The notes under the pieces: generated by a model | The model's input: only the letters and a program-made list of their open reading frames with translations | The model's database searches: none | What the model was told of the DNA's origin: nothing | DNA from: Candidatus Hadarchaeota archaeon | GTDB lineage: Archaea; Hadarchaeota; Hadarchaeia; Hadarchaeales; Hadarchaeaceae | Length of the DNA stretch: 56,512 bases | Direction: 5' to 3' | Assembly (NCBI GenBank): GCA_964514965.1 | Contig: CAZETV010000002.1 | Span: forward strand, 188,545-245,056 | Program-made: the position numbers and the translations under genes | Shown: in pieces, positions 1 through 56,512 of the stretch | Layout of the letters: every line of letters starts with the position of its first letter | Numbering within the stretch: the first letter of the stretch is position 1

Positions 1-300
1 TGTTGTCAAAACTGCTGGCGGCGATATAGGAACCATCAGAAGAGATTGAAACTGAGTGGACCCAACCGCCAGCCGTGTATGACCAAAGCGGAGTGCTGCT
101 GCTCTTAGAGAAGAGATAAACATTGTTACCACTGCCGGCGGCGATATAAGAGCCATCAGAAGAGATTGAAACTGAGTAGACCTGAGCACCAGTCCTGTAT
201 AACCAAAGCGGAGTGCTGCTGCTCTTAGAGAAGAGATAAACATTGTTGTCAAAACTGCTGGCGGCGATATAGGAACCATCAGAAGAGATTGAAACTGACA
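1..300. repeat. Three tandem copies of a ~120-bp unit (about 90% nt identity), partial at the window edge. This is the DNA image of the 40-aa propeller blades.
   Basis: Unit boundaries are at the recurring cattgtt motif at 121-127 and 241-247. Copies 1 and 3 are near-identical over about 55 nt; copy 2 is diverged. Confidence 0.8.
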
Positions 301-472
301 AAACCACACTGCCAGCCGTGTATGGCCAAGGTGTTGTGGTTGTAGTTGTGGACGGGTTTGTTGTGGTTGTAGTTGTCGAGAGAATGACGGCAGATGCAAT
401 AACAACTACAACAACTGTAACTACTATCCCCACTATCGCGTTTGTACTAATCCCCTTCTCCTCTCTTTTCAT
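1..472 (-). CDS. Partial (5' portion, runs off left edge) cell-surface beta-propeller repeat protein. N-terminal TM or signal segment, Thr-rich linker, then ~40-aa blade repeats of PQQ/YVTN type.
   Basis: Minus-strand translation from ATG (revcomp of 470-472) gives MKREEKGISTNAIVGIVVTVVVVIASAVILSTTTTTTNPSTTTTTTPWPYTAGSVVLSVSISSDGSYIAASSFDNNVYLFSKSSSTPLWSYRTG... Repeated unit is SISSDGSYIAAGS.DNNVYLFSKSSSTPLWSYTTGG.V.SV. Open to position 1. The listed plus ORF 318..500 (poly-Val) is its antisense. Confidence 0.7.
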   Translation of the reverse strand, partial: MKREEKGISTNAIVGIVVTVVVVVIASAVILSTTTTTTNPSTTTTTTPWPYTAGSVVLSVSISSDGSYIAASSFDNNVYLFSKSSSTPLWLYRTGAQVYSVSISSDGSYIAAGSGNNVYLFSKSSSTPLWSYTAGGWVHSVSISSDGSYIAASSFDN

Positions 473-715
473 TTCATACCTTCACAAGTGTCGGCTTTGA
501 TACCTATTAAGGTGAGCTTAAGTTTTTAGGGCGTCTTTTCCGATGGCCAGCCAACTTTTCATAATCACCTCAATGTCTACATCTGAAAAGGGAAATTCAC
601 CAACCTTGATAGACGTAGCCGATCTGAGGAAAAAGTTATGGTTAGCCTCTCGGCATTGGGTGGCTCTAGAATCGGAACCTTAACTAAGTACCGCCATGTT
701 AAGCGAGACTTGTAA

Positions 716-900
716 GCCGAAAAACCGTTTATTCAAGTTCACGTAGAAGCCGAGATAGCCAAGGGGAAGTATCACGATTACGATACTTTTCTCGGTTGCG
801 AGGCGGACCAGCTCAAGGTTTTCGCTCAGGGGTTAGGGTTGAATCCTAGACAAGTTATAATGTCGGGGGCTTTCACCAAACCCCACCAGACTGTTATGTA
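716..900 (+). other. Stop-bounded coding-like segment without start codon. It is paralogous to the ORF at 50754..51056. Both lie immediately 3' of a minus-strand tRNA gene.
   Basis: In-frame translation ...EADQLKVFAQGLGLNPRQVIMSGAFTKPHQTVM* compares with DQLKVFAQGLGLNPDQIIMSGALAEPHRAIV in the 50754 ORF. The nucleotide match gaccagctcaaggttttcgctcagg vs gaccagctgaaagttttcgctcaagg is also visible. Confidence 0.45.
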
Positions 901-948
901 ATCGAGGAAATTAACATCCCCCAACGTAAACTTGATTCCATATATTAG

Positions 949-1023
949 TGGGGCCGCCGGAATTTGAATCCGGGTCACCAGCACCCCAAGCTGGGAGGCT
1001 AGACCAAGCTACCCCACGGCCCC
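949..1023 (-). tRNA. tRNA-Pro (anticodon GGG), no intron, CCA not encoded.
   Basis: Revcomp reads GGGGCCG-TG-GGGT-AGCTTGGTCTA-GCCT-C-CCAGC-TTGGGGT-GCTGG-TGAC-CCGGA-TTCAAAT-TCCGG-CGGCCCC-A. Acceptor, T-arm and anticodon stems all pair; the D-stem has two GU pairs. Anticodon loop is TTGGGGT. Confidence 0.75.
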
Positions 1024-1066
1024 TGAGGAATCTAGTTCCATCTACATAAAAACAAGTTGTCGAAGA

Positions 1067-2017
1067 TTATGTATTGATAATATTAACTATCTGTTTATTT
1101 GTCTCTTGCGGCGGCTCAATAGTATTAACCATATAAACATCCGTCAATTTGAAAAGCTTTTTGAAAAAATCCTTCCTGAGTTGCAGCTTTCGTTGGTCTC
1201 TTACCAATTGATGAGGGTTGCAAAAATCATTCGCCAGCAAATAATCCAGTGCCTCCTCAGGGCTGAGCTTTCTGATCACTTTTGGGTCATCTTTATCCCT
1301 CTTGAGCAGGATAATTTTTCTGAGTGTCGTCATCGGTATTACCCCACCACTACCTACTATCCACCTCACATTTACGACCGCCCTTCCACGCGAATCGAAA
1401 CGGGCTTTTTTCACGAGCCCCTCATATTCCTTCCATATGCTCCCGATATCTGCCTCGACATAGCAGTTCTTCTCCGAGCCGAAAGCAAGAGGGCCCTGCT
1501 CGTAAATTCTCACGAAATACCAGTCATCCGTCACCAGCCTCGCCCCTTCCAATCTCAACAGACCCCATGAGTGAGTCGTCTTGCCAGTTTTAGGTGGCGC
1601 TATGATGGAAACACCCGTTCCCTTCACGTCTATCGCTGCTCCGTGGACGGAGTATATCCCGTGTTCGTCTTCGAGAACATCACCCGCCACGGAAAGGGTG
1701 ATGCTCTTTATCCACCCATAGTAGTCGACATTGGTCAGGAACGCTGTATTCGTATAGGGGTCATACTTGACATCGAGCTGGTTCCCCTCCTCTCTCAAAA
1801 CGACGATGCGACCATGCGATCGGATGTTCTCGTCCATTGTGTAAAAGTTTTCATCCCATAGGTCTTTCACGTCCTCCAATTCTGTCAGGAGCTTTATGCA
1901 ACAACCGTAGATGTTCGCCTTCTTGGTATACAGGTACCGCTTTAAATTGAGCTCGAAGAGCCTCTGCTTCTCCTCGGGCATGATTAACTTTACCTCATAT
2001 TTCAAGGAACTCATCAA
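1067..2017 (-). CDS. HprK/P-like P-loop serine kinase homologue (N-domain plus C-terminal kinase core), adjacent to RuBisCO.
   Basis: VHGAAIDVKGTGVSIIAPPKTGKTTHSWGLLRLEGARLVTDDWYFV matches the HprK core pattern vHGvlvdv.G.GvLi.G.SG.GKSE.ALeL..rGh.LvaDD. The Walker A sits mid-protein as in HprK/PEPCK-fold kinases. Length 316 aa, similar to HprK. Confidence 0.5.
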   Translation of the reverse strand: MMSSLKYEVKLIMPEEKQRLFELNLKRYLYTKKANIYGCCIKLLTELEDVKDLWDENFYTMDENIRSHGRIVVLREEGNQLDVKYDPYTNTAFLTNVDYYGWIKSITLSVAGDVLEDEHGIYSVHGAAIDVKGTGVSIIAPPKTGKTTHSWGLLRLEGARLVTDDWYFVRIYEQGPLAFGSEKNCYVEADIGSIWKEYEGLVKKARFDSRGRAVVNVRWIVGSGGVIPMTTLRKIILLKRDKDDPKVIRKLSPEEALDYLLANDFCNPHQLVRDQRKLQLRKDFFKKLFKLTDVYMVNTIEPPQETNKQIVNIINT

Positions 2018-2024
2018 ATCACAT

Positions 2025-3320
2025 TTACTTGGGCCTGATATATCCCCACTTCTCTATGGCGGCCCTCAATTCTCCTCTTCCCTTGGCGTATTCTTCAAGC
2101 GGAACTTTCCTTAGCGTAGCATCGATGGCCTGACGCACAGCTGCTGCCCCCGCTCGTCCACCTAGCGGATGTCCCCAAACACCGCCCCCAACTTGGATGA
2201 TAATATCTGTTCCAAACATGCCGATGATCTCGGGTACCAAACCTGGGTGCAACCCGCCTGAGATGACGGGGAAAACAGGTCTGATCGCGCGCCACTCTTG
2301 AGCTAGAATTTGCCGTCCCCTTTTAACGTTACTATTCATGATTTCTCTTTGTAGCGCCAGAACCTCCTCCCGTGGCGCCTCAAGCTTCCCTATTGCGGTG
2401 CCGATGTGGAGCTGGTCAACGCCCACAAGGCGAGCTATTTTTGCAACGGCTAACATAGACATCCCATGCTCTGGCTTGCGCGTGAATGCGGCGTGGAACG
2501 CACGGTGAGCGTGGATCGCGAGCCCTAAATCTTCACAATCATCGCGCAGCGATTGAACTCCTGCCCACCCCGCCGTCAGGATATCTACCATCACATACTC
2601 CCCACCTTGCTCCTTTACGAATTTCGCGCGGCGGAGCATTTCTCGCGTCTCGGCGGTCACGTTAATCAAATAGCTCTTTCGTTCTCCAGTTTCGTGCTCG
2701 GCTCGGTCGCGCAGCTCAAGCGACTTAGTCACCCTGCGTTCGAATTGGTTGAATCGCTGCCCAGAGAGGTTCTCATCGTCCTTGAGCAGGTCAATGCCGC
2801 CTACCCAAGCTTCGTATCCCGCTCGAGCGTGCTCCTCGCTGCTCATCCCGACTTTGGGCTTTGGCACCGTTGCGGTCAGCGGCCCCTCTCTCCCCTTGAA
2901 TATCTTTCTGATGCCCTTGATACCAAACTGAGGACCCTTGAAAGATTTTATGAGCTCCGGAGGCCACCGCACGTCCTCGAGCCTGAGATTGCGCACGGCT
3001 TTCATCCCGAAGATGTTGCCCGCGATCGAGCTAAGCACTTGGGGCATGTTCCCCGCCTCGAAGAGGTCAAGCGGGTAGGCCACCTTCACCCACCGCCCTT
3101 TAATTTCGTAGGCCTTCGCCATGAGTCGTCGCTTTTCGGGCGTCATCGTCGTAAGGGTGGTCCAAGTGCCAATCGAGCTCTCCGAGGCCACGCGCCCCAC
3201 GGCTTCTCGCATGCTAATGCCGTTCGCAGGCTCAACTCTAAACAAAACGATCAAGTCCTCGCGGGCGGGCCTGTAGCTCGGGTCGACGAAATCTAAATAC
3301 CATTCGGTCTTCATGCTCAT
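2025..3320 (-). CDS. rbcL: Ribulose-1,5-bisphosphate carboxylase/oxygenase large subunit, archaeal form III.
   Basis: Motifs GIDLLKDDENL, LAIHAHRAFHAAFTR, GGGVWGHPLGGRAGAAAVRQA. 431 aa. No small-subunit gene nearby. Confidence 0.9.
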   Translation of the reverse strand: MSMKTEWYLDFVDPSYRPAREDLIVLFRVEPANGISMREAVGRVASESSIGTWTTLTTMTPEKRRLMAKAYEIKGRWVKVAYPLDLFEAGNMPQVLSSIAGNIFGMKAVRNLRLEDVRWPPELIKSFKGPQFGIKGIRKIFKGREGPLTATVPKPKVGMSSEEHARAGYEAWVGGIDLLKDDENLSGQRFNQFERRVTKSLELRDRAEHETGERKSYLINVTAETREMLRRAKFVKEQGGEYVMVDILTAGWAGVQSLRDDCEDLGLAIHAHRAFHAAFTRKPEHGMSMLAVAKIARLVGVDQLHIGTAIGKLEAPREEVLALQREIMNSNVKRGRQILAQEWRAIRPVFPVISGGLHPGLVPEIIGMFGTDIIIQVGGGVWGHPLGGRAGAAAVRQAIDATLRKVPLEEYAKGRGELRAAIEKWGYIRPK

Positions 3321-3561
3321 GAACCAATTAACAATAGCTTTTCAAGTAAAAATACACTTAGCGCTTGAATTTCGCTCTATCGTCTCAAATGGGCTGAGAT
3401 ACATTTGCGAATCCACATCCATTTTATCCAACCGTCAGATCCATTGTCTCTCCACTAGGTTAGGACTAAGCAATACCGCTTATTTCTTTTCTTTCTCTTC
3501 GGCGGTTCGTTTCGATTCACATTTCCCCATCTCACGTTTGGCTAAGCCGCCAACGACTGAA

Positions 3562-3798
3562 TCAAGCCAGCACCACGAATACCACGCTATCGCCGCGAAT
3601 GAAAAGCAAACCGTATCGCTTTCTCACTCGGTCCCCCTCAAGGCTCGTGGCATCGTCGAGCACCAAATTCATGTGCATATCGTAAGCGCGCAACTTGCCA
3701 CGGAGCCTAGCCGCCCCTTTTAGCCCAACGATCACCTCGTTGCTCGAAGCGCGACCCAGTATTTCAGACAGAAGGCTTTCGGGACGAACTTGCACCAT
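3562..3798 (-). CDS. Archaeal Sm-like (LSm) protein.
   Basis: Sm1/Sm2 pattern: VIVGLKGAARLRGKLRAYDMHMNLVLDDA ... RYGLLFIRGDSVVFV. 78 aa. Confidence 0.85.
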   Translation of the reverse strand: MVQVRPESLLSEILGRASSNEVIVGLKGAARLRGKLRAYDMHMNLVLDDATSLEGDRVRKRYGLLFIRGDSVVFVVLA

Positions 3799-4188
3799 CT
3801 ACCTACCCTCGCTCTTGCAGAGAATTTGTAGACTTTTCTGCAACTGCCCTCTCATCTGCACACGTATCTTCCGCTCGATGTGCATCCTCTCGCAGAGACT
3901 TTGAAGCCTTTTCTTCAACTGCTCCAGTTCATTGGTCCCTTCGCGGAGGTTTTCCAAGGTGGACTGGAGCTTGATCGCGAGGGATTGCTGCTCGTACAGG
4001 GGGCGTGAGTCCGGGAGCTCCCCGCGGTTTATCGATTCCTCGAGGTTGCTTGTGATTCGACTTATAAGCCCTTCCATCTCCTCGAGCTTCTTTGGGTCGA
4101 CCTTTACCGCCTCGAGCATCATCAAGGCTTTTCTCCATTGCTCAGCCCTTTTACTCATGCTATCTTCTCCACCAAACGAGCGAGCCAT
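3799..4188 (-). CDS. Coiled-coil hypothetical protein, likely co-transcribed with the Sm gene (stop/start abut).
   Basis: 129 aa, heptad-rich (LEEMEGLISRITSNLEESINRGELPD...LKKRLQSLCERMHIERKIRVQMRGQLQ). No recognisable family. Confidence 0.4.
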   Translation of the reverse strand: MARSFGGEDSMSKRAEQWRKALMMLEAVKVDPKKLEEMEGLISRITSNLEESINRGELPDSRPLYEQQSLAIKLQSTLENLREGTNELEQLKKRLQSLCERMHIERKIRVQMRGQLQKSLQILCKSEGR

Positions 4189-4273
4189 GGCACACTAAAA
4201 AGAGATTTCCTTCCAACAAATCTATCGAATTTCGACACGAAATTAATATAAAAGCTGCAATGTAGTCATTTTA

Positions 4274-5149
4274 GTGTCATCCATGGTGAGCGAGGTGTCT
4301 TCCAACATAGAAACCGTGCTGTCGAGCATCGAGTTCAAACACACTCTACACCTCTACAGCTCCGATGTGAACAAGTACTCGGTTCAGGCACCCTTCCTAG
4401 CGGCCGCAAAGAAGGGCGAAACCGTTGTATACGTCACCAACGAGAGCCCCGCAGCGATGATGAAGGAGTTTGAGGGACTCGGTATCAAACTTTCCGTCAT
4501 AAAGCCCGAAGAGTTAGGAAAATTACCAATCACCAATCGCGGTCTGAGAGTAGTCGTAGACGCTGGCTCGATCGACCCGAGCATGCTCCGAAGGCTGAGA
4601 AGTCGAACACGGGAAGCGATAGCTAAGTACATCGACCACTCCAAGCGGGAAAAATACTTGGCTGAGAGATGTAAAGACTGCCTCATCTTGTGCACTTACG
4701 ACATGGGCAAGCTCGGTCCCGATTTGGTCAAACAACTCGTCGCATCCCACGATAAGCTGGTGCTAACGACGAGCGATGCGACCATCCTAGCGGCGGAGTC
4801 GCTGGATCGGGCTGGGCTTGCGGCTGAATCGGTTCAGCGGTTTGTGAAGGATGAACTTGAGACCATAGTTCTGGCGCTCGTGCTCAGGGAGCCAATGTGC
4901 GGCACCGACATAATAAAAACAATCCACAGCAAGTTCAACGTACTTTTGAGCCCGGGCACGATATACCCTCTCTTGCACGACCTTGAGAAGAAGGGGCTAT
5001 TGAAATGCGAGTACGGCGTAAAGACTAAGACCTACAAGCCGATGGAAGGCGCCGAGGAAAAAATCCGCGCCATGCTTGAGGAGCACGTCAAAGCGAGCAG
5101 GTTCCTGAGCAAGTTTTTGCAGGTCACCAGCGCGAGCGAAAAGCGGTAA
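4274..5149 (+). CDS. Putative gvp regulator: degenerate KaiC/RecA-like (GvpD-like) domain fused to a C-terminal PadR-family winged HTH.
   Basis: N-terminal part GETVVYVTNESPAAMMKEFEGLGIKLSVIKPEE has a KaiC-like fold signature without an intact Walker A. C-terminal VLREPMCGTDIIKTIHSKFNVLLSPGTIYPLLHDLEKKGLLKCEYGVKTKTYKPMEGAEEKI is a PadR signature. Paralogue of 15819..16805. Confidence 0.6.
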   Translation: MSSMVSEVSSNIETVLSSIEFKHTLHLYSSDVNKYSVQAPFLAAAKKGETVVYVTNESPAAMMKEFEGLGIKLSVIKPEELGKLPITNRGLRVVVDAGSIDPSMLRRLRSRTREAIAKYIDHSKREKYLAERCKDCLILCTYDMGKLGPDLVKQLVASHDKLVLTTSDATILAAESLDRAGLAAESVQRFVKDELETIVLALVLREPMCGTDIIKTIHSKFNVLLSPGTIYPLLHDLEKKGLLKCEYGVKTKTYKPMEGAEEKIRAMLEEHVKASRFLSKFLQVTSASEKR

Positions 5150-5229
5150 CGGTTTTAGCGTTCAAATTTCGAAACACAAACTTATTAGGGATTTTTTCAG
5201 CGGACTTTATGTGGTGGGGGTGATTTCAG

Positions 5230-5436
5230 ATGCTCGGAAGGCGATCAATTATGGGGATTGTTTCCTCCGCGGATTACGATAAACTTCAAAATATGTGTGC
5301 TCGAGAGGGATGTCGCATCTCAGATATAGTCGGCAGAATCGTTTCCCAGTACTTGGCCAGAGTCCCCGCGGAAAAAGTTGTGAAAGTAAAGAAAATAAAA
5401 AGGATTAAAAAGGCCAAGAAACGGGCCCCCAAGTAA
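5230..5436 (+). CDS. Small ribbon-helix-helix (CopG-like) DNA-binding protein with a Lys-rich tail.
   Basis: RRSIMGIVSSADYDKLQNMCAREGCRISDIVGRIVSQYL is an RHH beta-alpha-alpha pattern. 68 aa. Lies between the PadR-fusion gene and the gvpF operon. Confidence 0.45.
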   Translation: MLGRRSIMGIVSSADYDKLQNMCAREGCRISDIVGRIVSQYLARVPAEKVVKVKKIKRIKKAKKRAPK

Positions 5437-5461
5437 AATCCGCTCAAAACGAGGTGAACCC

Positions 5462-5527
5462 ATGGGAAAATTGAAGGAGTGGTTTCGTAAGAAATCGAAG
5501 CGTAAGGCAAAGAAAAAGGGAAAATGA
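5462..5527 (+). CDS. Possible 21-aa highly basic micro-protein (MGKLKEWFRKKSKRKAKKKGK).
   Basis: Strong SD (gaggtga) 7 nt upstream of ATG. Not in the ORF track because it is under 60 aa. Confidence 0.25.
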   Translation: MGKLKEWFRKKSKRKAKKKGK

Positions 5528-5620
5528 TTCAGGGTTGATGGCTCATCTTTTTGCTTCTCAATTACCACCTTCGAAATCAGCTAGAATTCAGGCCCATTTT
5601 AATGTCGGATTTCTTTTGCG

Positions 5621-6970
5621 ATGGGTTGTATGTTTTCGAAGCTCGACACAAAACGTTTAAATCCCGCATATATCGAAATTCGATACGAGATTAGATACAA
5701 GGTGAAGTGTGTGGAGGTAAAACCACTTAGTAATATCATAGCTATCGGAAAGACGACGCGGGGGGGCAGACCATTCCCTGTCAGAAGGCATCGGGGCCTG
5801 TACTTTTTCATCCCGGTTGAGCAGTTCGACTGGTTAAGGGAAGTAAATGATGCTTACAAGACCCTCTACCGAATGGAGGGGGGGGTAGAGCCGCTTCAGA
5901 AGATAAAGATAGTTGGGAGAGGAGGCGTTGAGGGATACAAGCCATTCTTGCTCAGGGGGCACTACGGACGGTATTTGTGCATCCTCGCCGAGCATCTTAG
6001 ACAGCTCAAGCAGATCAACCGCGCGTATGCGGAACTACTTGAAGCTAAAGGGCTGGAGAAAGAGCGCAAGAGGAGGTTAGAAGAGAAGGAACGAGCGAGC
6101 AAAATTGTAGAAAGCGTGAAAGCGGCGGTAGAGGACGCCCGAAAGATAGGAGCACCCGAACATGGGGCCGAACTCATGCGGCCCGTCGACGAATCCCTTG
6201 CCGAAATCGAGGCTGCGTTCATCGCCGAGGAATACAACAAGACCATTGAGCTGGCATCAAAAGTGGATGAACTGGTCCGAGAAGCTAGGGCAAAAGCGCT
6301 CAAGAAAATCGAGGAAACGAAAAAGATCGAAGCGGTGAAAAGACCTCCAGAAGAGGGGAGGTACGTTTACTGCATCATCCCTTGGGAGGGGAGCCACAGC
6401 AGGCTTAGCTTTGGAGACTTGGGTGTAGAGGGCAACGGCGAGGTGTACGCCATACCCTTTGGAGACATCGCAGCGGTCGTGAGCAACGCCCCCTTCAAGG
6501 AATACGTGCTCACCGAGGACAACATACGCACCCATAACCAAGTCATAACGCGCGTGATGCAGGAGTACCCTGTCGTGCCAATGGCTTTCGGCATGGCGTT
6601 CAAAAATGAGGGGGTGCTCAAAGGGTTGCTCGGGAGGATGCGCGATGATTTGAAAAATGCCCTAAATGAAGTCAAGAGCAAGGTCGAACTCGGCGTCAAG
6701 GTGATCTTGCCGGAGGGGACCGAGTTCGACGAGAACGCATTTGCATCTGAGATCAAGGCGCTTCACGAGCTGGCGACCCAATGCAAGCTCGGCAAGCGGT
6801 TCAGCAAGCGTTTGATCTTGAACGCGTTTTATCTAGTAGCGAAAGAAAAAGTGGAAGATTTCCTAGGCGCGGCTAAAGCGCTGGAGGAGAAGTTCAAACA
6901 GCTGAGTATACAGTGCACTGGTCCATGGCCCCCGTTCAACTTCGCAACAATAAAAGTTGGAGGTAGGTGA
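5621..6970 (+). CDS. gvpF: GvpF/GvpL-family gas vesicle protein with a ~240-aa N-terminal extension (two copies of a ~45-aa domain plus a coiled coil).
   Basis: C-terminal 205 aa (GRYVYCIIPWEG...GDIAAVVSNAPFKEY...VVPMAFGMAFKNEG...TGPWPPFNF) is canonical GvpF/L. The N-term contains IIAIGKTTRGGRPFPVRRHRGLYFFIPVEQFDWLREVNDAYKTL and KIKIVGRGGVEGYKPFLLRGHYGRYLCILAEHLRQLKQINRAYAEL, the same duplicated domain as in ORF 9969..10274. Confidence 0.8.
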   Translation: MGCMFSKLDTKRLNPAYIEIRYEIRYKVKCVEVKPLSNIIAIGKTTRGGRPFPVRRHRGLYFFIPVEQFDWLREVNDAYKTLYRMEGGVEPLQKIKIVGRGGVEGYKPFLLRGHYGRYLCILAEHLRQLKQINRAYAELLEAKGLEKERKRRLEEKERASKIVESVKAAVEDARKIGAPEHGAELMRPVDESLAEIEAAFIAEEYNKTIELASKVDELVREARAKALKKIEETKKIEAVKRPPEEGRYVYCIIPWEGSHSRLSFGDLGVEGNGEVYAIPFGDIAAVVSNAPFKEYVLTEDNIRTHNQVITRVMQEYPVVPMAFGMAFKNEGVLKGLLGRMRDDLKNALNEVKSKVELGVKVILPEGTEFDENAFASEIKALHELATQCKLGKRFSKRLILNAFYLVAKEKVEDFLGAAKALEEKFKQLSIQCTGPWPPFNFATIKVGGR

Positions 6971-7265
6971 GGTGCCCTTCCTAGTCGATGACATAGTTCT
7001 CCGAATGCTCGGGATTTCGATCCCGCCCTTCGACATGATCTGGTTGCTGGAGACCATACGGGACTTCGCCGTTCGGGAAGTCTATGATCCTGAAAAGATA
7101 AGCGACTCGATAAAGGAAAACCGGATGCTCTACGAACTCGGGGAGATCACGAAGGAGGAGTATGAGCGGGTCAATACAGAGCTCCTCGAGGCGCTCGAGA
7201 TAGCAAAGCGTGCTAGGGAGACGAAGATCGAGCACCGCATCGATATTTTGGGAATTGGTGGGTAG
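6957..7265 (+). CDS. gvpG: GvpG-like gas vesicle protein.
   Basis: FLVDDIVLRMLG...YDPEKISDSIKENRMLYELGEITKEEYERVNTELLEALE matches the GvpG pattern as remembered. Position between gvpF and gvpH. Overlaps the gvpF stop. Confidence 0.6.
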   Translation: MEVGEVPFLVDDIVLRMLGISIPPFDMIWLLETIRDFAVREVYDPEKISDSIKENRMLYELGEITKEEYERVNTELLEALEIAKRARETKIEHRIDILGIGG

Positions 7266-7266
7266 G

Positions 7267-7791
7267 ATGAAAAGGCACCCTATGCAACTATGCAGGCTCC
7301 TCTTTGGCAACATATTTCACGACCTAGAAAAGCTGGCGAGGACAGTAGATGCGCTCGCCAAAGAGGGAGAGGTCCGGAAGGGGTACAAAGAGGGCCCCTT
7401 CATCGTCGAGTACCGGCGGACCGTTCGCTACATCCGCCCTGAGTCCACCGCTCCAGCCCCCGAAGCACCGCGAATCGAAATCAAGCCGAAACCAATCGAG
7501 GCCGAGGCCAAGCCTAGGGAATCGCTAGTGGACGTTTTCGACATGGGAGATCATATCTTGGTCATGGTCGGGCTCCCCGGTGTGAAGGAGGAAGATATCG
7601 AGTTCGAGACCGTGGGCAGCGCGCTCAAGATCAAGATTCACACACCCGGTGGCGATGTCGAGGGCGATATCTCGATTGCGGGAGTTGAACAGGTTAAAGA
7701 AATCATGGGTGCCTCTTTCAAGAACGGCACCCTCGAAATCAAACTGAAAAAAATAAGGGAGGTGAAGAGATGGGAACCAGCACAGCGATAG
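7267..7791 (+). CDS. gvpH: GvpH-like Hsp20/alpha-crystallin-domain protein.
   Basis: ESLVDVFDMGDHILVMVGLPGVKEEDIEFETVGSALKIKIH...GTLEIKLKK is an Hsp20 ACD. ATG at 7267 directly follows the gvpG stop. The track ORF starts at 7210 on an upstream alternative start. Confidence 0.75.
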   Translation: MKRHPMQLCRLLFGNIFHDLEKLARTVDALAKEGEVRKGYKEGPFIVEYRRTVRYIRPESTAPAPEAPRIEIKPKPIEAEAKPRESLVDVFDMGDHILVMVGLPGVKEEDIEFETVGSALKIKIHTPGGDVEGDISIAGVEQVKEIMGASFKNGTLEIKLKKIREVKRWEPAQR

Positions 7792-8174
7792 GGGTCGGGG
7801 GGCTGAGGAGGCGCAGGCGAAAGGCCATGATATCTAAAACAGTTGCGCGGAGCAAGCTGAGCAGGGACAGATCGAGAGTCAAGCTGCTGCACGCGAGGGA
7901 GCGGTACAAGATGAAGGTGTGGAAGCACGAGCGCGGGATGGCAGCCAGAAAGGCGGAGCAACCAAGCAAGCTTGGTCCGCTTGCGGTATCGTTCATGCCT
8001 TCGAAAGAGTCCGCCAAGCGATCCAGGCTGGTGCAGCCCCGCTGGTCGGCCGTGCCCAGCAAGCCCAAGTATTCCGATGTGAAGCCGAAGGAGAGGCTCT
8101 ACGGGCTGAGGTTCGAGGCGCGCGAGAAGCGACTCGCAAAGCAGGAGTCCGAGGAGAAAAAGCCCAAGGAATAG
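7770..8174 (+). CDS. gvpI: Basic Arg/Lys-rich protein in the gvpI position.
   Basis: 134 aa, very basic (RRRRRK, KAEQPSK, KPKYSDVKPKE...), as GvpI is described. Synteny between gvpH and gvpJ. Confidence 0.45.
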   Translation: MGTSTAIGVGGLRRRRRKAMISKTVARSKLSRDRSRVKLLHARERYKMKVWKHERGMAARKAEQPSKLGPLAVSFMPSKESAKRSRLVQPRWSAVPSKPKYSDVKPKERLYGLRFEAREKRLAKQESEEKKPKE

Positions 8175-8184
8175 GTAGGTGTGG

Positions 8185-8544
8185 ATGATGGTAGCTATCG
8201 CCCCGACAAGGGAGGGCCCGAGCGACTTAGCTCAAACAATCGAGAAGATTCTCGACAAGGGACTCGTGCTAGACGCCGACATCGCGGTTTCGGTCGCCGG
8301 TACCGAGTTGCTGGGCATAAAGATTCGCGCCGCACTCGCCTCTTTCGAAACCGCCGCGAAATATGGTCTCGAGTTTCCGAGCGGCGTCAACCTCAATGCC
8401 CCTGCATGGAAAGAGATAAACGTGAAAAAGGCGAAGTGCCCGGGCTGTGGAAACGAGTGTCCGGAGGAGGAGCTGCTCAAGCGGGGTTGTCCAATCTGTG
8501 GCTGGATGAGCCCGCTGAAGCCAAGACAGGCCCCGATCCCCTAG
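8185..8544 (+). CDS. gvpJ: GvpA-family (GvpJ-position) protein with a C-terminal CxxC...CxxC zinc ribbon.
   Basis: LAQTIEKILDKGLVLDADIAVSVAGTELLGIKIRAALASFETA is the GvpA/J/M core. C-terminal CPGCGNECPEEELLKRGCPICGW. Confidence 0.75.
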   Translation: MMVAIAPTREGPSDLAQTIEKILDKGLVLDADIAVSVAGTELLGIKIRAALASFETAAKYGLEFPSGVNLNAPAWKEINVKKAKCPGCGNECPEEELLKRGCPICGWMSPLKPRQAPIP

Positions 8545-8553
8545 GTGGTAAAC

Positions 8554-8868
8554 ATGGCAATCGAGATCGATGAGTACAACCTCAAACAAGGGTTGCTGGG
8601 GCTGGTAGTCGCTCTCGCCGAAGTCATCCAAGAGGTGCTCGAGCACCAAGCGCTGCGGAGGATGGAGTCGGGTGGGCTGACCGATGCTGAGGTGGAGCGG
8701 CTCGGCAACGCTCTCATCGAGCTCGACGAGGCACTTGAACGCATCAAGCGGGAGAACGGAATCGAGGAGTGCGTGAGGTCCGTGCGAGATGGGCTCGACC
8801 AAGTAGCGGACGAGGCCATCCGTAAGCTAGCCGACCCGCAGGAGTGGGCAAGGGAGGCCACATCGTGA
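8554..8868 (+). CDS. gvpK: GvpK gas vesicle protein.
   Basis: LLGLVVALAEVIQEVLEHQALRRMESGGLTDAEVERLGNALIELDEAL matches the GvpK signature. GGTGG SD 5 nt upstream of ATG 8554. Confidence 0.8.
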   Translation: MAIEIDEYNLKQGLLGLVVALAEVIQEVLEHQALRRMESGGLTDAEVERLGNALIELDEALERIKRENGIEECVRSVRDGLDQVADEAIRKLADPQEWAREATS

Positions 8869-9653
8869 ACGGAACCCAAAAAGCGACCGAGGGGAGGTAC
8901 CTATACTGTATAGCCAGCTGCGGCGATGGGTTGTCACTGGGAGAGATAGGGATAGACAAGGGCCAAGTTTACACGATTACGCATAACGACATCGCTGCAG
9001 TAGTACACGTTTGCCCGCCCAAGCCCTATGAGTCCAAGGACGAGGAGCGCGTGAAGCGCTGGGTCTTCACCCACAACTACATCATCGACCAAGCCACCAA
9101 GCGATTCGGCACGGTGCTGCCTTTCTCTTTCGATTCTATCGTCAAGGGGGACGACGACGCGGTGGAGGGATGGCTGAGCGAGAATTACTCCCGATTTAAA
9201 GGTGAGCTCGAGAGGCTCAGAGGGAAGTCGGAACACACGGTACAGATCTTCTGTGACGCCTCCTTGTTAGCGCGGAGGATTGAAAAAGACAACCAGGAGA
9301 TTGGGTGGCTCGCGGAAGAGATCAAAGTAGCTCCCAAGGGAAAAGCCCACCTACTCGAACGGAAGCTCCAAAAGATGATTAGGGAGGCCGTGGCAGCTCA
9401 GGTTCGCGATTGGTCCAAAAAGTTCCATGTGCAGATAGAAGAACATGTCGAGGAGGCGAGGGAGGAGCGAAGCAGGTTCGTGCCCGAGCGGTTCAAGGAT
9501 AAGAAACTCGTGCTAGGCCTATCGTGCTTGGTCAGCGAGGGGAAAGTCGAAAAACTCGGAGAGGTGCTCCGCCAAATAAACGAGCAAGAAGGGTTCTCGG
9601 TGCGGTTCACGGGGCCTTGGGCGCCATTCAGCTTTGTGAGGTTGACCAAATGA
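8865..9653 (+). CDS. gvpL: GvpL (second GvpF/L-family protein).
   Basis: GRYLYCIASCGDG...HNDIAAVVHVCPPKPY...TGPWAPFSFV. GTG start at 8865 overlaps the gvpK TGA (GTGA), with GGGAGG SD upstream. The track ORF uses an earlier GTG at 8844. Confidence 0.8.
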   Translation: MNGTQKATEGRYLYCIASCGDGLSLGEIGIDKGQVYTITHNDIAAVVHVCPPKPYESKDEERVKRWVFTHNYIIDQATKRFGTVLPFSFDSIVKGDDDAVEGWLSENYSRFKGELERLRGKSEHTVQIFCDASLLARRIEKDNQEIGWLAEEIKVAPKGKAHLLERKLQKMIREAVAAQVRDWSKKFHVQIEEHVEEAREERSRFVPERFKDKKLVLGLSCLVSEGKVEKLGEVLRQINEQEGFSVRFTGPWAPFSFVRLTK

Positions 9654-9883
9654 GGCCGACGCGGGAGTGCGGGCTCGTCGAGTTGCTCGATAAGATTTTG
9701 GACAAGGGCGTGGTGCTCAACGCAGATGTTATCATCTCGGTCGCTGGGGTTCCACTGGTGGGGGTGAGCCTCCGCGCTGCGCTTGCCGGAATCGAAACGA
9801 TGTTGGACTACGGCATAATGGAGGCTTGGGACCAGAGCATTAGGGAGCATTACTCAGAGGAGCTGGCGAAGAGAAAAGCGTAG
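9650..9883 (+). CDS. gvpM: GvpA-family (GvpM-position) minor gas vesicle protein.
   Basis: LVELLDKILDKGVVLNADVIISVAGVPLVGVSLRAALAGIETMLDYG. ATG overlaps the gvpL stop (ATGA). The track ORF 9524 is an upstream extension. Confidence 0.8.
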   Translation: MRPTRECGLVELLDKILDKGVVLNADVIISVAGVPLVGVSLRAALAGIETMLDYGIMEAWDQSIREHYSEELAKRKA

Positions 9884-9968
9884 GTGGGGCTTGCAGGGAA
9901 TGCTATTTCTGCTTGATTATGGCTGAAAAATCAAGCCACTGCTTTCTTGCATTTACCTGCTTCCTTTG

Positions 9969-10274
9969 TTAAAGCTCTCGATACGCTTCGTTGACCGCCC
10001 GAAGCCGCTCGAAGTCCTCCGCAAGGATGCAGAGGCAGCGTTCCCCCCTCACAAGAAATAGCTTGAAACCAAGTACGCCACCTCTGCCCACGATTTTTGG
10101 CTTGCTGAGTGGCTTCACCTTGGCCCTCCCCCTAGACAGCGCCTTGTAAGCTTCATTAATTTTCAGTAGTCTCTCGATGTCCCTTGCCGAGATAAATAAA
10201 TAGTCGCCTTTTTGCCCGGTGATTCTGAATGGCTCCTCGGTCCCTCGCTTACCTATAACCTTTATCCTCTTCAA
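9969..10274 (-). CDS. Standalone protein made of two copies of the ~45-aa domain also found at the N-terminus of GvpF (5621).
   Basis: IKVIGKRGTEEPFRITGQKGDYLFISARDIERLLKINEAYKAL plus KPKIVGRGGVLGFKLFLVRGERCLCILAEDFERLRAVNEAYREL. Convergent with gvpM. Confidence 0.55.
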   Translation of the reverse strand: MKRIKVIGKRGTEEPFRITGQKGDYLFISARDIERLLKINEAYKALSRGRAKVKPLSKPKIVGRGGVLGFKLFLVRGERCLCILAEDFERLRAVNEAYREL

Positions 10275-10385
10275 CGCTCTTACCGCCAGAGGTTCACCTT
10301 CATCCAGTCCCTCTTACCCATAGGGTTTTTCCATTTCCTTTCGCCCTTCGACATATCGCATGAACTCCCGCATGATGTCCTCGTA

Positions 10386-12551
10386 CTACCTTACCATCTC
10401 CGGAGTCATCGTCGGTCGAACCTTCTTTATCGCCCCATCGAAGTGCTTGCACTCGATCCGCTTGTCCTTGAGCGCCTTCCGCATCGCTTCCTTAGTCATC
10501 CCGGGCTTAATCGCCTCCCGGAGCGAGAGCATCACTGCCTCCCTGCATATCGCCGCTATGTCCGCGCCCACGTAGCCTTCGGTCCCCTTGGCGAGCGCGC
10601 TCAAGGAAACGTCCTTTGCAAGAGGTTTCTCCTTGAGGTGGACCTTGAAGATTTCCTCGCGCTCCTTCGGGTCGGGAGGTAGAACGTAAATCAGCCTGTC
10701 GATTCGGCCCGGCCTCAGCAGCGCCCGGTCGATCATGTCGGGCCGGTTGCTAGCGCACAGCACGAGCACATCCTTCAGCTCCTCCAACCCATCGAGTTCG
10801 GTCAACATCTGACTAACGACGCGCTCGGAGACATGCGAGTCGAAACTCACCGCGCGCGTCGGGCACATCGCATCGATTTCATCGAAAAAGACGATGCAGG
10901 GGCTTGCTTGCCTCGCCTTCCTGAACATCTCCCTCACGCCCCGCTCGCTCTCGCCAACCCACTTCGACAGCAGCTCTGGGCCTTTAATCGAGATGAAGTT
11001 CGCCTCGCTCTCGGTCGCGACGGCCTTCGCCAGCATTGTCTTGCCAGTGCCGGGGGGTCCGAACAATAAAATCCCCTTGGGGGGCTTGGTCTTGAAGCGC
11101 TCGAAAGCTTCGGGGTACTTGAGTGGCCACTCCACCGCCTCGATCAGCTCCTGTTTTGCCTGCTCCAAGCCGCCTATGTCATCCCAGTGCACGTTGGGGG
11201 CTTCGATGAACACCTCCCGCATCGCGCTGGGAGTCACAGTCTTGAACGCATTTGAAAAATCATTCATCGTGACTTCAAGTGCCTCAATGATCTCAGCTGG
11301 AATCTCCTTCTCGATCTCGATTTTCGGCAGGATCTTGCGCAGGGCGCTCATCGCCGCCTCCTTGCATAGCCCAGCGAGGTCAGCGCCTACAAAGCCGTGA
11401 GTTATGTCGGCGAGGTAGTTGAGGTTGACATCTTCTGTGAGTGGCATCCCGCGCGTGTGGATCTGCAGGATCTCGTAGCGCCCGTTTCGGTCTGGGATGC
11501 CTATCTCGATTTCGCGGTCGAATCTTCCTCCTCGGCGCAACGCCTCATCGAGAAGGTTGGGTTGGTTAGTTGCACCAATTACAACAACTTTTCCGCGCGT
11601 CTTAAGACCATCCATCAGCGAGAGAAGTTGCGCCACCACCCGCCGCTCAACCATCCGCTCCCCAGTCATCTCCGAGCGTTTTGGGGCAATCGCGTCTATC
11701 TCATCGATTAGGACGATCGCTGGAGGGTTCGCCTCCGCCTGCTCGAATATCTCCCTGAGGCGGGCCTCTGACTCCCCATAGTACTTACCGATCACTTCTG
11801 GACCCGAGACGAAAACGAAGTTCGCATCGGTCTCGTTTGCTACCGCCTTCGCTATTAGCGTTTTGCCTGTGCCTGGGGGGCCATGGAGCAGTACCCCTTT
11901 AGGGGGCTCAATCCCCAGCCTCTGAAAGAGTTCGGGATGCTTTAGCGGTAGCTCGATCATCTCACGGATGAGTCCTACCTCGCGCTTCAGCCCGCCGATG
12001 TCCTCGTAGGTGACGTAGGTCCGCATAGCCTCGATTGGCTTCTCTGCGAGCGTGACCTCGGTCTCCGGGACAACGATAACAACGCCCGTGGGCTGGGTGG
12101 AGGTGACGATGAAAGTAAGTGGTCTACCTAGAATATCGACTCGAATTTGCTGGTCCTTGATGATCGGCTGCCCCTCGAGCACCTTGCGGATGTACTCGTC
12201 GCCCTCCACTATCCTTATCGGCTCCGTGGGGGCAACACTTATTCTCCTCGCCTTCTCGGCGGCGGCCTTCCTGATCTCAACCCGCTCACCGATTCCAATG
12301 CTTGCGTTGCTCCGAATGTTACCATCGATCCGAATTATCCCACTGCCCGAATCCTCGGGATAGCACGGCCAAACAATCGCGTAAGCAGACCCCTTCCCCT
12401 TAATCTCGACGATGTCCCCGCTGACCATACCTAACTTTTTCATCACCTCTGAGTCTACCCGCGCTATCCCCCGACCTGCGTCGCGGTGCTTCGCCTCAGC
12501 AACTAGCAGGATTTGGGGCACGTTACCACGATTTTGTTCTCGCTTCCTCAA
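10386..12551 (-). CDS. cdc48: CDC48/VCP-type AAA+ ATPase (N-domain plus two AAA modules).
   Basis: Two Walker A sites (GPPGTGKT twice), SRH motifs, N-terminal double-psi barrel region. 721 aa. Confidence 0.9.
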
Positions 12552-12585
12552 CCTTTAAACGTGAAAAAAATGTGCTCGATACGGG

Positions 12586-12873
12586 TCATGTCATAAATTC
12601 TAATCCCTCTCGATCAGACCTGCGCCTTACCCGCACCTGATTGAACCCCTGTACTCCGCCATCCTCGCTGAGCGAGAGTTCGTACCTGCCGATCAAATCC
12701 TGAGCGTCGGGTATCGCTTTTCGCTCGAGCACTTCAACGAGCAGTTTCCACCCTCCCCCCTTCTCCTTCGAGACACCGATCACCGACTCAAACGGTTTCT
12801 TTATTGTCTCCTTGACAAATGCCGGAGCCATGTCAACTATCTCGACCGCTTTCCTCTCTTTTTTCTCCGCCAT
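12586..12873 (-). CDS. gvpO: GvpO-like gas vesicle protein.
   Basis: MAEKKERKAVEIV...GGGWKLLVEVLERKAIPDAQDLIGRYELSLSEDGGVQGFNQVRVRRRSD. GGAGGT SD before this ATG. The track ORF 12586..13020 is an upstream extension. Confidence 0.6.
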   Translation of the reverse strand: MAEKKERKAVEIVDMAPAFVKETIKKPFESVIGVSKEKGGGWKLLVEVLERKAIPDAQDLIGRYELSLSEDGGVQGFNQVRVRRRSDREGLEFMT

Positions 12874-12883
12874 GTTTAACCTC

Positions 12884-13249
12884 CTACGGCACGTAGATGT
12901 AGCCACCGCGCTTGTAGGGTACCACCTTGACGCTTTTGCCCTTCCAGTTCGCAACCCCCTCACGGACGTTATAGCGCTCCACATCTTTGGCCAGCTTGTA
13001 GTATTTGAGGAACTTCGCAAATCGCTGCTGCTTGGCCCTGCCGCCCGCGCGGAGCGCCGATGTGCTGAAAGTGCCGTCCGATTTTAGTCGTAAGTAAAAC
13101 GTCGTGCTCACGGTTCGCCCGTCTGGAGTTTTAGCCGCCACTATTACAGCATCGGTGTCTGCGATTGTCAGCCCTGGTGGCTTCTTCCGCCATAGCTTGC
13201 TTATCTTGCAGACCCTTACATCCTCTATCGTCGCACTCAACCTTTCCAT
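12884..13249 (-). CDS. Hypothetical gvp-associated protein inserted between gvpN and gvpO.
   Basis: 121 aa, no family recognised. Tightly packed in the gvpA-C-C-N-?-O operon. Confidence 0.4.
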   Translation of the reverse strand: MERLSATIEDVRVCKISKLWRKKPPGLTIADTDAVIVAAKTPDGRTVSTTFYLRLKSDGTFSTSALRAGGRAKQQRFAKFLKYYKLAKDVERYNVREGVANWKGKSVKVVPYKRGGYIYVP

Positions 13250-13259
13250 AACCTCACCC

Positions 13260-14288
13260 CTAACTTGGTATCACCTCTTTCACGAGGCGTTGCTTATTGA
13301 CAAGATCGACGGGCCCCTTAACCTTCGTCGCTAAGATATCGAGAACCAGTTCTTCGAGCCGCTTCTCGCCGTCGCCTAGCACCATGAGTCCTTGAGCGAC
13401 CATTATACAGGCCCGCGTCCCAGGCTTCTCGGCATCGGGCAGTTTTTCCCTTATCTTTCTGATAATCTCCACTATCCTCCGCGCATCTGCGTCGGATACT
13501 CCCGAATGCGCCGTCGTGATCTCCACCTCGGTCTCTGGGTCGTAGAAGTCCATGTAGATTCCAACGGTGCGATCAAGCAGCGCGTCCTGCGGGCGGTGCA
13601 CCCCGGCGTAGTCGACCGAGTTGCTCGTGAATATCGCCATGAATTCCGGATGGGCCTTGATGTATCGCTCCTCGCCGAATCGCGTGGGGAGTTCCAGCAC
13701 GCCCTCTTGGAACACCGAAAGCAGGACGTTGTTAGCTTCAGGCTTCGCTCGGGAGAAATCGTTATAGACGAAGATGTAACCATTCTTGCACGCGATCGTC
13801 AGCGGGTTGTCCACCCAACCAGCTTTCAGGATATTTTTCGCCTTGAGGACGGTGTGAACGTAACGGTCGCGGATGCTCTCACTCTCCACCTGTGAGTAAC
13901 CACCAACGAGATCAGTCGTAGTCATTGACTCGTCTCCGTTCAGCCAGACCGTCGGCTTTCCCAGCTCTTCGGCCACTTTCATCGCGAGCGTGGTCTTCCC
14001 GCAGCCGGTCGGGCCAATGATGTGAACAGGGTAGCCGGCGTTGAGCCAGAGCTTCACCTTCTCCTTGAGTTTTTTGACTTGCTCGGTCTCGACGAAATGC
14101 TCGACCTTCGGCATCAGGTATCTGGTCTCCACCGTTTCAGCAGCGAGTTCAGGTCTCACAGTAATCGCTCGCTTAACGAATTCCGCGCGCTTCGCACGTT
14201 CCTCGCGCCACCGCTCTTTTGCCTCCTCCAAGGTCTCGGTGATTCGCTCTCCCCTGACTTTCTTAGGATGGGCCCGTCTCCATCTCAC
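13260..14288 (-). CDS. gvpN: GvpN AAA+ (MoxR/CbbQ-like) gas vesicle ATPase.
   Basis: VHIIGPTGCGKTTLAMKVAEELGKPTVWLNGDESMTTTDLVGGY... Single AAA module, 342 aa. Confidence 0.85.
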   Translation of the reverse strand: MRWRRAHPKKVRGERITETLEEAKERWREERAKRAEFVKRAITVRPELAAETVETRYLMPKVEHFVETEQVKKLKEKVKLWLNAGYPVHIIGPTGCGKTTLAMKVAEELGKPTVWLNGDESMTTTDLVGGYSQVESESIRDRYVHTVLKAKNILKAGWVDNPLTIACKNGYIFVYNDFSRAKPEANNVLLSVFQEGVLELPTRFGEERYIKAHPEFMAIFTSNSVDYAGVHRPQDALLDRTVGIYMDFYDPETEVEITTAHSGVSDADARRIVEIIRKIREKLPDAEKPGTRACIMVAQGLMVLGDGEKRLEELVLDILATKVKGPVDLVNKQRLVKEVIPS

Positions 14289-14397
14289 ATAATTGCCTCC
14301 GCTAACCCCTCCATGATAGGCTTATTTAGTTTTTCGTTTCGAAATTCGATATATCTAAGAAGTAAAATTTGAAAAAAGTAAGGGAATCAACCGTTAG

Positions 14398-14595
14398 CTA
14401 CTCGTACCAAAAGTCATTTACGTACTTGCCCACATCTTCTTTGTGGTATCTTTCAATCTCGTTTTGAAATTTTTTGGCTTCTCCGAGTAACTCCTTAGCG
14501 CCCCGTTCGATTTTTTTCACCGCAGCATCAATCGCTGCGCGCTTCGCCATCACGCCAGTCTTTTCCTTTTCAGCCACCCTGCGCCCCCCTAACAA
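14398..14595 (-). CDS. Small alpha-helical GvpC-like or gvp-associated protein (paralogue of 14637..15065).
   Basis: C-terminus AKKFQNEIERYHKEDVGKYVNDFWYE parallels ...KRLGNEFKRYRKEDFSNAIQNFWYG of the neighbour. Position between gvpA and gvpN is where gvpC sits. Confidence 0.4.
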   Translation of the reverse strand: MLGGRRVAEKEKTGVMAKRAAIDAAVKKIERGAKELLGEAKKFQNEIERYHKEDVGKYVNDFWYE

Positions 14596-14636
14596 TCATA
14601 ATTTGATAATAAATAAAAATAAAAGAAAGGGGTAAT

Positions 14637-15065
14637 CTAACCGTACCAGAAGTTTTGGATAGCGTTACTGAAGTCTTCTTTCCTGTACCGCTTGAACTCG
14701 TTGCCTAACCGCTTGCATTCGTTGCTTAACTTCTTTGCATTGCTCAGGATTTGTTCGGTCCCCTTGCCGATCTTCGCTACTGCCTCCTCGTTCTCTTTGA
14801 CTTGCGCTTGGATCGCCGACTGAAGTTCACCTGCCCCAGTCTCTATCTTTTTGACAGCTTCCTCCACTTTATTGGTTGTCTCTTTAACTGCTGCTGTCAT
14901 CTGCTTGACTCCCTCGGTCATTCGTCTCTCTCCTTCTTTGTAAATGTCTTTGCCTGCTTTTTGAACATCTCTACTTGTCTTCTCAATCGCGGCACGCTTC
15001 GCTAAAACCCCCTTCTTCCCAATCTTCGGTTTTTCCACCTTAGGTGTATACTCCTCTTCTACCAT
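14637..15065 (-). CDS. gvpC: GvpC-like helical-repeat scaffold candidate.
   Basis: 142 aa. Repetitive Lys/Glu-rich helical segments (AKRAAIEKTSRDVQKAGKDIYKEGERRMTEGVKQMTAAVKETTNKVEEAVKKIETGAGELQ...). Directly downstream of gvpA. Confidence 0.4.
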   Translation of the reverse strand: MVEEEYTPKVEKPKIGKKGVLAKRAAIEKTSRDVQKAGKDIYKEGERRMTEGVKQMTAAVKETTNKVEEAVKKIETGAGELQSAIQAQVKENEEAVAKIGKGTEQILSNAKKLSNECKRLGNEFKRYRKEDFSNAIQNFWYG

Positions 15066-15130
15066 TTTCTACCCCCTAAATAATTGAACGGGCCCTCGCG
15101 GGGCCCGCCACGATCTCAGGCCGAGGCTCT

Positions 15131-15352
15131 CTAAGGCGCAGCTGGTGCACCGATCGCAGCTGCCTCGATTTTCGTCATCTCTTCCGCGTAGTGGACGAAG
15201 GTGTCGACTGACGCCACTACCACACGAGCCTCAACAGTAAGTATCTCAATTCCAACTAGCGAAACTCGTGCCCAGACATCGACGACAATCCCCTTGTCGA
15301 GGATTCGATCGAGAACCTCTGCCAAGTTACTAATTGCTGGTCTAGCTGCCAT
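15131..15352 (-). CDS. gvpA: GvpA, major gas vesicle structural protein.
   Basis: [52 protein letters not shown] is a near-canonical GvpA core. 73 aa. GGAGGT SD. Confidence 0.95.
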
Positions 15353-15389
15353 TTCCTAACCTCCCTATTTTTTCATATGAACTTCCCCG

Positions 15390-15818
15390 ATGTTTTTAAA
15401 CGAATTTTTTCTCGAAACTCACATCAGGAGTTGTTTTGAAATTCGAAAGTTGCATGATTCAGAAAGTTTATTTACAATCAATTCCAACTCTAAACGATGG
15501 GGTGAAGATTTGTCTGCTCGTAGAAATTTTTACAGAAGGATTGAGTTGCGCAGGGCATGGCTCGAGCGAAAGAAGCGAGCGACCGCCGCGATACAGGATC
15601 TCCGCTGGAAGCGACGGGCAGCCAAGCTGGGGAAAAAGCCTGCCCCTGAGGAAAAAGAAGCCCCAACTGAGGAAAAGGCCCCCGTGGAGGAAACCAGAGA
15701 GGAAGTTCCCGAAGAGAAAGCTCCCCAAGCGCCAAAAGATGAAGCGCCTGAGAAAAAGCCCACAGAAGAGGCGCCGCCCGAGAAGACTGGAGTCCCGCCC
15801 GCGCTCTTTCCCGAGTAA
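15390..15818 (+). CDS. Doubtful ORF: basic N-terminus plus Pro/Glu/Lys-rich low-complexity tail.
   Basis: KKPAPEEKEAPTEEKAPVEETREEVPEEKAPQAPKDEAPEKKPTEEAPPEK. Overlaps the gvpA promoter region. Three overlapping ORFs on both strands suggest compositional bias. Confidence 0.2.
   Translation: MFLNEFFLETHIRSCFEIRKLHDSESLFTINSNSKRWGEDLSARRNFYRRIELRRAWLERKKRATAAIQDLRWKRRAAKLGKKPAPEEKEAPTEEKAPVEETREEVPEEKAPQAPKDEAPEKKPTEEAPPEKTGVPPALFPE
15391..15400 (-). promoter_or_regulatory. Candidate TATA box (TTTAAAAA) of the gvpA promoter, about 40 nt upstream of the gvpA ATG.
   Basis: Minus-strand reads cgTTTAAAAAcatcggggaagttcatatgaaaaaatagGGAGGTtaggaaATG. Confidence 0.35.
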
Positions 15819-16805
15819 TCACTTCCGAATAGAATCGAGCAGATATTTTTGAGCCGAGATGAAATCGTTTATTTTATCCTCCGCCACCCGCTTGCCCTCC
15901 TCAGTCAGCGTATAGACCTTCGAGCGCAGGTTCCCAGATTTCATGTCCAGAAGCTCGCGCCTTTTCAAGTCGTACAAAAGTGGGTAAACGGTGCCCTGGC
16001 TGAGGAAGGTGTGGTACTTCCGATAAATCGTCCGGATCAGATCGTAGCCGCACATCGGGTTTCGCAATAGCAGGGAAAGGGTGATGACCTCGAGGTGCTT
16101 CTTGACGAGCCTTTCCAAGGCTTTTCTGGGAATGGTCTCGGTTGAGAGCAGGCTTGGCAACTCGGATGAGCGGTAGTTGAATATCGACATTCGGTGCTCG
16201 TTGCGCGTCGAAACCACGACGTTTTCATGGAACTCCAACAACCTTCCGACCGCGTCATCCCTCAGGAAGTTGACATTGAATGCCGTTATCATCCGAAGCG
16301 GAAGGGATGATTTCACATTTCTCTGTTTGTATCTTCTCCTACCCCAGGCCAAGGGGATCTTCTCGCCCCTCTTCTCTAGGATTCCCCTCACGCAATCGAT
16401 GATAGTGTCGAAGGTGCTACGGGTCGGCAAAGAGCCGAAGTCAATACCCACCCTTATACCTTTGCCCTCTTGGGATCTGACGCGCCTGCATAATTCCCAA
16501 ACCTTGGAATTGAGTTCTTTGATTCCCCGCAAAATCCCTCCCTTCTCCATCGGGAGGAGATACAGCTTACCGGCTTCAACATACTTCCCGAGAACGTTCT
16601 CCGGATGTAGCTGGTCCTCCGTATTGTCGTACGCGAAAATACAGAGCTCGTCGTTCTCCAAACCACTCTCGATGAAAGAGAGAAGTGCCCCATAGACCTC
16701 GGTGCCTTCCCCATACAGAAAAAGTGAACAATCGTTTTTTTTCTGCTTGAAAAGAAAGACTTTATCGCTGATTGGCAGGGACACTTGTTGACCAACAGCC
16801 GTCAT
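15819..16805 (-). CDS. Second KaiC/RecA-like (degenerate P-loop) plus PadR winged-HTH fusion regulator, divergent partner of 4274..5149.
   Basis: N-term LFLYGEGTEVYGALLSFIESGLENDELCIFAYDNTEDQL (KaiC-like). C-term LLRNPMCGYDLIRTIYRKYHTFLSQGTVYPLLYDLKRRELLDMKSGNLRSKVYTLTEEGKRV (PadR). Confidence 0.6.
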   Translation of the reverse strand: MTAVGQQVSLPISDKVFLFKQKKNDCSLFLYGEGTEVYGALLSFIESGLENDELCIFAYDNTEDQLHPENVLGKYVEAGKLYLLPMEKGGILRGIKELNSKVWELCRRVRSQEGKGIRVGIDFGSLPTRSTFDTIIDCVRGILEKRGEKIPLAWGRRRYKQRNVKSSLPLRMITAFNVNFLRDDAVGRLLEFHENVVVSTRNEHRMSIFNYRSSELPSLLSTETIPRKALERLVKKHLEVITLSLLLRNPMCGYDLIRTIYRKYHTFLSQGTVYPLLYDLKRRELLDMKSGNLRSKVYTLTEEGKRVAEDKINDFISAQKYLLDSIRK

Positions 16806-16810
16806 CGCCG

Positions 16811-16822
16811 CCCCCCCCCCCC
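16811..16822. repeat. C12 / G12 homopolymer tract beginning 6 nt upstream of the ATG of the PadR-fusion gene.
   Basis: gtcatcgccg CCCCCCCCCCCC gacg. The ATG is the revcomp of 16803-16805. Confidence 0.9.
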
Positions 16823-17098
16823 GACGAATGAAGTTTTGCTAGACCCCTGTTGGTGTGGCGGGAGCGCGGCATAGAACTCCGATTTTTACCCGCTATAGGT
16901 GAACCTCCTCCCGTCTCTAACATGTCCAGCCTCCGAAATCTGGGTCAAGAGTTCCACCGGATGAAGTGAAAATGAACCCTAGAATAAAAGAGAGTCTAGC
17001 ATTTTTATCCGTTTTCATTTTTGAAATCCGAAACGAAAGTCGTTTTGTAAATCGAAAAAATACAAAAGGGCGCGCTGTGATTTTATAGCGGGATTAGA

Positions 17099-17407
17099 TT
17101 GGACGTGAAAACCTTGAACACACTGAAGGAACTTGAAAGGTCCGGCACGGTGCCGATACTCTTAGCCATAAGCCGACTGGGGAGAGGGAAATTTACCGAC
17201 ATCCATTACGAGAGCATCCGGATGGGCTTTAGGGTCGGGAGCGGTGTCGTCAGCAGGCGACTTGACCAGTTATGCGCTCTGGGATGGGTTCAAAAGATAA
17301 AGAATGAAGAAAGGAGTAAAGTTTTCACCCTAACCGAGAAGTGGTTAAGGCTAGCTAAAGCTATCAAGGAATTCATCCGAAGTTTAGAACGAAACAAAGT
17401 TGAGTAA
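17099..17407 (+). CDS. Small winged-HTH transcriptional regulator.
   Basis: 102 aa. Helix-turn-helix plus wing (VSRRLDQLCALGWVQKIKNEERSKVFTLTEKW). Confidence 0.45.
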   Translation: MDVKTLNTLKELERSGTVPILLAISRLGRGKFTDIHYESIRMGFRVGSGVVSRRLDQLCALGWVQKIKNEERSKVFTLTEKWLRLAKAIKEFIRSLERNKVE

Positions 17408-17450
17408 AATGAAACCGATGTTTTCCTGAGCGTTTTACCGCTGTCCTCAT

Positions 17451-18035
17451 TCAGGGCAACGACTCTACTAAGATGTCGGAGAGCAACCTCGACTTGACAT
17501 CGTGATCCGCCCCGATGAATAGGAGTCCTATCTCGTCGTCTTTTAGGGTGTCCCCGATCTCCCCTGCTATAAATGCATCGCGTGCGCGAAGGAGCTCACC
17601 CTTAACCTGATTATATCTGCGCTCGGCCTCAGCCCTCTCCTTACCCGTCCTAGCCTCGACGATCGCCTTGATGTGCTCGCGCTCCTTTTTCGATAGGTCT
17701 GGTTCCTCGGTGGCCTCGAGGGTCGCTCCCTTGCCGATTAATTTCCGAATGAGCTGGAAGTTCTTGCTCCCGGCATCTGCCACGGAGTTAACGATCTTCA
17801 TCCCGAGCTCCCCGCCGCACGGCAACCCGTCCTGATATATCCTGACGCGTGAATAATCCAGCCCGAGGGCATCCAGCTCGCGCTCGACCTCGCTCCAGAA
17901 TCGCTCAATCCTCCGCACATTCTCGATCCATCTCTGCTTCCCTAGCTTTGCGGCACTCACCCGCTCCAAGCTCTCGCGCACCGAGCCCATATCCTCCGGT
18001 GTGTGAACGATCGGTATGTACATAAGTTTTCTCAT
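17451..18035 (-). CDS. Hypothetical protein.
   Basis: 194 aa, no family recognised. Directly downstream (minus strand) of the Hsp20 pair. Confidence 0.35.
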   Translation of the reverse strand: MRKLMYIPIVHTPEDMGSVRESLERVSAAKLGKQRWIENVRRIERFWSEVERELDALGLDYSRVRIYQDGLPCGGELGMKIVNSVADAGSKNFQLIRKLIGKGATLEATEEPDLSKKEREHIKAIVEARTGKERAEAERRYNQVKGELLRARDAFIAGEIGDTLKDDEIGLLFIGADHDVKSRLLSDILVESLP

Positions 18036-18049
18036 CTGACCATCAAATT

Positions 18050-18595
18050 TCAGCTTTCCGTCCTAGCTTTCTTCAGCTTTATCTCGAGGACGCCATGCTT
18101 GTAGCTTGTCGTTAGCTCGCCGCTGACGGGGGCCGGGAGTTCCACCCGCTCGCTGCAGTTTCGATCCCCTCGCTCGGCTGAAATCGTCAATACCGTCCCT
18201 TTTGCCTCGGCTCTTATATCGTGCTCCTCGACGCCGGGGAGCTCCGCCACCACTCGCAGGTGGTCTCCTTCATCGAAGACATCCACGGGGGGTTCCGTCC
18301 TTTCGGGCTCTCTCGGTGCGATCTTTTTAATCGGTCCCCTTCGTGTGGTTCTCGGCTTCTCACCCTCGATGATGTGCTTGACCGAATAGCCGCTTTCCAC
18401 ATGCGGGCGCAGGCTTCGATGCACGCCCCCGCGTATGTTTTCCTCTATTTGTTCGTTGACTTCCCTAAACCTCTGCTGGAACGCTGGCGATTGTAGCGCG
18501 AGGTCGACCAGATTGCTTAATCCGAGCTCCCTCAGTACGCCTTCCGCCATGCCCTCGCTTTTCTCTTCGGGCCTTTTCTTCTTCGCCATTTTCAC
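18050..18595 (-). CDS. Hsp20/alpha-crystallin-domain protein with N-terminal extension (GvpH-like paralogue).
   Basis: PPVDVFDEGDHLRVVAELPGVEEHDIRAEAKGTVLTISAER...GVLEIKLKK. Confidence 0.7.
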   Translation of the reverse strand: MKMAKKKRPEEKSEGMAEGVLRELGLSNLVDLALQSPAFQQRFREVNEQIEENIRGGVHRSLRPHVESGYSVKHIIEGEKPRTTRRGPIKKIAPREPERTEPPVDVFDEGDHLRVVAELPGVEEHDIRAEAKGTVLTISAERGDRNCSERVELPAPVSGELTTSYKHGVLEIKLKKARTES

Positions 18596-19197
18596 TCTGC
18601 CTTCTTCTTGAGCTTTACCTCTAGAACGCCGTTCTTGTAAGTCGACTCGAGTTCGCCCGTCACAGCCGCAGGAAGCTCAATTTCCTTCGAGTACTTTCGC
18701 TCCTTGGTCTCCGCTGAAATTTTCAGCGTTCGCTCTTTTATCTCGGTCTTGATGTCTTTCTCTTCAACCCCAGGAAGTTCCGCGATCACCGTTATCTCCT
18801 TCTCGTTCTCGAAGATGTCGACGAGTGGCTCCCTAACTTCTGCGACACCTAGCTTGAGCGTTGGTTTAATCGTGCCAAACCTGCTGAGCACCGGACCCTT
18901 TGGGCCGATCTTGACGCTCACCCCATACATCCCGTGGGGCAGCCTCCTTCGCTCGACTGAAACACCCGCCTTCTCTAGCTCCTTCGCCTCCTCGGCCAGC
19001 TTGGTAACTTGGCCGATAAACTCGCCGATCCCTGCGAACAATCCGCCTAGGTTGAGCCCCCACTCGATCACTGGCTCTGGCTTCTTCTCGGGATCTTTCT
19101 CCTTTTTTTCCTCCACCATTTTTACATCCCTCCGAATCTCTATTTGGAATCCCCCATATATAAATGTTATCATTAGTGATGATATTTTTATAACCAA
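18592..19197 (-). CDS. Hsp20/alpha-crystallin-domain protein with N-terminal hydrophobic and Gly-rich segment (GvpH-like paralogue).
   Basis: REPLVDIFENEKEITVIAELPGVEEKDIKTEIKERTLKISAE...GVLEVKLKK. Stop overlaps the start of 18050..18595. Confidence 0.7.
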   Translation of the reverse strand: MVIKISSLMITFIYGGFQIEIRRDVKMVEEKKEKDPEKKPEPVIEWGLNLGGLFAGIGEFIGQVTKLAEEAKELEKAGVSVERRRLPHGMYGVSVKIGPKGPVLSRFGTIKPTLKLGVAEVREPLVDIFENEKEITVIAELPGVEEKDIKTEIKERTLKISAETKERKYSKEIELPAAVTGELESTYKNGVLEVKLKKKAE

Positions 19198-19199
19198 AA

Positions 19200-19598
19200 G
19201 TGATAAATATTAGAATGCGTTATTGTTATTTGGCGGTCAACATGGCAGTCTACCTGAGTCCTGAAGCCAGGCTTAAGCTCTGCAAGCTAATAGCGGACCG
19301 GATAAAGCGAGGGGATCTGAAGTTCTATGCAACTTTGAACAAGGTTGGGCTGAAGGGGCCGGCATTCTATGCGTACGTCGAGGGGCGAAGCGTGCCATCC
19401 GAGGAGGTCGTACCGAAGATAGTCTCTCTCGCCTTGGCGCTCGACCACGATGGGACGGTGAAGATTGTGGGGGAGGACCTGAAGGGGCTCACGGAGTTTG
19501 TCAATCAGATCTTGGGATTTGCCTCGGCGAGCATCTCTACCGTAGATCAAATCCTGGCGGGTATTATCGGGAGGACAAAGAAAAGGCCGAGGGGCTGA
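19200..19598 (+). CDS. Hypothetical protein (true start probably the internal Met near 19244).
   Basis: 132 aa, no family recognised. Confidence 0.3.
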   Translation: MINIRMRYCYLAVNMAVYLSPEARLKLCKLIADRIKRGDLKFYATLNKVGLKGPAFYAYVEGRSVPSEEVVPKIVSLALALDHDGTVKIVGEDLKGLTEFVNQILGFASASISTVDQILAGIIGRTKKRPRG

Positions 19599-19891
19599 GA
19601 AATAGTCTGGCTCTGTAAAGCACCATTTTTGAAGTGGCCAGCCCAGTGATTATTTGCCCAGGATTATCTCAATCGTTGACACGTTGGATTTCCCGCCTTC
19701 CTAGTCGTGATCTCCTCGATGCCAGTACGAATCTCCTTCACCTTAATACCCGAAAGGAACTGTCTTCTAGCTATCTCGGTGGCATCGACTGTCCAATCCC
19801 ACGAGGAAGAAAAGGCGCAAAGGCTGAAAGGTGGTACTCTATCCAATTTCTTTTTACTGGGAATTTTAATCCCGGCCATACAGCTTGCCCA

Positions 19892-20083
19892 TTAGCGCTT
19901 GAATTTCGCTATTTCTTCCGTCAGGTCTATGCTCGTGAGTATCGTACTCCTGCAACAGTAGCGCTTGATTCCCAACTCGTCGAGTACTCGCTTAGGCTCC
20001 TCCCCTCTTTTGACGCGCTGCTCGAACTCTTCGTACTTGTTGCCCAGCAGCTTGCCGCAAGTTATACAACGAACTACCCGCAT
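19892..20083 (-). CDS. rpoN: DNA-directed RNA polymerase subunit N (Rpb10).
   Basis: MRVVRCITCGKLLGNKYEEF... CxxC ... RYCCR. Follows rps9 as in the conserved archaeal cluster. The track ORF is extended upstream. Confidence 0.8.
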   Translation of the reverse strand: MRVVRCITCGKLLGNKYEEFEQRVKRGEEPKRVLDELGIKRYCCRSTILTSIDLTEEIAKFKR

Positions 20084-20087
20084 GCAA

Positions 20088-20486
20088 TCACCTGTAGCTC
20101 TTCTGATATTTTGCGCGCGCGCCGGGCCCTCCCGGTTTTTTGGGCTCCTTGAAGCGCACATCGCTCTTTATCAAAGTCCAGTCGTGCTGCTTAAAAAGCT
20201 CACGTACTTCAGGGGCACCCGACCACTCGATGAGTCCTCTGGCGATAGCCGTGCGAACGGCATCAGCCTGCCCCATGAAACCCCCACCCTCGACGCTAAC
20301 CTCGATGTCAACGCGACGTGCGAGCTCGGGCACTAAAGCCAATGGCTCAAAAATCTTGCGTCGCGCGAGTTCCGGTTCGTAAACCTCGAGCGCGCAGCGG
20401 TTGACAAAAACTTGCCCTTTACCATCCCTAACTCTGGCCCTAGCAAGTGCAGCCTTACGTCTGCCAGTTGCGAGTACAACCTTCAT
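20088..20486 (-). CDS. rps9: 30S ribosomal protein S9.
   Basis: GRRKAALARARV ... KYQKSYR C-terminus. Confidence 0.9.
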   Translation of the reverse strand: MKVVLATGRRKAALARARVRDGKGQVFVNRCALEVYEPELARRKIFEPLALVPELARRVDIEVSVEGGGFMGQADAVRTAIARGLIEWSGAPEVRELFKQHDWTLIKSDVRFKEPKKPGGPGARAKYQKSYR

Positions 20487-20920
20487 CAGAATCTCGCTCC
20501 TAAGTGTTTGCTGAGGTTCTCAACTCTTATAAAACGTCGTGTGCCGAGCCGCTTAAGGCTGGCTTCAGGCAAATCTTGTATTTCCTTGCCGGCGAGCTCT
20601 TGTGGCACCCCGATGTAAACACGGAGGCGATGATAGGCCGACCGCCCTTTAGGTTTGTCGAAGGGCAGCATTCCTCTAATAGCCCGACGTACGAGTTCCT
20701 CAGGGCGCTTAAGATGGAAAGGCCCCTTGCGGGGGTTAGTAAGGTTTCGAACCTCAAGCCAAGCATCGTAAACGCCAAAGGTAGCTTCTTTTCTACCGGA
20801 AACTACGATCTTTTCGGAGTTCACCACAATCACATGTTCACCATCGAGCAGACGTTTCGCCACGAAGCTCGCGAGCCTCCCCAAGACCAAATCCTCTCCA
20901 TCAATTATCACGTTTCTCAC
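20486..20920 (-). CDS. rpl13: 50S ribosomal protein L13.
   Basis: IIDGEDLVLGRLASFVAKRLL...; synteny. Confidence 0.85.
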   Translation of the reverse strand: MRNVIIDGEDLVLGRLASFVAKRLLDGEHVIVVNSEKIVVSGRKEATFGVYDAWLEVRNLTNPRKGPFHLKRPEELVRRAIRGMLPFDKPKGRSAYHRLRVYIGVPQELAGKEIQDLPEASLKRLGTRRFIRVENLSKHLGARF

Positions 20921-21282
20921 TCCATCAGTTTGATGTCTTTGCCATTCGGGTTTTGCTCGAATAGCTGTTGAATAGTCAGAACATTACCGCCAGCGGTCAC
21001 TATTTTTCGTCTAGCCGCGCCCGAGAACTTAAAAGCAGCAACGGAGATTGCGTGATTCAATTTGCCAGCAGCTAAGACCTTGCCAGGTACGACAATTGTG
21101 CTCCCCTCGCCAGAATAACGGTTCAGCTGGCTAAGATTGACTTCTGCCCGAGCTCGGCGAGGCTGCTCGAGACGCTCCGCTAAATCACGCCAAAGACTTA
21201 CCTTTTGCTTTTTACCTCTTGCCCGAAGCTCTCTCACGAGCCTTCGCAGCACGGGGTTCGTTGGTCCTGTTGGTCTCGGCAT
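20917..21282 (-). CDS. rpl18e: 50S ribosomal protein L18e.
   Basis: NPVLRRLVRELRARGKK...WRDLAERL; synteny with L13/S9. Confidence 0.8.
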   Translation of the reverse strand: MPRPTGPTNPVLRRLVRELRARGKKQKVSLWRDLAERLEQPRRARAEVNLSQLNRYSGEGSTIVVPGKVLAAGKLNHAISVAAFKFSGAARRKIVTAGGNVLTIQQLFEQNPNGKDIKLME

Positions 21283-21437
21283 TTAGACACCTCAAACAGT
21301 TGACACATTTTCTAGCTTCCTTAAAATAAACCTATGGTGGTGCGAGCGGAAAGGGGTTAAGCACAAATCACGAACTCTTTTGGAGTCGCTGTTGCAAGAG
21401 TCCGGCTATCCGTTTGAATAAGCGTGAAACGAAAAGA

Positions 21438-23063
21438 TTAAGTTTTGATTCTTTTAGCGAGAGCTGCTTTGATAAAAGCGCTGAACACTGACGCTGGTCT
21501 AGCTGGTCTTGACTTGTACTCTGGATGAAATTGGGTGGCCAAGAAGAACGGATGCTTTGAGAGTTCTAGAATCTCCATGCGTCTCCTGTCGGGCGATTTT
21601 CCCGAGAAAACTAGCCCAGCTTTGCTTAACTTATCTATATAGCACGGATTAACTTCGTAGCGATGTCTGTGTCGCTCGGAAATTCGCTCGCTTCTGTAAA
21701 TCTTGAAAGCTTTCGTCCCCTTAGTGATACGCACTTCATGCGCTCCGAGCCTCATCGTTCCACCCATCTCTTTGACCTTCTTCTGTTCGGGGAGAAGATC
21801 GATTACGGGGTGAGAAGTTCTAGAATCTATCTCTGCGCTGGCGGCCCGCTTCAAACCCAAGACGTTTCTAGCGAATTCTACGACCGCAAGCTGGAAACCA
21901 AAGCATAAACCTAAGAAGGGTATCGAGTGTTTGCGCGAATAACCTATCGCAGCTATTTTTCCTTCAACCCCCCGCGAACCGAACCCGCCCGGCACAAGGA
22001 CGCCATTGTACGCGGTCAATGTTTCAAGTTTATCTTTGCATTCTTCGTACGTCTCAGCATCTATCCAATCTATCTCGACTCTACAATCGTGCCAACCTGC
22101 AGCGTGCTTAAGGGCTTCATTTATGCTTAAGTAAGTGTCCGCGAACTTGATGTATTTTCCAACCATCGCGATTTTCACAACTCTCTGCGCGCGCTCCATA
22201 CGGTCAACAATTTTTTTCCATCCCTCGAGATTCCTCTCCTTTAGCGGGAGATTTAGCCTTTCCAGTAACTTAGTGCATAGGCCCTCTTTCTCAAGCCAAA
22301 GAGGTACTCTATAAATATTTTCAACATCAGGAGCACTTACCACGGCACCTTCCGGGACGTTGCAGAATAGTGAGATCTTCCGCTTCGCCTCTTCATCGAG
22401 AGGTTTCTCCGCCCTGCAAACGATGACATCAGGTGTTATGCCGATTTCGAGAAGCTCCTTGACCGAGTGCTGGGTGGGTTTGGTCTTTTGTTCGCCCACC
22501 ACATTTAGCACTGGCACCAATGTGACATGAACGAAAATCACGTTAGTCTGTCCTTCCTCAAGCCTCAACTGCCGAACAGCCTCAAGGAAAGGCATACTCT
22601 CGATATCTCCCACCGTGCCCCCAATTTCAACCAAGCAAATGTCTGCTCCGCTTTTCTTCGCGACTTGCCGAATGCGATTTTTGATCACATCGGTGACGTG
22701 AGGGATTATCTGAACCGTACGACCCAAGTAGTCGCCTTTTCGCTCTTTCCTTATTACCTCGTCATAAATCTGCCCAGTTGTGATATTGTGATCTTTTGTC
22801 AGATTGATGTCTAGGAAACGTTCATAGTGCCCCATGTCCAAATCTATCTCGCCTCCATCCTCAGTCACGAAAATTTCACCGTGCTCAAAAGGGTTCATAG
22901 TCCCCGCGTCGACATTTAGATAAGGATCGATTTTGATTGCTGTGATTTCAAATTTGCACGATTGAAGTAGCTTTCCTATCGAGGCCGCGGTTATACCTTT
23001 CCCAAGACCGCTAATCACCCCGCCAGTAACGACGATATATTTCATCCGCTCACCTACGTACAT
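21438..23063 (-). CDS. pyrG: CTP synthase (glutamine-hydrolysing).
   Basis: [24 protein letters not shown]... plus C-terminal class I GATase (GLCFGFQ). Confidence 0.95.
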
Positions 23064-23151
23064 CCAATATTTTCCTTTACGCTTTTAAATCCATAAATAT
23101 CGAGGCAATGTTTGATGGTGCACCACACATTTTTTCTCCAACCACATAAAA

Positions 23152-24660
23152 TCACGAAGTTTCATATATCCTCCCGATTTCCCTCTCTCCCTTATCAAAT
23201 CTAGCTTTCATCTCATCTGCCAGTTTTTGTGCGAGCGCTGTTGGATACCGGCAGGTGAGACAGCCAAGGCAAAGTTCATTCCTCCCCAAACCCGTTGCTT
23301 TGACGAAATTTTCAAGCGATTGATAGTGCACCGAATCTGCCCCGATGATCTTCGCCACTCCGGCCGCATCATTATTCGCCCCAATCAGCTCGCCGAAAGT
23401 CGCCATGTCAATACCATAGAAGCACGGAGATATTATCCGCGGGAAGGTGATATACATGTGCACCTCTTTCGCCCCCGCCTCCCTAATCTTTTTAATCACC
23501 CTACGGCAGGTGTCGCCCCTCACGATAGAATCCTCGACTACTGCAACTCGTTTTCCCTTTATCTCGCGCCCCACATTCAATTTCTTAGTTATTATCGTCT
23601 CGCGCTCTTTGGACTTGACGATGAACGCACGATCCGTCACATAACGGTGCCTCCTCAGTGCCCGTTCCCAAGGGATTCCTGTTTGTTCGTGCAACCCATA
23701 AGTCGCGTCGTCACCGGTCTCTGGTATCGAAACTACGACTTCAGCTTTCTTCGCTATGTCTGGGTCTTCCTTCCCCAGATTCCTCCCGAAAGCTTCCCTA
23801 ATTTTGTACACGGGCTTAGTGCCGTTTAAAACTGAATCAGGTCTAGCAAAATATGCAAACTCAAAACTACAGAAAGCTCGCTTTTCACATTTAACAATCT
23901 GCTCTCGTTTAAAGCCTTCCTTAGACCAAGTCAGCAGTTCACCCGGTTTCACCTCGGACTCATACCGAAAATTATTGATTCTTAGACCAACGTTCTCCGA
24001 GGCCACCGCGAAAACCGCATTGTCCTCGCTGCACCCGTAACAGAGAGGTTTTATCCCCAAAGGATCCCTAAATGCGAAAAAATCTCCATCTTGATTCAAC
24101 CCAATGACGGAAAAAGACCCCTCCACTTCTCGCATACAATCAGATACGGCGGAGGCCAAATCGGAGCCATTCAACCCATGCATCAATTTTTTGGCGATCA
24201 GCTCCACATCCGATGAGGAGGATAGACCCCCAAACTCCGATTTGAACTCCGCCTTGAGCTGTGCGACATTGACGAGGTTACCATTATACGCGAGACCAAT
24301 CTTGGCTTTCGCATCACCCACGATGAATGGTTGGGCATCCCCCCAAAGCCGTTGTTTAGCGTCCCTGCCAGAGGTGACATACCTAACGTGTCCTATGCCA
24401 GTGCTCCCTCCAAGTTTCTTGAATAACCTCTGAATGAGAGGATGTCTTACGGGCGGCAAAAGACCCAGTCCGTGGTGCAGCCTAAACCCTTCGGCGGACG
24501 TGAGGAAACCGTAAGAATGATGCCCACGGTGGTTTTGGGATATCAACCCCCAATAGATATAAGGGATTACCGGTCTGCTATCGAAACTATAGGCTCCGAA
24601 GACTCCACAGGATTCTCCTAGCGAATCAGACATGGCAACAAAGTTAGAGCCAGGCGACAT
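23152..24660 (-). CDS. purF: Amidophosphoribosyltransferase.
   Basis: N-terminal CGVFG Ntn-GATase, PRTase motif VVEDSIVRGDT, C-terminal Fe-S cysteines. Confidence 0.9.
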   Translation of the reverse strand: MSPGSNFVAMSDSLGESCGVFGAYSFDSRPVIPYIYWGLISQNHRGHHSYGFLTSAEGFRLHHGLGLLPPVRHPLIQRLFKKLGGSTGIGHVRYVTSGRDAKQRLWGDAQPFIVGDAKAKIGLAYNGNLVNVAQLKAEFKSEFGGLSSSSDVELIAKKLMHGLNGSDLASAVSDCMREVEGSFSVIGLNQDGDFFAFRDPLGIKPLCYGCSEDNAVFAVASENVGLRINNFRYESEVKPGELLTWSKEGFKREQIVKCEKRAFCSFEFAYFARPDSVLNGTKPVYKIREAFGRNLGKEDPDIAKKAEVVVSIPETGDDATYGLHEQTGIPWERALRRHRYVTDRAFIVKSKERETIITKKLNVGREIKGKRVAVVEDSIVRGDTCRRVIKKIREAGAKEVHMYITFPRIISPCFYGIDMATFGELIGANNDAAGVAKIIGADSVHYQSLENFVKATGLGRNELCLGCLTCRYPTALAQKLADEMKARFDKGEREIGRIYETS

Positions 24661-24663
24661 TTG

Positions 24664-25788
24664 TCATCTCCTTTTATTTTTCAACATCTCAACGAAGCGG
24701 TCAAAAAGGTACTGATTATCCTGCGGTCCTGGGGAGCCTTCCGGATGATATTGCACGGAGAAAACAGGGAGTTCCTCGTGATCGATTCCTTCAACCGTGC
24801 CGTCGTTGCAGTTGATTTTTGTAACTTTGAATCCAGTACCTTGTAGGCTTTCCGCGTCAATCGCAAAACCGTGGTTCTGCGCGGTTATGTGAACTTTCCC
24901 AGTTTGAAGGTCCTTAACTGGCTGATTAGTCCCGCGATGTCCAAACTTGAGTTTAAAAGTCTTCGTTCCAGCAGCCAAAGCCAAAATTTGATTACCCAAA
25001 CATATACCCATAATCGGATATTTTTCCATTAGTTGCCCAACGGTCTTGTGGAGGTGGGTCAAAACCGCTGGGTCACCCGGGCCATTTGATATCACGATGC
25101 CATCTGGCTCCAATGCCTCAATTTGGCTCACGTCCATCGTTGCGGGAACAGCGATTACTGAGAGTCCTCTTTTGACTAGACTTCTGAGGATACTTCTTTT
25201 AACTCCGCAGTCGATGAGCACGATTTTTAACTTACCCCCATTGCCAAATCTGTTTATTTCCTTCCGAGTTGTTTCCCCAACCAAGTCCTGCTCTGAAATG
25301 TCTGGATGCTTCCTAACCTTTTCAAGCAACTCTTCGACATGGGGCTCTTTACCTTCATAAGTAACCATGCCGCATTTCATCGTGCCATATTTTCTAACCT
25401 TGATCGTTAACGCGCGAGTATCCACGCTCATGATGCCAGGAATCTTGAATTCCTCCAAGAACTCTTCGAGCTTTTTTGTTCCCTTCCAATGAGATGGCTC
25501 CTCGCAGAGTTCCCTGAGTACCAATCCCTTAACCCAAATTCTATCTGACTCGAACCAATCGGGATGCACTTTGTAGTTCCCAATCAACGGATAGGTAAAC
25601 ATCAGGATTTGCCCATTGTAAGAAGGGTCCGTCAAAGACTCAACGTAGCCTGTCATCGATGTGTTGAAAACGATTTCACCAAGCGCTTCCCTTTTAGCTC
25701 CTAATCCCGCTCCCCTGAATACTGTTCCATCTTCGAGCACTAGCATCGCTTTAATGTTCTCGCTCAGATTTGAGTGGTGGGATTTCAA
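24664..25788 (-). CDS. carA: Carbamoyl-phosphate synthase small (glutaminase) subunit.
   Basis: LVLEDGTVFRGAGLGA... GICLGNQILALAAG...HGFA. No carB adjacent. Confidence 0.9.
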   Translation of the reverse strand: MKSHHSNLSENIKAMLVLEDGTVFRGAGLGAKREALGEIVFNTSMTGYVESLTDPSYNGQILMFTYPLIGNYKVHPDWFESDRIWVKGLVLRELCEEPSHWKGTKKLEEFLEEFKIPGIMSVDTRALTIKVRKYGTMKCGMVTYEGKEPHVEELLEKVRKHPDISEQDLVGETTRKEINRFGNGGKLKIVLIDCGVKRSILRSLVKRGLSVIAVPATMDVSQIEALEPDGIVISNGPGDPAVLTHLHKTVGQLMEKYPIMGICLGNQILALAAGTKTFKLKFGHRGTNQPVKDLQTGKVHITAQNHGFAIDAESLQGTGFKVTKINCNDGTVEGIDHEELPVFSVQYHPEGSPGPQDNQYLFDRFVEMLKNKRR

Positions 25789-26771
25789 ATTTTTTTCAAC
25801 TCCTTAACAGAGATGAGGCAGTGCGGTGCAAATGTTTCGATCTTGGCTCCGCGTTCTTTCATGATGACAGCGGGTATCAACCCACCAACCATAGAAATTC
25901 CAACTCTGTCCATGCTTACTGGAATACCCAGAATGGCTTCATTGGGCTTACCAAAGGCTAAGATTCCACCCCATCCTTTATCTTTTAGGTTTGAAATCAC
26001 TCGTTGCGTAGCATCCCCCGCAGTCATTGGAAGCTCTCTTAAACCAGCGGTTAACATCCCAGAACCGGTCTTGAGGACGCTATCTATTGAAGTCATGCCC
26101 CTGTAAACGAACACCTCCAGAGGCGGTATTGTTGTTCCATTGTAGGAAATCAGCTCCACGAAGCGGATGGGTTTGTATTTCAAAAATTGAACCAGACCTC
26201 CATAAGTAGGGATTATCGGAATACCTGAGTGCATAAGGACGCCATCTATTGTAAGATTGCAAACGGTAAAAATAGCTATTTGCCCTTTTGGAACGGATAT
26301 TTCGCCATGTTCTTCTCCTTCATCCAACACTTTGATGTAAGGAGCCAACAGGAGATCCTTTTCGTGGAGGGAATCCAAGACCTTGAGAACCCGATCGTGA
26401 AGGGCCTTGTCCACGAAGGAAACATTAGCGACCACCTTTCCTTTATCACTCCTAGGTTCGTAAGTCACAGTATACGCTAAAGATAGGAAACGCGTGGTAA
26501 CGAAGCCCACTCTTTCATAAGCTAACGCCCTGCCAAGCTCTTTTAGTCCCTCCTGAGTTATCGTTCTCCCACTCCGATCATGCCCATGAATGAGACCTCT
26601 AGCTTGTAATAATTGAAGGTGATATCTTATCGCCCTCTCGCTGAGCAGAAAACCTCTTCTCCTCAGTTCTCGGCTAAGCATCGTAGAGCCTAAGGGTTTA
26701 TCATGCCCGCTCAAAGCCTTTAAAATCTCAATCTCCTTCCTGTTGCTCTCGTTCTGCCCAGAATCAAGCAT
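25785..26771 (-). CDS. nrpR: NrpR-like nitrogen regulatory repressor (wHTH plus one NRD/DUF128 domain).
   Basis: ILKALSGHDKPLGSTMLSRELRRRGFLLSERAIRYHLQLLQARGLI... Paralogue of 38452..39453. Heads the nrpR-carA-purF-pyrG string, divergent from glnA. Confidence 0.65.
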   Translation of the reverse strand: MLDSGQNESNRKEIEILKALSGHDKPLGSTMLSRELRRRGFLLSERAIRYHLQLLQARGLIHGHDRSGRTITQEGLKELGRALAYERVGFVTTRFLSLAYTVTYEPRSDKGKVVANVSFVDKALHDRVLKVLDSLHEKDLLLAPYIKVLDEGEEHGEISVPKGQIAIFTVCNLTIDGVLMHSGIPIIPTYGGLVQFLKYKPIRFVELISYNGTTIPPLEVFVYRGMTSIDSVLKTGSGMLTAGLRELPMTAGDATQRVISNLKDKGWGGILAFGKPNEAILGIPVSMDRVGISMVGGLIPAVIMKERGAKIETFAPHCLISVKELKKI

Positions 26772-26807
26772 GCCCTACCCGAAAATCACTACAACCTCTA
26801 CCCTTAA

Positions 26808-26827
26808 ATAGGTAAACGGCTACCTAT
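26808..26827. promoter_or_regulatory. Perfect inverted repeat ATAGGTA-N6-TACCTAT in the 71-bp divergent nrpR/glnA intergenic region. Candidate operator.
   Basis: ataggtaaacggctacctat, 16 nt upstream of the glnA ATG. Confidence 0.45.
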
Positions 26828-26842
26828 TACCGAGGATAGACC

Positions 26843-28171
26843 ATGGTAAGCCACACTAAAGAAGATGTCTTAAAGGTTGTAACTGAGAATGATGTCAGGT
26901 TCATAAGGCTTTGGTTTACCGATATCTTGGGGCAACTGAAGAGTTTTTCCATTACATCAGGGGAATTAGAGACAGCTTTTACCGAAGGGATGGGATTTGA
27001 TGGTTCGTCCATAAAAGGTTTTGCACGAATCGATGAGAGCGATATGATCGCCAAACCGGACCCCACAACCTTTACTATTCTTCCTTGGAGACCAAAAGAA
27101 AAAGCTGTTGCGAGGATGTTTTGTGACATTCTGGAACCGGACGGGAGACCCCACGAAGGTGACCCTCGCTATATATTGAAGCGAAATTTGGAGCGATTGA
27201 AGGAAAAAAATTATACTTTTTACGTCGGGCCTGAAGTAGAGTATTTTTACTTTAAAGATGCAGAGCATCCAGACGTTTTAGACAAGGGCGGGTACTTTGA
27301 CCTCACTACCTTAGATGCAGCGAGCGACTTACGAAGAGACACGATTTTGACATTGGAAGCAATGGGAGTAAAGGCTGAATATAGCCATCACGAAGTCGCG
27401 CCTTCTCAACATGAGATAGACCTGTACTATATGGACGCACTTACCATGGCCGATAACGTAATGACTTACAAGGTAGTGGTGAAGGAGATTGCACACAAAT
27501 ACGGCTACTATGCTACCTTCATGCCCAAGCCGATCTTCGGGGAAAATGGAAGTGGGATGCATACTCACCAATCTTTGTTCAAAGGAGACAAAAACGTCTT
27601 CTTTGATGCAAGTGATGAATATCACCTATCCCCAATTGCTAAAGGATACATCGCTGGATTGCTAAAACATGCCCCGGAAATCACCGCCATTACTAACCAA
27701 TGGGTCAATTCTTACAAGAGGCTGGTCCCCGGCTATGAGGCGCCAGTTTATCTAAGTTGGGCTCGTCGGAATAGGTCCACGTTAGTAAGAGTGCCCATGT
27801 ACAAACCAGGGAAGGAGAAGGCCACACGAATTGAATTCCGTAGTCCAGATCCAGCTTGCAATCCTTATTTGGCATTTGCTGTTATGCTAGCAGCTGGACT
27901 CGAGGGAATTGAGAAAGGATATTCGCTTCCGGGTCCAATCGAAAAAGATGTTTACCACCTCAGCGAAAAAGAAAGAAAAAAACTGGGCGTAGAAACACTT
28001 CCGGGAAGCTTGGTTGAGGCTATAGAATTAGCGGAAAAAAGCGAGCTGATGCACAAGACCTTAGGGGCCCATATTTTCAACAATTTTATCGAGAGCAAAA
28101 AGGTTGAGTGGGACAATTATAGAAAACAAATCCACCCTTGGGAAGTGAAAGAGTACCTCCCTATCCTGTAG
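26843..28171 (+). CDS. glnA: Glutamine synthetase (type I-alpha).
   Basis: VRFIRLWFTDILGQLKSF..., GPEVEYFYF, NGSGMHTHQSLF, KPGKEKATRIEFRSPD. Confidence 0.95.
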   Translation: MVSHTKEDVLKVVTENDVRFIRLWFTDILGQLKSFSITSGELETAFTEGMGFDGSSIKGFARIDESDMIAKPDPTTFTILPWRPKEKAVARMFCDILEPDGRPHEGDPRYILKRNLERLKEKNYTFYVGPEVEYFYFKDAEHPDVLDKGGYFDLTTLDAASDLRRDTILTLEAMGVKAEYSHHEVAPSQHEIDLYYMDALTMADNVMTYKVVVKEIAHKYGYYATFMPKPIFGENGSGMHTHQSLFKGDKNVFFDASDEYHLSPIAKGYIAGLLKHAPEITAITNQWVNSYKRLVPGYEAPVYLSWARRNRSTLVRVPMYKPGKEKATRIEFRSPDPACNPYLAFAVMLAAGLEGIEKGYSLPGPIEKDVYHLSEKERKKLGVETLPGSLVEAIELAEKSELMHKTLGAHIFNNFIESKKVEWDNYRKQIHPWEVKEYLPIL

Positions 28172-28218
28172 GAATCTGGGGTTTGAAAAGATGAAATCCT
28201 CGGGAAAAAGGTGGAAAA

Positions 28219-29301
28219 ATGAATCGCTATCTGGAAAAAGAAAGAAGTGGCTGTTCCCTTGTGGGGATAATGAACGAACAGGGAAAGAGATTTAGCGGCA
28301 AATTAGTGATAAAATCTATCGCCGTGATGCGCGAACGGGCAAATGGTTTGGGCGCGGGGTTCGCCGGTTATGGTATATACCCCAAATACAGCGATTTTTA
28401 CGCCTTCCATTTGCTGTATGATAACGATAAAGCCAAAGATTTAACTGAGGAATACTTAGAAAAAAATTATCTAATCCAGAAAGACGAAGCCATTCCGTCT
28501 AGGGAAGTAGAGGCAATAAAAAATTCACCCTGTATCTGGCGATATTTTCTAAAGATAAAAGAAGAGAGAAAAGAAGAACGTTGCGACCTTGCTGAAGAAG
28601 ATTTCATTGTCAAAACAGTGATGGACATAAACACCGGCATTGACGGGGCATTTGTATTCTCAAGTGGGAAAAACATGGGCATCTTTAAAGGCGTAGGTTT
28701 TCCTGAAGACATCGGCGCCTTTTACAGGTTGGAGGATTATAAAGGCTACAACTGGATTGCCCACGGGAGATTTCCAACAAACACGGGCGCATGGTGGGGG
28801 GGAGCTCATCCTTTAGGGCTTTTAGATTGGTCTGTGGTCCATAACGGAGAGATTTCATCTTACGGGACAAACAGAAGGTTTTTGCTCAACTACGGATATC
28901 ACTGTGCCCTTTTTACTGACACAGAGGTAATGACATACCTCTTCGACCTGCTGGCGAGAAAACACAAACTAGATTTTGGGGTGATATCAAAAATTCTCGC
29001 CGCCCCATTTTGGGATGAGATAGATAGAGCCCAGAACGGCGAATCTACGTTGGTTAAGGCCCTGCGCATGACTTATAGCAGCGCTCTGGTTAACGGCCCG
29101 TTCTCGGTTATAGTGGGGCGCAACAGGGAATTGGTGGGCCTAAACGATCGCATCAAGTTAAGGCCGTTAGTAGCTGGAAGAAAAGATGATATGCTCTATA
29201 TGTCTAGCGAAGAGTCCGGCATTAGGGAAGTATGTCCTTCGCCTGACAGAGTCTGGGCGCCGAAAGCGGGAGAGCCGGTAATCGGACGGTTGAGGGGGTA
29301 A
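28219..29301 (+). CDS. Archaeal glutamate synthase, glutamine amidotransferase domain protein (GltB domain 1).
   Basis: Class II GATase (Ntn) with the catalytic Cys near the N-terminus ([19 protein letters not shown]). Precedes the FMN domain gene. Confidence 0.7.
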
Positions 29302-29303
29302 AA

Positions 29304-30824
29304 ATGCCTATCACTTTCATTCCACCCGAATTCATTATCGAAAGAGACGATGAAAAATGTATCACTTGCCAAGTTTGTTGTAGGCAGTGTGCAAACGATG
29401 CTCATACCTACGATGCTGAAGACGACAAAGTTTACACCGATAATTCTAAATGTGTGGGATGCCATCGCTGCGTGACACTTTGCCCAACCGGTGCACTAAA
29501 TGTCATACGCAATCCTCTGCACTTTAAAGATAATCCCAACTGGACGCCTCGTGCGATAAAAGACATCTATAAGCAGGCCGAGTCTGGCGGGGTGCTGTTG
29601 ACTGGGATGGGCTGTGACCGACCCTACTTTGATTACTTTAGCCATATTGTACTCAACGCGTCACAAGTGACTAACCCATCAATCGACCCCCTCCGGGAGC
29701 CGATGGAACTACGTACCTACATCGGGAAAAAACCAGACAAAGTCGAAATAGAGGGTACTAGCGAGAGGGCCCGACTAAAGACCAAGATACTCCCGCAGCT
29801 GGAGTTGAGTACTCCAATCCTCTTCTCGGCGATGTCGTTCGGCTCGATAAGTTACAATGCTCATTTGTCTTTGGCTAAGGCAGCCCAAGAGTTCGGGATT
29901 TTTTATAACACTGGAGAGGGCGGATTACACCCGGACCTGTACAAATACGGTAAACACACGATAGTCCAAGTCGCCTCGGGTCGGTTCGGTGTACATCGGG
30001 ACTACTTGGAGGTAGCTGCCGCGATAGAGATAAAAATCGGCCAGGGTGCAAAACCGGGAATAGGCGGACATCTCCCGGGAGAGAAAGTAAGCGAACAAAT
30101 AAGTCGAACCAGGATGATTCCAGAAGGAACGGATGCCCTTTCCCCAGCCCCGCATCACGACATTTATTCGATAGAGGACCTGCGACAACTCATTTATGCG
30201 TTAAAAGAGGCAACGAGCTACACGAAACCAGTGGGGGTAAAGATTGCCGCCGTGCATAACGTGGCCCCCATCGCGAGCGGCATAGTTCGTGCGGGTGCTG
30301 ATTTTGTAGCCATTGACGGGATTCGTGGTGGCACTGGTGCCGCCCCTACAGTAATCCGAGACAACGTGGGGATACCGATAGAACTCGCTGCTGCTGTAGT
30401 TGACAGCCGTCTTAGGGAGGAGGGGATTAGACATCGAGCTTCGCTTATAGTTGGTGGCGGTATAAGATCCAGCGCGGATGTCGTAAAGGCTATTGCGTTA
30501 GGCGCAGATGCTGTCTATATCGGGACCGCCTCATTGGTAGCAATGGGTTGCCGCGTTTGCCAAAAATGTTATACTGGAAAATGCAACTGGGGTATCGCTA
30601 CTCAAGACCCCTATTTGACCAAAAGATTGAATCCTGAGATTGGCGCCCGAAGATTGCTAAACTTACTCCGTGCGTGGTCATTGGAAATCAAGGATATGCT
30701 CGGCGGCATGGGCATCAACGCAATTGAAAGCCTGCGGGGGAATAGAGATCAATTAAGAGGCGTTGGACTTACGGATGTGGATTTGAAAATGCTGGGGATA
30801 AAGCCAGCTGGAGAGGCGTGGTAA
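29304..30824 (+). CDS. Glutamate synthase FMN-binding (synthase) domain protein with N-terminal 2x[4Fe-4S] ferredoxin.
   Basis: CITCQVCCRQCAN / CVGCHRCVTLCP. FMN/Fe-S region FYNTGEGGLHPD, GQGAKPGIGGHLPGEKV, GGTGAAP. Confidence 0.85.
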   Translation: MPITFIPPEFIIERDDEKCITCQVCCRQCANDAHTYDAEDDKVYTDNSKCVGCHRCVTLCPTGALNVIRNPLHFKDNPNWTPRAIKDIYKQAESGGVLLTGMGCDRPYFDYFSHIVLNASQVTNPSIDPLREPMELRTYIGKKPDKVEIEGTSERARLKTKILPQLELSTPILFSAMSFGSISYNAHLSLAKAAQEFGIFYNTGEGGLHPDLYKYGKHTIVQVASGRFGVHRDYLEVAAAIEIKIGQGAKPGIGGHLPGEKVSEQISRTRMIPEGTDALSPAPHHDIYSIEDLRQLIYALKEATSYTKPVGVKIAAVHNVAPIASGIVRAGADFVAIDGIRGGTGAAPTVIRDNVGIPIELAAAVVDSRLREEGIRHRASLIVGGGIRSSADVVKAIALGADAVYIGTASLVAMGCRVCQKCYTGKCNWGIATQDPYLTKRLNPEIGARRLLNLLRAWSLEIKDMLGGMGINAIESLRGNRDQLRGVGLTDVDLKMLGIKPAGEAW

Positions 30825-30836
30825 GCGGGGATAGAA

Positions 30837-31271
30837 ATGAAACGGATCTACATAAAAGAAGATGTTTGCATTGGATGCCGGCTTTGTGAGATTTATTGTC
30901 TGGTTCAACATTCGAAGTCAAAAAAGATAATCAAAGCCTACAAAGGGGAGTATCCCAAAGCCATCCCTAGGATTTTGGTGGAAGAGAAAGGGCACGTGTC
31001 CTTTGCCCTTCAATGCCGTCACTGTGAGGATGCCCCATGCATTGACGCTTGCATAACAGGAGCAATGTACCGGGATAAAAAGACGGGAGCCATCCTCTGT
31101 GACGAAAAGAAGTGCGTCGGCTGTTGGATGTGCATCATGGTATGCCCGTTCGGGGTTATAATGAGGGATGTGGAAGGCAAGAAAGTCGCCTCCAAATGCG
31201 ACTTGTGTTGCGGGGAGGAAATCCCTGTTTGCGTGGCGAATTGTCCTAATGAAGCGCTGGAATTCAGGTGA
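30837..31271 (+). CDS. 4Fe-4S dicluster ferredoxin-domain protein.
   Basis: CIGCRLCEIYC, CRHCEDAPCIDAC, CVGCWMCIMVCP, CDLCCGEEIPVCVANCP. Confidence 0.8.
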   Translation: MKRIYIKEDVCIGCRLCEIYCLVQHSKSKKIIKAYKGEYPKAIPRILVEEKGHVSFALQCRHCEDAPCIDACITGAMYRDKKTGAILCDEKKCVGCWMCIMVCPFGVIMRDVEGKKVASKCDLCCGEEIPVCVANCPNEALEFR

Positions 31272-31276
31272 AATGA

Positions 31277-32554
31277 ATGACCCACTACGTGATTATCGGA
31301 AACTCGGTAGCCTCCATAGCTGCGGTTGAGGCGATTCGCAATCAGGACAAAGATGGTGCAATAACCATCATCTCCGATGAACCTCACCACGCTTACTCGC
31401 GGCCGCTTATTTCGTACCTACTCGCTGGCAAGGTTTCAGAAGAATCGATGTTATATCGAGATAGAAACTTTTACAAAAAGAATAAGGTCGAGGTTCTCTT
31501 GGGCAAGAAAGCCATCGCCTTAAACCCGAAGAAGAAGTTGATTACTCTCGCTGACAAAAAGAAAATCCATTTCGACAAGCTATTGATTGCAACCGGGGGA
31601 ACTCCGATTCTCCCAAAAGTTAAAGGCAAAAATCTAGACGGTGTCTTCACTTTCACCAAATGGGACGATGCCAAGAAGATTAAGGAGTACATCAACAAAA
31701 ACAAGGTAAAAAAAGTAATCGTAGTAGGAGGCGGGCTAATAGGACTAAAAACTGTCGAAGGCTTGATTGGGCTTAAAGTAAAGGTGAGTATTGTCGAACT
31801 TGCCGACAGGATATTAAGTGCCACTTTCGATAAGAAAGCTTCCAATCTCATAAAGACTTGTTTGAATAAAATGGGTTGTAACGTAATCACCAAAAATACC
31901 GTGACTAAAATCAGGGGCAAAAAGAAAGTAACCAGCGTGATTTTAAAGGATGGATTGAAACTCGATTGCGGCATGGTCATCTTCGCTATCGGCGTTGCTC
32001 CAAACGTAGAGATCGCCAAAGGTACAGATATCGAAATAAATAAGGGTATCCTTGTCGACAACCACATGCAAACTAATATCCCGGACATCTACGCAGCAGG
32101 CGATGTTGTTGAAGGGCTTGATTTTATTACAGGATTAACTCGCCCTATAGCCATTTGGCCAAACGCTTACAAACAAGGCAACATTGCTGGATCCAACATG
32201 GCCGGGGTGCCTAAAGAATACACGGGTAGTTTTGTTATGAACTCGGTTGAACTTTGCAACATACCAACCATTTCGGTGGGATTAACCGACCCCAAAGAGG
32301 ACGGATACGAGGTGCTCGATTATTACGACGAGGAAAATTTAGTATACAGGAAAGTTGTGCTGAAAGGAAACCGGATAGTCGGCGCCATATTTATCAAGAA
32401 TATCGATAGAGCGGGAATTTATACAGGTCTCATCATAGAAAAGGTAGATGTTTCGAGCTTTAGAAATCACCTTCTAGAAGAAGATTTTGGTCTGCTATCT
32501 CTACCCAAAGAGTACAGGAAACACTTAGTTTATGGACCGGGGGTTGAGGTATGA
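31277..32554 (+). CDS. FAD/NAD(P)-dependent pyridine nucleotide-disulfide-family oxidoreductase (probable electron-input subunit of GOGAT).
   Basis: HYVIIGNSVASIAAVEA (FAD Rossmann), VVGGGLIGLK (NAD Rossmann), AAGDVVEG. Confidence 0.75.
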   Translation: MTHYVIIGNSVASIAAVEAIRNQDKDGAITIISDEPHHAYSRPLISYLLAGKVSEESMLYRDRNFYKKNKVEVLLGKKAIALNPKKKLITLADKKKIHFDKLLIATGGTPILPKVKGKNLDGVFTFTKWDDAKKIKEYINKNKVKKVIVVGGGLIGLKTVEGLIGLKVKVSIVELADRILSATFDKKASNLIKTCLNKMGCNVITKNTVTKIRGKKKVTSVILKDGLKLDCGMVIFAIGVAPNVEIAKGTDIEINKGILVDNHMQTNIPDIYAAGDVVEGLDFITGLTRPIAIWPNAYKQGNIAGSNMAGVPKEYTGSFVMNSVELCNIPTISVGLTDPKEDGYEVLDYYDEENLVYRKVVLKGNRIVGAIFIKNIDRAGIYTGLIIEKVDVSSFRNHLLEEDFGLLSLPKEYRKHLVYGPGVEV

Positions 32555-33282
32555 GGATAGATGCGAAGGGGGTTTATTATAAGGATTTAAATGAGCAAAT
32601 CCGCCAAGCCGTCGCTAAAGGGGAAAAGGAAATCATTCTAGACAACATTAACGGACAAAGGTATATCGGTGCTGGGCTAAAGGGTGATATAGATATCAAA
32701 ATTTTTGGGGTTCCGGGAAACGATCTCGCCGCTTTCATGGACGGCCCAACTATAACAGTGTTTGCAAATGGACAAGATGGGGTGGGAAATACGATGAATT
32801 CTGGTAAAATCGTGATTCGCGGAGATGCCGGAGATATATTGGGGTATTCCATGCGCGGGGGGAAGATCTTTGTCAAAGGTGATGTTGGTTACCGCGTGGG
32901 CATACACATGAAGTCTTACAAAGAGGCATATCCTGTTGTGATTGTTGGGGGGCGTGCACAAGATTTCCTTGGAGAGTATATGGCAGGGGGATTACTAGTC
33001 GTTTTAGGACTAGAGAAAGGGGAATCACGGATGACTGGGAACTATGTGGGGACAGGTATGCATGGCGGGGTGATGTACATCCGGGGGAAATTGGAGGATT
33101 ACCAACTTGGGAAAGAAGTGGAGATACTCAAACCCAATGAACAAGACATTAAAATGTTAGATTGTTATTTAGAAGAATACTGTCACGATTTTAATTTAGA
33201 TTTAAATGAGATTTCAAACGAAGAGTTCGTGAAATTAGTACCTCACTCCTACCGCCCCTATGGGAGGATATACGCTTATTGA
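32551..33282 (+). CDS. Glutamate synthase GXGXG (alpha-subunit C-terminal) domain protein.
   Basis: GAGLKGDIDIKIFGVPGNDLAAFMDGPTITVFANGQDGVGNTMNSGKIVIRGDAGD... repeated GXGXG beta-helix. Confidence 0.8.
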   Translation: MRIDAKGVYYKDLNEQIRQAVAKGEKEIILDNINGQRYIGAGLKGDIDIKIFGVPGNDLAAFMDGPTITVFANGQDGVGNTMNSGKIVIRGDAGDILGYSMRGGKIFVKGDVGYRVGIHMKSYKEAYPVVIVGGRAQDFLGEYMAGGLLVVLGLEKGESRMTGNYVGTGMHGGVMYIRGKLEDYQLGKEVEILKPNEQDIKMLDCYLEEYCHDFNLDLNEISNEEFVKLVPHSYRPYGRIYAY

Positions 33283-33310
33283 ATATCTGGTGTTTTCGTT
33301 GAAATCTATT

Positions 33311-34780
33311 ATGAAAATCAAGGATTTCAAAAAGCTAGCAGACCAATTAGATAGACCGTGCATAATACCTCTTATTCACACGGTCGAAGGGTGCGGCGAT
33401 CCAGCTAAAATTTATAATAACCTAAGACGCATACACAACCCATCTTACCTCCTCGAGTCTGCAGAAGGACCTGGTGGGTCAGCTCGCTATTCTATTATAG
33501 GCTGTAACCCACTGCTTCACATCTCCGTGCGCAATGGTACACTCAAGGCTTCAGGTAGAGCAGATGTAGTTAACCTTTCTCAAAAATATGCACGAAAAGT
33601 CGCCAAAGCTGATGCCTTGGACAAGATGAAGGAAGCAATGTTTTTAAAAATTATGGGGCAAGCAACTGAAAGTGTGCCACGCTTTGTGCTCGGGGTGGTT
33701 GGATATGTGGGTTATGATTTAGTGAGATCTATGACCAACATTGGAGCACACGCTCTCGATGACCGTAACCACCCAGATGTTGAGTTCATGCTTGCAGAAG
33801 GGTCCATCACTTTTGACCATCTTAAGCATCAAACTCACTATTGTTCTCTGACTCTATTTACCGAGGAAATCGATGTAGACAGCTACTATGAAAAAGCATT
33901 GTCGAACATCAAAAAACTCAAGGCCATAAAACCAATATCGGCCGAGCCCCAACGGCAAAAAATCGTGACGCGGTCAAATATCTCGAAATCAAAATTTGAG
34001 CATGATGTCAAGGTGGCAAAGCGATACATCCGGGCAGGAGACATAATCCAAGTCGTGCTTTCGAGACGTATCGAGCTGAAGCCCGCGCCCCCGCTCGACC
34101 AGTTTTACATGAATCTCCGAAAAATCAATCCTTCCCCTTACATGTTTTTCCTTGATTTTCCGAATCGTTCTCTGATTGGATCAAGCCCGGAAATCTTGGT
34201 GAAAGTCGATGGCAAAAAAGTATTAACTAGGCCCATCGCCGGCACACGACGTCGGGGCAATAACAAAATCGAGGATATCTCTCTCGAGCGTGACCTCCTC
34301 GGAGACGAGAAGGAGCGAGCCGAACACATCATGCTTGTCGATTTAGGAAGGAACGACATCGGCCGCATCTCAGAGTATGGCGCCGTTAAGGTAACTGATT
34401 TCATGGAGGTCGAAAAGTACAGTCATGTCCAGCACATAGTTTCGAATGTTGTTGGGCGAATGAGACCAGAGAAAGACGCTTTTGATGCATTACGTGCGAC
34501 TTTCCCTGCCGGCACGGTGACGGGAGCGCCGAAAGTTAGGGCAATGGAGATAATTGATGAACTCGAACCCACGCGACGAGGCATCTATGCTGGAGCAGTC
34601 GGATCCTTCAGCTATAGCGGTCATGCTGACCTCGCGATAACCATCAGGACCATGGTGGCAGAGCGAGGCAGAGGTTATATCCAAGTAGGCGCTGGCATCG
34701 TTGCAGATTCTATACCGTGGAAAGAACACTACGAAACTGAAAACAAAGCACAGGCGCTTTTGCGTGCGGCGGGTGTTTAA
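33311..34780 (+). CDS. trpE: Anthranilate synthase component I.
   Basis: LESAEGPGGSARYSIIG, chorismate-binding C-terminus GAVGSFSYSGHADLAITIRT. The track ORF starts 17 codons upstream. Confidence 0.9.
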   Translation: MKIKDFKKLADQLDRPCIIPLIHTVEGCGDPAKIYNNLRRIHNPSYLLESAEGPGGSARYSIIGCNPLLHISVRNGTLKASGRADVVNLSQKYARKVAKADALDKMKEAMFLKIMGQATESVPRFVLGVVGYVGYDLVRSMTNIGAHALDDRNHPDVEFMLAEGSITFDHLKHQTHYCSLTLFTEEIDVDSYYEKALSNIKKLKAIKPISAEPQRQKIVTRSNISKSKFEHDVKVAKRYIRAGDIIQVVLSRRIELKPAPPLDQFYMNLRKINPSPYMFFLDFPNRSLIGSSPEILVKVDGKKVLTRPIAGTRRRGNNKIEDISLERDLLGDEKERAEHIMLVDLGRNDIGRISEYGAVKVTDFMEVEKYSHVQHIVSNVVGRMRPEKDAFDALRATFPAGTVTGAPKVRAMEIIDELEPTRRGIYAGAVGSFSYSGHADLAITIRTMVAERGRGYIQVGAGIVADSIPWKEHYETENKAQALLRAAGV

Positions 34781-35350
34781 GTGCGCGTTACGGTGATTGA
34801 CAACATTGATTCATTCGTCTATAACCTTGTGCAATACATCGGGGAGCTAGGAGCGGAACTCCGAGTTTTCACGAACGATGTATCACTCCGTAAGATCATC
34901 GATGAAAATCCAGATAAAATTGTCATTTCTCCAGGCCCCAAGACTCCCGAAGTTGCTGGCGTATCAATCGATGTGATTAAGGAATTTAGCGGCAAAGTCC
35001 CGATTCTTGGGGTATGCCTTGGTCACCAAGCGATTGGCTATGCATTTGGAGCAAATATCGTCCCAGCAAAACGATTGATGCACGGCAAAACTTGTTTTAT
35101 TGAGCACGATGGTAGTGAACTCTTTAAAGGAGTGCCGAATCCATTTGAGGCAACACGCTATCATTCTCTAGCGGTCGACCGTGCAACGTTACCGTCCTGC
35201 TTACGCATAACGGCTGAAACTTCCGATGAGCATCACGAAATAATGGGAATAAAACACGCGGAACATCCAACTTTTGGGGTACAATTTCACCCGGAGTCGA
35301 TACTGACCACACATGGGAAGCTCATGATAAAAAATTTCATCAAGCTATGA
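34781..35350 (+). CDS. trpG: Anthranilate synthase component II (GATase).
   Basis: VIDNIDSFVYNL, GVCLGHQAIG, HPES triad. GTG start abutting the trpE stop. Confidence 0.9.
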   Translation: MRVTVIDNIDSFVYNLVQYIGELGAELRVFTNDVSLRKIIDENPDKIVISPGPKTPEVAGVSIDVIKEFSGKVPILGVCLGHQAIGYAFGANIVPAKRLMHGKTCFIEHDGSELFKGVPNPFEATRYHSLAVDRATLPSCLRITAETSDEHHEIMGIKHAEHPTFGVQFHPESILTTHGKLMIKNFIKL

Positions 35351-35403
35351 GATGTATAGTAATGCAAAAAACTCGAACGGAAAATAAGTGGTAGTGTGTT
35401 CAG

Positions 35404-36177
35404 ATGTTAACGAAACGAATCATCCCCTGCCTCGATATGCGCTGGGGGCGTGTTGTCAAGGGTGTCAAGTTCAAGCAACTACGTGATGCGGGCGATCCAG
35501 CTGAGCTAGCACATTGGTATGACGAACAAGGCGCCGATGAGGTGGTGTTCTTGGATATCGGAGCATCACCAGAGGGGAGGGAAACTATGTTTGAAGTGGT
35601 CAAGCACACAGCCAAACAACTATTTATCCCACTAACAGTTGGCGGCGGCATTAATTCGCTCGATCATATCAACCGCATGCTCAAGTCAGGGGCGGACAAG
35701 GTGGCGATAAATACTGCTGCAGTTGAGAGCCCTGAACTGGTACGTGAGTCGGCGGAGAAGTTTGGGAGCCAGTGCATCGTCATCGCTATAGACGCCAAGA
35801 GTATCGGAGAGCGAAAGTGGGAGGTTTACACTTATGGCGGCCGCAAGCCAACCGGCGTGGATGTATTGGAATGGGCCAGACAAGTCGAGTCATTAGGAGC
35901 AGGCGAAATTCTGCTTACGAGCATGGACGCCGATGGCACGAAAGCCGGTTATGATTTAGAACTCACCAAAACTGTAGCTAACGCGGTTAACATACCAATC
36001 ATCGCTTCGGGCGGCGCTGGCAATCCTCAACACATTTGCGAGGTTCTTACGACTACTGGAGCAGACGCTGCTTTAGCCGCTGGCATTTTTCATTTCGGCG
36101 CTTATTCTATCGGCGACGTTAAAAGTTACTTGCGCGAACAAGGCGTTCCTGTGAGGTTGTGGGTGAGGCAAAAATGA
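35404..36177 (+). CDS. hisF: Imidazole glycerol-phosphate synthase cyclase subunit.
   Basis: [32 protein letters not shown]. Confidence 0.95.
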
Positions 36178-36779
36178 CCCGAATAGCAATCGTTGACTAT
36201 GGTGTCGGCAATCTGCATAGCATCCGGCGTGGCCTCGACCTAGCTGGTGCTCAAACCAAAATCACAAATGAACCCGATGAAATCGCTGCAGCTGATGCCA
36301 TCGTGCTCCCAGGAGTCGGGGCATTCAAGAGTGCAATGCAGGAGCTTGGGGCTAATCTCGATATCATCAAACAAGCTACTTCTGCAGGCAAGCCTTTATT
36401 GGGTATTTGTTTGGGCATGCAACTATTGCTGGCTCGGAGTGAGGAAGGCGGCAACACAGAGGGCTTAGGACTCATTCCCGGCAAGGTGGTCAAGCTACCG
36501 CGTACTCAAAAGGTGCCGCATATGGGCTGGAATTCTTTAGAAGTTAAACGCGAACACCCATTCTTGGTGGACGTTCAATCTGGCGCCCAAATTTACTTTG
36601 TGCATTCCTATCTCGTGCAGCCTGAAGACGAAAAATCTGTTATCGCGACTAGCACTTACGGTATCGAATTCCCCGCTATTGTGGCACAGGGCACAGTGAT
36701 TGGGACACAGTTTCACCCAGAAAAAAGCGGAAGGGTCGGATTACAAATGCTTAAAAATTTTGTTATGATGGTAGAATAA
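36174..36779 (+). CDS. hisH: Imidazole glycerol-phosphate synthase glutaminase subunit.
   Basis: [33 protein letters not shown] overlap with hisF. Confidence 0.9.
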
Positions 36780-36803
36780 AGGGCAGCCACCCAAAATGAG
36801 GAT

Positions 36804-38354
36804 ATGTTTATGAAAACCGATGCAATCATTGTAGTTGATTTTGGCGGGCAATATTGTCACCTGATAGGAAGAAGGGTTAGGGAGTACAAAGTTTACTCCG
36901 AAGTAGTGCCATATGATGTAACCCCCGAAGAAATCAAAGCACTCAACAAAAAGTTCAATGTTAAGGGGATAATCCTATCTGGCGGACCGTCTAGCATTCA
37001 CGAAGAAAACGCTCCTAAATGTAGTCGAGAAATTTTAGAATTGAACATTCCAATCTTAGGTTTATGTTACGGACACCAGCTCATCGCTCATTTTTCTGGG
37101 GGGGAAGTAAAAAGAGCGGACAAGAGGGAGTATGGAATAACAATTGTTATAATCGATAAGCCAATTGGAGTCCTAAAGGGATTAGATGATAAAGAAAAAG
37201 TCTGGATGAGCCACGGTGATACTGTTTACACGCTTTCACAAGAATACGATATCCTCGCACACACTGAAAATTGTCCTGTAGCTGCATTCAAGCATAAGGA
37301 GGAGCCCATTTACGGTCTACAGTGGCATCCCGAAGTTATCCATACTGAGAAAGGAGGAAAAATGCTAGAAAATTTCATCTTCGAAATCTGCAAATGCCAA
37401 GCGAATTGGAAGATGGAAGATTTCGTGAAAAAATCCATCCAAGAAATAAAACAGGTAACAGGTAATAAAAAAGCTATAATCGCTTTAAGCGGGGGTATCG
37501 ACTCTAGCACGGCTACAGTATTGGCCGCAAAAGCCATGGGGAAGAACTTAACTGCAGTCTTCGTTGATCACGGATTCATGAGGGAGGGGGAACCTGAATT
37601 TATCAAAGATACATTTGAAAAATTTGATTTCAACTTCATTGCGGTGGATGCACGGGAAAGGTTCCTGCGAAGATTAAAAGGGATAATAGACCCCGAGCGG
37701 AAAAGGAAGATAATTGGAGAAGAATTCATCAAGGTTTTCGAGGAAGTCGCAAGAGAAGTTGGAGCGGAGTACCTTTTGCAAGGAACGATTTATCCGGATA
37801 GAATCGAATCAGGTTTTAGGAAGTATTCCGACAAAATAAAAACCCACCATAACGTTGCGGGCTTACCAACCAAAATTGAATTTCTTGGAGTAGTCGAACC
37901 GTTAAGGAACCTGTATAAAGATGAAGTAAGGAAGGTTGCAAAAAAGTTGAGATTACCAAACGAAATTATCTGGAGACAACCCTTTCCCGGCCCAGGTTTA
38001 TCCGTGAGAATAATTAATGAGGTAACTCCTGAGAAAATCGAAATAATTAAAAAAGCTGACAAAATAGCGACCGAGGAGATAGAGGAAAGCGGATTGAAAG
38101 AGGATTTATGGCAATATTTCGCTGTTTTGACTGACACCAAAAGTACCGGGGTGAAAGGCGATTCAAGAGCGTATGGTTACACGGTCGCTATCAGAGCCGT
38201 TAAAAGTAAAGAAGCTATGACCGCTAACTTTGCAAAAATCCCTTATGATGTGTTGGAGCGGATTTCTACGAAAATAACAAATGAGATACCAGAAGTTACA
38301 AGAGTTGTATATGATGTCACCCACAAACCACCGGCAACAATTGAATGGGAGTGA
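36804..38354 (+). CDS. guaA: GMP synthase (glutamine-hydrolysing), fused GATase plus ATP-PPase.
   Basis: IIVVDFGGQY, GLCYGHQL, PP-loop SGGIDSS, C-terminal dimerisation KPPATIEWE. Confidence 0.95.
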   Translation: MFMKTDAIIVVDFGGQYCHLIGRRVREYKVYSEVVPYDVTPEEIKALNKKFNVKGIILSGGPSSIHEENAPKCSREILELNIPILGLCYGHQLIAHFSGGEVKRADKREYGITIVIIDKPIGVLKGLDDKEKVWMSHGDTVYTLSQEYDILAHTENCPVAAFKHKEEPIYGLQWHPEVIHTEKGGKMLENFIFEICKCQANWKMEDFVKKSIQEIKQVTGNKKAIIALSGGIDSSTATVLAAKAMGKNLTAVFVDHGFMREGEPEFIKDTFEKFDFNFIAVDARERFLRRLKGIIDPERKRKIIGEEFIKVFEEVAREVGAEYLLQGTIYPDRIESGFRKYSDKIKTHHNVAGLPTKIEFLGVVEPLRNLYKDEVRKVAKKLRLPNEIIWRQPFPGPGLSVRIINEVTPEKIEIIKKADKIATEEIEESGLKEDLWQYFAVLTDTKSTGVKGDSRAYGYTVAIRAVKSKEAMTANFAKIPYDVLERISTKITNEIPEVTRVVYDVTHKPPATIEWE

Positions 38355-38451
38355 CAAATTGAACTTTTAGCCACGAAGCTGAAGATTCAATATGGGAAAA
38401 TTAAATGAGGTCAATGTTACATATGTTTAAACAATTTTTGGGGGAGAACAC

Positions 38452-39453
38452 ATGATAAGCGAAGAGAAAGTTCAGAGGCTAGTGTTTGAGATTTTACGAA
38501 TCCTTAAAGAAAAAGAACATGATGGGCCAGTGGGCGCACGGACGATAGCCAGGGAGCTAGGTAAAAGAGGATTTAAAATAGGAGAAAGAACAGTACGTTA
38601 TCACCTAAGACTACTCGATGCAAAAGGATTTACCAAAAAGATAGGTTCACTAGAAGGGAGGCTCCTCACAGAAGAGGGTAAAGAAGAGATAAAACACACT
38701 CTTGTTGGTAAACGCGTTGGTTTCGTTATTGGAAAAATTGAGGAACTCATCTACAGAATGAGTTACAACCTCAAAAGTGAGAGAGGCACCATAATCGTTA
38801 ACATTTCTTTACTGGATGCGAGGGAACTTAAAAAAGCGCTTGCTATAATGAAAAAAGTTATCGGTGCAGGGTATGCCTCTAGCCCTTTAATTAAAGTAGC
38901 TCATGAAGGGGAGAACATAGCGGAGGTTAGCGTGCCTAAGGGAAAGATTGGCATAGCCACTATGTGTAGCATTACTATTGACGGGTTGTTGACGAAGGCA
39001 GGCGTTCCTGTATCCCCAAAATTTGGTGGAGTTTTAGAAATCGAAAATCGAGAACCAAAAAGATTTACCGATGTTATAACCTATCAGGGGTCTTCGTTGG
39101 ACCCTCTTGAGGTTTTTGCGTCCAGAAAGATGACCTCATACTTAAATGTGGTAAAAATGGGGTCTGGTAGAATACTCGCTAATCTTAGGGAAATTCCCAT
39201 GCTCGCGAGAGATTCTGCCCAAGATATCATAAACCAAGCTAAAAGGAATGGATTAAATGGTGTTTTGGTTATGGGCGCCCCAGGTGAATCTTTGTATGGG
39301 CTCCCCGTTGATGTGAACCGAGTGGGCATAGTAATCTTAGGTGGAATTAATCCAATGACAGCGGTTGAAGAAAGTGGCATCGCAATTGAAACAAAACCTA
39401 TGGAAACGACATTAGATATTGCAGAAATGCAGCTTATTCAAAAATGGATGTAA
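38452..39453 (+). CDS. nrpR: Second NrpR-like regulator (wHTH plus NRD/DUF128).
   Basis: ILKEKEHDGPVGARTIARELGKRGFKIGERTVRYHLRLLDAKGF... Paralogue of 25785..26771, about 35% identity. Confidence 0.65.
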   Translation: MISEEKVQRLVFEILRILKEKEHDGPVGARTIARELGKRGFKIGERTVRYHLRLLDAKGFTKKIGSLEGRLLTEEGKEEIKHTLVGKRVGFVIGKIEELIYRMSYNLKSERGTIIVNISLLDARELKKALAIMKKVIGAGYASSPLIKVAHEGENIAEVSVPKGKIGIATMCSITIDGLLTKAGVPVSPKFGGVLEIENREPKRFTDVITYQGSSLDPLEVFASRKMTSYLNVVKMGSGRILANLREIPMLARDSAQDIINQAKRNGLNGVLVMGAPGESLYGLPVDVNRVGIVILGGINPMTAVEESGIAIETKPMETTLDIAEMQLIQKWM

Positions 39454-39480
39454 GGACCAATCATTTTTAATCTATAGTAG

Positions 39481-39565
39481 TGCGGGGGACAGGATTCGAA
39501 CCTGCGAACCCCTTCGGGATGAGGTCCTAAACCTCACGCCTTTGACCTGACTTGGCTACCCCCGC
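39481..39565 (-). tRNA. tRNA-Leu (anticodon TAG), type II long variable arm, no intron.
   Basis: Revcomp GCGGGGG-TA-GCC-AAGTCAGGTCAAA-GGC-G-TGAGG-TTTAGGA-CCTCA-TCCCGAAGGGGTTC-GCAGG-TTCGAAT-CCTGT-CCCCCGC-A. Confidence 0.85.
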
Positions 39566-39595
39566 CCAATTCAGATTTCATCTCAGAAGATAAAA

Positions 39596-39808
39596 CTACC
39601 ACATTCGACCCGGTTTATCTCTGCCTAGAGCCTCGCGCTGGGCCATCCGCTCGAAGCGTGCCTGTTTTTTTGCCTGTTTGTAGCAGCCCTTACAATAGGA
39701 CTTACCCATCGTTCGCTTAGCGCATGCGCGGTGGAGCTCGACATTGCAGCTCAAGCACTTAACAATCGGCGGCTCAAGAGGTTTGTCACAGATTGGGCAG
39801 TTGGGCAT
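39596..39808 (-). CDS. Small zinc-finger protein (CPxC...C...C, C..C).
   Basis: MPNCPICDKPLEPPIVKCLSCNVELHRACAKRTMGKSYCKGCYKQ, 70 aa. Confidence 0.4.
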   Translation of the reverse strand: MPNCPICDKPLEPPIVKCLSCNVELHRACAKRTMGKSYCKGCYKQAKKQARFERMAQREALGRDKPGRMW

Positions 39809-40209
39809 GTGGTCACCAGCTAAACTGCATTAACAATATCTGGAATTAAGTAATTAAAGTATCGAGCTCCGGCGATGTTTAAGTCCGACTACAATCCAGC
39901 TTCTCGCTTAAATTCGGGTCTTGTTCTATAAAACGCCATGAATGAGGATAAAAGAGTTATCAGGCTACTGACGAACAGTATCCACAGGCCCCAACGACTT
40001 CCTCCTCTTGCAAGATTTTCTATACTGTAGAAAAAAATAGAATCACCCCACAAACAATAGAGACACTGAAAATGCTTTTTCTAGGAATGGACTATCTGAC
40101 CACTTATAAACTCACTCAACCGTGCCAAGCGGCCCCTGGCAAAACTCGGGCTTGACTTCATCACTTGCCACAACCCTCACTCTGCTCACTTGTAGCCGAT
40201 TAAAAATAT

Positions 40210-40785
40210 TTAGTCGGAACTCGGTTCCAACAAATCCTTGCTCAAAATCGCGAAGGTGTCGCCACCAACCTGATAGAAGTTCCGGACTTTTTCAACATTC
40301 ATAAATCTACCGTCAAATGCGCCCTCGTTCGCGTACGCTGCGACCACCTCTCCCACGAATAGGGTATGATCTCCCGTGGTAATCTGGTTCACAAGCTTGC
40401 ACTCGAGATGGGCAACGCATTCTTCGACGATCGGAGATTTAACGACTTTTGCGGGCTTGGCAGTCAAACCAATCTCGGAGAACTTGTCATGCTCGCGCCC
40501 AGAGGCTCTGCCGCACTTGATTGCTTTGTCGAGGATTTCAACTGCGGGGATATTTATTACGAATTCTTTGGCGCGCGCGATTAGCCCATGTGAGTATCGG
40601 CGAGGGGCAACGAGAACCCCAACAAGCGGCGGGTTCGCGGAGAGTGGCGCGGCCCAAGCGATTGTAATTAAATTAGGCTTTCCAGTCGTAGGGTCGACAC
40701 AACTGACAAGGACGACCAGCCTCGGGTAAAGTAATCTATACGCTTTTTGGCTTGGCACTTCTATTTTTTCCATCCCAATCACCAT
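40210..40785 (-). CDS. Flavin reductase-like (FMN-binding split-barrel, flavoredoxin-type) protein.
   Basis: RLVVLVSCVDPTTGKPNLITIAWAAPLSANPPLVGVLVA...HTLFVGEVVAAYA. ATG at 40785. The track ORF 40210..40902 reads through the upstream tRNA. Confidence 0.7.
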   Translation of the reverse strand: MVIGMEKIEVPSQKAYRLLYPRLVVLVSCVDPTTGKPNLITIAWAAPLSANPPLVGVLVAPRRYSHGLIARAKEFVINIPAVEILDKAIKCGRASGREHDKFSEIGLTAKPAKVVKSPIVEECVAHLECKLVNQITTGDHTLFVGEVVAAYANEGAFDGRFMNVEKVRNFYQVGGDTFAILSKDLLEPSSD

Positions 40786-40787
40786 GG

Positions 40788-40899
40788 TGCCCCGGGCGGG
40801 ATTCGAACCCGCGTCACAGCCTTTCTTCGTTAGCAACTCGAAAGGGCTGTATGATTTCGGCGGAGATTTACTCCTTGACCGGCCTACACCACCGGGGCC
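40788..40899 (-). tRNA. Intron-containing tRNA, most likely tRNA-Glu (anticodon TTC).
   Basis: Acceptor GCCCCGG/CCGGGGC, T-arm GCGGG-TTCGAAT-CCCGC, anticodon stem CAGCC/GGCTG with loop CTTTCGA followed by a 16-nt insert (GTTGCTAACGAAGAAA). A further ~20-nt insert (GGAGTAAATCTCC hairpin) sits in the D-arm region. The genomic CCA overlaps the ATG of the next gene. Confidence 0.55.
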
Positions 40900-41026
40900 C
40901 AATACCGTTTATGTTTTAAATTATTAAACTCGACTTCTTTGGAACATTTCTCGACCACAAATTTTTTTACTAAGTCGGTGGGGCACCATTATCTGTTCAT
41001 TTGACAAATCTGAAATCTATTCAAAT

Positions 41027-41046
41027 GGTGGGCCCGAAGGGGTTTA
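41027..41046. repeat. Short copy (GGTGGGCCCGAAGGGG) of the tRNA-Met 3'-end sequence. Possible att remnant.
   Basis: Matches gggcccgaaggg of the tRNA-Met gene at 51031 and the copy at 42391. Confidence 0.4.
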
Positions 41047-41160
41047 TACTTTTCTAGGTGTGAGTCCATCCGATTTCACCCAAAAAAATTTCCTTCATTG
41101 TATAGCACCTGAACCAAGGGCCCCGTCTTAATAAAAATCGCGCCTAGGCCTCCGGGACGG

Positions 41161-41360
41161 GAGCGCCTACTCGGAGAACTACACCTACGACGACGCCAAC
41201 CAGCTCCTAGAGATCGTGGCCTCGAACAACAGCGTCACCACCCTGAGACTTATGACAACAACGGCGGCATGACCGGCATGGTGACCACGGTCGGGGGAAC
41301 CGTCACCGACAACATGGCCTACTTCTACGACTACGACGGCAGGCTGGTGCGGGTGGAGAA
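41161..41360 (+). pseudogene. RHS/YD-repeat protein gene fragment (high GC, no intact ORF).
   Basis: Translates to ...SYSENYTYDDANQLLEI... and AYFYDYDGRLVRVEN, which are YD-repeat motifs. Near-duplicate of 42069..42120. Confidence 0.5.
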
Positions 41361-41388
41361 CTTAGATTTAATCGACTCCCCCCCTGAT

Positions 41389-41655
41389 TTATTTTCCCTT
41401 GTACGCCCCACGCCTGTGTCTGACGTATTGAATTTCAACCGACGCCTCACTTACTATTCTGTAAATAATCCGATAATCCCCAGCTCGTAATTTCCAGTAC
41501 CCCTCCCATCCGCCGTGGAGCTTGTCGCCCGCCCTGACATCGTCAAACAATTCGTCCATCGCCAGCTCTATCCGCCGTTGCACATCCGTCGGGAGCTTTC
41601 TTATGTCCCGCATCGCCCTTCGGGTAAAAGAAATTTCAACCATGTTGACGCCCAT
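41389..41655 (-). CDS. relE: RelE/ParE-family type II toxin.
   Basis: FTRRAMRDIRKLPTDVQRRIELAMDEL...WKLRAGDYRIIYRIVSEASVEIQYVRHR. Confidence 0.8.
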   Translation of the reverse strand: MGVNMVEISFTRRAMRDIRKLPTDVQRRIELAMDELFDDVRAGDKLHGGWEGYWKLRAGDYRIIYRIVSEASVEIQYVRHRRGAYKGK

Positions 41656-41681
41656 CGTTTAAAACGATTCAGTACCAGCTC

Positions 41682-41972
41682 TCACTTATTTTTTACACTC
41701 AAGCGCGGGGGCTGACGCCCGAAGACTTCCTCGTAGGTATAAATCCTTCCGGCCGCAGAGTCCTCTTGGGCCTCTCTAAGCGCGCGCAGAGCACGAGGGT
41801 CTGCCATCTCCTCAAGGGTCGCCATTATGCTGTTGTATTCCTTAGCCCCAATAACCACAGCGACGGGCTTCCCCTTTCTGCTCACGACAATCTGTTTCCC
41901 CGCCTCGGCATCGCGAAGCAAGCGGGGCAACTTTCGGTTCGCTTCCCTCACTCCTACAACCCGTCCAACCAT
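41682..41972 (-). CDS. Phd/YefM-family antitoxin.
   Basis: VGVREANRKLPRLLRDAEAGKQIVVSRKGKPVAVVIGAKEYNSIMATLEEMADP. Upstream of relE with 26-nt gap. Confidence 0.75.
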   Translation of the reverse strand: MVGRVVGVREANRKLPRLLRDAEAGKQIVVSRKGKPVAVVIGAKEYNSIMATLEEMADPRALRALREAQEDSAAGRIYTYEEVFGRQPPRLSVKNK

Positions 41973-42068
41973 CTGGATCACCAGTAACAATCGCCGTTAT
42001 CATACTTATAGGTTTGTATCTTTGTCAATACAAATGTATGTACTAAGTGTGAGGTTGCCAAGGAGAAC

Positions 42069-42326
42069 ATGGCCTACTTCTACGACTACGACGGCATGCT
42101 GGTCCGGGTGGAGAACTCGGCGACCTGGCCCAAGCTGGTCGTGGAGTACGGCTACGACCCGCTGGGCAACCGCGTCCTGCGGCGTGAATATCGTCTCTAC
42201 GAAAACGGCGACAGGACCGGAGAGAACGACCTCTACTACGTCGACGACTTGGCCGGCTCTTTGACCCAGGTGCTCCAGGCGTCCGACAACGCGGGGCGCT
42301 GTCCTCTGCGTATAAGGAATCCATGA
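42069..42326 (+). pseudogene. RHS/YD-repeat C-terminal fragment.
   Basis: MAYFYDYDGMLVRVEN...YGYDPLGNRVLRREY. Isolated 85-aa ORF, GC-rich island. Confidence 0.5.
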
Positions 42327-42390
42327 AACGCGAGATCGTGAAAGAGCTTTCTATTGGGTCCGAAAATGACGAAATATTCTTACCTGGGCA

Positions 42391-42423
42391 GGTGGGCCCG
42401 AAGGGATTTAACCCGCCAACCAC
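42391..42423. repeat. Degenerate direct copy of the tRNA-Met 3' half (T-arm plus acceptor). att-like remnant 8.6 kb from the intact gene.
   Basis: gggcccgaagggatttaacccgccaaccacgaac vs gggcccgaagggattcgaacccttgaccactcgg at 51031. About 26/30 identical, same orientation. Confidence 0.55.
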
Positions 42424-42764
42424 GAACTTCTAGACCCAACTCAGAACCGCCTTGGAACCGACGCAATAAGCGAAAACGCTTTCGGGGGCCCACGCTATGA
42501 CCTCCCTGTGCGCCATGAACTGCCAATTTTTATTTATGAAACGTGGGGGATGAAGCTGGGGGCCGGATTATGCACCGTGGGTTTGGGTTCGATGGCTCAA
42601 GTGCGTTGGCGAGGCGCCGCACGGACTGCTCGCTGGGGAGGTTGAAAGAAATATACGAGAAGGCGGGGTTGAGGATGCTTTCCTAAGATTTAGACCTCAT
42701 GCGCAGCAATTGGTAAAATATCTGCACCTGTGTTGAGTAAAAAAATAAAAAGGGACGGAAAGAA

Positions 42765-43049
42765 TTACTTCTTTCCGAGCACTATTTCAATTGTTGAGAC
42801 GTTTGTTGCACCGCGTTCTCCTTGCATGGACTCGGTTCCTATCAAAATGTTCTTCACTATCATGTTTTGCAGGAATCTGTTTTTGGTGATCTCCGCAACG
42901 TCGACCGCTCTGCTAATCGCTTTGCCTCGTGCCTTGAGGGTGACGTCGCCGACACCCTGGTTGGCCTGCGTTATCACTGCAAGGACGTAGTTCATCACTA
43001 GTTTTATTCCAATAAAAACCACGTTTCCAGCGGCTCTTTGTTCTGCCAT
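42765..43049 (-). CDS. albA: Alba (Sso10b) DNA/RNA-binding chromatin protein.
   Basis: [52 protein letters not shown]. Confidence 0.9.
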
Positions 43050-43165
43050 AGTTTCTTACCTCCCCACGATTTGTCCAAATATTCTATGATTTCTAATCCT
43101 AAATTTTTTGGGGTTAATCCCTTGGCGAGGAACTACTTTATAACCTGACGAAGAAACCATGAGAA

Positions 43166-43831
43166 CTAGACTGGAAGTCTTAACACTACGATCTTTTGTT
43201 CCTTAGGTAAACTGTCTTTCGTGACGCTAAGGCCCGGACCATTGGTTTTCTCAACGGTTTTCTTACCTTTTAGAAATGCATCGAGGGCGATAGGCATCAC
43301 CCTTGACAACCACGGCGATGCACCTGAGAACCCTGTGTTGTAATGCATCGGTATAATTATTTTCGGGTCCAATTTGGTGATAACCGACCATGCGACATCG
43401 GGCCCTATGGTGGCTCCTCCCGCAACTGGTGTGCACAGCACGTCTACCTTGCCTATCTCCTTTGCCTGCTCCGCGGTCAGGTCGTGACCTAGGTCTCCCA
43501 AATGACACAGTTTGAGGCCGTCAAGCTGTACAGTGTAGACGCTGTTCTTCCCTCTTTGGCTGCCCCCAGCGTCGTCGTGTAGGGTCGCCACGCCCTTCAC
43601 TGGAATGCCTCCAACGTCCTTTGCGCCCACGAATCCTTCTAGGGCATCTCCTCCTTCTTTGAGGACCGGTTTTACGTTGTTGTGGTCCCTGTGGCCGTGG
43701 CTGCACAGGACGACGTCAGCTTTTGCCTTTGGCTCAGGTAAGCCGATCCCTCCGAAGGGGTCAAACACGATTGTAGCATTCTGTCCCCTCACCTCAAAGC
43801 ACGCGTGCCCATGCCATAGAATATTCACCAA
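43166..43831 (-). CDS. Metallo-beta-lactamase-fold hydrolase (UPF0173-like).
   Basis: NILWHGHACFEV...VLCSHGHRDH. Confidence 0.7.
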   Translation of the reverse strand: MVNILWHGHACFEVRGQNATIVFDPFGGIGLPEPKAKADVVLCSHGHRDHNNVKPVLKEGGDALEGFVGAKDVGGIPVKGVATLHDDAGGSQRGKNSVYTVQLDGLKLCHLGDLGHDLTAEQAKEIGKVDVLCTPVAGGATIGPDVAWSVITKLDPKIIIPMHYNTGFSGASPWLSRVMPIALDAFLKGKKTVEKTNGPGLSVTKDSLPKEQKIVVLRLPV

Positions 43832-43977
43832 AATACCCGCCCCCTTTCTAAATGCACCGAGTTTTAATAGTTGAACAAAGCCTTAACTTTTTCGCTCTCC
43901 TGGAGTTTGATGGCATGCTGAATTCTCCGCTTTAGACTCCACCTCCCAAACCATTGAATGGGAGGTGTGGAAAAAGC

Positions 43978-44277
43978 ATGACCACATACGTGGGTTTGGA
44001 TGTGCATCTGCGCACGTGCCACGCGACGGTGATGGACGAACACGGAAGAATCCTGAAGCAGGAGAAATTCCCGAACGAGCGTCCGGAGTTCGAGAGGGTC
44101 CTCAAGGGCATCGACGATGCGAAGGTCGCGATGGAAGCGTGCTACTGCTGGCAGCCCGTTCACGAGCTGCTCGAAACCTTTCTCGTAACCAGATTGCCTA
44201 TTGCGGCATTCAATATTCCTATTGTCGTCGTAGTTTTCATTTTTCATCAGGCCTCTTCCTTTGATATAACTCGGTGA
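43978..44277 (+). pseudogene. IS110-family transposase N-terminal fragment (truncated).
   Basis: MTTYVGLDVHLRTCHATVMDEHGRIL...AKVAMEACYCWQPVHELLE is the DEDD N-domain only. The 3' part is overwritten by the convergent radical-SAM gene. Confidence 0.55.
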
Positions 44278-45625
44278 CAAGGTAGTGCATCGCTTTTCTA
44301 AATATGAACCCTTTATCCTTTATCAAGTCCTTTGCTAGTGTTTTTGGACGAAGGTAAAATTTCAGGTAAGCCAATTTCAAAGCGTTTGCTATCTGAGACG
44401 CCGTGAGGTATTTTAATTTCATTACAGGGTCCAATGTTGTGAATTTTTTCCAGTTCGTTGTGAGAAGTAATTTTTCTTTCAAAGCATATGACCATAATTT
44501 CGTCCCCGGATAAGGAGTGGCTATGGTAAATTGGGCGAAATCAACTCCTACTTTTTTCGAAAAATTTATTGTTTTATTAACATCTTCCCCATTTTCCTCG
44601 GGAAAGCCTATCACAAAAGACCCCAGCGCATGCAGTCCAGCTTCCTTCGCGTTTTTCACGGCCAATCCCGATTTTTCCAGCGTGATCCCTTTCCCAATGA
44701 AATCGAGTGTTTTTTGGGAGCCTGATTCCAGGCCAAAGTATACGGTGTGGGCTCCTCCTTTTTTCATCGTGTTTGCAATTTCCGCAGAGAACGTGTCCAC
44801 TCTTGAAGACGCGGTCCAAGAAATATCCAATCCCTCTTCCCTTATTTTCTTGGCTATTGCGATCACCCTAGGTTTCAATAAGGTGAATGTATCATCCATA
44901 AATTCCACGTCGGTTTTACCGTATTCATGCCTGAGTATGGATAGTTCTTCCATGGTTCTCTCCACGCTGTGCCCACGCCATTTCTTCCCGAATTGCAGGG
45001 ATGAGGAGCAGAATATACAGTTGAATGGGCAACCCCTGCTAGTAATTATTGTCGCAAATTCAACTTTGCCCGACTTGTATTTTTTCATGGGAAGTAATTC
45101 ATAAGATGGAATTGGAATTGTATCGATGTTTTCTATCAGCTTTCTTGGCGGGTTATTTATTATTTTTCCGTTCTTTTTAAAAGTCAACCCATTTATCTTT
45201 TTAAAATCCGCTCCATTTCCGAGGGCATAGACCAGTTCTTTAAATGTGTCTTCCCCTTCCCCTCTCACGATAAAGTCTACATACGGGCATTCCTGCATGA
45301 TCCTCTCTGGTACAAAAGTTGCGTGTGGCCCTCCTAAAATAATATTAATGTTTTCATTTATCCCTTTAGCGATCTTTGCTATTTCGTATGCATCTGGCAT
45401 CATCGAAGTTGTCGCCGTTAAACCAACTATGTCAGGGTCTGAATCTCTTATTATCTTGGCCACATCTTCCCTTCCGTATCCTTCCGCAATTGAATCGATG
45501 ATTTTCACGTCATGTTCATCTTTTACCATTGAAGCAAGATATGCTAAGCCAAGAGGGGGCATGGTTTCGCCCATAACTCTTCTTACGGCGCTTTCTGTTG
45601 GGGGAGAAACCAGCATCACGTTCAT
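44237..45625 (-). CDS. B12-binding domain radical SAM enzyme (class B rSAM).
   Basis: N-terminal cobalamin-binding domain (PLGLAYLASMV...DIVGLTATTS), then SRGCPFNCIFCSS. Confidence 0.8.
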   Translation of the reverse strand: MNVMLVSPPTESAVRRVMGETMPPLGLAYLASMVKDEHDVKIIDSIAEGYGREDVAKIIRDSDPDIVGLTATTSMMPDAYEIAKIAKGINENINIILGGPHATFVPERIMQECPYVDFIVRGEGEDTFKELVYALGNGADFKKINGLTFKKNGKIINNPPRKLIENIDTIPIPSYELLPMKKYKSGKVEFATIITSRGCPFNCIFCSSSLQFGKKWRGHSVERTMEELSILRHEYGKTDVEFMDDTFTLLKPRVIAIAKKIREEGLDISWTASSRVDTFSAEIANTMKKGGAHTVYFGLESGSQKTLDFIGKGITLEKSGLAVKNAKEAGLHALGSFVIGFPEENGEDVNKTINFSKKVGVDFAQFTIATPYPGTKLWSYALKEKLLLTTNWKKFTTLDPVMKLKYLTASQIANALKLAYLKFYLRPKTLAKDLIKDKGFIFRKAMHYLVTELYQRKRPDEK

Positions 45626-45665
45626 GTTATCTCACTTTTTCTGGGTGGCCGGTCATATACCGGTG

Positions 45666-47189
45666 TTAGGCAGCCATCCGCGGTGGAACTTGGGATCTTG
45701 ATCTAGCCTGCTCGAGCTCCTGCCAGTAATGGATGTTGTGGATGCAACCCGGGTCGGGCGCCTGTACGTCCCCATAGTAGCCGTAGGCACGTGCCCTGCA
45801 CCCGCCGCATATGTACTTGTGTTCGCATTGGCCGCAGTTCTCCAGGGCATCGCGGTTCCTGAGCTTCCAGAGGAGCTCCGTGGAGTCCCAGATATCGCGC
45901 AGCCTGTCCTTCCTTATGTTGCCGAGCTTGATGGGCATGAAGACGCAGGGGGTTATGTCGCCGTTAGGTTCGAGCCCGCAGTACAGCCTTCCGGCCCCGC
46001 ACCCCCCTAGGAACTCCGCGAGGCTCTTTGTCCGCCCCTGTAGCGCACTCATGGCAGCGCGGTTCGTGAAGTGCGTGGCCACCACCCCGACCGCATCGTT
46101 GCCCAGAGCGTACTCCCAGGAGACGGTGGAGTACTGGGGCGCAGTCGAATAGCATATCATCTTGCAGTTGCTGTCCATCATCCTGTTGTAAAGGTACTTG
46201 AGGAGCTCCTGCCTGTCCTCCGGGCTTAGGTCCTGTTCGGTGATTTCCTTTCCCCTCCCCGTCGGCACGTAGTTGAATACTATCACGCGTCCAACTCCGA
46301 GCTCCTTCTCGGCGAAGTCAACCAGCTTCGGAATCTCGTGAAGGTTATAACGAGTTGCGGTGAGGGCAACGCAGGTGTCAATCCCTTCGGCAACGCAGTT
46401 CTTGATTCCCTCGCATGTGCGCTTCCAGGCCCCGGGCACCCCCCTGAACTTGTCGTGGGCCGCCTCGAATCCATCGAGGGAGATTTCAGCGTAGCCGAAA
46501 ACATCCTTCATCTTCTTGGCCATATCCCGCGTGATCAGCGTTCCATTGGTAGCGACTGAGGTGTAGAACCCCCTGCTTTTCGCGTATCCGGCGACTTCAA
46601 AGATGTCCTTCCTCGTTAACGGCTCTCCCCCTGAAAAGGCGATGGCAACCACGCTGGCATCTTCGAACTCGTCGATTACGTGCTTGGCCTCCTCGGTTGT
46701 GAGTTCGTCCTCCATCGCCTTCGGTCCTGCATTCTCATAGCAATGCTCGCACCGCAGGTTGCATAACTTTGTATAGTTCCAAACGACCAGGAAGGGCGCC
46801 ACGGAGATGAAGGGCCTTCGAGTGCCGTAACGCGCGATGCCCTCCAGCACGTTGACCATGGCGCGCCTTATCATCGGGTCCGACATGTTTTCCTTCAGAT
46901 TGGAGTCAGAATAACCGAAGGCGTTTGCCCCGTGATCAAGCACGAATTTAACGATTAGTGAGGCGAGAGCGTCCTGCACGTCGCATTTAATTTCCTCGCC
47001 GGTATATTTACGAAGAGCAATATCGAGCCTGTTGCCTCCCCCCCTGCTTCGGCCACAGACTAATCTTAGCATGGCCCTTGAGACTGGGTTATCGAGCCAA
47101 CGCTGGACATGGCCAATTACCGCATCCTCAGTCCTAACCTCAGCTCCCACCTTGATGCTTTTGTTGGAGGCCATTCTATCCACCCCCAA
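45666..47189 (-). CDS. Radical SAM enzyme with C-terminal SPASM domain and ~130-aa N-terminal extension.
   Basis: CNLRCEHCY core; SPASM cysteines CGQCEHKYICGGCRARAY. Confidence 0.8.
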   Translation of the reverse strand: MGVDRMASNKSIKVGAEVRTEDAVIGHVQRWLDNPVSRAMLRLVCGRSRGGGNRLDIALRKYTGEEIKCDVQDALASLIVKFVLDHGANAFGYSDSNLKENMSDPMIRRAMVNVLEGIARYGTRRPFISVAPFLVVWNYTKLCNLRCEHCYENAGPKAMEDELTTEEAKHVIDEFEDASVVAIAFSGGEPLTRKDIFEVAGYAKSRGFYTSVATNGTLITRDMAKKMKDVFGYAEISLDGFEAAHDKFRGVPGAWKRTCEGIKNCVAEGIDTCVALTATRYNLHEIPKLVDFAEKELGVGRVIVFNYVPTGRGKEITEQDLSPEDRQELLKYLYNRMMDSNCKMICYSTAPQYSTVSWEYALGNDAVGVVATHFTNRAAMSALQGRTKSLAEFLGGCGAGRLYCGLEPNGDITPCVFMPIKLGNIRKDRLRDIWDSTELLWKLRNRDALENCGQCEHKYICGGCRARAYGYYGDVQAPDPGCIHNIHYWQELEQARSRSQVPPRMAA

Positions 47190-47793
47190 AAGTAGAAGTG
47201 ATCTTTGACCAATCCGCAGCCCATCGGATCTGGTTGCCGTACTTGTCCATGAGCAGCAAATGCCTGGCCGGGAAGGGGAGTTCGTCCAAGTTCGTTATCA
47301 ACGGCGTTGGGGGGTTCCTGGCGATGCTGTCGCCATTGCGATAGCATATGCCGGTTACTGTGGCTAGGCCGCCGCCGCTTTCGAGTGCTTTCGTCAGATT
47401 GAGCATAGTTCTTTCCCCTTCGCCGACGCAAACCGCATCCAGCTGGGGACACCCTTTCAGGGTTTCGGTCGGGAGGAACGTGGGGTGTGCGCCGCCCATT
47501 ACAGTAAAGGCGTCCGGGCAGGACTCCTTGGCTATACCCATGGCGGCCATCGCGCCGTAGATTGTCGGCGTTACGGCCGTTGTGCCCACGATGTCCGGAT
47601 TCTCCTTTCCCAGTCGCGCTTTCAATTCCGCGGGCCCGATGCACGTCGCTGGGACGTCTATTATCCCGACCTCGTGCCCAGCCCCCTCGAGAACCGCAGC
47701 TATGTACGCCAGTCCCATCGGAGGCATCAGGATCTTGAGGTACTCCTGAACTTCCATCCCCGGCGAAGCGGGGTTGATTAATATTACCTTCAT
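47176..47793 (-). CDS. Standalone B12-binding domain protein (possibly the truncated 5' half of a class B rSAM gene).
   Basis: KVILINPASPGMEV...PPMGLAYIAAVLEGAGHEVGIIDV...DIVGTTAVT...FPARHLLLMDKY, then the ORF ends just where the CxxxCxxC would be expected. Overlaps the next rSAM by 14 nt. Confidence 0.55.
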   Translation of the reverse strand: MKVILINPASPGMEVQEYLKILMPPMGLAYIAAVLEGAGHEVGIIDVPATCIGPAELKARLGKENPDIVGTTAVTPTIYGAMAAMGIAKESCPDAFTVMGGAHPTFLPTETLKGCPQLDAVCVGEGERTMLNLTKALESGGGLATVTGICYRNGDSIARNPPTPLITNLDELPFPARHLLLMDKYGNQIRWAADWSKITSTFGGG

Positions 47794-47883
47794 TTTGCCA
47801 TCCCCTCAGGGCTCGGCGGTTTTCGCCCGCCCGGGTTCGGGGGCCATATGAGTACCGCCTTTATGCTCGATGCGCCCTCCGTT

Positions 47884-48336
47884 TCATCCCCTAGGCCGGG
47901 ACATCTCTTCCCGGAGCTTCTCAAGGAGATTGCGTAGTGTCCTCCGTTCGTCTGTCGTGAACGCTCGAAAGACGTTCCGCATGTACTCGCTGTACCTCGT
48001 AGCTACAATTTCTTGCACGGCTTTCCCCTTGGGGGTGAGCTCTATGATGGTGGCCCTCCTGTCTCCCCGTCGCGCCATCCTCTTTAGGAGCCCCTTGGAC
48101 TCGAGCCTGTCGATTATCCCGGTGATGTTGGCCGGAGTCACGAGCATTTCATCGCTTATCCCCTTCATCGGCGTCGCGCCATTTTTGGCAACTATCCTCA
48201 ACACCCGGAACTGCGGCTGAGTCAGCCCTTCCTTTAAAAGCATTTCTGTGATGCTGCATTGCATCACCTTGTACGTCGCTATGACGGCGTTGTATGTCTC
48301 GTTGGGATGTCCCGCTGGTCCTTCTCCTTTGGGCAT
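47884..48336 (-). CDS. MarR-family transcriptional regulator.
   Basis: LTQPQFRVLRIVAKNGATPMKGISDEMLVTPANITGIIDRLESKGLLKRMARRGDRRATIIELTPKG. Start placed at the internal Met (TATA-like box about 25 nt upstream, probably leaderless). Confidence 0.75.
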   Translation of the reverse strand: MPKGEGPAGHPNETYNAVIATYKVMQCSITEMLLKEGLTQPQFRVLRIVAKNGATPMKGISDEMLVTPANITGIIDRLESKGLLKRMARRGDRRATIIELTPKGKAVQEIVATRYSEYMRNVFRAFTTDERRTLRNLLEKLREEMSRPRG

Positions 48337-48895
48337 GTTGTAAAATAAGTTAGTCAAAGTATAAATAGTTAAGTCATTAACTGTTTCTTTGGTTATACCT
48401 TGAACGCAAGCAGCATAGGCTCTGAAATGGTCCCCTTCAGAGGCACACGAGAACCCACAAAGGCCCGTTTTTCCGGGCCTGAAACGAGCGAGCCAAGGCC
48501 CGCAATCGCAGTGATACACGAGGTATGGGGAGTTAGTAAACCACACAAAGGACGTAACGAACAGATTCGCGAGGGAGGGATACGTGGCGCTCGCTCCCAA
48601 CTTCTCCTCGTGTCCAGAGCTGGCCTCGCTGCTCACACCTCAGAATATTGGCATCACGATGGGTTTCGTTCAGACACTGCCTGCCGAGAGGAGGGCGGAC
48701 ATGGTTTATGCACGGCAAGAGTCTGCAAAGCAACCGGCCGGGACGAGAGATGTGGCACAGAGGATGATGAGTAAGATGTTTGGAGGAATGCAGAAGGACG
48801 CTCCCACAAAAGAAGCGGTGAAAGTAGTGGACGTGTTATATCGCGGTTAGGAGCTTGCGCGCTTTAGCCCCTGCTCGAACTCGAGGTGCAAAAGA

Positions 48896-50716
48896 ATGGT
48901 CGAATACAAGTGGGTCGCCCTCTCCAACACCACCCTGGGCGTGCTGATGGCCACGATAAACGGATCGATAACCCTGATCTCTCTGCCAGCGATATTTCGC
49001 GGGATTAACATCGACCCCCTCACATCTTTTCAGTACCTGTTGTGGATTCTCTTCGGCTACAGTATCGTCACGGCCTCCTTGCTCGTCATGTTCGGACGGA
49101 TATCCGACATGTACGGGAGGGTGAAGCTGTACAACATGGGGTTCTTAATCTTCACGGCAGGTTCCATACTCCTGTACTTTACTCCAAGCGGCGGAGACCT
49201 CGGAGCATTAGAAATAATCTTCTTCAGGATAGTGCAAGGACTGGGCGCCGCCTTCCTCTTTGCCAACAGCGCGGCAATTATCACCGATGCCTTCCCCTTC
49301 AACGAACGTGGTAAAGCCTTGGGCATAAACCAAGTAGCAGCAATGATCGGCTCCATCGCGGGGCTCATCCTGGGCGGAATCCTGGCGGCCTTCGACTGGC
49401 GTTACGTCTTTCTCGTCAGCGTGCCCGTTGGTATTTTCGGGACAATCTGGTCGTACCGGAAGCTCAGGGAGCTCGCTGCGATACGGAAGAACCAAAAGCT
49501 CGACCTCTTGGGCAACGCCCTGTGGGGTACGGGTCTCACCGTGATCCTGCTGGGGGTGACGTACGGGTTGATCCCGTACGGAGGCTCAACCATGGGCTGG
49601 GGCAACCCCTGGGTAATCACCGCGCTCATATTCGGCGTTGCGCTGCTGGTGGCGTTTCCCTTCGTAGAGGCCAGGGTAAAGGATCCGATGTTTAGGCTGG
49701 GGCTGTTCAGGAACAGGATGTTCAGCGCCGCAAATTTCGCCGGGATGCTTGCAGCCATCGGCAGAGGAGGGGTCATGATCATGCTGATAATACTGCTACA
49801 GGGAATATGGCTCCCGCTCCACGGATACAGCTATGAATCGACGCCCTTCTGGTCCGGCATATACATGCTGCCCCTGTTGGCTGGTTTTGTTGTCATGGGA
49901 CCGCTGAGCGGCTGGCTCTCGGACAGATACGGTGCCCGGGGCCTCTCCACGCTTGGGATGCTGATCACGGCGGTCACCTTTTTCGCGCTCGCGGCCCTTC
50001 CTTACAACTTCGACTATTTGCCCTTCGGCGTGATCCTCTTCGTGCAGGGTATCGGGGGTGGGATGTTTGCGTCTCCAAACACGGCATCGATCATGAACTC
50101 CGTTCCCGGAGAACACCGCGGCGCCGCTTCGGGGATGAGGGCGACACTCCAGAACACAGCGACGACGGTGAGCCAGGCGCTGTTCTTCACCATCGTGATT
50201 TTCACCCTCGCCAACAACCTGCCCAGCGCCTTCTCGGCCGCCTTCACGAGTGCCGGCGTGCCCCAGCTCGGTTCGGTCTTCGCCCAGACTCCGCCGACCG
50301 GGGCTCTCTTCGCTGCCTTCCTCGGCTACAACCCTGTCGGCAGCATCGTCTCGCAGCTCTTGCTCAACCAGAGCACGGCCTCGTTGGTGTCGTCTATTCC
50401 GCCGCAGACCCTGAGCTACCTGACGGGCAACACTTTCTTCCCGACCGCGATCGCCCCTCCGTTTATGGGCGCACTGAGTTTCGCCTTCTACGTCGGCCTT
50501 GGCCTCTCCGTTGCGGCCGCGGTCTCGTCCCTTTTCCGTGGCAGGGTTTACATATACAAAAAGGAGGTGACTGTCGCCCCCAAGCCTCCCGTCCTTCCGC
50601 CGATAACGGGGCAGGAAAGCGATGCTCAAAACCTGAGCGGCAAAGGAGATATGCGAAAGGCCCCCCGTGGCGCGATTGGATTAGAACCTTCGCCGCGCAA
50701 GGAGGGGGATGACTAA
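48896..50716 (+). CDS. MFS transporter, 14-TMS DHA2/EmrB-like efflux pump.
   Basis: [11 protein letters not shown], multiple hydrophobic spans, 606 aa. Confidence 0.85.
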
Positions 50717-50753
50717 TTGAGTCAACAAGTCTACAATTATTACTCTAGACGGA

Positions 50754-51056
50754 TTGAGGAGCGTTTACGCCAACGCGAACATGAACATCAGGCAACGGCC
50801 CGCAATCTCCAAGATAGACCAGCTGAAAGTTTTCGCTCAAGGCCTGGGGTTGAATCCCGATCAGATCATCATGTCCGGCGCATTGGCAGAACCACACAGG
50901 GCCATAGTGACTCCGGGCGACTTGGAGGCTTGGCAGGTACAAACCCTATCCTCGGCTCTGAAGGAAACCCTCAAAAACGAGATTATTTCCGAGCTATCGT
51001 TTGGGTCCAAAGGTATATGGTTAGAGGAATGGGCCCGAAGGGATTCGAACCCTTGA
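50754..51056 (+). CDS. Hypothetical ORF running into the 3' end of tRNA-Met. Paralogous to the segment at 716..900. Candidate N-terminal fragment of a tRNA-targeting, SSV-type partitioned integrase, or a decayed gene.
   Basis: IDQLKVFAQGLGLNPDQIIMSGALAEPHRAIV shared with 716..900. The last 26 nt of the ORF are tRNA-Met sequence. Confidence 0.3.
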   Translation: MRSVYANANMNIRQRPAISKIDQLKVFAQGLGLNPDQIIMSGALAEPHRAIVTPGDLEAWQVQTLSSALKETLKNEIISELSFGSKGIWLEEWARRDSNP

Positions 51057-51125
51057 CCACTCGGTTATGAGCTTCGCCCAACTTAAGCAGCTGTCGAGCG
51101 CTCTAACCAGCTGAGCTACGGGCCC
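51030..51125 (-). tRNA. tRNA with anticodon CAT (elongator Met or Ile2) carrying a ~22-nt intron immediately 5' of the anticodon loop (non-canonical position).
   Basis: Revcomp GGGCCCG-TA-GCTC-AGCTGGTTA-GAGC-G-CTCGA-[CAGCTGCTTAAGTTGGGCGAAG]-CTCATAA-CCGAG-TGGTC-AAGGG-TTCGAAT-CCCTT-CGGGCCC-A. G1:C72, so not an initiator. Confidence 0.7.
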
Positions 51126-51209
51126 TGTACCAACTTCTCTAAGGATTGATTAAAACATTTGCTAAACAATATTAAAATGGAATCGCACGAATTATTATAA
51201 GGTGGAGAC

Positions 51210-52196
51210 TTGGCTGTAAAAATTCTATCTCACGGCGACACCGATGGCGTATGTTCAGCAGCCCTCGCTAAGGCGCGCTTTCCCAATGCAGAAGTTTGGT
51301 TCACCCGCCCGATAACACTCTTGCGCGACCTCAACACAATTAACATCGGCAACGTAGTTTTCATTTCAGATATCGCAATAAGCGAGACCCATAAAGAGGA
51401 GATATTCAAGCGCATGCGTGAACTTGCGCAGAAGGATGAAGTCATCTACATCGACCACCACCCGCTCCCCCCCAATACTCTGAAGAGGGACATCCCGGCC
51501 ACGCAGTCTGCTCATGAGATAGGCACGAGTGCTTCGGAGATTACCTTCCGATTTTTTAAATCAGACATAAACCCAGATTTGGACCGAGTCGCATTGTGGG
51601 GCGCGATTGCCGATTACTGCGAAGAGACCGAGTTCGTGCGCGATGGAATGAGCAAGTACGACAGGCGAACAATCTACATGGAGGCAGGGCTGCTTACCCA
51701 AGCGCTGGGCGAGGCTGCAGGCGATTATCACTACAAACGCGATGTTGCACTCAAGCTAGCGCGGGGCGACCCCCCAACGGAAATCCCAGAAATTGTCGAC
51801 CGGGCAATTAAAGCAACGAAACGTGAGTGGGAGGTATGGCGGTACGTCAAGGAACATGTAATACGTGAGGGGAATATTGCGATTATCTATGACTTGCCCT
51901 CCGGCAGCCTCGGGAAAGCGGCGCTCTACGCGCTGGGAACGACTGGCGCTAATGTTGGAATTTGCACCCGAAAAGACGACGACGAGATAGACGTGAGCAT
52001 GCGGCGCCGGGCAGGGGCAAAGATCGACCTTAACGAGATGCTCCGCCACATCACCGCTCGCGTAGGAGGCTCTGGAGGTGGGCACGAAGGAGCCGCTGGT
52101 GCGACTATTCCGGCCGACCTCTTTGACTCTTTCTTGGATACAATTAAGAAAGAAATCTCGCCTGTGATAAGCAGGAACTTTACACTCAAGAGATAG
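51210..52196 (+). CDS. DHH-family phosphoesterase (NrnA/RecJ-like, DHH plus DHHA1).
   Basis: ILSHGDTDGVCSAA, YIDHHP. Confidence 0.75.
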   Translation: MAVKILSHGDTDGVCSAALAKARFPNAEVWFTRPITLLRDLNTINIGNVVFISDIAISETHKEEIFKRMRELAQKDEVIYIDHHPLPPNTLKRDIPATQSAHEIGTSASEITFRFFKSDINPDLDRVALWGAIADYCEETEFVRDGMSKYDRRTIYMEAGLLTQALGEAAGDYHYKRDVALKLARGDPPTEIPEIVDRAIKATKREWEVWRYVKEHVIREGNIAIIYDLPSGSLGKAALYALGTTGANVGICTRKDDDEIDVSMRRRAGAKIDLNEMLRHITARVGGSGGGHEGAAGATIPADLFDSFLDTIKKEISPVISRNFTLKR

Positions 52197-52275
52197 CTAG
52201 AACAAATCTACCTCAATAATTCTCTAGGCCTAACCATCACAACAATGCGTGAGCCTTCTCGTGCTAGATACTTTG

Positions 52276-52441
52276 TGGCGCCGGGGAGAGGACTCGAACC
52301 TCTGACCGCCTGGTCGCTGTACACAAGCATGTCGTCCCCGGTAATTGAGGTTCGTTCTTCATCCATGCCAGGTTTAACAGCCAGGCGCGTTCGGCAGGCG
52401 CAGAATTAACTGTAGCCTACTACCTACTGCGCCACCCCGGC
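52276..52441 (-). tRNA. Probable tRNA-Asn (anticodon GTT) interrupted by a ~64-nt intron at 37/38 and a second ~29-nt insert in the D-arm. CCA encoded.
   Basis: Acceptor GCCGGGG/CCCCGGC-G-CCA, T-arm AGAGG-TTCGAGT-CCTCT. Anticodon stem CCTGG/CCAGG with loop CTGTTA|A separated by about 64 nt. D-stem GCGC then a 38-nt stretch before the 3' D-stem. Confidence 0.5.
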
Positions 52442-52548
52442 GCCGTAGGATATATCCCAACTTTAAACATATAAGGCATCTTTAAATATCTCGGGGATTG
52501 TTGGAACCGATCATTTAAACCATTTTTACATTCTTTGAGCTTGCCGCT

Positions 52549-53304
52549 TCAAATTTCCAGTATCGCCTTCCGGCACATCTTTCTAAAAGTTACTCTGAGA
52601 TTTACTTTATTATCAAAATTCTTAGCTTTTTTGCGCAGCCTCGCCCGCGGCTGATACGACAAACACTCAGCCGTTTTTATTAGAAGTGGCATAGCACGAA
52701 CTATATTGTCAACAATCGTAATGTCCGCCGCCCGTGCAGTCCTTGACAACGGATTCAGGTCAATCGCAATGATGTGTTTTCCGAGTTTTTTCAAAGTGTC
52801 CGTTCGATCGCCATCCTCGAGCGGAACTAGAACGACATCCGCAACAGCGATTCCCCTCCGGTCAACTTTCCTTCGATCACTATAGATCTCATTTATCCGA
52901 ATCGAGAACTTTTTACCAGACCCGAGCACCTCTTTTACTCCATGTTTTCGCAACCATCGGGCTATTGCTGCCTCACGTTTTATTGAACCATGAAATAGAT
53001 TGACCTCGACTTTCGCGTTTGTTACTTTCGCCAGTTTTGCAATATCTTCCGGCACGAGCGCCGCTACGTTGCCGTTCACAGAGATTACAGGATGTTTTGC
53101 CAAGAGGAGCATTGCAGCCGCGGCCTCGATAGCGTGTCGGGCGTGCTTGGTCGTTTGTTCGCCCAGCATATAGTCGAACGCCTCACCCCGACCGTGCGCC
53201 GCCAGTCCCTCAGGTACAACTAATCCAGCATTGAATCCATCGACGAGCCGCTCACGAATGCGTAAAGACTCCGCGCGAGGATGCAAAGGAGAAACTTTGC
53301 TCAT
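52549..53304 (-). CDS. Conserved archaeal protein, possibly phosphopantothenate synthetase-like (COG1701).
   Basis: 251 aa. GEAFDYMLGE motif. Family call is from memory only. Confidence 0.3.
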   Translation of the reverse strand: MSKVSPLHPRAESLRIRERLVDGFNAGLVVPEGLAAHGRGEAFDYMLGEQTTKHARHAIEAAAAMLLLAKHPVISVNGNVAALVPEDIAKLAKVTNAKVEVNLFHGSIKREAAIARWLRKHGVKEVLGSGKKFSIRINEIYSDRRKVDRRGIAVADVVLVPLEDGDRTDTLKKLGKHIIAIDLNPLSRTARAADITIVDNIVRAMPLLIKTAECLSYQPRARLRKKAKNFDNKVNLRVTFRKMCRKAILEI

Positions 53305-53384
53305 CTGATCATCGATAAATTTCCCCTCGTTCGTTTAAATCTGACTATGAAAAGCTTTTTTGGGCAGGCAAAACCATCTCAAAA

Positions 53385-54062
53385 GTGATGATCATGCGCC
53401 CTCATCCTCTTATCATTGTCCCCCTTTTCTTGGCCGTGATCGCTTTGGTAATAACGAGTGGTACGAGTGGATATCTCCTGCCTCTCGCAGCGGGGTTGTC
53501 GGTCGCGACTGTGTTCCTTGCATTCGCCGTGATCTTCCAGTATACGAGACCGCCCCCCGATGTCAAACAAGTCCCAGTCGAGAATTTCTACCTCTGGGCA
53601 GATATCGGTGAGTCCGGAGCGGAACTTAGTCGGCTCAGCCTTGGAGATGTCGAAGCAGCGACGCGCATAGTTAGTGCTGATCTCAGCGCTCTCTCCTCAA
53701 ACGCGGACCTTCTCAATGCTCGCATTTCCCTGCTCCTTGGTAGAGAAGGATTCGAGGAATTGACGCGAGAGAAGTTTAACTTGCAAACCGAAAAACTTTC
53801 CGAGGACCTCCGCGGAATCACCAGACAACTGAAGAAAGAATTTCAAGCTGAAATATTGAGCTCAATCGAACAGTGTGCTTCTCAGGCCGATCGAATCGCG
53901 AACAAACTTTACGATTTCCAGCGAGGAAAGTCGGAAGTAATCCACACTTATGCCGAACCTCTGCGCAGGGCTGCAGAAAAACTTTCCAGCGACCTGAGAC
54001 TCGCCTTCGTGAATATTTCAAATTTCATGAAAAGCTCACAGGCTGGATTTGAGAGTTCTTAG
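53385..54062 (+). CDS. Hypothetical membrane-anchored coiled-coil protein.
   Basis: Two N-terminal hydrophobic helices (LIIVPLFLAVIALVITS..., LLPLAAGLSVATVFLAFAVIF) then a helical region. Confidence 0.4.
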   Translation: MMIMRPHPLIIVPLFLAVIALVITSGTSGYLLPLAAGLSVATVFLAFAVIFQYTRPPPDVKQVPVENFYLWADIGESGAELSRLSLGDVEAATRIVSADLSALSSNADLLNARISLLLGREGFEELTREKFNLQTEKLSEDLRGITRQLKKEFQAEILSSIEQCASQADRIANKLYDFQRGKSEVIHTYAEPLRRAAEKLSSDLRLAFVNISNFMKSSQAGFESS

Positions 54063-54073
54063 AGGGATCGTTC

Positions 54074-55318
54074 ATGGCGAAGCCGCACGTAAACTTGGTA
54101 TTTATCGGTCATGTCGACCACGGGAAGTCCACACTTATTGGCAAGCTACTCATTGAGCTTGGCGTAGTCTCAGAGAAGGAAATCAGTGAAGATGCGGGAA
54201 GTTTCAAGTTTGCGTGGGTGATGGACCGCGAGAAAGAGGAGCGCGACCGAGGACTGACAATCGATGTGGCTTACCGTAAGCTTGAGACTTCCAAGAATTA
54301 CATCACTATAATCGACGCACCTGGACACCGAGATTTTGTGAAAAATATGATTACTGGGGCAAGCCAAGCCGACGCAGCGGTGCTCGTGGTCGCGGCTGAC
54401 GATGGAATCATGCCCCAGACGCGGGAGCACGCGGCGCTCGCGTTCACTCTTGGTGTGGGACAGCTCATTGTGGCGATAAACAAGATGGACCTCGTAAATT
54501 ACGACGAGGCGGCCTACGATAAATTGAAGGAAGATTTAGTCACGCTGCTAGGCGGTATAGGATATCGTAACGCAAGCGATTTTATTTACATACCAATCTC
54601 CGCTTTCCACGGAGAAAACGTGGCAAAGGCTAGCTCGAAGATGCCTTGGTACAACGGTCCTAATTTGCTCCAAGGGCTGGAAACGTTCACCGAGCCTGAG
54701 AAACCAATCGACAAGCCCCTTAGAATTCCCATACAAGATGTCTTTTCAGTCACAGGTGTTGGAACCGTACCCATAGGGCGGGTCGAAACCGGAGTACTAA
54801 AGATCGGTGATTCCATTGTGTTCGAGCCCTCGGGAAAGAGCGGTGAGGTTCGATCAATCGAGATGCACCACGAATCCATGCAAAAAGCCATGCCCGGCGA
54901 CAATATAGGCTTCAACGTTCGCGGTGTTTCAAAGGCAGACGTGAAGCGGGGCGATGTTGCCGGACATCCTGACAGACCCCCCACTGTCGCGAGCGAGTTC
55001 ACCGCAAAAATCATTGTGCTCGCAGTGCCCACTGATCTCACTCCTGGTTTCGTGCCGTTATTCCATTGCCACTCCGCACATGCTCCCGGGAGGTTTGAAG
55101 AGATTATCCAAAAAATAGACCCGCGCACGGGAGCAGTGGTTGAAGAGAGACCTAAGGCACTGCGAAAAGGCGATGCAGGTCTCGTTCGCGTGGTTCTGAA
55201 TAAGCCCATCGTGATTGAGCGCACCAGCGATATCCCCGAGCTAAGCAGGTTCGCGGTTCGCCACGGGGGGCAAACAATTGCGGCGGGGATGTGTGTCGAC
55301 CTAACGCCAGCAAAGTGA
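54074..55318 (+). CDS. Translation elongation factor 1-alpha family GTPase (aEF1A or close paralogue).
   Basis: NLVFIGHVDHGKST, DAPGHRDFVKNMITGASQADAAVLVVAA, NKMD. Not embedded in an str-type ribosomal operon. Confidence 0.8.
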   Translation: MAKPHVNLVFIGHVDHGKSTLIGKLLIELGVVSEKEISEDAGSFKFAWVMDREKEERDRGLTIDVAYRKLETSKNYITIIDAPGHRDFVKNMITGASQADAAVLVVAADDGIMPQTREHAALAFTLGVGQLIVAINKMDLVNYDEAAYDKLKEDLVTLLGGIGYRNASDFIYIPISAFHGENVAKASSKMPWYNGPNLLQGLETFTEPEKPIDKPLRIPIQDVFSVTGVGTVPIGRVETGVLKIGDSIVFEPSGKSGEVRSIEMHHESMQKAMPGDNIGFNVRGVSKADVKRGDVAGHPDRPPTVASEFTAKIIVLAVPTDLTPGFVPLFHCHSAHAPGRFEEIIQKIDPRTGAVVEERPKALRKGDAGLVRVVLNKPIVIERTSDIPELSRFAVRHGGQTIAAGMCVDLTPAK

Positions 55319-55332
55319 ACAAAAGCGTATGC

Positions 55333-56154
55333 CTAAAGCTTCGGAATTTCTGGCATGCTGAGCTTGTGGGTTATTCGCCGTTCTCGCTCGATGAAGCGGT
55401 TTACATCCTCAACCTTAATGTCTGCCGCACCAGCTATTACATCCGGCTCCAATCCAAGGTCAAGCCCAGCATAAATTATGTCGAGTTTTTCGTATGATAT
55501 GCCGAGCTCCTCCTCATCTGTCTGTCCCCGCCAAAGGCCAGCTGAGGGCGCATTTTCAACTATCCACTTCGGCACTTTCAGATGCGCTGCGAGCTGTCTA
55601 ACCTGCGTCTTGTAAATGCAACCGAGCGGCATTATATCGACCGCTCCATCCCCGTGTTTAGTGAAATATCCAGCCCGAAGCTCGCTCCGGTTGCCAGTCC
55701 CAACCACGAGGCTGTTGAGCAGGTTTGCATAATAGTAGAGAATCGTCATTCGCACTCGAGGTTTGACGTTGGCCGCTGGGATGCGCGCGCCAATCCTAAA
55801 ATCGTATAAGTTTTGGTGTATCCCCAACACTGCTGGAGTGATATCAACTACTCTAAATTTTATACCCAACCTGTTCGAGATGTCATGAGCGTCGGCAACA
55901 TCTCGAGGATTTGTGACTCCCGCCTCTGGCATGCAGACCCCTAAGACATTAGGTTTGCCCAAAGCTTTTTCGCAAAGGATAGCCACTACAGATGAGTCTA
56001 AACCCCCGCTGAGCCCTACCACCGCACCATCAGCCCCAGCTTCCCTGATTTTTCGCTTGATGAATGCGACGAGTTTTCGCTCCACGGCAGGAAGGTTTAT
56101 TTTAAGTGAACGCTTAATCAGCTTCGTGACGTCCTTTTTGGTCATCTGTGTCAC
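55333..56154 (-). CDS. nadE: NH3-dependent NAD+ synthetase.
   Basis: PP-loop VVGLSGGLDSSVVA. 273 aa. Confidence 0.85.
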   Translation of the reverse strand: MTQMTKKDVTKLIKRSLKINLPAVERKLVAFIKRKIREAGADGAVVGLSGGLDSSVVAILCEKALGKPNVLGVCMPEAGVTNPRDVADAHDISNRLGIKFRVVDITPAVLGIHQNLYDFRIGARIPAANVKPRVRMTILYYYANLLNSLVVGTGNRSELRAGYFTKHGDGAVDIMPLGCIYKTQVRQLAAHLKVPKWIVENAPSAGLWRGQTDEEELGISYEKLDIIYAGLDLGLEPDVIAGAADIKVEDVNRFIERERRITHKLSMPEIPKL

Positions 56155-56512
56155 TTTATTAAAGCGAATAAGTCTATAAACTACTTACTCTTGTCCTTCT
56201 TTTCCTCCTGTTCTTGACTTTGAATTCCGCCTTTTTACTCTGCCCGTCGCTTTGGCTTGGAAGCTGTTCCGGAGTTTACCGGCCACGCGCTCGAGGTGAT
56301 GCAGTAAACGCGAGTTTCAAGGAGGGGAACCTCACGGACGGACGTAGCTCGAATTCAGAAGACTTGTTCTTAACCAGCCTCTCAACCTCCACTATGGACT
56401 TCCCGGTCCAGCGCCCTTTTCGTGGATTTCGGTGAAGGAATTTGTTTCGACCACTATCGGCTTTGTTGAATAAGTCTTCATCACCCCCTACTTTTGCAAC
56501 ACGATAGTGGCT

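Follow-up and report, generated by a model that had tools for sequence, protein, structure and literature searches.

Integrase-like segments beside tRNA genes

The window, a stretch of 56,512 nucleotides from contig CAZETV010000002.1 of a Candidatus Hadarchaeota archaeon, carries two related coding-like segments (copies A and B), each lying directly 3' of a minus-strand tRNA gene. A third segment (copy C) and partial duplicates of a tRNA 3' end at 41029 and 42393 had been overlooked in the initial annotation. The segments, tRNA genes and att copies are as follows.

580-901 (5' limit approximate), plus strand: copy A, integrase pseudogene beside tRNA-Pro (tblastn with full-length relatives, translations)
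948-1023, minus strand: tRNA-Pro(GGG), intact (ARAGORN; Rfam RF00005, 52.2 bits)
40788-40898, minus strand: intron-containing tRNA, orthologue of the L045 tRNA-Glu(UUC) (Rfam, 42.9 bits)
41029-41041, plus strand: distal att copy, 13 nt duplicating the tRNA(CAU) 3' end exactly (TGGGCCCGAAGGG)
42266-42392, plus strand: copy C, integrase-tail relic, last ~40 codons, ending ..AYKESMKREIVKELSIGSENDEIFLPGQ (translation; local alignment of 42266-42423 with 50902-51060)
42393-42423, plus strand: middle att copy, matching the tRNA(CAU) 3' end exactly over 16 nt
50717-51056, plus strand: copy B, integrase-tail relic, last ~110 codons only (tblastn; ORF list)
51030-51042/45: proximal att copy, the tRNA(CAU) 3' end itself
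51030-51125, minus strand: tRNA with anticodon CAU (Met or Ile2), intact, intron-containing (Rfam, 56.7 bits; alignment with L006, L002 and L045 orthologues)

A peptide of 30 codons is common to 806-895 and 50817-50906, both on the plus strand, with 69% nucleotide identity over 90 nt and 22 of 30 amino acids identical; the 60 nt flanking each match show 30-33% identity, which is the random level. Exactly two copies of the degenerate 26-nt core GACCAGCTSAARGTTTTCGCTCARGG are present, at 806-831 and 50817-50842, where shuffled sequences give an expectation of 0, and the paralogous segments that had been reported 3' of two minus-strand tRNA genes are therefore real. Differences between copies A and B fall mainly on third codon positions (8/2/18 by codon position, i.e. 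18 of 28 at the third) and 12 codons carry synonymous changes only; this bias indicates divergence while both were still working genes, each in its own element.

Copy A consists of two parts joined at about 805/806. Part 1 corresponds to residues ~208-285 of the full-length relatives, including the box I Arg and the beta-hairpin Lys region, and reads LSALGGSRIGTL..KYRHVKRDL, a stop codon, and then ..VHVEAEIAKGKYHDYDTFLGCEA; part 2 corresponds to tail residues ~411-441 and reads DQLKVFAQGLGLNPRQVIMSGAFTKPHQTVM followed by a stop. In tblastn, L012 residues 216-285 align to 629-829 (E 3e-15), residues 411-441 to 797-889, and residues 208-221 to 606-647 in another frame. Several lesions are visible: the 5' ~200 codons are gone, the frame shifts near 640 and is interrupted by an in-frame TAA at 713-715, an internal deletion of ~125 codons took out the HxxR, His and Tyr residues, and the 3' tail is shortened. 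There is no usable start codon, and the frame ends at 899-901, 47 nt ahead of tRNA-Pro(GGG), whose 3' end points at copy A; the collinear relic L040/P0158 has a frame that enters tRNA-Pro.

In copy B, homology begins at about 50739-50745, directly after the stop codon of an MFS transporter gene, and extends through the alignments of L012 residues 390-471 to 50745-50990 (E 3e-21) and L008 residues 392-491 to 50745-51053 (both tblastn). Its ORF 50754-51056 encodes 100 aa from a TTG or 91 aa from an ATG codon, the 91-aa product being called at NCBI (P0001), and it stops 27 nt inside the tRNA 3' end, just as the initial annotation had it running into the tRNA. Copies B and C both begin after the catalytic Tyr, copy B retaining no catalytic residue; the catalytic set R-K-H-R-H/W-Y is incomplete in all window copies, with the R and K region alone left in copy A. 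Copies A, B and C are pseudogene fragments.

A tyrosine integrase family of Bathyarchaeia and Hadarchaeota

The window fragments by themselves gave no Pfam match, and they align at E values of 1e-15 to 1e-23 to full-length proteins that are tyrosine recombinases of ~455-540 aa from Bathyarchaeia and Hadarchaeota, with more than 1300 relatives. To our knowledge, this family has not been the subject of an earlier study. A profile of the segments matched 555 cluster representatives, and the match is C-terminal in every full-length one (380-507 aa); in 32 genome loci with open frames 455-543 codons long, it makes up the final ~110 codons. All full-length homologues carry the shared peptide at the C-terminal extreme, after the catalytic Tyr, and the segments are thus homologous to the C-terminus of tyrosine recombinases. 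The full-length proteins score 31-40 bits against PF00589 (cut-off 27.1), family proteins are matched by PHROG integrase families, and an AF2 model (pLDDT 86.5) matches the structures of XerA, IntI, Cre and lambda Int, with R228, K261, H350, R353, H376 and Y381 invariant in 111 sequences. The shared peptide DQLKVFAQGLGLNP..AEPH is part of a conserved helical extension of ~95 residues after the catalytic tyrosine, modelled as 4-5 confident helices, for which no structural match was found in the PDB. A small conserved ORF lies upstream of int in 22 of the 32 loci. Searches of IMG/VR yielded no relative, tblastn against PLSDB plasmids gave two weak bacterial matches only, no close sequence relative was detectable in plasmid and virus records, and neither a free circular element nor an attP of the family was recovered. 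The only significant virus or plasmid match is ORF29 of Methanothermobacter virus psiM100, known as a putative integrase only, which aligns at 25% identity with residues 149-468; the match extends into the tail region, and the protein is very distant from the family.

In six genomes, intact int genes of ~455-540 aa with all catalytic residues adjoin a tRNA gene or run through one. The stop codon precedes the tRNA in three of them, leaving gaps of 14 nt to tRNA-Pro(GGG) (L018), 18 nt to tRNA-Arg(TCT) (L021) and 38 nt to tRNA-Asn(GTT) (L022); in L009, L010 and L011 the ORF enters an intron-containing tRNA antisense, and in L009 and L010 it runs through its whole length. In these last three, as in the window, L006 and L040, the ORF continues inside the tRNA for 21 to more than 100 nt. 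Members differ in their frame beyond the att core, three frames being used, so the residues encoded there are no conserved part of the protein. A distal att was not found within the available flanking DNA of the intact tRNA-adjacent loci. Most of the full-length relatives examined, 26 of the 32 genome loci as well as L041, L042 and L044, are not tRNA-adjacent, and tRNA targeting is therefore limited to part of the family.

At the orthologous tRNA-Pro, the same kind of remnant as copy A is found in L002-L006, L040 and L045, and a full-length int lies alongside in L018. Copy A is the one relic at tRNA-Pro(GGG) in the window, and its parent element presumably used the 3' end of this tRNA gene as att site; the distal end of that element lies beyond the window. 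Between the L001 and L040 relics (92% nucleotide identity) differences are spread evenly over codon positions (8/6/8), with 2 synonymous and 10 non-synonymous changes, as expected for neutral decay. This result bears on the possibility that ORF 50754-51056 and its counterparts are an expressed small helical protein kept at tRNA genes for a cellular function. The open 91-100-aa frame of copy B, its gene call, the confident helices of the tail and the numerous short tail-bearing ORFs in metagenomes would all suit such a role, but many of the short database matches are merely cut by short contigs, copy A has lost its start codon and suffered a stop and deletions, copy C has just 40 codons, relics in related genomes are cut at differing residues (~205, ~296, ~307 and ~360), the ORF ends in differing frames inside the tRNA, and the one close pair tested has evolved neutrally. 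We consider domestication of the tail improbable.

Probable tandem insertions between tRNA-Glu and tRNA(CAU)

The intron-containing tRNA at 40788-40898 serves as the chromosomal landmark to the left of the second insertion site. In the closest relative, L045 (RuBisCO 85% at the amino acid level), tRNA-Glu (7047-7125) and tRNA-Met (7172-7249) are separated by 46 nt, compared with 10.1 kb in the window. The tRNA(CAU) gene at 51030-51125 contains a non-canonical 22-nt intron in the anticodon stem, whereas its L045 orthologue, tRNA-Met(CAT), has no intron; ARAGORN anticodon calls for this gene were mutually inconsistent. The 13-mer TGGGCCCGAAGGG from its 3' end occurs three times on the plus strand (41029, 42393 and 51030), where 0 are expected. 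Upstream of the copy at 41029 lies the ancestral chromosomal flank (..TGG), which aligns with the empty site of L045, and the middle copy leads into a tRNA-like arm that is degenerate (about 26 of 31 nt). Integrase tails stand directly 5' of the two proximal att copies, copy C abutting the middle one. Given the three 13-mers and the difference in spacing, the interval 41029-51042 represents two tandem degraded integrated elements, E1 and E2, with the following content.

41042-42392: E1, remnant of the outer, presumably first, integrated element, 1.35 kb, ending in copy C
41308 and 42063: two RHS/YD-like fragments sharing a 55-nt repeat (95%)
41389-41655, minus strand: ParE toxin
41682-41990, minus strand: Phd/YefM antitoxin
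42424-51029: E2, remnant of the inner, presumably second, integrated element, 8.6 kb, ending in copy B (Pfam scans)
42765-43049, minus strand: Alba
43166-43831, minus strand: MBL-fold hydrolase
44237-45625, minus strand: B12-radical SAM protein
45666-47189, minus strand: radical SAM/SPASM protein
47176-47793, minus strand: B12-binding protein
47884-48636, minus strand: MarR
48896-50716, plus strand: MFS transporter

The E2 segment is absent from the tRNA-Glu/tRNA-Met interval of L045. Large blocks of housekeeping genes also differ between the window and L045, so that the synteny break alone is no proof of an element. The ParE/Phd toxin-antitoxin pair of E1 is a mobile-element companion; the cellular-looking genes in the cargo (Alba, MFS, radical SAM) count against a mobile-element reading.

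Comparison with known integrases and proposed history

Following She et al. 2004, archaeal integrases fall into types I and II (PMC7253208), and the initial annotation had placed the segments with the former, as int(N) stumps of an SSV-type 'suicidal' integrase with attP inside the ORF and the catalytic int(C) at the opposite edge of the element. The family does share with SSV1, pTN3 and pT26-2 its archaeal host, the tRNA 3' end as att, an int frame that is antisense to the tRNA and in several members overlaps the att sequence, and integrase pseudogene stumps beside tRNAs as fossils of integration. The predicted geometry, with the int part upstream of att and reading antisense into the tRNA 3' end, was borne out, and the int ORF crosses the att core in several relatives and in the reconstructed attP, where the att arms would lengthen it by about 5-30 codons. 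In SSV-type systems, however, att is situated towards the 5' side of the gene, and integration inactivates the enzyme by parting int(N), which is short, from the catalytic int(C). In this family att would fall at the very 3' end of int, the piece next to the tRNA is the complete enzyme, and the exchange would affect no more than unconserved residues at the terminus, read in three frames past the core. The fragment corresponds to residues ~390-471 of 473, PF16795 (Archaeal phage integrase) scores 13-23 bits (cut-off 27), and no int(C)-like sequence was found anywhere in the window, the DNA past the distal att copies at 41029 and 42393 being no exception. Since complete genes with all catalytic residues stand beside tRNAs, integration does not split the gene into two inactive halves. 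The integrase origin and the past integration at a tRNA 3' end thus hold, the segment being a C-terminal tail and not an N-terminus; a strict SSV-type partitioned integrase is refuted by the C-terminal position, the intact tRNA-side genes, the absent int(C) and the PF16795 score, which makes the int(N) interpretation very unlikely. Least credible of all is a conserved cellular sequence 3' of tRNAs with no link to mobile elements, for example a small gene family or a signal for processing or termination; it would account for the fixed side on which both copies lie but not for conservation at the protein level with synonymous changes, for the occurrence of the sequence inside a recombinase ORF in hundreds of genomes, or for its absence at the orthologous tRNA-Met of L045, L006 and L002 and at the two other tRNAs of the window.

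The relics belong to a known kind of system, that of pNOB8 (type II) and lambda Int, by likeness of arrangement. In these systems the tyrosine recombinase stays whole after integration at the element edge by a tRNA-derived att, direct repeats of the tRNA 3' end flank the element, att copies in series result from tandem integration, and scars persist in the form of decayed int stumps. The threefold 13-16-nt direct repeats of the tRNA(CAU) 3' end, the empty site in L045 and the intact int-tRNA pairs elsewhere correspond to this arrangement. Compared with pNOB8-type and lambda integrases, the family protein is larger (~455-540 aa) and has the ~95-aa helical extension after the catalytic Tyr, the last codons of its ORF in several members overlap the att core instead of being cleanly separate, and the family is only partly tRNA-linked. 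The best structural and profile match for the core-binding and catalytic domains is to XerA and XerC/D-like recombinases (PDB 5HXY, 4A8E; NCBIfam NF040815), with 49-66 bits against the XerA equivalog cut-off of 220; the family differs from XerA in an additional N-terminal beta/alpha domain of ~90 aa, in the C-terminal extension and in its context of mobile elements, not that of a single housekeeping dif recombinase.

We propose, with a probability of roughly 0.85, that the segments are non-functional 3'-end relics of integrase genes, left behind by former mobile-element insertions in tRNA genes; scars of this sort are ordinary in genomes. The observations behind this proposal are the homology of the segments to recombinase C-termini, the intact relatives beside tRNAs, the three att copies of the window, the empty site of L045 and the pseudogene lesions; the alternative suggestion of a family of decayed small genes was right as to the decay, the pieces being those of one large gene family. 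Related mobile elements, each with a ~455-540-aa tyrosine integrase specific to Bathyarchaeia and Hadarchaeota, would have entered the 3' ends of tRNA genes by site-specific recombination, placing int at the tRNA-proximal element edge, antisense towards or into the tRNA. The family integrases probably catalysed these insertions, with crossover likely within the 13-16-nt core. At tRNA(CAU), two tandem integrations would explain the order flank-att-E1-(tail C)-att-E2-(tail B)-att/tRNA over 41029-51042, and E1 probably preceded E2. Later deletions would have reduced the elements to the sequence tight against the tRNA, and the tail may have been the last part to survive, presumably because deletions reaching into the tRNA are counter-selected.

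A more speculative and rather unlikely extension is a third archaeal arrangement between types I and II, in which attP lies within the extreme 3' end of int and integration exchanges the post-tail residues, modulating activity or directionality, perhaps with the small upstream ORFan as a directionality factor. The surviving tail-bearing stumps beside tRNAs would then constitute a reservoir for re-assorting target specificity, as has already been proposed for suicidal integrases.

The paired segments and the protein they come from

The two similar segments beside tRNA genes were confirmed as described in the initial annotation: a 26-nt degenerate core occurs twice in the window (806-831 and 50817-50842; 0 expected by chance), 22 residues are common over 30 codons, and both neighboring tRNA genes lie on the minus strand.

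About 580-901, plus strand: copy A, an integrase relic just 3' of tRNA-Pro(GGG)
948-1023, minus strand: tRNA-Pro(GGG)
50717-51056, plus strand: copy B, an integrase relic just 3' of tRNA(CAU)
51030-51125, minus strand: intron-containing tRNA(CAU), its anticodon assigned by alignment with intron-less orthologues

Twelve codons differ between the copies by a synonymous change alone, 18 of the 28 nucleotide differences fall in third positions, and the sequence flanking the similarity shows identity at a random level; the segments therefore diverged as coding sequence and do not represent a recent duplication. Copy A lacks a start codon, and its stop lies 47 nt short of tRNA-Pro, while the ORF of copy B (50754-51056) terminates 27 nt within tRNA(CAU).

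The two window fragments themselves gave nothing usable against Pfam or PHROG. A word-indexed protein search returned the query itself and one metagenomic fragment, P0002, in which the frame upstream of the shared peptide reads YVEYMMGHTIDTYHD; a search with this stretch added more fragments, of which one matches PF00589. A family consisting of fragments only, the picture left by the word-indexed search, is ruled out by a full-length seed that retrieves >1300 relatives, mostly full-length (440-530 aa) and named generically integrase or XerD. Scanning one genome per species for MGHTIDTY identified 32 loci in Bathyarchaeia and Hadesarchaea, at most of which the match is the final ~110 codons of a 455-543-codon open frame, and an exhaustive profile search gave 555 cluster representatives, with the match C-terminal in every full-length one. 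The full-length relatives score above the PF00589 cut-off and far below the XerA equivalog cut-off, and they match PHROG integrase families. The AlphaFold model (pLDDT 86.5) matches XerA, IntI, Cre and lambda Int, and R228, K261, H350, R353, H376 and Y381 do not vary among 111 sequences. This identifies the full-length proteins as tyrosine recombinases; the shared peptide sits in a ~95-residue extension of 4-5 helices past the catalytic tyrosine, for which a PDB fold search with the tail alone found no structural match. Virus and plasmid records contain no close relative (the best is psiM100 ORF29, 25% identity), an IMG/VR scan found no relative, and a metagenome scan with the pattern DQLKVFAQ found a single locus, L045. 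The papers examined on Bathyarchaeia viruses and MAGs name integrases in generic terms only.

Decay of the copies and of relics at tRNA-Pro

With the full-length proteins as queries, tblastn matched the window at two sites alone, copies A and B. In copy A, an alignment to residues ~208-285, which hold the box I Arg and the Lys, jumps to ~411-441. Its lesions are a frameshift near 640, an in-frame TAA (713-715), a shortened tail and a ~125-codon internal deletion by which HxxR, His and Tyr were lost. The LGGSRIGTLTKYRHV of copy A was considered as a catalytic-Tyr motif and rejected, as alignment to the full-length proteins places it in the box I Arg region. Copy B retains residues ~390 to the end alone and directly follows the stop codon of the MFS transporter. 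Related genomes have integrase relics with differing truncation points beside their orthologues of tRNA-Pro(GGG):

L040 (protein P0158), 4618-5838: relic from residue ~205, joined to an HsdR_N fragment
L045, 410-1372: relic from residue ~296, preceded by a fragment whose KLDGTRA motif is ligase-like
L002-L006: relic from residue ~307
L001: relic from residue ~360

The close pair L001 and L040 shows differences spread evenly across codon positions, with 10 non-synonymous versus 2 synonymous codon changes, a pattern of neutral decay. The fusions in L040 (to the N-terminus of a type I restriction enzyme) and in L045 (to a fragment with an ATP-dependent-ligase-like motif, read by eye) are in frame, and gene callers report these chimeric ORFs as proteins. 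The tRNA-Pro 3' end (TGGGGCCGCC...) is not duplicated to its left, where the window offers 947 nt. The far end of that stretch (1-323) is a tandem repeat with a period of 120 nt (2.7 copies, 83% matches), apparently part of a minus-strand repeat-protein ORF that leaves the window and has a hydrophobic Thr/Val-rich end around 320-480.

Intron presence in the tRNA genes varies between the window and its close relative L045. tRNA-Pro has none in the window and one of ~17 nt in L045 (1351-1445); tRNA(CAU) has a 22-nt non-canonical anticodon-stem intron in the window and none in the L045 orthologue (7172-7249); tRNA-Glu has one in the window (40788-40898) and none in L045 (7047-7125). ARAGORN miscalls these intron-variable tRNAs as Arg, Leu or '???'. 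In intron mode it also predicts, at 52276-52441, a tRNA-Ile(AAT) interrupted by 76 nt of intron; this prediction has no Rfam support at the gathering threshold and is probably spurious.

Integrase genes at tRNAs and the type of integration

At three loci from other genomes a converging tRNA gene lies 14-38 nt past the end of an intact integrase gene (int):

L018: intact int, tRNA-Pro(GGG) downstream, converging
L021: intact int, tRNA-Arg(TCT) downstream, converging
L022: intact int, tRNA-Asn(GTT) downstream, converging

In the Hadesarchaea loci L009, L010 and L011 the int ORF enters an intron-containing tRNA gene antisense, spanning the entire tRNA in L009 and L010, and the C-terminal ends of the fragments P0004, P0005, P0008 and P0158 are translated tRNA 3' ends. 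Most other full-length members are without an adjoining tRNA, so only part of the family is tRNA-targeting; this part takes in the clade closest to the window copies. A link between the int of L012 and a tRNA 870 nt downstream was rejected. Within the DNA available, none of L018, L021, L022 and L009-L011 has a distal repeat of the tRNA 3' end (att), and short contigs tested for circularity were negative.

In type I (SSV) integration attP lies inside the ORF, so that two inactive parts result, int(N) and int(C), whereas in the lambda-like type II (pNOB8) the gene stays whole (PMC7253208). The present family behaves as type II, because the tRNA-proximal piece is the whole enzyme. The initial annotation proposed SSV-type int(N) fragments beside tRNA-Pro and tRNA-Met; this is supported in part, as they are integrase relics at tRNA att sites, but the match is to the C-terminus of a non-partitioned integrase and not to an SSV-type N-terminus. 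A nuance beside type II is that in several members the last, unconserved ORF codons overlap the att core, with three different reading frames in use among the members. With attP rebuilt from the att arms, the int ORF is predicted to be ~5-30 codons longer, and the circular junction would run P-arm, core, P'-arm, for example ..GGTTAGAGGAA-TGGGCCCGAAGGG-ATTTAACCCGCC...

The stump of an integrase gene beside a tRNA is a classic signature; the feature is of an ordinary kind and leaves concepts unchanged, and the integrase family itself is uncharacterised. To our knowledge, the mobile elements of Bathyarchaeia and Hadarchaeota are poorly known. Three 'hypothetical' stretches of the window become dated landmarks, and tRNA-Pro(GGG) emerges as a second, recurrent integration site among related Bathyarchaeia. 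The family is large (>1300 sequences in two uncultured archaeal lineages), is set apart by a helical extension at the C-terminus and accompanied by a conserved partner gene that lacks annotation, and could serve to locate integrated elements and their borders in genomes of both lineages.

The partner is a small ORF (85-170 aa) that immediately precedes the integrase, in the same orientation, at 22 of the 32 loci (L008-L036; for example L018 958-1320, L021 1802-2176 and L010 2718-2975). Its core reads '..YVRYxDHVxF....REAxGW......SGLVxLKsxIxE..'; it matches nothing in Pfam or PHROG and does not occur in the window, and it may encode an accessory or directionality factor. Three more small conserved neighbors of int are a Cys-rich ~80-aa protein, an RHH-like protein and a 'MGKTVxxYRMALE' protein. 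In a Bathyarchaeota genome (L037), a DUF3800-X RNA (7747-7819; Rfam RF02984, 65.5 bits) lies ~1.2 kb upstream of an integrase open frame of the family.

A composite island at tRNA(CAU)

In L045, from the closest relative found (RuBisCO 85% identical), tRNA-Glu and tRNA-Met are 46 nt apart; the orthologous tRNAs of the window (40788-40898 and 51030-51125) are separated by 10.1 kb. The att repeats came to light by comparing the window with L045 and searching for an exact 13-mer: the 13-mer TGGGCCCGAAGGG, antisense of the tRNA(CAU) 3' end, occurs three times on the plus strand (0 expected).

41029, plus strand: left att, retaining the ancestral flank as in L045
41389-41655, minus strand: ParE toxin (first element, E1)
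41682-41990, minus strand: Phd/YefM antitoxin (E1)
42266-42392, plus strand: copy C, a third integrase tail
42393, plus strand: middle att, running on as a degenerate tRNA-like arm
44237-45625: B12-binding radical SAM protein (second element, E2)
45666-47189: radical SAM/SPASM protein (E2)
47176-47793: B12-binding protein (E2)
47884-48636: MarR regulator (E2)
48896-50716: MFS transporter (E2)
51030, plus strand: right att, in tRNA(CAU)

Copy C lies directly before the middle att, and its alignment to the final part of copy B continues across the att core. From the three att copies, the flank and tail C, the order is therefore the flank with the left att, the 1.35-kb E1 with tail C, the middle att, the 8.6-kb E2 with tail B, and the att in the tRNA. 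Two elements that integrate in tandem and then decay classically leave such a layout. This delimits a ~10-kb composite island of two degraded elements, one with ParE/Phd and the other with radical-SAM/B12/MarR/MFS genes. Patterns of 20-29 nt with <=3 mismatches found no second tRNA-Met 3' half, and the tRNA at 40788 was rejected as a tRNA-Met duplicate. The window holds no relic of the small upstream partner gene or of other element genes.

E1 also contains two RHS-like fragments. These RHS/YD-like ORF fragments flank the ParE-Phd/YefM pair on both sides (41269-42326) and have in common a direct repeat of 55 nt with 95% identity (41308-41362 and 42063-42117; 'NMAYFYDYDG(R/M)LVRVEN'). The toxin-antitoxin module appears to sit within an RHS-type gene or between parts of one. 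E2 comprises Alba, an MBL-fold hydrolase, two radical-SAM/B12 proteins, the SPASM protein, MarR and MFS. The block at 43864-50716 has a GC content of 0.57-0.58, above that of neighboring DNA, and could be a peptide-modification and export cassette gained with the element.

Two more blocks differ in gene spacing between the window and L045. RuBisCO adjoins the RpoN-S9-L13-L18e block in L045 and L006 but is 16.5 kb from it in the window (3320-19892), and the distance from L18e to tRNA-Leu(TAG) is 0.9 kb in L045 and 18 kb in the window (21283-39480). The latter block, absent from L045, was considered as an element at tRNA-Leu and rejected; it carries housekeeping genes (CTP synthase, GlnA, GOGAT, TrpE, HisF, GuaA and NrpR) and so reflects rearrangement.

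What the first reader, a model, noticed from the sequence alone, without database searches (positions are those of the whole stretch)
1067..3320. HprK/P-like kinase gene adjacent to form III RuBisCO
An HPr-kinase-like P-loop protein (316 aa, N-domain plus kinase core) is encoded 7 nt downstream of rbcL on the same strand, a likely operon. HprK-family proteins are rare in archaea. The pairing with RuBisCO hints at a sugar-phosphate kinase or regulatory role in a pentose-bisphosphate or RuBisCO-linked pathway, and the protein is not a classical phosphoribulokinase.
Basis: partly seen in the sequence, partly recalled or inferred. Interest (0 to 1): 0.55.

Follow-up and report, generated by a model that had tools for sequence, protein, structure and literature searches.

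The report
Half-size PEPCK-like kinase beside RuBisCO
The gene just downstream of a form III RuBisCO gene in this Hadarchaeota archaeon is real, but it encodes an uncharacterised half-size relative of phosphoenolpyruvate carboxykinase rather than an HPr kinase, and its substrate is still unknown.

Summary
A form III rbcL lies at 2025..3320(-) and a 315/316-aa P-loop gene at 1067..2017(-), 7-10 nt apart and probably co-transcribed.

Most PEPCK catalytic residues are kept. The Mn-ligand Lys213 is Ser.

The family is large, unnamed and very conserved, at about 70% identity between phyla. No Pfam or NCBIfam model reaches its cutoff, and I found no paper on it.

The rbcL pairing is conserved in Hadarchaeota, across two RuBisCO lineages. 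It is absent in other lineages:
- Bathyarchaeia place the gene upstream of phosphoglycerate mutase.
- Methanomassiliicoccales place it after homoserine dehydrogenase.
- Methanobacteriaceae place a 43%-identical subfamily after aroA'/aroB'.
- Two loci have archaeal PEP carboxylase nearby.

My best reading is a minimal PEPCK-type small-molecule kinase working at the 3PG/PEP/oxaloacetate node. A non-classical phosphoribulokinase is not excluded, but it is less likely.

The parts
2025..3320 (-). rbcL, form III RuBisCO large subunit (431 aa)
   Evidence: TIGR03326 scores 615 bits (cutoff 497). Pfam RuBisCO_large_N and RuBisCO_large are both found. The motifs KPK, KDDE, HAHRAFH, GK, SGG and GGG are intact.
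1067..2017 (-). Minimal PEPCK-fold P-loop kinase (316 aa from TTG 2017; probably 315 aa from ATG 2014)
2018..2024 (-). 7-nt spacer between the rbcL stop and the TTG (10 nt to the ATG). It contains GTGAT, a partial Shine-Dalgarno match.
   Evidence: Read from the sequence. There is no room for a promoter. The Shine-Dalgarno reading is my own inference.
1574..1600 (-). Walker A / kinase-1a loop APPKTGKTT (residues 140-148). K146 and T147 align with E. coli PEPCK K254 and T255.
1703..1723 (-). YYGWIKS (residues 99-105), the PEPCK-specific substrate and metal loop. Y99 aligns with Y207 and K104 with K212. S105 stands where PEPCK has the Mn ligand K213.
   Evidence: hmmsearch and hhalign alignments. 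Y100, G101, K104 and S105 are invariant across both subfamilies.
1523..1528 (-). D164-D165, the kinase-2 motif, aligned with E. coli D268/D269 (D269 is a Mn ligand)
   Evidence: D165 is invariant.
1643..1645 (-). H125, aligned with PEPCK H232 (Mn ligand)
   Evidence: Invariant.
3321..3561 (-). 241-nt intergenic region upstream of rbcL. An A/T-rich TATA-like box TATTTTTA lies at 3347..3354, about 30 nt before the ATG. This is the probable promoter of the pair.
   Evidence: Read from the sequence. The archaeal promoter assignment is inferred, because the tool's sigma-70 scan does not apply to archaea.
1048..1055 (-). Oligo-T tract (TTGTTTTT) 12-19 nt after the kinase stop codon, a candidate archaeal terminator
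   Evidence: Read from the sequence. No hairpin terminator was found. Inferred.
949..1023 (-). tRNA-Pro(GGG), the downstream boundary of the gene pair
   Evidence: ARAGORN. A targeted Rfam scan gives 52 bits.

Best explanation
The gene encodes a catalytically competent, half-size member of the PEP carboxykinase fold. It keeps the cores of both PEPCK domains, the P-loop and most of the metal and substrate residues. It is co-transcribed with form III RuBisCO.

I propose that it is a nucleotide-dependent small-molecule phosphotransferase acting on a C3/C4 2-oxo or enol acid at the 3PG -> 2PG -> PEP <-> oxaloacetate node. The most likely reaction is PEPCK-type: PEP + CO2 + ADP <-> oxaloacetate + ATP. 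The related ATP-yielding PEP -> pyruvate reaction is also possible. Under this reading, 3-phosphoglycerate made by RuBisCO in Hadarchaeota, or handled by ApgM in Bathyarchaeia, is passed on with conservation of ATP. The product feeds aspartate-family and other oxaloacetate-derived biosynthesis.

Shown: the fold, the residue conservation, the gene linkage and the distribution. Inferred: the substrate, the direction of the reaction and co-transcription.
For: Fold and homology:
- Foldseek's top 35 hits are all ATP-PEPCK.
- hhalign gives 99.4% over 292 columns.
- The family profile aligns with a genuine PEPCK_ATP domain over profile positions 62-300, E 6e-15.

Conserved equivalents of E. coli PEPCK residues: Y207, K212, H232, K254, T255, D268/D269, E282, Y286, R333, N440/T441 and T455.

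Gene context points repeatedly to the PEP/oxaloacetate node and its neighbours:
- RuBisCO, whose product is 3PG, lies directly upstream in Hadarchaeota.
- ApgM (3PG<->2PG; TIGR00306 412 bits) lies directly downstream in 39 of 51 non-Hadarchaeota loci (Bathyarchaeia, Methanomassiliicoccales and a few others) that have at least 1300 nt of downstream sequence. PFK, class II FBP aldolase and a glycogen-synthase-like glycosyltransferase lie nearby. The aldolase is my reading of its sequence, not a family scan.
- Archaeal PEP carboxylase lies two genes away in L020 and in L097.
- Homoserine dehydrogenase with an ACT protein lies upstream in Methanomassiliicoccales.
- ADH synthase, which uses aspartate semialdehyde, and DHQ synthase II lie upstream in Methanobacteriaceae.
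- Aspartate dehydrogenase, NadA and NadC lie downstream in several Hadarchaeota (my reading of the sequences).

Degenerate copies of the domain are fused to two oxaloacetate-handling enzymes: canonical PEPCK, and a class I/II aminotransferase that scores best against aspartate-aminotransferase models, below their cutoffs.

Identity of about 70% between phyla fits a central-metabolic enzyme.
Against: - The Mn-ligand Lys213, invariant in the 12-sequence PEPCK alignment built here (A5), is Ser in every member (S105). K288 is Glu in this subfamily.
- The equivalent of the oxaloacetate-binding Arg65 could not be located, because residues 1-44 were not aligned by hhalign.
- No Pfam PEPCK_ATP hit was found.
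- Canonical 540-aa PEPCKs exist in some Hadesarchaea and Bathyarchaeia (P0356, P0333, P0387), so a second PEPCK may be redundant. Co-occurrence in the same genome was not tested.
- No enolase, malate dehydrogenase or other direct partner is conserved next to the gene.
- The contexts are heterogeneous, and archaeal operons often mix functions.
- No biochemical data exist.
Confidence: 0.4

Rival explanations
1. It is a non-homologous phosphoribulokinase or another pentose-phosphate 1-kinase (Ru5P -> RuBP, or R5P/R1P -> R15P). It would supply RuBisCO with substrate.
For: The rbcL-kinase pair is tightly conserved in Hadarchaeota and has survived replacement of the RuBisCO lineage. Classical PRK is reported missing in Bathyarchaeia that have form III RuBisCO (PMC8407382). 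No PRK, AMP phosphorylase or R15P isomerase was seen among the genes of the 56-kb window that I annotated. A ketose C1-OH next to a carbonyl could in principle sit on the PEPCK metal site; this is my own inference.
Against: The ~70%-identical orthologues in Bathyarchaeia and Methanomassiliicoccales have no rbcL within 10 kb and pair with apgM or hom. The 43%-identical Methanobacteriaceae subfamily sits with aroA'/aroB'. No pentose-pathway gene is a conserved neighbour. All known PEPCK-fold enzymes act on C3/C4 acids or on proteins.
Confidence: 0.12
2. It is a 2-hydroxy-acid or phosphoglycerate kinase, for example glycerate 2-kinase, 2PG/3PG -> 2,3-BPG, or the unidentified lactate -> 2-phospholactate kinase of F420 synthesis. 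It would use the PEPCK metal site to phosphorylate a C2 oxygen.
For: 3PG/2PG is the only metabolite shared by the two strongest neighbours, RuBisCO and ApgM. The change of the Mn-ligand Lys to Ser and of K288 to Glu suggests chemistry different from canonical PEPCK. The taxa that carry it (methanogens, Bathyarchaeia, Dehalococcoidia) are F420 users; this rests on my own knowledge.
Against: No F420, glycerate or cDPG genes are among the conserved neighbours. The family was not seen in the other methanogen orders in the listed hits. This remains purely inferential.
Confidence: 0.18
3. It is an HprK/P-like protein kinase/phosphorylase, or a metabolite-sensing regulator, that modifies RuBisCO, ApgM or another enzyme.
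Against: Whole-chain similarity is to PEPCK, including the PEPCK-specific YYGxxK loop and the R333 equivalent, both of which bind small substrates. No HPr or PTS context was found. The partner genes differ between lineages although the protein is ~70% identical. The standalone proteins keep the catalytic residues that the fused copies have lost.
Confidence: 0.1
4. The adjacency to rbcL is a lineage-specific accident of gene order and has no functional meaning. The protein works in an unrelated pathway.
For: The linkage is confined to one phylum. Neighbours differ elsewhere.
Against: The pair persists while the flanking genes change. It is found with two RuBisCO lineages that are only 50% identical, with gaps of -25 to +20 nt. 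One MAG carries two copies of the kinase gene (L011, L012). L012 has rbcL directly upstream; L011 is cut 144 nt before the gene, so its upstream side is unknown.
Confidence: 0.15

Closest known systems
ATP-dependent PEP carboxykinase (PckA; Pfam PF01293; e.g. E. coli 1aq2, T. cruzi 1ii2, T. thermophilus 2pc9)
   Same: Same two-domain fold over 294 of 316 residues. It keeps the P-loop GxGKTT, the DD kinase-2 motif, the YxGxxK loop, the His and Asp Mn ligands, the R333 equivalent, the LVNT motif and the T455 equivalent.
   Different: It is about 60% of the size (316 aa against 510-540). The peripheral insertions, and the N-terminal ~100-140 residues as aligned, are missing. Mn-ligand K213 is Ser, K288 is Glu, and R449 is absent. 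Arg65 has not been located. It does not reach any Pfam or NCBIfam PEPCK threshold.
HPr kinase/phosphorylase (HprK/P; PF07475, TIGR00679)
   Different: The score is below the family thresholds (23 against 33.3 bits; 20.5 against 240). The N-terminal half is PEPCK-like, not HprK-like. It has the PEPCK-specific loops. No HPr or PTS context was found.
N-terminal accessory domain of ~880-900-aa archaeal PEPCKs (Asgard archaea, Bathyarchaeia), and the C-terminal domain fused to aspartate-aminotransferase-like enzymes
   Same: It is homologous over the full length of the mini-protein.
   Different: The fused copies have lost catalytic residues (H125->R, K104->R, DD->ND, and the P-loop is often destroyed). 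The standalone protein keeps them. These fused domains are themselves uncharacterised.
Phosphoribulokinase (PF00485), including the archaeal PRK of methanogens (Kono et al. 2017, PMC5241800)
   Same: It is a P-loop kinase encoded next to RuBisCO. This is a similarity of context only.
   Different: The fold family is different, and there is no sequence similarity (no Pfam hit).

Membership tests
HPr kinase/phosphorylase (PF07475 / TIGR00679) | Score at or above the curated family threshold | tested here: not met
   Pfam 23.1 bits against 33.3, covering residues 123-174 only. TIGR00679 20.5 bits against 240.
HPr kinase/phosphorylase (PF07475 / TIGR00679) | Best structural match over the whole chain is HprK/P | tested here: not met
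HPr kinase/phosphorylase (PF07475 / TIGR00679) | An HPr or PTS partner in the genome | not tested
   None was seen among the window genes that were annotated. The whole genome is not available.
ATP-dependent PEPCK (PF01293) | Score at or above the curated family threshold | tested here: not met
   No PF01293 hit. NCBIfam PEPCK subfamily scores 21.7 bits against 369.
ATP-dependent PEPCK (PF01293) | Two-domain PEPCK fold | tested here: met
ATP-dependent PEPCK (PF01293) | Kinase-1a P-loop (K254, T255) and kinase-2 (D268, D269) | tested here: met
   K146, T147, D164 and D165 align with them. K146, T147 and D165 are invariant across both subfamilies; D164 is Glu in P0124.
ATP-dependent PEPCK (PF01293) | Mn2+ ligand triad K213 / H232 / D269 | tested here: not met
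   H125 and D165 are present, but K213 aligns with the invariant S105. A shift of one residue that would make K104 the ligand cannot be excluded without coordinates.
ATP-dependent PEPCK (PF01293) | Oxaloacetate/PEP/CO2-binding residues R65, Y207 and R333 | tested here: inconclusive
   Y99 aligns with Y207. R212 aligns with the R of the TxNxR motif. The R65 region lies outside the hhalign range; the invariant K33 or H68 are candidates.
ATP-dependent PEPCK (PF01293) | Catalyses oxaloacetate + ATP <-> PEP + CO2 + ADP | not testable with these tools
   This needs an enzyme assay.
Phosphoribulokinase (PF00485) | Homology to the PRK/uridine kinase family | tested here: not met
   No hit in Pfam or NCBIfam.
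Form III RuBisCO (TIGR03326), the upstream gene | Equivalog score and catalytic residues | tested here: met
   615 bits against 497. The KDDE carbamylation motif and the other motifs are intact.

The most novel reading that the evidence does not exclude
The mini-PEPCK is a fold-unrelated phosphoribulokinase or pentose-phosphate 1-kinase that makes RuBP for form III RuBisCO. That would give Hadarchaeota, and possibly Bathyarchaeia that are thought to lack PRK, a Calvin-like or reductive hexulose-phosphate-type CO2-fixing route.
Probability: 0.1. Interest if true: 0.9.

Novelty: new variant of a known kind. Interest (0 to 1): 0.6.

Why it matters
This is a large family with thousands of sequences in Hadarchaeota, Bathyarchaeia, Methanomassiliicoccales and Methanobacteriaceae, including cultured Methanobacterium species. 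It is conserved more strongly than the RuBisCO next to it. No Pfam or NCBIfam model reaches its cutoff on it, its database names are 'hypothetical protein' or occasional mislabels, and I found no paper on it.

It appears to be the smallest natural version of the PEPCK fold with an intact catalytic centre. It also naturally carries the K213S change that has so far been studied only as an engineered mutant.

Whichever reaction it catalyses, it is likely a missing or alternative step in the central carbon metabolism of abundant subsurface archaea and methanogens. The candidates are:
- an energy-conserving PEP carboxylation;
- an analogue of pyruvate kinase;
- a new hydroxy-acid kinase;
- an unconventional PRK.

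The result would change metabolic reconstructions that now leave this gene out. The protein is small and soluble-looking, and cultured hosts exist, so the question can be tested directly.

Tried and rejected
- Sequence-only searches against the PDB, with a single sequence and with the family profile, found only HprK/P at E 3e-4 to 0.05. Taken alone this would have supported the HprK label. The structure and profile-profile comparisons overturned it.
- The first AF2 model, built from 25 close homologues, was poor (pLDDT 64) and was discarded. Adding distant relatives raised pLDDT to 94.
- The AFDB fold library was not available.
- I tried to test whether canonical PEPCK and the mini-protein occur in the same MAG by looking up the contigs of P0313 and P0356. 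The MAGs did not overlap with my loci, so the question stays open.
- Contexts of distant relatives (P0165, P0122, P0150, P0152) came from short contigs and told me little.
- Literature searches found nothing on this family: RuBisCO + HPr kinase + archaea, PEPCK-like + archaea, PEPCK + Bathyarchaeia + PGM, and HPr kinase + Methanobacterium or Bathyarchaeota.
- My first guess that R66 corresponds to E. coli R65, based on spacing, is not supported by hhalign, which aligns residues 45-70 with E. coli 139-169. I withdrew it.
- The idea that the ApgM neighbour is really the 'proposed homoserine kinase' paralogue was rejected. TIGR00306 apgM scores 412 bits (cutoff 320), while TIGR02535 scores 284 (cutoff 446).
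- The bacterial sigma-70 and hairpin-terminator scan is not informative for an archaeon.
Full report
**Observation.** The minus strand carries two adjacent ORFs: 2025..3320 (431 aa) and 1067..2017 (316 aa from a TTG). The first is a genuine form III RuBisCO. TIGR03326 scores 615 bits against a cutoff of 497, both Pfam large-subunit domains are found, and all catalytic motifs are present. The second ORF starts 7 nt after the rbcL stop codon if the TTG is used. It starts 10 nt after it if the ATG at 2014 is used, which matches the N-termini of homologues. The public gene call P0001 starts at Met13, but Y7 and I12 upstream of that are invariant in the family, so the longer form is the right one. 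Upstream of rbcL there is a 241-nt spacer with an A/T-rich TATA-like box about 30 nt before the ATG. Downstream of the kinase gene there is an oligo-T tract and then tRNA-Pro at 949..1023. Co-transcription of the pair is therefore likely, but it is inferred. The closest loci (about 90% identity) are Hadarchaeota MAGs.

**What the protein is.** Family libraries give only sub-threshold hits. Pfam Hpr_kinase_C scores 23.1 bits (cutoff 33.3) over residues 123-174, and an NCBIfam PEPCK subfamily model scores 21.7 bits over residues 93-189. Sequence searches of the PDB find only HprK/P, weakly.

A first AlphaFold model built from close homologues was poor. With distant relatives added, the model reached pLDDT 94.2 and pTM 0.91. 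The structure comparisons were:

| Comparison | Result |
|---|---|
| Foldseek, PDB | the 35 best hits are all ATP-PEPCKs, TM 0.70-0.78 on the query |
| hhalign, family alignment against a PEPCK alignment | 99.4%, E 8e-22, 292 columns (residues 45-316 against E. coli 139-484) |
| hmmsearch, family profile against a genuine PEPCK_ATP domain | profile positions 62-300, E 6e-15 |

The protein is therefore a minimal two-domain PEPCK-fold enzyme. It is not an HprK/P with an HprK-type N-domain.

**Active site.** The residue roles below come from my knowledge of the crystallographic literature. They agree with the mutants named in the PDB titles (R65Q, Y207F, K212, K213S, S250A, K254S, D269N). The alignments give this map:

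| E. coli PEPCK residue | Window protein |
|---|---|
| Y207 | Y99 |
| K212 | K104 |
| K213 (Mn ligand) | S105 |
| H232 (Mn ligand) | H125 |
| S250 | P142 (Ser in many members) |
| K254 / T255 | K146 / T147 |
| D268 / D269 | D164 / D165 |
| E282 / Y286 | E182 / Y186 |
| K288 | E188 |
| R333 (TxNxR motif) | R212 |
| N440 / T441 | N298 / T299 |
| T455 | T306 |
| R449 | no counterpart |
| R65 region | outside the aligned range |

Thirty-five residues are invariant across the two main subfamilies. They include K33, T45, N57, H68, Y85, Y100, G101, K104, S105, H125, K146, D165, W166, E182, Y186, N267-H269, N298 and T299. The phosphoryl-transfer machinery is intact. The one striking departure is the Mn-ligand Lys, which is Ser throughout. 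The PDB holds exactly this change as an engineered mutant (2py7).

**The family.** There are 2190 homologues at E<=1e-3, and the best 120 are at least 66% identical. Mean column identity is 73% across Hadarchaeota, Bathyarchaeia and Methanomassiliicoccales. The family is found in 286 species-level genomes. In a library clustered at 50% identity, only 312 clusters match. A second subfamily, 41-44% identical to the window protein, belongs to Methanobacterium and other Methanobacteriaceae, including cultured species. It is annotated 'hypothetical protein' and has 1851 hits. One related sequence comes from Dehalococcoidia. More distant standalone relatives of 350-420 aa also keep the catalytic residues.

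Degenerate copies of the domain occur in two fusions. One forms the N-terminal third of the ~880-900-aa PEPCKs of Asgard archaea and Bathyarchaeia. The other is fused C-terminally to class I/II aminotransferases whose best NCBIfam matches are aspartate aminotransferases, below cutoff. In these copies H125 is Arg, K104 is Arg, DD is ND, and the P-loop is often lost. I found no paper on the family.

**Gene linkage.** I called ORFs in 80 genome loci, clustered them, and annotated the recurrent neighbours.

- *Hadarchaeota.* rbcL lies directly upstream on the same strand in 15 of 18 loci with enough upstream DNA, with gaps of -25 to +20 nt. By tblastn, which also counts truncated loci, the figure is 22 of 25. 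The RuBisCOs fall into two lineages only about 50% identical to each other, both with intact catalytic motifs. The flanking genes vary, and one MAG has two copies of the kinase gene, only one of which can be scored for an upstream rbcL. So the pairing is selected for within this phylum.
- *Non-Hadarchaeota loci* (Bathyarchaeia, Methanomassiliicoccales and a few others). None of the 55 has rbcL within 10 kb. Instead, 39 of the 51 with at least 1300 nt of downstream sequence have archaeal cofactor-independent phosphoglycerate mutase downstream on the same strand, 36 of them directly (TIGR00306 412 bits). An M48 peptidase usually lies upstream, and PFK, class II aldolase (my reading of its sequence) and a glycogen-synthase-like transferase are often nearby.
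- *Methanomassiliicoccales.* These loci have an ACT protein and homoserine dehydrogenase upstream.
- *Individual loci.* L020 (Hadarchaeum) reads PEP carboxylase, a phosphodiesterase-like gene, the kinase, TIM, then rbcL. L097 (Dehalococcoidia) reads the kinase, carA, archaeal PEP carboxylase, then carB.
- *Methanobacteriaceae subfamily.* This sits in a conserved string: methyltransferase-like gene, ADH synthase (aroA'), DHQ synthase II (aroB'), the kinase, ThpR, then the CCA enzyme. aroB' is directly upstream in 33 of 68 loci, and within three of my called ORFs upstream on the same strand in 43.

**Interpretation.** The fold, the preserved small-substrate loops (YYGxxK and the R333 equivalent) and the very high conservation argue for a small-molecule phosphotransferase rather than a protein kinase. 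The neighbours differ between lineages. Even so, they keep pointing to one stretch of metabolism:
- 3PG (RuBisCO, ApgM);
- PEP and oxaloacetate (PEP carboxylase twice, plus the PEPCK fusions and the fusions to aspartate-aminotransferase-like enzymes);
- oxaloacetate-derived aspartate semialdehyde (hom, aroA') and aspartate (the nadX-nadA-nadC genes near some Hadarchaeota copies).

My best explanation (confidence about 0.4) is a minimal PEPCK-type enzyme that interconverts PEP and oxaloacetate. It may instead run the related ATP-yielding PEP -> pyruvate reaction. In this archaeon it would pass RuBisCO-derived 3PG onward with conservation of ATP.

Several facts count against this reading:
- the Lys213-to-Ser change;
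- Glu at the K288 position;
- the unlocated Arg65;
- the existence of canonical PEPCKs in some members of the same phyla, although same-genome co-occurrence was not tested.

The rivals are:
- a hydroxy-acid or phosphoglycerate kinase (0.18);
- a chance linkage with an unrelated function (0.15);
- an HprK-like protein kinase or regulator (0.10).

**Comparison with known families, and novelty.** The protein resembles ATP-PEPCK in fold and catalytic layout, but it fails the membership tests for size, family score and the Mn-ligand Lys. It resembles HprK/P only in the shared kinase core and also fails that family's thresholds. It is best described as a new, uncharacterised, minimal variant of the PEPCK fold. 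Its interpretation is partly supported: the superfamily, the operon and the linkage within Hadarchaeota hold. Three points need correcting: the protein is not an HprK, the family is not rare in archaea, and the linkage is not general.

**Rest of the window.** I annotated the larger ORFs of the rest of the window. They include a gas-vesicle cluster and genes for nitrogen assimilation, nucleotide synthesis and other housekeeping functions. Among them there is no AMP phosphorylase, R15P isomerase, ApgM, PEP carboxylase or canonical PEPCK.

Noticed in passing
window 5621-14288: A gas-vesicle gene cluster in a Hadarchaeota genome. It has GvpL/F twice, GvpG, GvpK, GvpA-type genes, an Hsp20-like gene, CDC48 and an AAA_5 (GvpN-like) ATPase. 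This is unexpected for a lineage known from subsurface and hot-spring sediments.
   Followed up: partly
window 3-365: Three tandem 120-nt direct repeats (88% and 73% identical to the first copy) lie inside an ORF on the minus strand that runs off the window start. They encode a repeated 'SISSDGSYIAA...' peptide, possibly beta-propeller-like.
   Followed up: partly
window 949-1023, 40788-40898, 51030-51125 (all minus strand): The tRNA tools disagree. The whole-window Rfam scan missed tRNA-Pro at 949-1023, which ARAGORN and a targeted Rfam scan both find. Rfam finds a 111-nt tRNA at 40788-40898 that ARAGORN does not list. The 96-nt tRNA at 51030-51125 gets no anticodon from ARAGORN. The last two are probably intron-containing archaeal tRNAs.
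   Followed up: partly
window 25785-26771 (-) and 38452-39453 (+): Two NrpR nitrogen-repressor paralogues bracket glutamine synthetase, glutamate-synthase-like genes, anthranilate synthase and GMP synthase.
   Followed up: no
P0151, P0271-P0389; loci L083-L085, L087-L089: Many archaeal 'PEPCK' proteins of Asgard archaea and Bathyarchaeia are ~880-900 aa. They carry a catalytically degenerate mini-PEPCK domain in front of the canonical PEPCK_ATP domain. This looks like an internal duplication or fusion of unknown, possibly regulatory, role.
   Followed up: partly
P0182, P0191, P0256: These are class I/II aminotransferases (best NCBIfam matches are aspartate-aminotransferase models, below cutoff) fused to a degenerate mini-PEPCK domain at the C-terminus (740-785 aa).
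   Followed up: partly
L098-L177 (e.g. L125 6595-9487): In Methanobacteriaceae the 43%-identical subfamily lies in a conserved string: ADH synthase (aroA'), DHQ synthase II (aroB'), the mini-PEPCK, ThpR, then the CCA-adding enzyme. This hints at a link to the archaeal aromatic amino acid pathway or to aspartate semialdehyde supply.
   Followed up: partly
L005, L010, L012, L015-L017, L022, L025 versus L001-L004, L006-L009, L013, L018, L019, L024: Hadarchaeota carry two form III RuBisCO lineages that are only about 50% identical. Both lie at the same position upstream of the kinase gene. Kinase identity to the window protein does not track which RuBisCO lineage lies upstream, which suggests that rbcL was replaced in situ.
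   Followed up: partly

Follow-up and report, generated by a model that had tools for sequence, protein, structure and literature searches.

The two genes regA and regB flank the gas-vesicle (gvp) cluster of a Hadarchaeota archaeon, and they probably encode GvpE-type regulators of gas-vesicle genes that carry a fused sensor domain in cis. Both genes and the cluster lie in the window, which is the whole stretch of 56,512 nucleotides that we analyzed. To our knowledge, no regulators of archaeal gas-vesicle genes other than GvpD and GvpE have been characterised. According to a review, their influence does not extend beyond a few species of haloarchaea (PMC4390858). Our results indicate that the GvpE-type DNA-binding domain is a regular, syntenic part of the gas-vesicle clusters of many anaerobic, non-halophilic and mostly uncultured archaea.

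Organization of the gas-vesicle cluster and its flanking genes

The initial annotation described two open reading frames (ORFs) of one architecture, an N-terminal KaiC-fold domain with a degenerate P-loop and a C-terminal PadR winged helix, duplicated so that one copy stands upstream of each gvp operon. Our analysis bears out the ORFs, their shared architecture and the duplicated arrangement. The first, regA (ORF-A; 4274..5149, plus strand), was taken from the ORF list, encodes 291 aa from a GTG codon and shows similarity to the Pfam families PadR and MEDS. The RegA orthologs, which are 35-91% identical to it, begin at MVSEV, so that the true start is probably ATG 4283, giving 288 aa. Within RegA, the RecA/KaiC-fold domain spans 4331..4807 on the plus strand (residues ~20-178), and the GvpE-like PadR winged helix with its long C-terminal helix spans 4829..5140 on the same strand (residues ~186-289). 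The second gene, regB (ORF-B; 15819..16805, minus strand), encodes 328 aa with the same two domains. RegB is 100% identical to an NCBI protein; the nearest named relative is a Hadarchaeum MAG (80% over a partial match). RegA and RegB align by BLASTP at E 2e-24 across the C-terminal two thirds, and an alignment of their family profiles covers almost the entire length (hhalign 99.9%, E 2e-33); by these comparisons, the genes on the two sides of the cluster are paralogs.

The gvpF-G-H-I-J-K-L-M operon (5711..9883, plus strand) keeps the gene order of the haloarchaeal gvpFGHIJKLM. Its Pfam matches are GvpL_GvpF, GvpG, an Hsp20-like protein, Gas_vesicle, GvpK and GvpL_GvpF; Gas_vesicle is matched at 9524..9883, and tblastn finds matches for Halobacterium GvpI and GvpM. 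The listed gvpF ORF starts at 5621, and its true start is probably GTG 5711. Convergent with this operon is the gvpA operon (10386..15352, minus strand; Pfam Gas_vesicle, AAA_5, GvpO and CDC48_N/AAA), which consists, in order, of gvpA, a gene for a 142-aa coiled-coil protein, a 65-aa ORF, gvpN, a 121-aa ORF, gvpO and a gene for a CDC48-like AAA ATPase. The earlier description of regB as divergent from gvpA is wrong, as both genes are on the minus strand and regB, which is read in the same direction, is located 466 nt upstream of gvpA (15131..15352). Orthologs of regB are also found upstream of gvpA in loci L092, L004, L009 and L020.

A small basic ORF (5230..5436, plus strand; 68 aa, probably 61 aa from ATG 5251) is present between regA and gvpF, as had been stated. 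It was found only in the closest relatives, with 92% amino-acid identity in L094 and L095, and tblastn was blank in the other loci, L001-L090. The window protein had no Pfam matches, and it may possibly be an RHH protein, as was proposed, although the hints of this are insignificant (RHH_4 at E 0.1 in an ortholog, ParG at E 0.39).

The C-terminal domain and its relation to GvpE

The Pfam PadR family (PF03551, gathering score 27) is matched by RegA with 34.6 bits and by RegB with 41.6 bits, confirming the proposed C-terminal domain in both ORFs. A PDB sequence search with the full-length profile returned only PadR proteins, at E 1e-6 to 1e-3, which are the only solved sequence relatives, and nothing for the N-terminal domain. 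In the AlphaFold model, a long helix occupies RegA residues 261-289, with confidence below 60 in the last ~20 residues. Halobacterium GvpE itself matches Pfam PadR (30 bits, cut-off 27). RegA aligns with it by BLASTP at E 7e-13 (34% identity over 77 residues) and by hhalign at 97.6% (E 3e-12), and the RegB C-terminus does so by hhalign at 96% (E 2.5e-9). A hidden Markov model of the RegA C-terminus scores GvpE at 48.8 bits and a generic PadR encoded on the same plasmid at 12.3 bits, and tblastn with Halobacterium GvpE finds only regA (4859..5083, E 1e-10) and regB (E 3e-7) in the window. Judged by these alignments, the PadR domain of RegA and RegB is a homolog of haloarchaeal GvpE. The two fusions had been thought to stand in place of gvpD/gvpE; because the PadR domain is a GvpE homolog and regA occupies the gvpE slot, GvpE is not replaced but present in fused form.

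RegA and GvpE share, besides the homologous winged helix, the signature CG..., LSPGT(I/V)YP.L..L..(G)(L/V)L, followed by a C-terminal helix, and a position immediately 5' of gvpF-M, as judged by the pNRC100 gene order; both systems also have a short, gvp-promoter-specific DNA element adjoining the BRE/TATA. However, GvpE has 191 aa, with an acidic N-terminal stretch of ~78 residues and no KaiC-fold domain, and it is controlled in trans by GvpD, whose gene is absent from the window. With the PadR family (PadR, LmrR, AphA; the small PadR-s2 type) the C-terminal domain has in common a winged helix of ~100 aa that carries one helix at its C-terminus, whereas typical PadR proteins have no N-terminal sensor domain and mostly repress detoxification or efflux genes, and the RegA/RegB subfamily is tied to gvp clusters. 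In the literature covered (titles and abstracts, mostly outside subscription journals), we found nothing on this fusion, on a relationship between GvpE and PadR or on GvpE homologs outside haloarchaea, and we met no description of a MEDS domain combined with a PadR/GvpE-like one. GvpE, which has long been described as leucine-zipper-like (PMC4390858), can be reinterpreted as a PadR-type winged-helix protein.

The N-terminal domain is related to MEDS

The Walker A segment was located between beta1 and alpha1 on the structure model. This beta1-loop-alpha1 segment reads LYSSDVNKYS in RegA, with a Lys/Arg that is near-invariant among orthologs, and LYGEGTEVYG in RegB. The motif GxxxxGK[ST] is absent from RegA (YSSDVNKY) and RegB (YGEGTEVY), in agreement with the family alignments, and the initial annotation of a degenerate Walker A is right for both proteins because the RegA segment has no glycine and the RegB segment no lysine. 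The RecA-like alpha/beta core fold is present around this degenerate P-loop, and a Walker-B-like Asp96 is invariant in the RegA family.

The Pfam MEDS family (PF14417) gives RegA 29.4 bits, just under the gathering score of 29.8, and RegB 18.5 bits, well below it; the homolog P0212, a family member, reaches 35.1 bits, and many orthologs have precomputed MEDS matches. Searched exhaustively against 1.84 billion proteins, the profile of the N-terminal domain retrieved a MEDS-PAS protein (P0210) at E 7e-5 and, at E 1.3e-4, a protein (P0211) that matches MEDS at E 4e-50 and also contains PAS, GAF and DUF835 domains. The MEDS domain has been classed as an inactivated KaiC (PMC5847659). On the basis of these profile matches, the N-terminal domain is predicted to be a MEDS-like, catalytically inactive KaiC-fold domain. 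It shares the RecA/KaiC fold and the degenerate P-loop with the MEDS proteins DcmR and RsbA and with archaeal MEDS histidine kinases, and one-component regulators that combine MEDS with an HTH are known (PMC11507031). It differs from them as a very divergent and very small subfamily, in its PadR/GvpE-like partner and in the lack of any sign of hydrocarbon-related genes near regA and regB.

The same domain had been called GvpD-like, which holds at the superfamily level but not in sequence. Of the families proposed for a Pfam check, PadR is matched above its cut-off in both ORFs, whereas neither RegA nor RegB matches PF07088 (GvpD P-loop) or KaiC (PF06745) at E <= 0.1, nor PF20440 at the same level. 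The hhalign comparisons of the RegA and RegB family profiles with the single sequence of Halobacterium GvpD give only 0.2% and 0.4%. Halobacterium GvpD itself scores 357 bits with PF07088 and 476 bits with PF20440, and matches Pfam KaiC at E 9e-15. In the window, tblastn found no gvpD homolog, its best match (E 0.37) lying inside the CDC48 P-loop, and none was seen in the related loci examined. A direct relationship to GvpD was rejected on these Pfam, hhalign and tblastn results; a very remote link is still conceivable, as GvpD entered the profile comparison as a single sequence. In both systems, the gvpF operon is headed by a KaiC/RecA-superfamily domain that is encoded next to a GvpE-type winged helix or joined to it, and this analogy suggests that the pairing of a KaiC-fold module with GvpE may be functionally the same in GvpD/GvpE and in RegA. 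However, a sequence relationship of GvpD to RegA/RegB is undetectable, and GvpD is a separate protein with an intact, functionally required P-loop and a basic C-terminal region of ~285 aa (PF20440) that is absent from RegA and RegB.

Synteny and distribution across archaea

Of the 42 genome loci that had enough flank, all 42 have a regA ortholog no more than 900 nt upstream of gvpF. Judged by the record titles, these loci represent at least eight named lineages of archaea (Thermoplasmatales, Methanocellales, Bathyarchaeia, Hadarchaeota, Aenigmatarchaeota, Iainarchaeum, Methanoperedens and Methanosarcina), and the adjacency also holds in lineages without regB. The arrangement is far beyond chance. 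The N-terminal domain family is tiny, with 43 clusters at 50% identity among the 1.84 billion proteins, almost entirely of this architecture, and the fusion is thus tightly linked to gvp genes and not common genome-wide.

The distribution in genomes with and without gvp genes, which had been suggested for comparison, contains copies of the second kind as well. The relative L096 has regA (81%) and regB (70%) side by side in convergent orientation, and the surrounding 10 kb are free of gvp genes. A motif remnant persists downstream of regA in this locus, and for this reason it is most simply explained as a deletion of the gvp cassette. In five Hadarchaeum loci (L053, L055-L058), a RegB-like gene and a short PadR resembling the RegA C-terminus converge beside DUF835 genes, and gvp genes are absent from the +/-10 kb flanks. 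Because of these copies, regA and regB may have targets outside the gvp genes.

A conserved palindrome at gas-vesicle promoters

The palindrome TCGAAWTTCGA abuts TATA-like elements ahead of regA, gvpF, gvpN and gvpA. The gvp promoter regions of the window contain three exact and two one-mismatch copies, and a sixth match is located at 39041, outside the cluster, for a total of 6 against 1.95 expected. Across loci, the gvp upstream regions (31.5 kb) contain 25 matches, whereas 59 control palindromes of matched composition average 0.34 (maximum 3); the motif counts across loci are phylogenetically non-independent. The distance to the TATA-like element downstream is 7-10 nt in at least eight promoters from several lineages.

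In the regA promoter, the palindrome TCGAATTTCGA (4225..4235) stands 7 nt upstream of the TATA-like TTAATATA and is a candidate autoregulatory site of regA; at the equivalent position, it is identical or has one mismatch in L001, L004, L011, L012, L094 and L096. A one-mismatch copy, TCAAATTTCGA (5162..5172), precedes the small ORF; in the close relative L094, the palindrome at this site is perfect. Ahead of gvpF there are two elements. The imperfect palindrome TCGAAGCTCGA (5636..5646) is followed by CAC and the TATA-like TTTAAAT, is kept in the regA-gvpF spacer of L001 as GCGAATCTCGACAC, and can be read from its sequence as a presumptive distal gvpF promoter element. The perfect palindrome TCGAAATTCGA (5673..5683) is 7 nt upstream of the TATA-like TTAGATAC, ahead of GTG 5711.

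Another perfect palindrome (14339..14349) lies ~55 nt upstream of gvpN, with AACGAAAAACTAAATAAG next in the direction of the gene, and gvpN-upstream sites are also found in L004, L020, L092 and the Methanoperedens loci. Upstream of gvpA, TTTCGAATTTCAAAA (15434..15448, minus strand) is one mismatch away from the palindrome and ~45 nt upstream of the TATA box TTTAAAAA; palindrome-like sites occur 88-145 nt upstream of gvpA in L023-L026, L032, L036 and L047. Two copies of a variant motif, TTTCGGATTTCAAAA and TTTCGATTTACAAAA, are found upstream of regB (17019..17057, minus strand) in a region conserved in L096, and statistics for this variant are circular because the pattern was derived from those same sites.

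The experimentally defined UAS of GvpE consists of two 8-nt YGAAAYGA portions with a spacing of 4 nt, unlike TCGAAWTTCGA, and it must abut the BRE (PMC2241852); the constant placement of the palindrome ahead of TATA-like elements mirrors this requirement. The half-site YGAAAYGA occurs in the window no more often than expected (11 against 11.1) and was rejected on that count as a shared operator. TTCGAAACGA resembles this half-site, which we regard as a lead only. Other DNA-binding proteins of the cluster could also be the binders of the palindrome, namely the small ORF product, a 102-aa winged-helix protein (17099..17407) and the short PadRs of relatives.

Proposed mechanism and alternative explanations

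The analyses above show the domain identities, the homology to GvpE, the paralogy, the gvp synteny across lineages and the conservation of the motif; we infer the binding of RegA and RegB to the palindrome, the sign of their regulation and their sensing role. Both proteins would bind TCGAAWTTCGA as dimers, with the C-terminal helix of the PadR-type winged helix as the dimerisation helix, and RegB might possibly bind the variant TTTCGRATTTCAAAA. At regA, the small ORF, gvpF and gvpN, the bound sites would lie just upstream of the BRE/TATA, and at gvpA they would lie further upstream. From these sites, RegA and RegB would control TBP/TFB recruitment, most likely as activators, like GvpE from its BRE-adjacent UAS. 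The inactivated KaiC domain would set the activity or oligomeric state of the regulator in response to some ligand or partner and, fused in cis, would take the role that the KaiC-like ATPase GvpD has in trans to GvpE.

PadR members of known function are mostly ligand-released repressors. RegA and RegB might likewise be classical PadR-type repressors on palindromes at or near the core promoters, released by a ligand of the MEDS domain, an explanation that deserves consideration but that we regard as rather unlikely. It would fit the description of MEDS-HTH regulators such as DcmR as small-molecule sensors (PMC11507031), the site ~29 nt from the estimated start codon of gvpN in Methanoperedens and, if TTTAAAT (5656) is the TATA box, the gvpF palindrome at 5673, which would then lie between the TATA and the transcription start. 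However, GvpE, the nearest homolog that has been characterised, is an activator and requires its UAS right next to the BRE, the spacing of the palindrome to the TATA-like element in at least eight promoters is an activator-type position, and the gvpA palindrome is still further upstream. GvpE-type activation also has to be weighed against a working, GvpD-like NTPase in the N-terminal domain, which would turn over or remodel the fused GvpE-like domain in a nucleotide-dependent manner. To lower GvpE levels, the KaiC-like P-loop protein GvpD depends on its P-loop (PMC4390858), and the near-invariant Lys/Arg of RegA at the position of the Walker A lysine and the invariant Asp96 would agree with such an activity; it is nevertheless highly improbable given the P-loop residues missing from RegA and RegB, the absence of matches to PF07088, KaiC and the GvpD sequence, and the grouping of the domain with MEDS, an inactivated KaiC.

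The loci without gvp genes allow for a different explanation: the convergent genes regA and regB could encode a general pair of regulators that acts on other targets, and the gvp cassette could just happen to lie between the two genes or have been inserted there. The convergent pair of L096 and the RegB-like genes facing a short PadR in Hadarchaeum speak for it, but gvpF directly follows regA in every one of the 42 loci, even where regB is absent, the palindrome of the regA promoter recurs across loci ahead of gvpN, gvpJ and gvpA, the N-terminal domain family is almost confined to this architecture, and L096 is most simply a cassette deletion. We consider this explanation improbable.

Evolution and significance

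It is conceivable, and we propose it only tentatively, that a KaiC-fold module together with a GvpE-type winged helix is an ancestral, general control device of archaeal gas-vesicle clusters, of which gvpD-gvpE and the fused MEDS-GvpE are two states, related through the splitting or fusion of genes or through the replacement of a domain. If there was one such ancestral module, the dead KaiC domain would act as a cis gate on the activator and read the same kind of signal as GvpD, which would transmit it in trans through the nucleotide-dependent removal of GvpE. The fusion would then provide an evolutionary link between the control of GvpE in cis, by a fused inactivated KaiC domain, and in trans, by GvpD.

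RegA/RegB and the conserved candidate operator offer a concrete, testable regulator/operator pair for the clusters of these archaea. Gas-vesicle clusters are also mined as acoustic reporter genes, whose controlled expression could profit from a native regulator that is compact and has a defined 11-bp site. As to the distribution of the two states, the fused MEDS-GvpE form was seen in methanogens, Bathyarchaeia, Thermoplasmatota, Hadarchaeota and DPANN-type genomes, and the two-gene gvpD-gvpE form in haloarchaea.

Organization of the regulator genes and the gvp cluster

The two ORFs that flank the gas-vesicle (gvp) genes are present as proposed in the initial annotation: regA at 4274..5149 (+), encoding 291 aa from a GTG, and regB at 15819..16805 (-), encoding 328 aa. 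Because regA orthologs start with MVSEV, the true start of regA is probably the ATG at 4283, giving 288 aa. The C-terminal PadR domain claimed for both products was recovered with Pfam (34.6 bits for RegA and 41.6 bits for RegB, against a gathering score of 27). The genes are paralogs, with a BLASTP E-value of 2e-24 across the C-terminal two thirds and a nearly full-length alignment of the two family profiles (hhalign 99.9%, E 2e-33).

Cluster genes were assigned by Pfam and by tblastn with Halobacterium proteins. The plus strand carries, in order, regA, a 68-aa ORF, gvpF, G, an Hsp20-like H, I, J, K, L and an M-like gene, with gvpF to the M-like gene spanning 5621/5711 to 9883. Convergent with these genes, the minus strand carries regB, gvpA (15131..15352), a gene for a 142-aa coiled-coil protein, a 65-aa ORF, gvpN, a 121-aa ORF, gvpO, and a gene for a CDC48-like AAA ATPase that ends at 10386. 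Since this order starts with regB and gvpA, regB lies upstream of gvpA and in the same direction, rather than divergent from it as had been annotated.

The C-terminal domains are homologous to GvpE

The regulators had been thought to stand in place of gvpD and gvpE, the haloarchaeal regulatory genes. In tblastn searches, both RegA and RegB match inside gvpE of plasmid pNRC100, and RegA aligns with GvpE at 34% identity over 77 residues (BLASTP E 7e-13). Profile comparison places GvpE with the RegA family (hhalign 97.6%, E 3e-12) and with the RegB family (96%, E 2.5e-9), and GvpE itself exceeds the Pfam PadR threshold (30 bits vs 27). An HMM of the RegA C-terminal domain gives 48.8 bits for GvpE, 12.3 bits for a generic PadR protein of the same Halobacterium plasmid, and 61-81 bits for short proteins made up of PadR alone, encoded at the margins of gvp clusters in Bathyarchaeia. 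In the reverse direction, GvpE matches exactly two places in the window by tblastn, the regA and regB C-termini. Whereas the haloarchaeal order is gvpD-E-F-G-H-I-J-K-L-M, here regA lies directly ahead of gvpF-G-H-I-J-K-L-M. From this homology and gene order, gvpE has not been replaced; it is present in two copies, each forming the C-terminal half of a fusion. A recent review describes GvpE as leucine-zipper-like, and GvpD and GvpE as restricted to a few species of haloarchaea (PMC4390858).

The N-terminal domain is a divergent, inactivated KaiC-like domain

The annotated KaiC fold with a degenerate Walker A motif was borne out. Both N-termini weakly match MEDS (PF14417), a Pfam domain of KaiC-like fold (RegA, 29.4 bits vs a cut-off of 29.8; RegB, E 0.0018), and fold searches also return Twinkle, RadA and UvsX. 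In the predicted structure, a loop of eight residues connects beta1 to alpha1 at the expected position of GxxxxGK[ST]. This segment is YSSDVNKY in RegA, with no glycine and with a Lys/Arg nearly invariant across the family, and YGEGTEVY in RegB, which lacks lysine. Both families have an invariant Walker-B-like Asp, D96 within RVVVDAGS in RegA and D122 within RVGIDFGS in RegB. When the N-domain profile was run exhaustively with HMMER against 1.84 billion representative proteins, only 43 matched at E <= 0.001; the full-length matches are mostly proteins of 240-310 aa consisting of the N-domain and PadR, and the weakest include canonical MEDS proteins, namely P0211 (MEDS E 4e-50, with PAS, GAF and DUF835) and P0210 (MEDS-PAS). 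The N-domain is thus a small, very divergent branch of an already named domain, MEDS, which together with DUF835 was described as an inactivated KaiC-like domain by Galperin and co-workers (PMC5847659).

The label "GvpD-like" holds only at the superfamily level. Halobacterium GvpD scores 357 bits with PF07088, 476 bits with PF20440 and E 9e-15 with KaiC, whereas RegA and RegB match none of the three at E <= 0.1. Compared with a single GvpD sequence, the RegA- and RegB-family profiles reach hhalign probabilities of 0.2% and 0.4%, and the sole tblastn match of GvpD in the whole window is the P-loop of the CDC48 gene (E 0.37). That the N-domain is an active GvpD-like NTPase is therefore very improbable.

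Distribution and linkage to gvp genes

RegA has 340 database relatives at E <= 0.001, with 43-91% identity among the best 120 of the 340; those among the matches listed are annotated merely as PadR or HTH regulators and come from MAGs of several archaeal phyla. A regA ortholog directly precedes gvpF in all five individually inspected neighbourhoods. A scan covering one genome per species yielded 42 further full-length regA loci, whose record titles name Thermoplasmatales, Methanocellales, Methanobacteriota, Methanosarcina sp. UBA7, Hadarchaeota, Aenigmatarchaeota, Iainarchaeum and Nanoarchaeota, as well as many Methanoperedens and many Bathyarchaeia; two contigs were binned as bacteria, yet have archaeal-like gene content. 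A gvpF homolog starts on the same strand less than 900 nt downstream of regA in 42/42 loci with more than 700 nt of downstream sequence.

One exception is locus L096 (10001-11976; JGI contig Ga0314843_0000018, 300,701 bp), in which close orthologs of regA (81% identity) and regB (70%) are arranged tail to tail. Only 119 nt separate them, and the 10 kb around the pair contain no gvp genes. The palindrome of the regA promoter (described below) is intact and the region upstream of regB is also kept, and it looks as if a gvp cassette of about 10.7 kb had been excised whole from between the two genes. RegB is rarer, with 55 relatives; in L092, L004, L009 and L020, a full-length copy lies upstream of gvpA and points the same way. 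Five Hadarchaeum MAGs (L053, L055-L058; e.g. L056:9977-14167) carry a RegB-like MEDS-PadR gene of about 40% identity, which is convergent with a gene for a 120-aa PadR protein resembling the RegA C-terminus and adjoins two DUF835 (inactivated-KaiC) genes. No gvp genes were detected in the flanks of this gene, and the arrangement resembles a form of the regulator pair that is independent of gvp. Given the 42/42 synteny with gvpF on the one hand and the L096 and Hadarchaeum exceptions on the other, RegA is a near-obligate gvp-cluster gene among the genomes sampled, and the RegB lineage is less strictly tied to gvp.

Some loci show other arrangements. In the Bathyarchaeia gvp clusters L006 (14978-17907) and L007 (15271-18209), the third gene of the GvpL/F family carries a fused DnaJ domain, an Hsp70 gene comes next within the cluster, and short GvpE-like PadR genes (108-115 aa) lie at the cluster edges. 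In Hadarchaeum sp. BE2011_56_16 (L017:10001-10536), a regA ortholog of 80% identity is cut short behind the N-domain, next to a fragment of gvpA in inverted orientation, in either a rearranged cluster or a chimeric assembly.

A palindrome in the upstream regions of gvp genes

On reading the intergenic regions of the window, we noticed the palindrome TCGAAWTTCGA. Its three exact copies in 56.5 kb lie before regA (4225), before the probable gvpF start (5673) and before gvpN (14339); copies with one mismatch precede the small ORF (5162) and gvpA (15436), and one lies outside the cluster (39041). Shuffled sequences give an expectation of 1.95 for these 6 matches, a number reached in 1/100 shuffles. 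Across 141 upstream regions of regA, gvpA, gvpN and gvpJ (31.5 kb, up to one mismatch) there are 25 matches, the loci being phylogenetically related and the events not independent, whereas 59 other palindromes with the same half-site letters permuted average 0.34 and never exceed 3. Matches are 5-29 times as frequent in these regions as in the loci overall, and the palindrome occurs in loci titled Thermoplasmatales, Methanocellales, Thaumarchaeota, Bathyarchaeia, Aenigmatarchaeota and Methanoperedens, in addition to the closest relatives of the window.

The palindrome is placed in a regular way: NAC(G/A)AAA comes directly after it and a TATA-like octamer lies 7-10 nt downstream, as in the promoters of regA in the window (TCGAATTTCGA-cacgaaa-TTAATATA) and in L011 (TCGAAATTCGA-cacgaaa-CATATATA), of gvpN in L092 (TCGAATTTCGA-aacgaaaag-CTATAAAT) and of gvpJ in L001 (TCGAAATTCGA-tacgaagttg-GATATAAG). 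Judged by sequence, this is the position of an upstream activating sequence (UAS) abutting the BRE, an arrangement found experimentally to be essential for GvpE (PMC2241852). Not every site conforms: at gvpN of Methanoperedens only some 29 nt separate the palindrome from the estimated start codon, and if TTTAAAT at 5656 is taken as the TATA box of gvpF, the 5673 site would fall downstream of it. Several palindromes are followed by CGAAACGA, which resembles the haloarchaeal 8-nt UAS consensus YGAAAYGA; as YGAAAYGA alone is not enriched within the window, we treat this likeness as no more than a lead. A variant motif, TTTCGRATTTCAAAA, found before gvpA and twice before regB, could be a RegB-preferred site, although the pattern was derived from these same sites.

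The listed gvpF ORF, from ATG 5621, would span two palindromes and TATA-like elements; comparison with L001, where the regA-gvpF spacer is 80 nt, suggests that translation really begins at GTG 5711, behind a GGTGA. In the product, the GvpF domain comes after an N-terminal extension of ~240 aa that contains an internal repeat and a coiled coil.

A candidate model of regulation

RegA and RegB are likely to be regulators of the GvpE type, binding the palindromes and controlling gvp promoters with a built-in KaiC-like sensor or switch. In this candidate model, dimers would bind the palindromes and control the regA, gvpF, gvpN and gvpA promoters, most likely as activators, and the inactivated KaiC domain would serve as a built-in sensor or oligomerisation switch. 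Its parts differ in strength: the identities of the proteins and their gvp-specific regulatory role are very probable, and the assignment of the operator and the sign of regulation stand at even or slightly better. The main alternative concerns that sign. Most PadR proteins are repressors released by a ligand, and RegA and RegB could act likewise; with the palindrome lying where a GvpE UAS would, we regard this as rather unlikely. A role of the pair outside gas vesicles would accommodate L096 and the Hadarchaeum loci, and is set against the regA-gvpF order of 42/42 loci; we hold it to be very unlikely.

The constituent parts of the GvpE-type regulators proposed here, GvpE, PadR and MEDS/inactivated KaiC, are already known, and MEDS-HTH one-component regulators exist (PMC11507031). 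In the titles and abstracts found by a literature search, neither a MEDS-GvpE fusion, nor the constant place of its gene in non-haloarchaeal gvp clusters, nor the associated palindrome is described. The findings bear on archaeal transcription and on gas-vesicle biology.

Other features of the gvp region

A run of 12 G (16811-16822, minus strand; 5 G in the L096 ortholog) stops 5 nt short of the regB ATG; it could be prone to slippage and so affect translation of regB, or be a homopolymer prone to assembly error. A highly basic mini-ORF of 21 codons (5461-5526, +; MGKLKEWFRKKSKRKAKKKGK), located between the small ORF and gvpF, has a conserved counterpart with substitutions in L094 (MGRLKAWFRKKSKRKAKKKGK). 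Antisense to the regB-gvpA spacer lies a 142-aa ORF (15390-15818, +) with a Lys/Glu/Pro-rich low-complexity C-terminal half and no family match, which is also called as a gene in the Logan contig L091, identical to the window here; the ORF may be spurious or may fill an otherwise long gvpA upstream region. The last gene of the gvpA-N-O operon encodes a full CDC48/VAT-type double-AAA ATPase (10386-12551, -), homologs of which accompany gvp genes in many of the related loci (L006, L007, L013, L016, L024, L092 and others), and which may be an unfoldase for gas-vesicle assembly or regulator turnover.

Divergent from regB is a gene for a 102-aa winged-helix protein with a weak HTH_27 match (17099-17407, +), and beyond it come two genes for Hsp20/GvpH-like proteins and one for a 194-aa protein of unknown function (17451-19197, -). 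The same set precedes the regB orthologs in L092 and L093, and the gvp region therefore reaches past regB. Just upstream of the gvp region, a RuBisCO large-subunit gene (2025-3320, -; 431 aa, both Pfam domains) adjoins a gene for a 316-aa protein with a weak HPr-kinase C-terminal match.

Follow-up and report, generated by a model that had tools for sequence, protein, structure and literature searches.

A conserved, predicted zinc-ribbon module on the gas-vesicle protein GvpJ recurs on other proteins of gas-vesicle operons in archaea and bacteria

How gas vesicles are nucleated is an open question (PMC9994262, PMC10903477). The proteins proposed as nucleators, GvpJ, GvpM and GvpS, are homologues of the shell protein GvpA that occur in the bicones but not in the cylinder wall (PMC9994262, PMC10903477). 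The stretch of DNA considered here (the window: 56,512 nucleotides of a Candidatus Hadarchaeota archaeon, positions 188,545 to 245,056 of contig CAZETV010000002.1, assembly GCA_964514965.1) contains a gene that a first-pass annotation, made from the letters alone, had described as a GvpA-family protein in the position of GvpJ, with a four-cysteine ribbon appended to its C-terminus. The open reading frame and the peptide strings that it quoted are present as described. Is this tail a genuine part of a GvpJ, how far does it extend beyond this one genome, and what might a metal-binding ribbon do on a protein whose relatives build a gas-filled shell?

The gene sits in a complete gas-vesicle locus (Table 1). 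The plus strand carries the accessory genes; on the minus strand we find gvpA, helical proteins, gvpN (in a divergent arm together with gvpA) and a CDC48-type AAA ATPase. The basic protein preceding GvpJ (7770-8174) matches no Pfam or NCBIfam family, and its C-terminus carries the motif PKYSDV..ERLYG.R of Halobacterium (Hbt.) salinarum GvpI; the operon order is therefore gvpFGHIJKLM, as in haloarchaea. For gvpM, the true start is probably an internal ATG near 9644. GvpF matches no Pfam family besides GvpL_GvpF; its N-terminal extension contains two copies of a motif of around 45 residues (for example IVGRGGVEGYKPFLLRGHYGRYLCILAEHLRQLKQINRAYAEL), which also occurs twice in a stand-alone 101-residue open reading frame on the minus strand just past gvpM (9969-10274).

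Table 1. Coordinates of the gas-vesicle genes in the window and of the three segments of GvpJ. Positions are those of the window; residue numbers refer to the 119-residue GvpJ.
Feature	Position	Strand	Basis or remark
gvpF	5621-6970	+	Pfam PF06386 (GvpL/GvpF), 1.4e-42; N-terminal extension of ~240 aa
gvpG	6957-7265	+	Pfam PF05120, 1e-16; NCBIfam gas_vesic_GvpG
gvpH-like (Hsp20-like)	7210-7791	+	weak ArsA_HSP20 match; H slot in synteny table
gvpI, basic 134-aa protein	7770-8174	+	C-terminal motif as in Hbt. salinarum GvpI
gvpJ CDS	8185-8544	+	119 aa from ATG 8185; stop TAG 8542-8544
GvpJ: GvpA-like alpha-beta-beta-alpha shell-protein core	8224-8364	+	aa 14-60; PF00741, 8GBS/7R1C, AF2
GvpJ: GvpJ-specific linker GLEFPSGVNLNAPAW	8365-8409	+	aa 61-75, preceded by Y60; homologue conservation
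GvpJ: predicted Cys4 zinc-ribbon module CPGCGNECPEEELLKRGCPICGW	8437-8505	+	aa 85-107; invariant Cys, AF2
gvpK	8545-8868	+	Pfam PF05121, 1e-18
gvpL	8844-9653	+	Pfam PF06386, 9.6e-63
gvpM	9524-9883	+	PF00741; NCBIfam best halo_gas_GvpM, 94.6 bits
CDC48/VCP-type AAA ATPase, two-domain	10386-12551	-	
gvpN	13260-14288	-	divergent arm with gvpA
gvpA, major shell protein	15131-15352	-	NCBIfam halo_gas_GvpA, 126 bits, above cut-off

Between gvpA and gvpN, in the slot that gvpC occupies in haloarchaea, lie two paralogous helical proteins of 142 residues (14637-15065, minus strand) and 65 residues (14398-14595, minus strand), which end in FWYG and FWYE, respectively. Pfam gave only weak coiled-coil-type matches for them. 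Homologues, often with two to three internal repeats, are found in the same slot in loci of Methanothrix, Methanosarcinales and Bathyarchaeia, and these proteins may be a GvpC analogue. Further out, the gas-vesicle locus is flanked by two adjacent Hsp20-type genes (18050-18595 and 18592-19197, both minus strand), which we labelled GvpH-like by their similarity to the window's gvpH. To the other side, a 431-residue open reading frame (2025-3320, minus strand) resembles, by eye, a RuBisCO large-subunit-like protein of the form III type, and another (3562-3798, minus strand) an Sm-like protein; both fit an archaeal origin of the DNA.

Turning to the gene itself, the enclosing open reading frame (8179-8544, plus strand) is uninterrupted in both the frame list and the sequence and spans 121 residues. 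A second ATG, at 8188, is the start of a 118-residue database protein (P0001) that is 100% identical to the window's GvpJ, and a mate in its 90%-identity cluster is annotated as coming from Hadesarchaea archaeon DG-33-1. The gene is placed between gvpI and gvpK, its stop codon abutting the gvpK start. Two opposite-strand frames (8232-8480 and 8269-8802) were treated as spurious, given the conserved protein encoded on the plus strand. The N-terminal part matches the Pfam family Gas_vesicle (PF00741) with 48.3 bits, against a gathering score of 25, over residues 17-54 of the 121-residue frame, and the NCBIfam model with the highest score is halo_gas_GvpJ (99.2 bits), followed by those for GvpM (45.8) and GvpA (45.6). 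Note that halo_gas_GvpJ is a haloarchaea-specific model with a cut-off of 125 bits, so that the window's protein scores below it. A profile of the family matches the solved gas-vesicle shells 8GBS (3.3e-14) and 7R1C (5.8e-13); Foldseek ranks the same two structures at the top, not significantly.

Every sequence test for membership thus places the protein in the GvpA/J/M superfamily. For the narrower assignment to GvpJ, synteny, linker motif and best-model rank agree, the haloarchaeal NCBIfam cut-off not being reached. Because of the PF00741 match, the GvpJ-best NCBIfam ranking, the matches to 8GBS and 7R1C and a fixed slot in all of 80 related loci, we regard the gene, judging by its sequence, as gvpJ, which in this archaeal gvp operon encodes the gas-vesicle assembly protein GvpJ; here the first-pass annotation was right, both about the family and about the GvpJ position.

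The protein falls into three parts. AlphaFold2 (AF2) models the core as helix, strand, strand, helix (residues 14-23, 26-37, 40-52 and 53-59) with moderate confidence (pLDDT 63-75), and across 120 homologues the core averages 83% identity to the query. The linker that follows, with the motif YGLEFPSG..W, averages 79%. Its final tryptophan, W75 (W74 in the numbering of the 118-residue protein), is invariant and stands ten residues before the first cysteine of the tail. The string YGLEFP(S/T)G after helix 2 is common to the GvpJ of the window and that of Hbt. salinarum, and is missing from Hbt. salinarum GvpM and from the window's own GvpA and GvpM.

The tail follows the pattern CPxCG-x13-GCPxCGW, in the window as CPGCG...GCPICGW, and its cysteines are C85, C88, C102 and C105 in the 119-residue numbering (codons 8437-8439, 8446-8448, 8488-8490 and 8497-8499). 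A fifth cysteine, C92, is confined to the window sequence and one close relative and is not conserved. The first-pass annotation had proposed to check the tail by aligning homologues, by an AlphaFold model and by searching other archaeal gvp clusters, and each of these speaks for it. The four cysteines, as CxxC-x13-CxxC, are kept in 120 of the 120 best homologues, the most distant of which share about 60% identity, with identical spacing in 117; core and ribbon are found together in 81 of 83 open reading frames from the best 80 genomic loci of other species. Conservation goes beyond the cysteines (invariant columns C25, C28, C42 and C45 of alignment A1): the proline after the first of them (P86) and the glycine and tryptophan after the fourth (G106-W107) are invariant, and the glycine before the third is invariant or nearly so. 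Column entropy rises from 0.43 bits (core) through 0.63 (linker) to 1.1 (ribbon), and reaches 2.0-2.35 bits in the three poorly conserved segments, in the N-terminus, in the stretch before the first cysteine and at the C-terminal end. When the tail was modelled alone, as a 50-residue construct, AF2 returned two short strands and a short helix, with a block of pLDDT 86-88 over residues 21-50 (residues 81-110 of GvpJ). Since the cysteines are invariant, since residues that would not be ligands are invariant as well, and since the modelled block has such a pLDDT, the tail is a genuine and strongly conserved module, by prediction a zinc ribbon. The predicted Cys4 ribbon presumably binds zinc; CPxCG knuckles can bind iron too.

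To what known ribbon might it belong? The window's GvpJ matches no curated zinc-ribbon family in Pfam at E <= 0.01, and its close homologues stay below threshold against Cys_rich_CPCC (18.1 bits versus 24.5) and Zn_ribbon_3 (18.2 versus 27). The best ribbon match in a profile search of the PDB is 8EY3 (E 0.009), fold searches gave no significant match, and the top, non-significant PDB matches include ribosomal ribbons and TFIIE. A precomputed Pfam label, PF28085.1, is attached to four of the 120 homologues; with so few of them matched, it probably does not denote a family devoted to the GvpJ tail. The Pfam families Zn_ribbon_3, Cys_rich_CPCC and DZR, the ribosomal eL37, eL43 and L32 ribbons and Haloferax HVO_2753 share with the tail two CxxC knuckles some 13 residues apart and, going by the prediction for the tail, a short beta-hairpin, but all matches of such generic Cys4 ribbons to the GvpJ ribbon lie below curated or significance thresholds.

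The one zinc finger discussed in the gas-vesicle papers that we found is the CxxC..HxxxH finger of haloarchaeal GvpC, which is involved in GvpC self-interaction (PMC9372576, PMC9501494). It resembles the GvpJ ribbon in being, as we propose below for GvpJ, a metal-binding knob outside the vesicle wall, here at a C-terminus, but it is a C2H2-like motif (CxxC-x12-HxxxH) on another protein, whereas the GvpJ ribbon has four cysteines. We considered a relationship between the two and rejected it, the GvpC motif being CxxC..HxxxH and the two having no sequence similarity.

How common is the ribbon form of GvpJ? A scan of one genome per GTDB species, with the conserved linker as query, matched 306 stretches coding for a relative of the tail. 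The archaeal carriers belong to Methanosarcina (cultured species such as M. spelaei and complete chromosomes among them), Methanothrix, Methanoperedens, ANME-1, Hadarchaeota, Bathyarchaeia and Thermoplasmatales, the bacterial ones to Dehalococcoidia, Anaerolineales, Desulfobacteraceae, Syntrophaceae, Planctomycetota, Actinomycetota, Atribacteria and Ignavibacteria; the search of other archaeal clusters that the first-pass annotation had called for thus finds the extension, and finds it in bacteria as well. In all of the 80 related loci the ribbon protein holds the GvpJ slot in a series ...F-G-[J]-(H)-K-L-M on one strand, which in the labelled families of Methanosarcina and Methanothrix loci reads F-G-J-H-K-L-M. 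None of the 80 yielded a GvpI homologue nor, judging from their synteny, a GvpC homologue. Besides GvpN, a CDC48/VCP-type AAA ATPase accompanies the gvp genes in about 21 of the 80 loci (for example L021, L024, L030, L047 and L074) and in the window. The window's gvpJ, then, is an ordinary member of a large GvpJ subfamily that spans archaea and bacteria, and this ribbon-bearing form, so far as sequences can tell, is a widespread standard GvpJ of many sequenced organisms and nothing special to the window.

Carriers include a Streptomyces plasmid, the haloarchaeon Natronococcus occultus (both from a plasmid collection) and a MAG labelled Nitrosotalea, all aerobic; that the ribbon should be confined to strict anaerobes was rejected as a rule, given the Streptomyces and Natronococcus cases. 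The two plasmid-collection loci are mini-clusters. In Natronococcus occultus plasmid 2 (L081, 6974-9541) the cluster comprises GvpJ-ribbon, a GvpM-like protein, GvpK and GvpL, and in the plasmid of Streptomyces sp. SGAir0924 (L082, 6001-8594) the same set with PH-like domains on the GvpM-like protein; no gvpA or gvpN is annotated within these stretches of 12-14 kb. Note that the NCBI labels can mislead here: the GvpM-like gene is called 'gvpJ' and the true GvpJ-ribbon gene 'gas vesicle protein'. Two Syntrophaceae loci have, directly upstream of the GvpJ-ribbon gene, a ribbon-less GvpJ of 78-79 residues that ends just past the GLEFPSGTN linker (L056, 1680-1916; L070, 2483-2716).

Comparison with described systems shows what is shared and what is peculiar to the ribbon form. 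Hbt. salinarum GvpJ, encoded in the p-vac and c-vac gvpFGHIJKLM operons, occupies the same slot I-J-K as the window's, and over query residues 6-69 the two cores share 64-66% identity, but the linker of the Hbt. salinarum protein, YGLEFPTGTD, leads into an acidic, low-complexity, cysteine-free tail where the window has the Cys4 ribbon. Among the accessory proteins it is an essential one; it binds GvpL, and a role in nucleation has been proposed for it (PMC7688916, PMC9994262). Anabaena flos-aquae GvpJ is built like the window's in that a GvpA-like core bears a lineage-specific C-terminal appendage, which there consists of six 21-residue repeats (PMC10903477) instead of a ribbon. The same architecture of core, linker and ribbon (CPECGN-x10-GCPICGW) is found in 'GvpJ 1' of Methanosarcina barkeri (P0096, with 67% identity across 88% of the query) and in the GvpJ of Methanothrix and other anaerobes. 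The M. barkeri-type locus differs from the window in its order, N-F-G-J-H-K-L-M (PMC9501494, Table 1) as opposed to H-I before J, in lacking gvpI, and in a longer sequence after the ribbon.

These comparisons divide the first-pass statement that such a ribbon is not found in described GvpJ or GvpM. It holds for Hbt. salinarum, whose GvpJ and GvpM have no cysteine ribbon (GvpM has no cysteine at all), and full-text searches, with subscription-only papers outside their reach, returned no paper mentioning a GvpJ ribbon; it fails for sequenced diversity, which holds M. barkeri 'GvpJ 1' and the 306 GTDB stretches.

We then asked which other proteins carry the module. When 1.84 billion representative proteins were searched with a profile of the tail, 114 of them matched at E <= 0.001, some of the weakest being long repetitive proteins. 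Along with GvpJ-type proteins, the matches comprise three further architectures: (i) proteins of around 365-385 residues with a GvpM-like N-terminus, two PH/GLUE/GRAM-like domains and a C-terminal ribbon; (ii) Hsp20 proteins, GvpH-like, in which the ribbon is N-terminal; and (iii) small proteins that consist of two or three ribbons in tandem. All share the extended consensus CPxCG-x7-LL-x2-GCxxCGW, which was recovered mainly from gas-vesicle clusters; all cases whose genomic surroundings were examined belong to gvp clusters.

The operon of GvpJ-ribbon encodes two or three proteins of these kinds in 31 of the 80 loci, often as direct neighbours of gvpJ. The tandem-ribbon gene, present in many bacterial loci, usually lies directly 3' of gvpJ, and loci with such a gene keep the ribbon on GvpJ too. 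A ribbon-Hsp20 gene takes the position directly 3' of gvpJ in one Methanoperedens and one Methanotrichaceae locus, and in Bathyarchaeia a second, divergent GvpA-like-ribbon gene directly precedes gvpJ. Many bacteria and some archaea encode proteins of the GvpM-like/PH-ribbon type in their gvp operons (L024, L027, L037, L039, L045, L053-L055, L063, L065, L067, L069, L074 with the gene at 7740-8828, and L080), and in two of these proteins (P0204 and P0211) the Pfam family Vps36_ESCRT-II scores above threshold. In the window, as in most Methanosarcina and Methanothrix loci, GvpJ is the sole ribbon carrier: neither the gvpH-like protein in the operon nor the two flanking Hsp20-type proteins have one. 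This recurrence of one ribbon module on several gas-vesicle assembly proteins appears to be undescribed.

What, then, might the ribbon do? The first-pass annotation had suggested metal-dependent interactions or nucleation control, and both are reasonable as candidate roles. In Hbt. salinarum, GvpJ, GvpK and GvpM bind GvpL, and GvpM binds GvpH, GvpJ and GvpL (PMC7688916). Imagine that the GvpA-like core of GvpJ joins the nascent bicone that nucleates the vesicle, as proposed for other GvpJ, GvpM and GvpS proteins, and that the linker YGLEFPSG..W tethers to it a compact, presumably zinc-binding Cys4 ribbon. The ribbon would then stick out from the nucleus on its cytoplasmic side, because a polar ribbon cannot face the hydrophobic gas side, and could act there as a docking or oligomerisation module tying GvpJ to other early-assembly proteins. 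Candidate partners would be GvpL/F and GvpK and, where present, the ribbon-bearing GvpM-like, GvpH-like and tandem-ribbon proteins. We arrive at this reading, in which GvpJ is a nucleator and its ribbon, stabilised by metal, a knob at the cytoplasmic face that serves for docking or oligomerisation, because the ribbon is found on precisely those types of protein (J, M-like and H-like) that interact in the haloarchaeal early complex, and in addition as free tandem copies. The ribbon has a net charge close to zero (mean -0.46, range -3 to +2), which fits contact with protein better than contact with nucleic acid. Keeping in mind that model GvpJs work without a ribbon, with an acidic tail in Hbt. 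salinarum and repeats in Anabaena (PMC10903477), and that sole carriage by GvpJ in the window and most methanogen loci means that ribbon-ribbon contact between different proteins is not general, we infer this role with a probability of about 0.5.

A more far-reaching version, which we put forward tentatively and would ourselves rather doubt, is that CPxCG-x7-LL-x2-GCxxCGW might be a dedicated gas-vesicle nucleation tag: a portable module that would gather GvpJ, the second GvpA-like protein, the GvpM-like/PH proteins, Hsp20-type GvpH and tandem-ribbon adaptors at the nascent bicone, by means of a shared receptor or by self-association.

There are a number of scenarios that do without a docking function. 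One is that the ribbon is bulk: a soluble knob on the exterior, with no specific partner, that would bar GvpJ from the regular ribs of GvpA and so keep it at the cone tip, where curvature is high, or limit its polymerisation. On such a model it would act like the acidic tail of haloarchaeal GvpJ or the repeats of Anabaena GvpJ. Unrelated C-terminal appendages are found on the same core and linker in Hbt. salinarum, in Anabaena (PMC10903477) and in the window; the cylinder wall contains no GvpJ (PMC9994262), and a short, tail-less GvpJ exists beside the ribbon form in L056 and L070. If bulk or solubility were the only effect of the ribbon, however, there would be no need for invariant residues that are not ligands (P86, G106, W107 and, in the linker, W75), and we would not expect the same module to recur on Hsp20, GvpM-PH and free tandem-ribbon proteins of the same operons. 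We consider this explanation unlikely.

A second possibility, and in our judgement a poor bet, is that the ribbon is a switch, unfolded by oxidation or by loss of metal, which would block or allow nucleation and so make buoyancy depend on redox state or metal supply. Anaerobes make up most of the carriers (methanogens, ANME, Bathyarchaeia, Dehalococcoidia, Syntrophaceae, Atribacteria), and both knuckles of the ribbon are of the CPxCG type that rubredoxins also use. Moreover, Methanosarcina barkeri has been reported to form gas vesicles only under certain growth conditions (PMC9501494). Yet the three aerobic carriers have the ribbon as well, the spacing of 13 residues is that of a zinc ribbon and not of a rubredoxin, and the sequence holds no sign of redox activity.

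Far less probable again is a nucleic-acid-binding or regulatory finger that would couple GvpJ to its own mRNA or to the control of gvp genes. Many small Cys4 ribbons do bind RNA or DNA, and ribosomal ribbons and TFIIE are among the non-significant structural matches mentioned above, but the neutral charge of the ribbon does not suit such a role, its fusion partners are shell-type, chaperone-type and PH-domain proteins rather than DNA-binding domains, and the core of GvpJ is an aggregating structural protein. Finally, that the tail is an artefact of annotation or assembly (a frameshift, a readthrough, or gvpJ fused with a separate small zinc-ribbon gene, conceivable where a tandem-ribbon gene directly follows gvpJ, as in many bacterial loci) is refuted by the conservation data and has practically no probability left: the frame is uninterrupted and has its own stop directly before gvpK, and the one-piece architecture, tail included, is found in every one of the 120 best homologues as well as in 80 independent genomes, among them cultured Methanosarcina with complete chromosomes, which also settles the first-pass worry that close orthologues might lack the tail.

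Returning to the reading we prefer, a metal-stabilised docking or oligomerisation knob, GvpJ, GvpM and GvpS are the prime suspects for nucleation, and their lineage-specific tails have so far been ignored. That a conserved module, predicted to bind metal, turns up again, in many species, on three or four other proteins encoded in the same operons suggests that a specific contact is made early in assembly. There is a practical side to this as well: gene clusters of anaerobes that are mined for acoustic reporter genes will mostly carry the GvpJ-ribbon type, and how well the ribbon is loaded with metal could influence the heterologous expression of such clusters. Should the nucleation-tag version turn out to be true, the ribbon would provide the first sequence-defined handle with which to isolate and image the long-sought vesicle nucleus.
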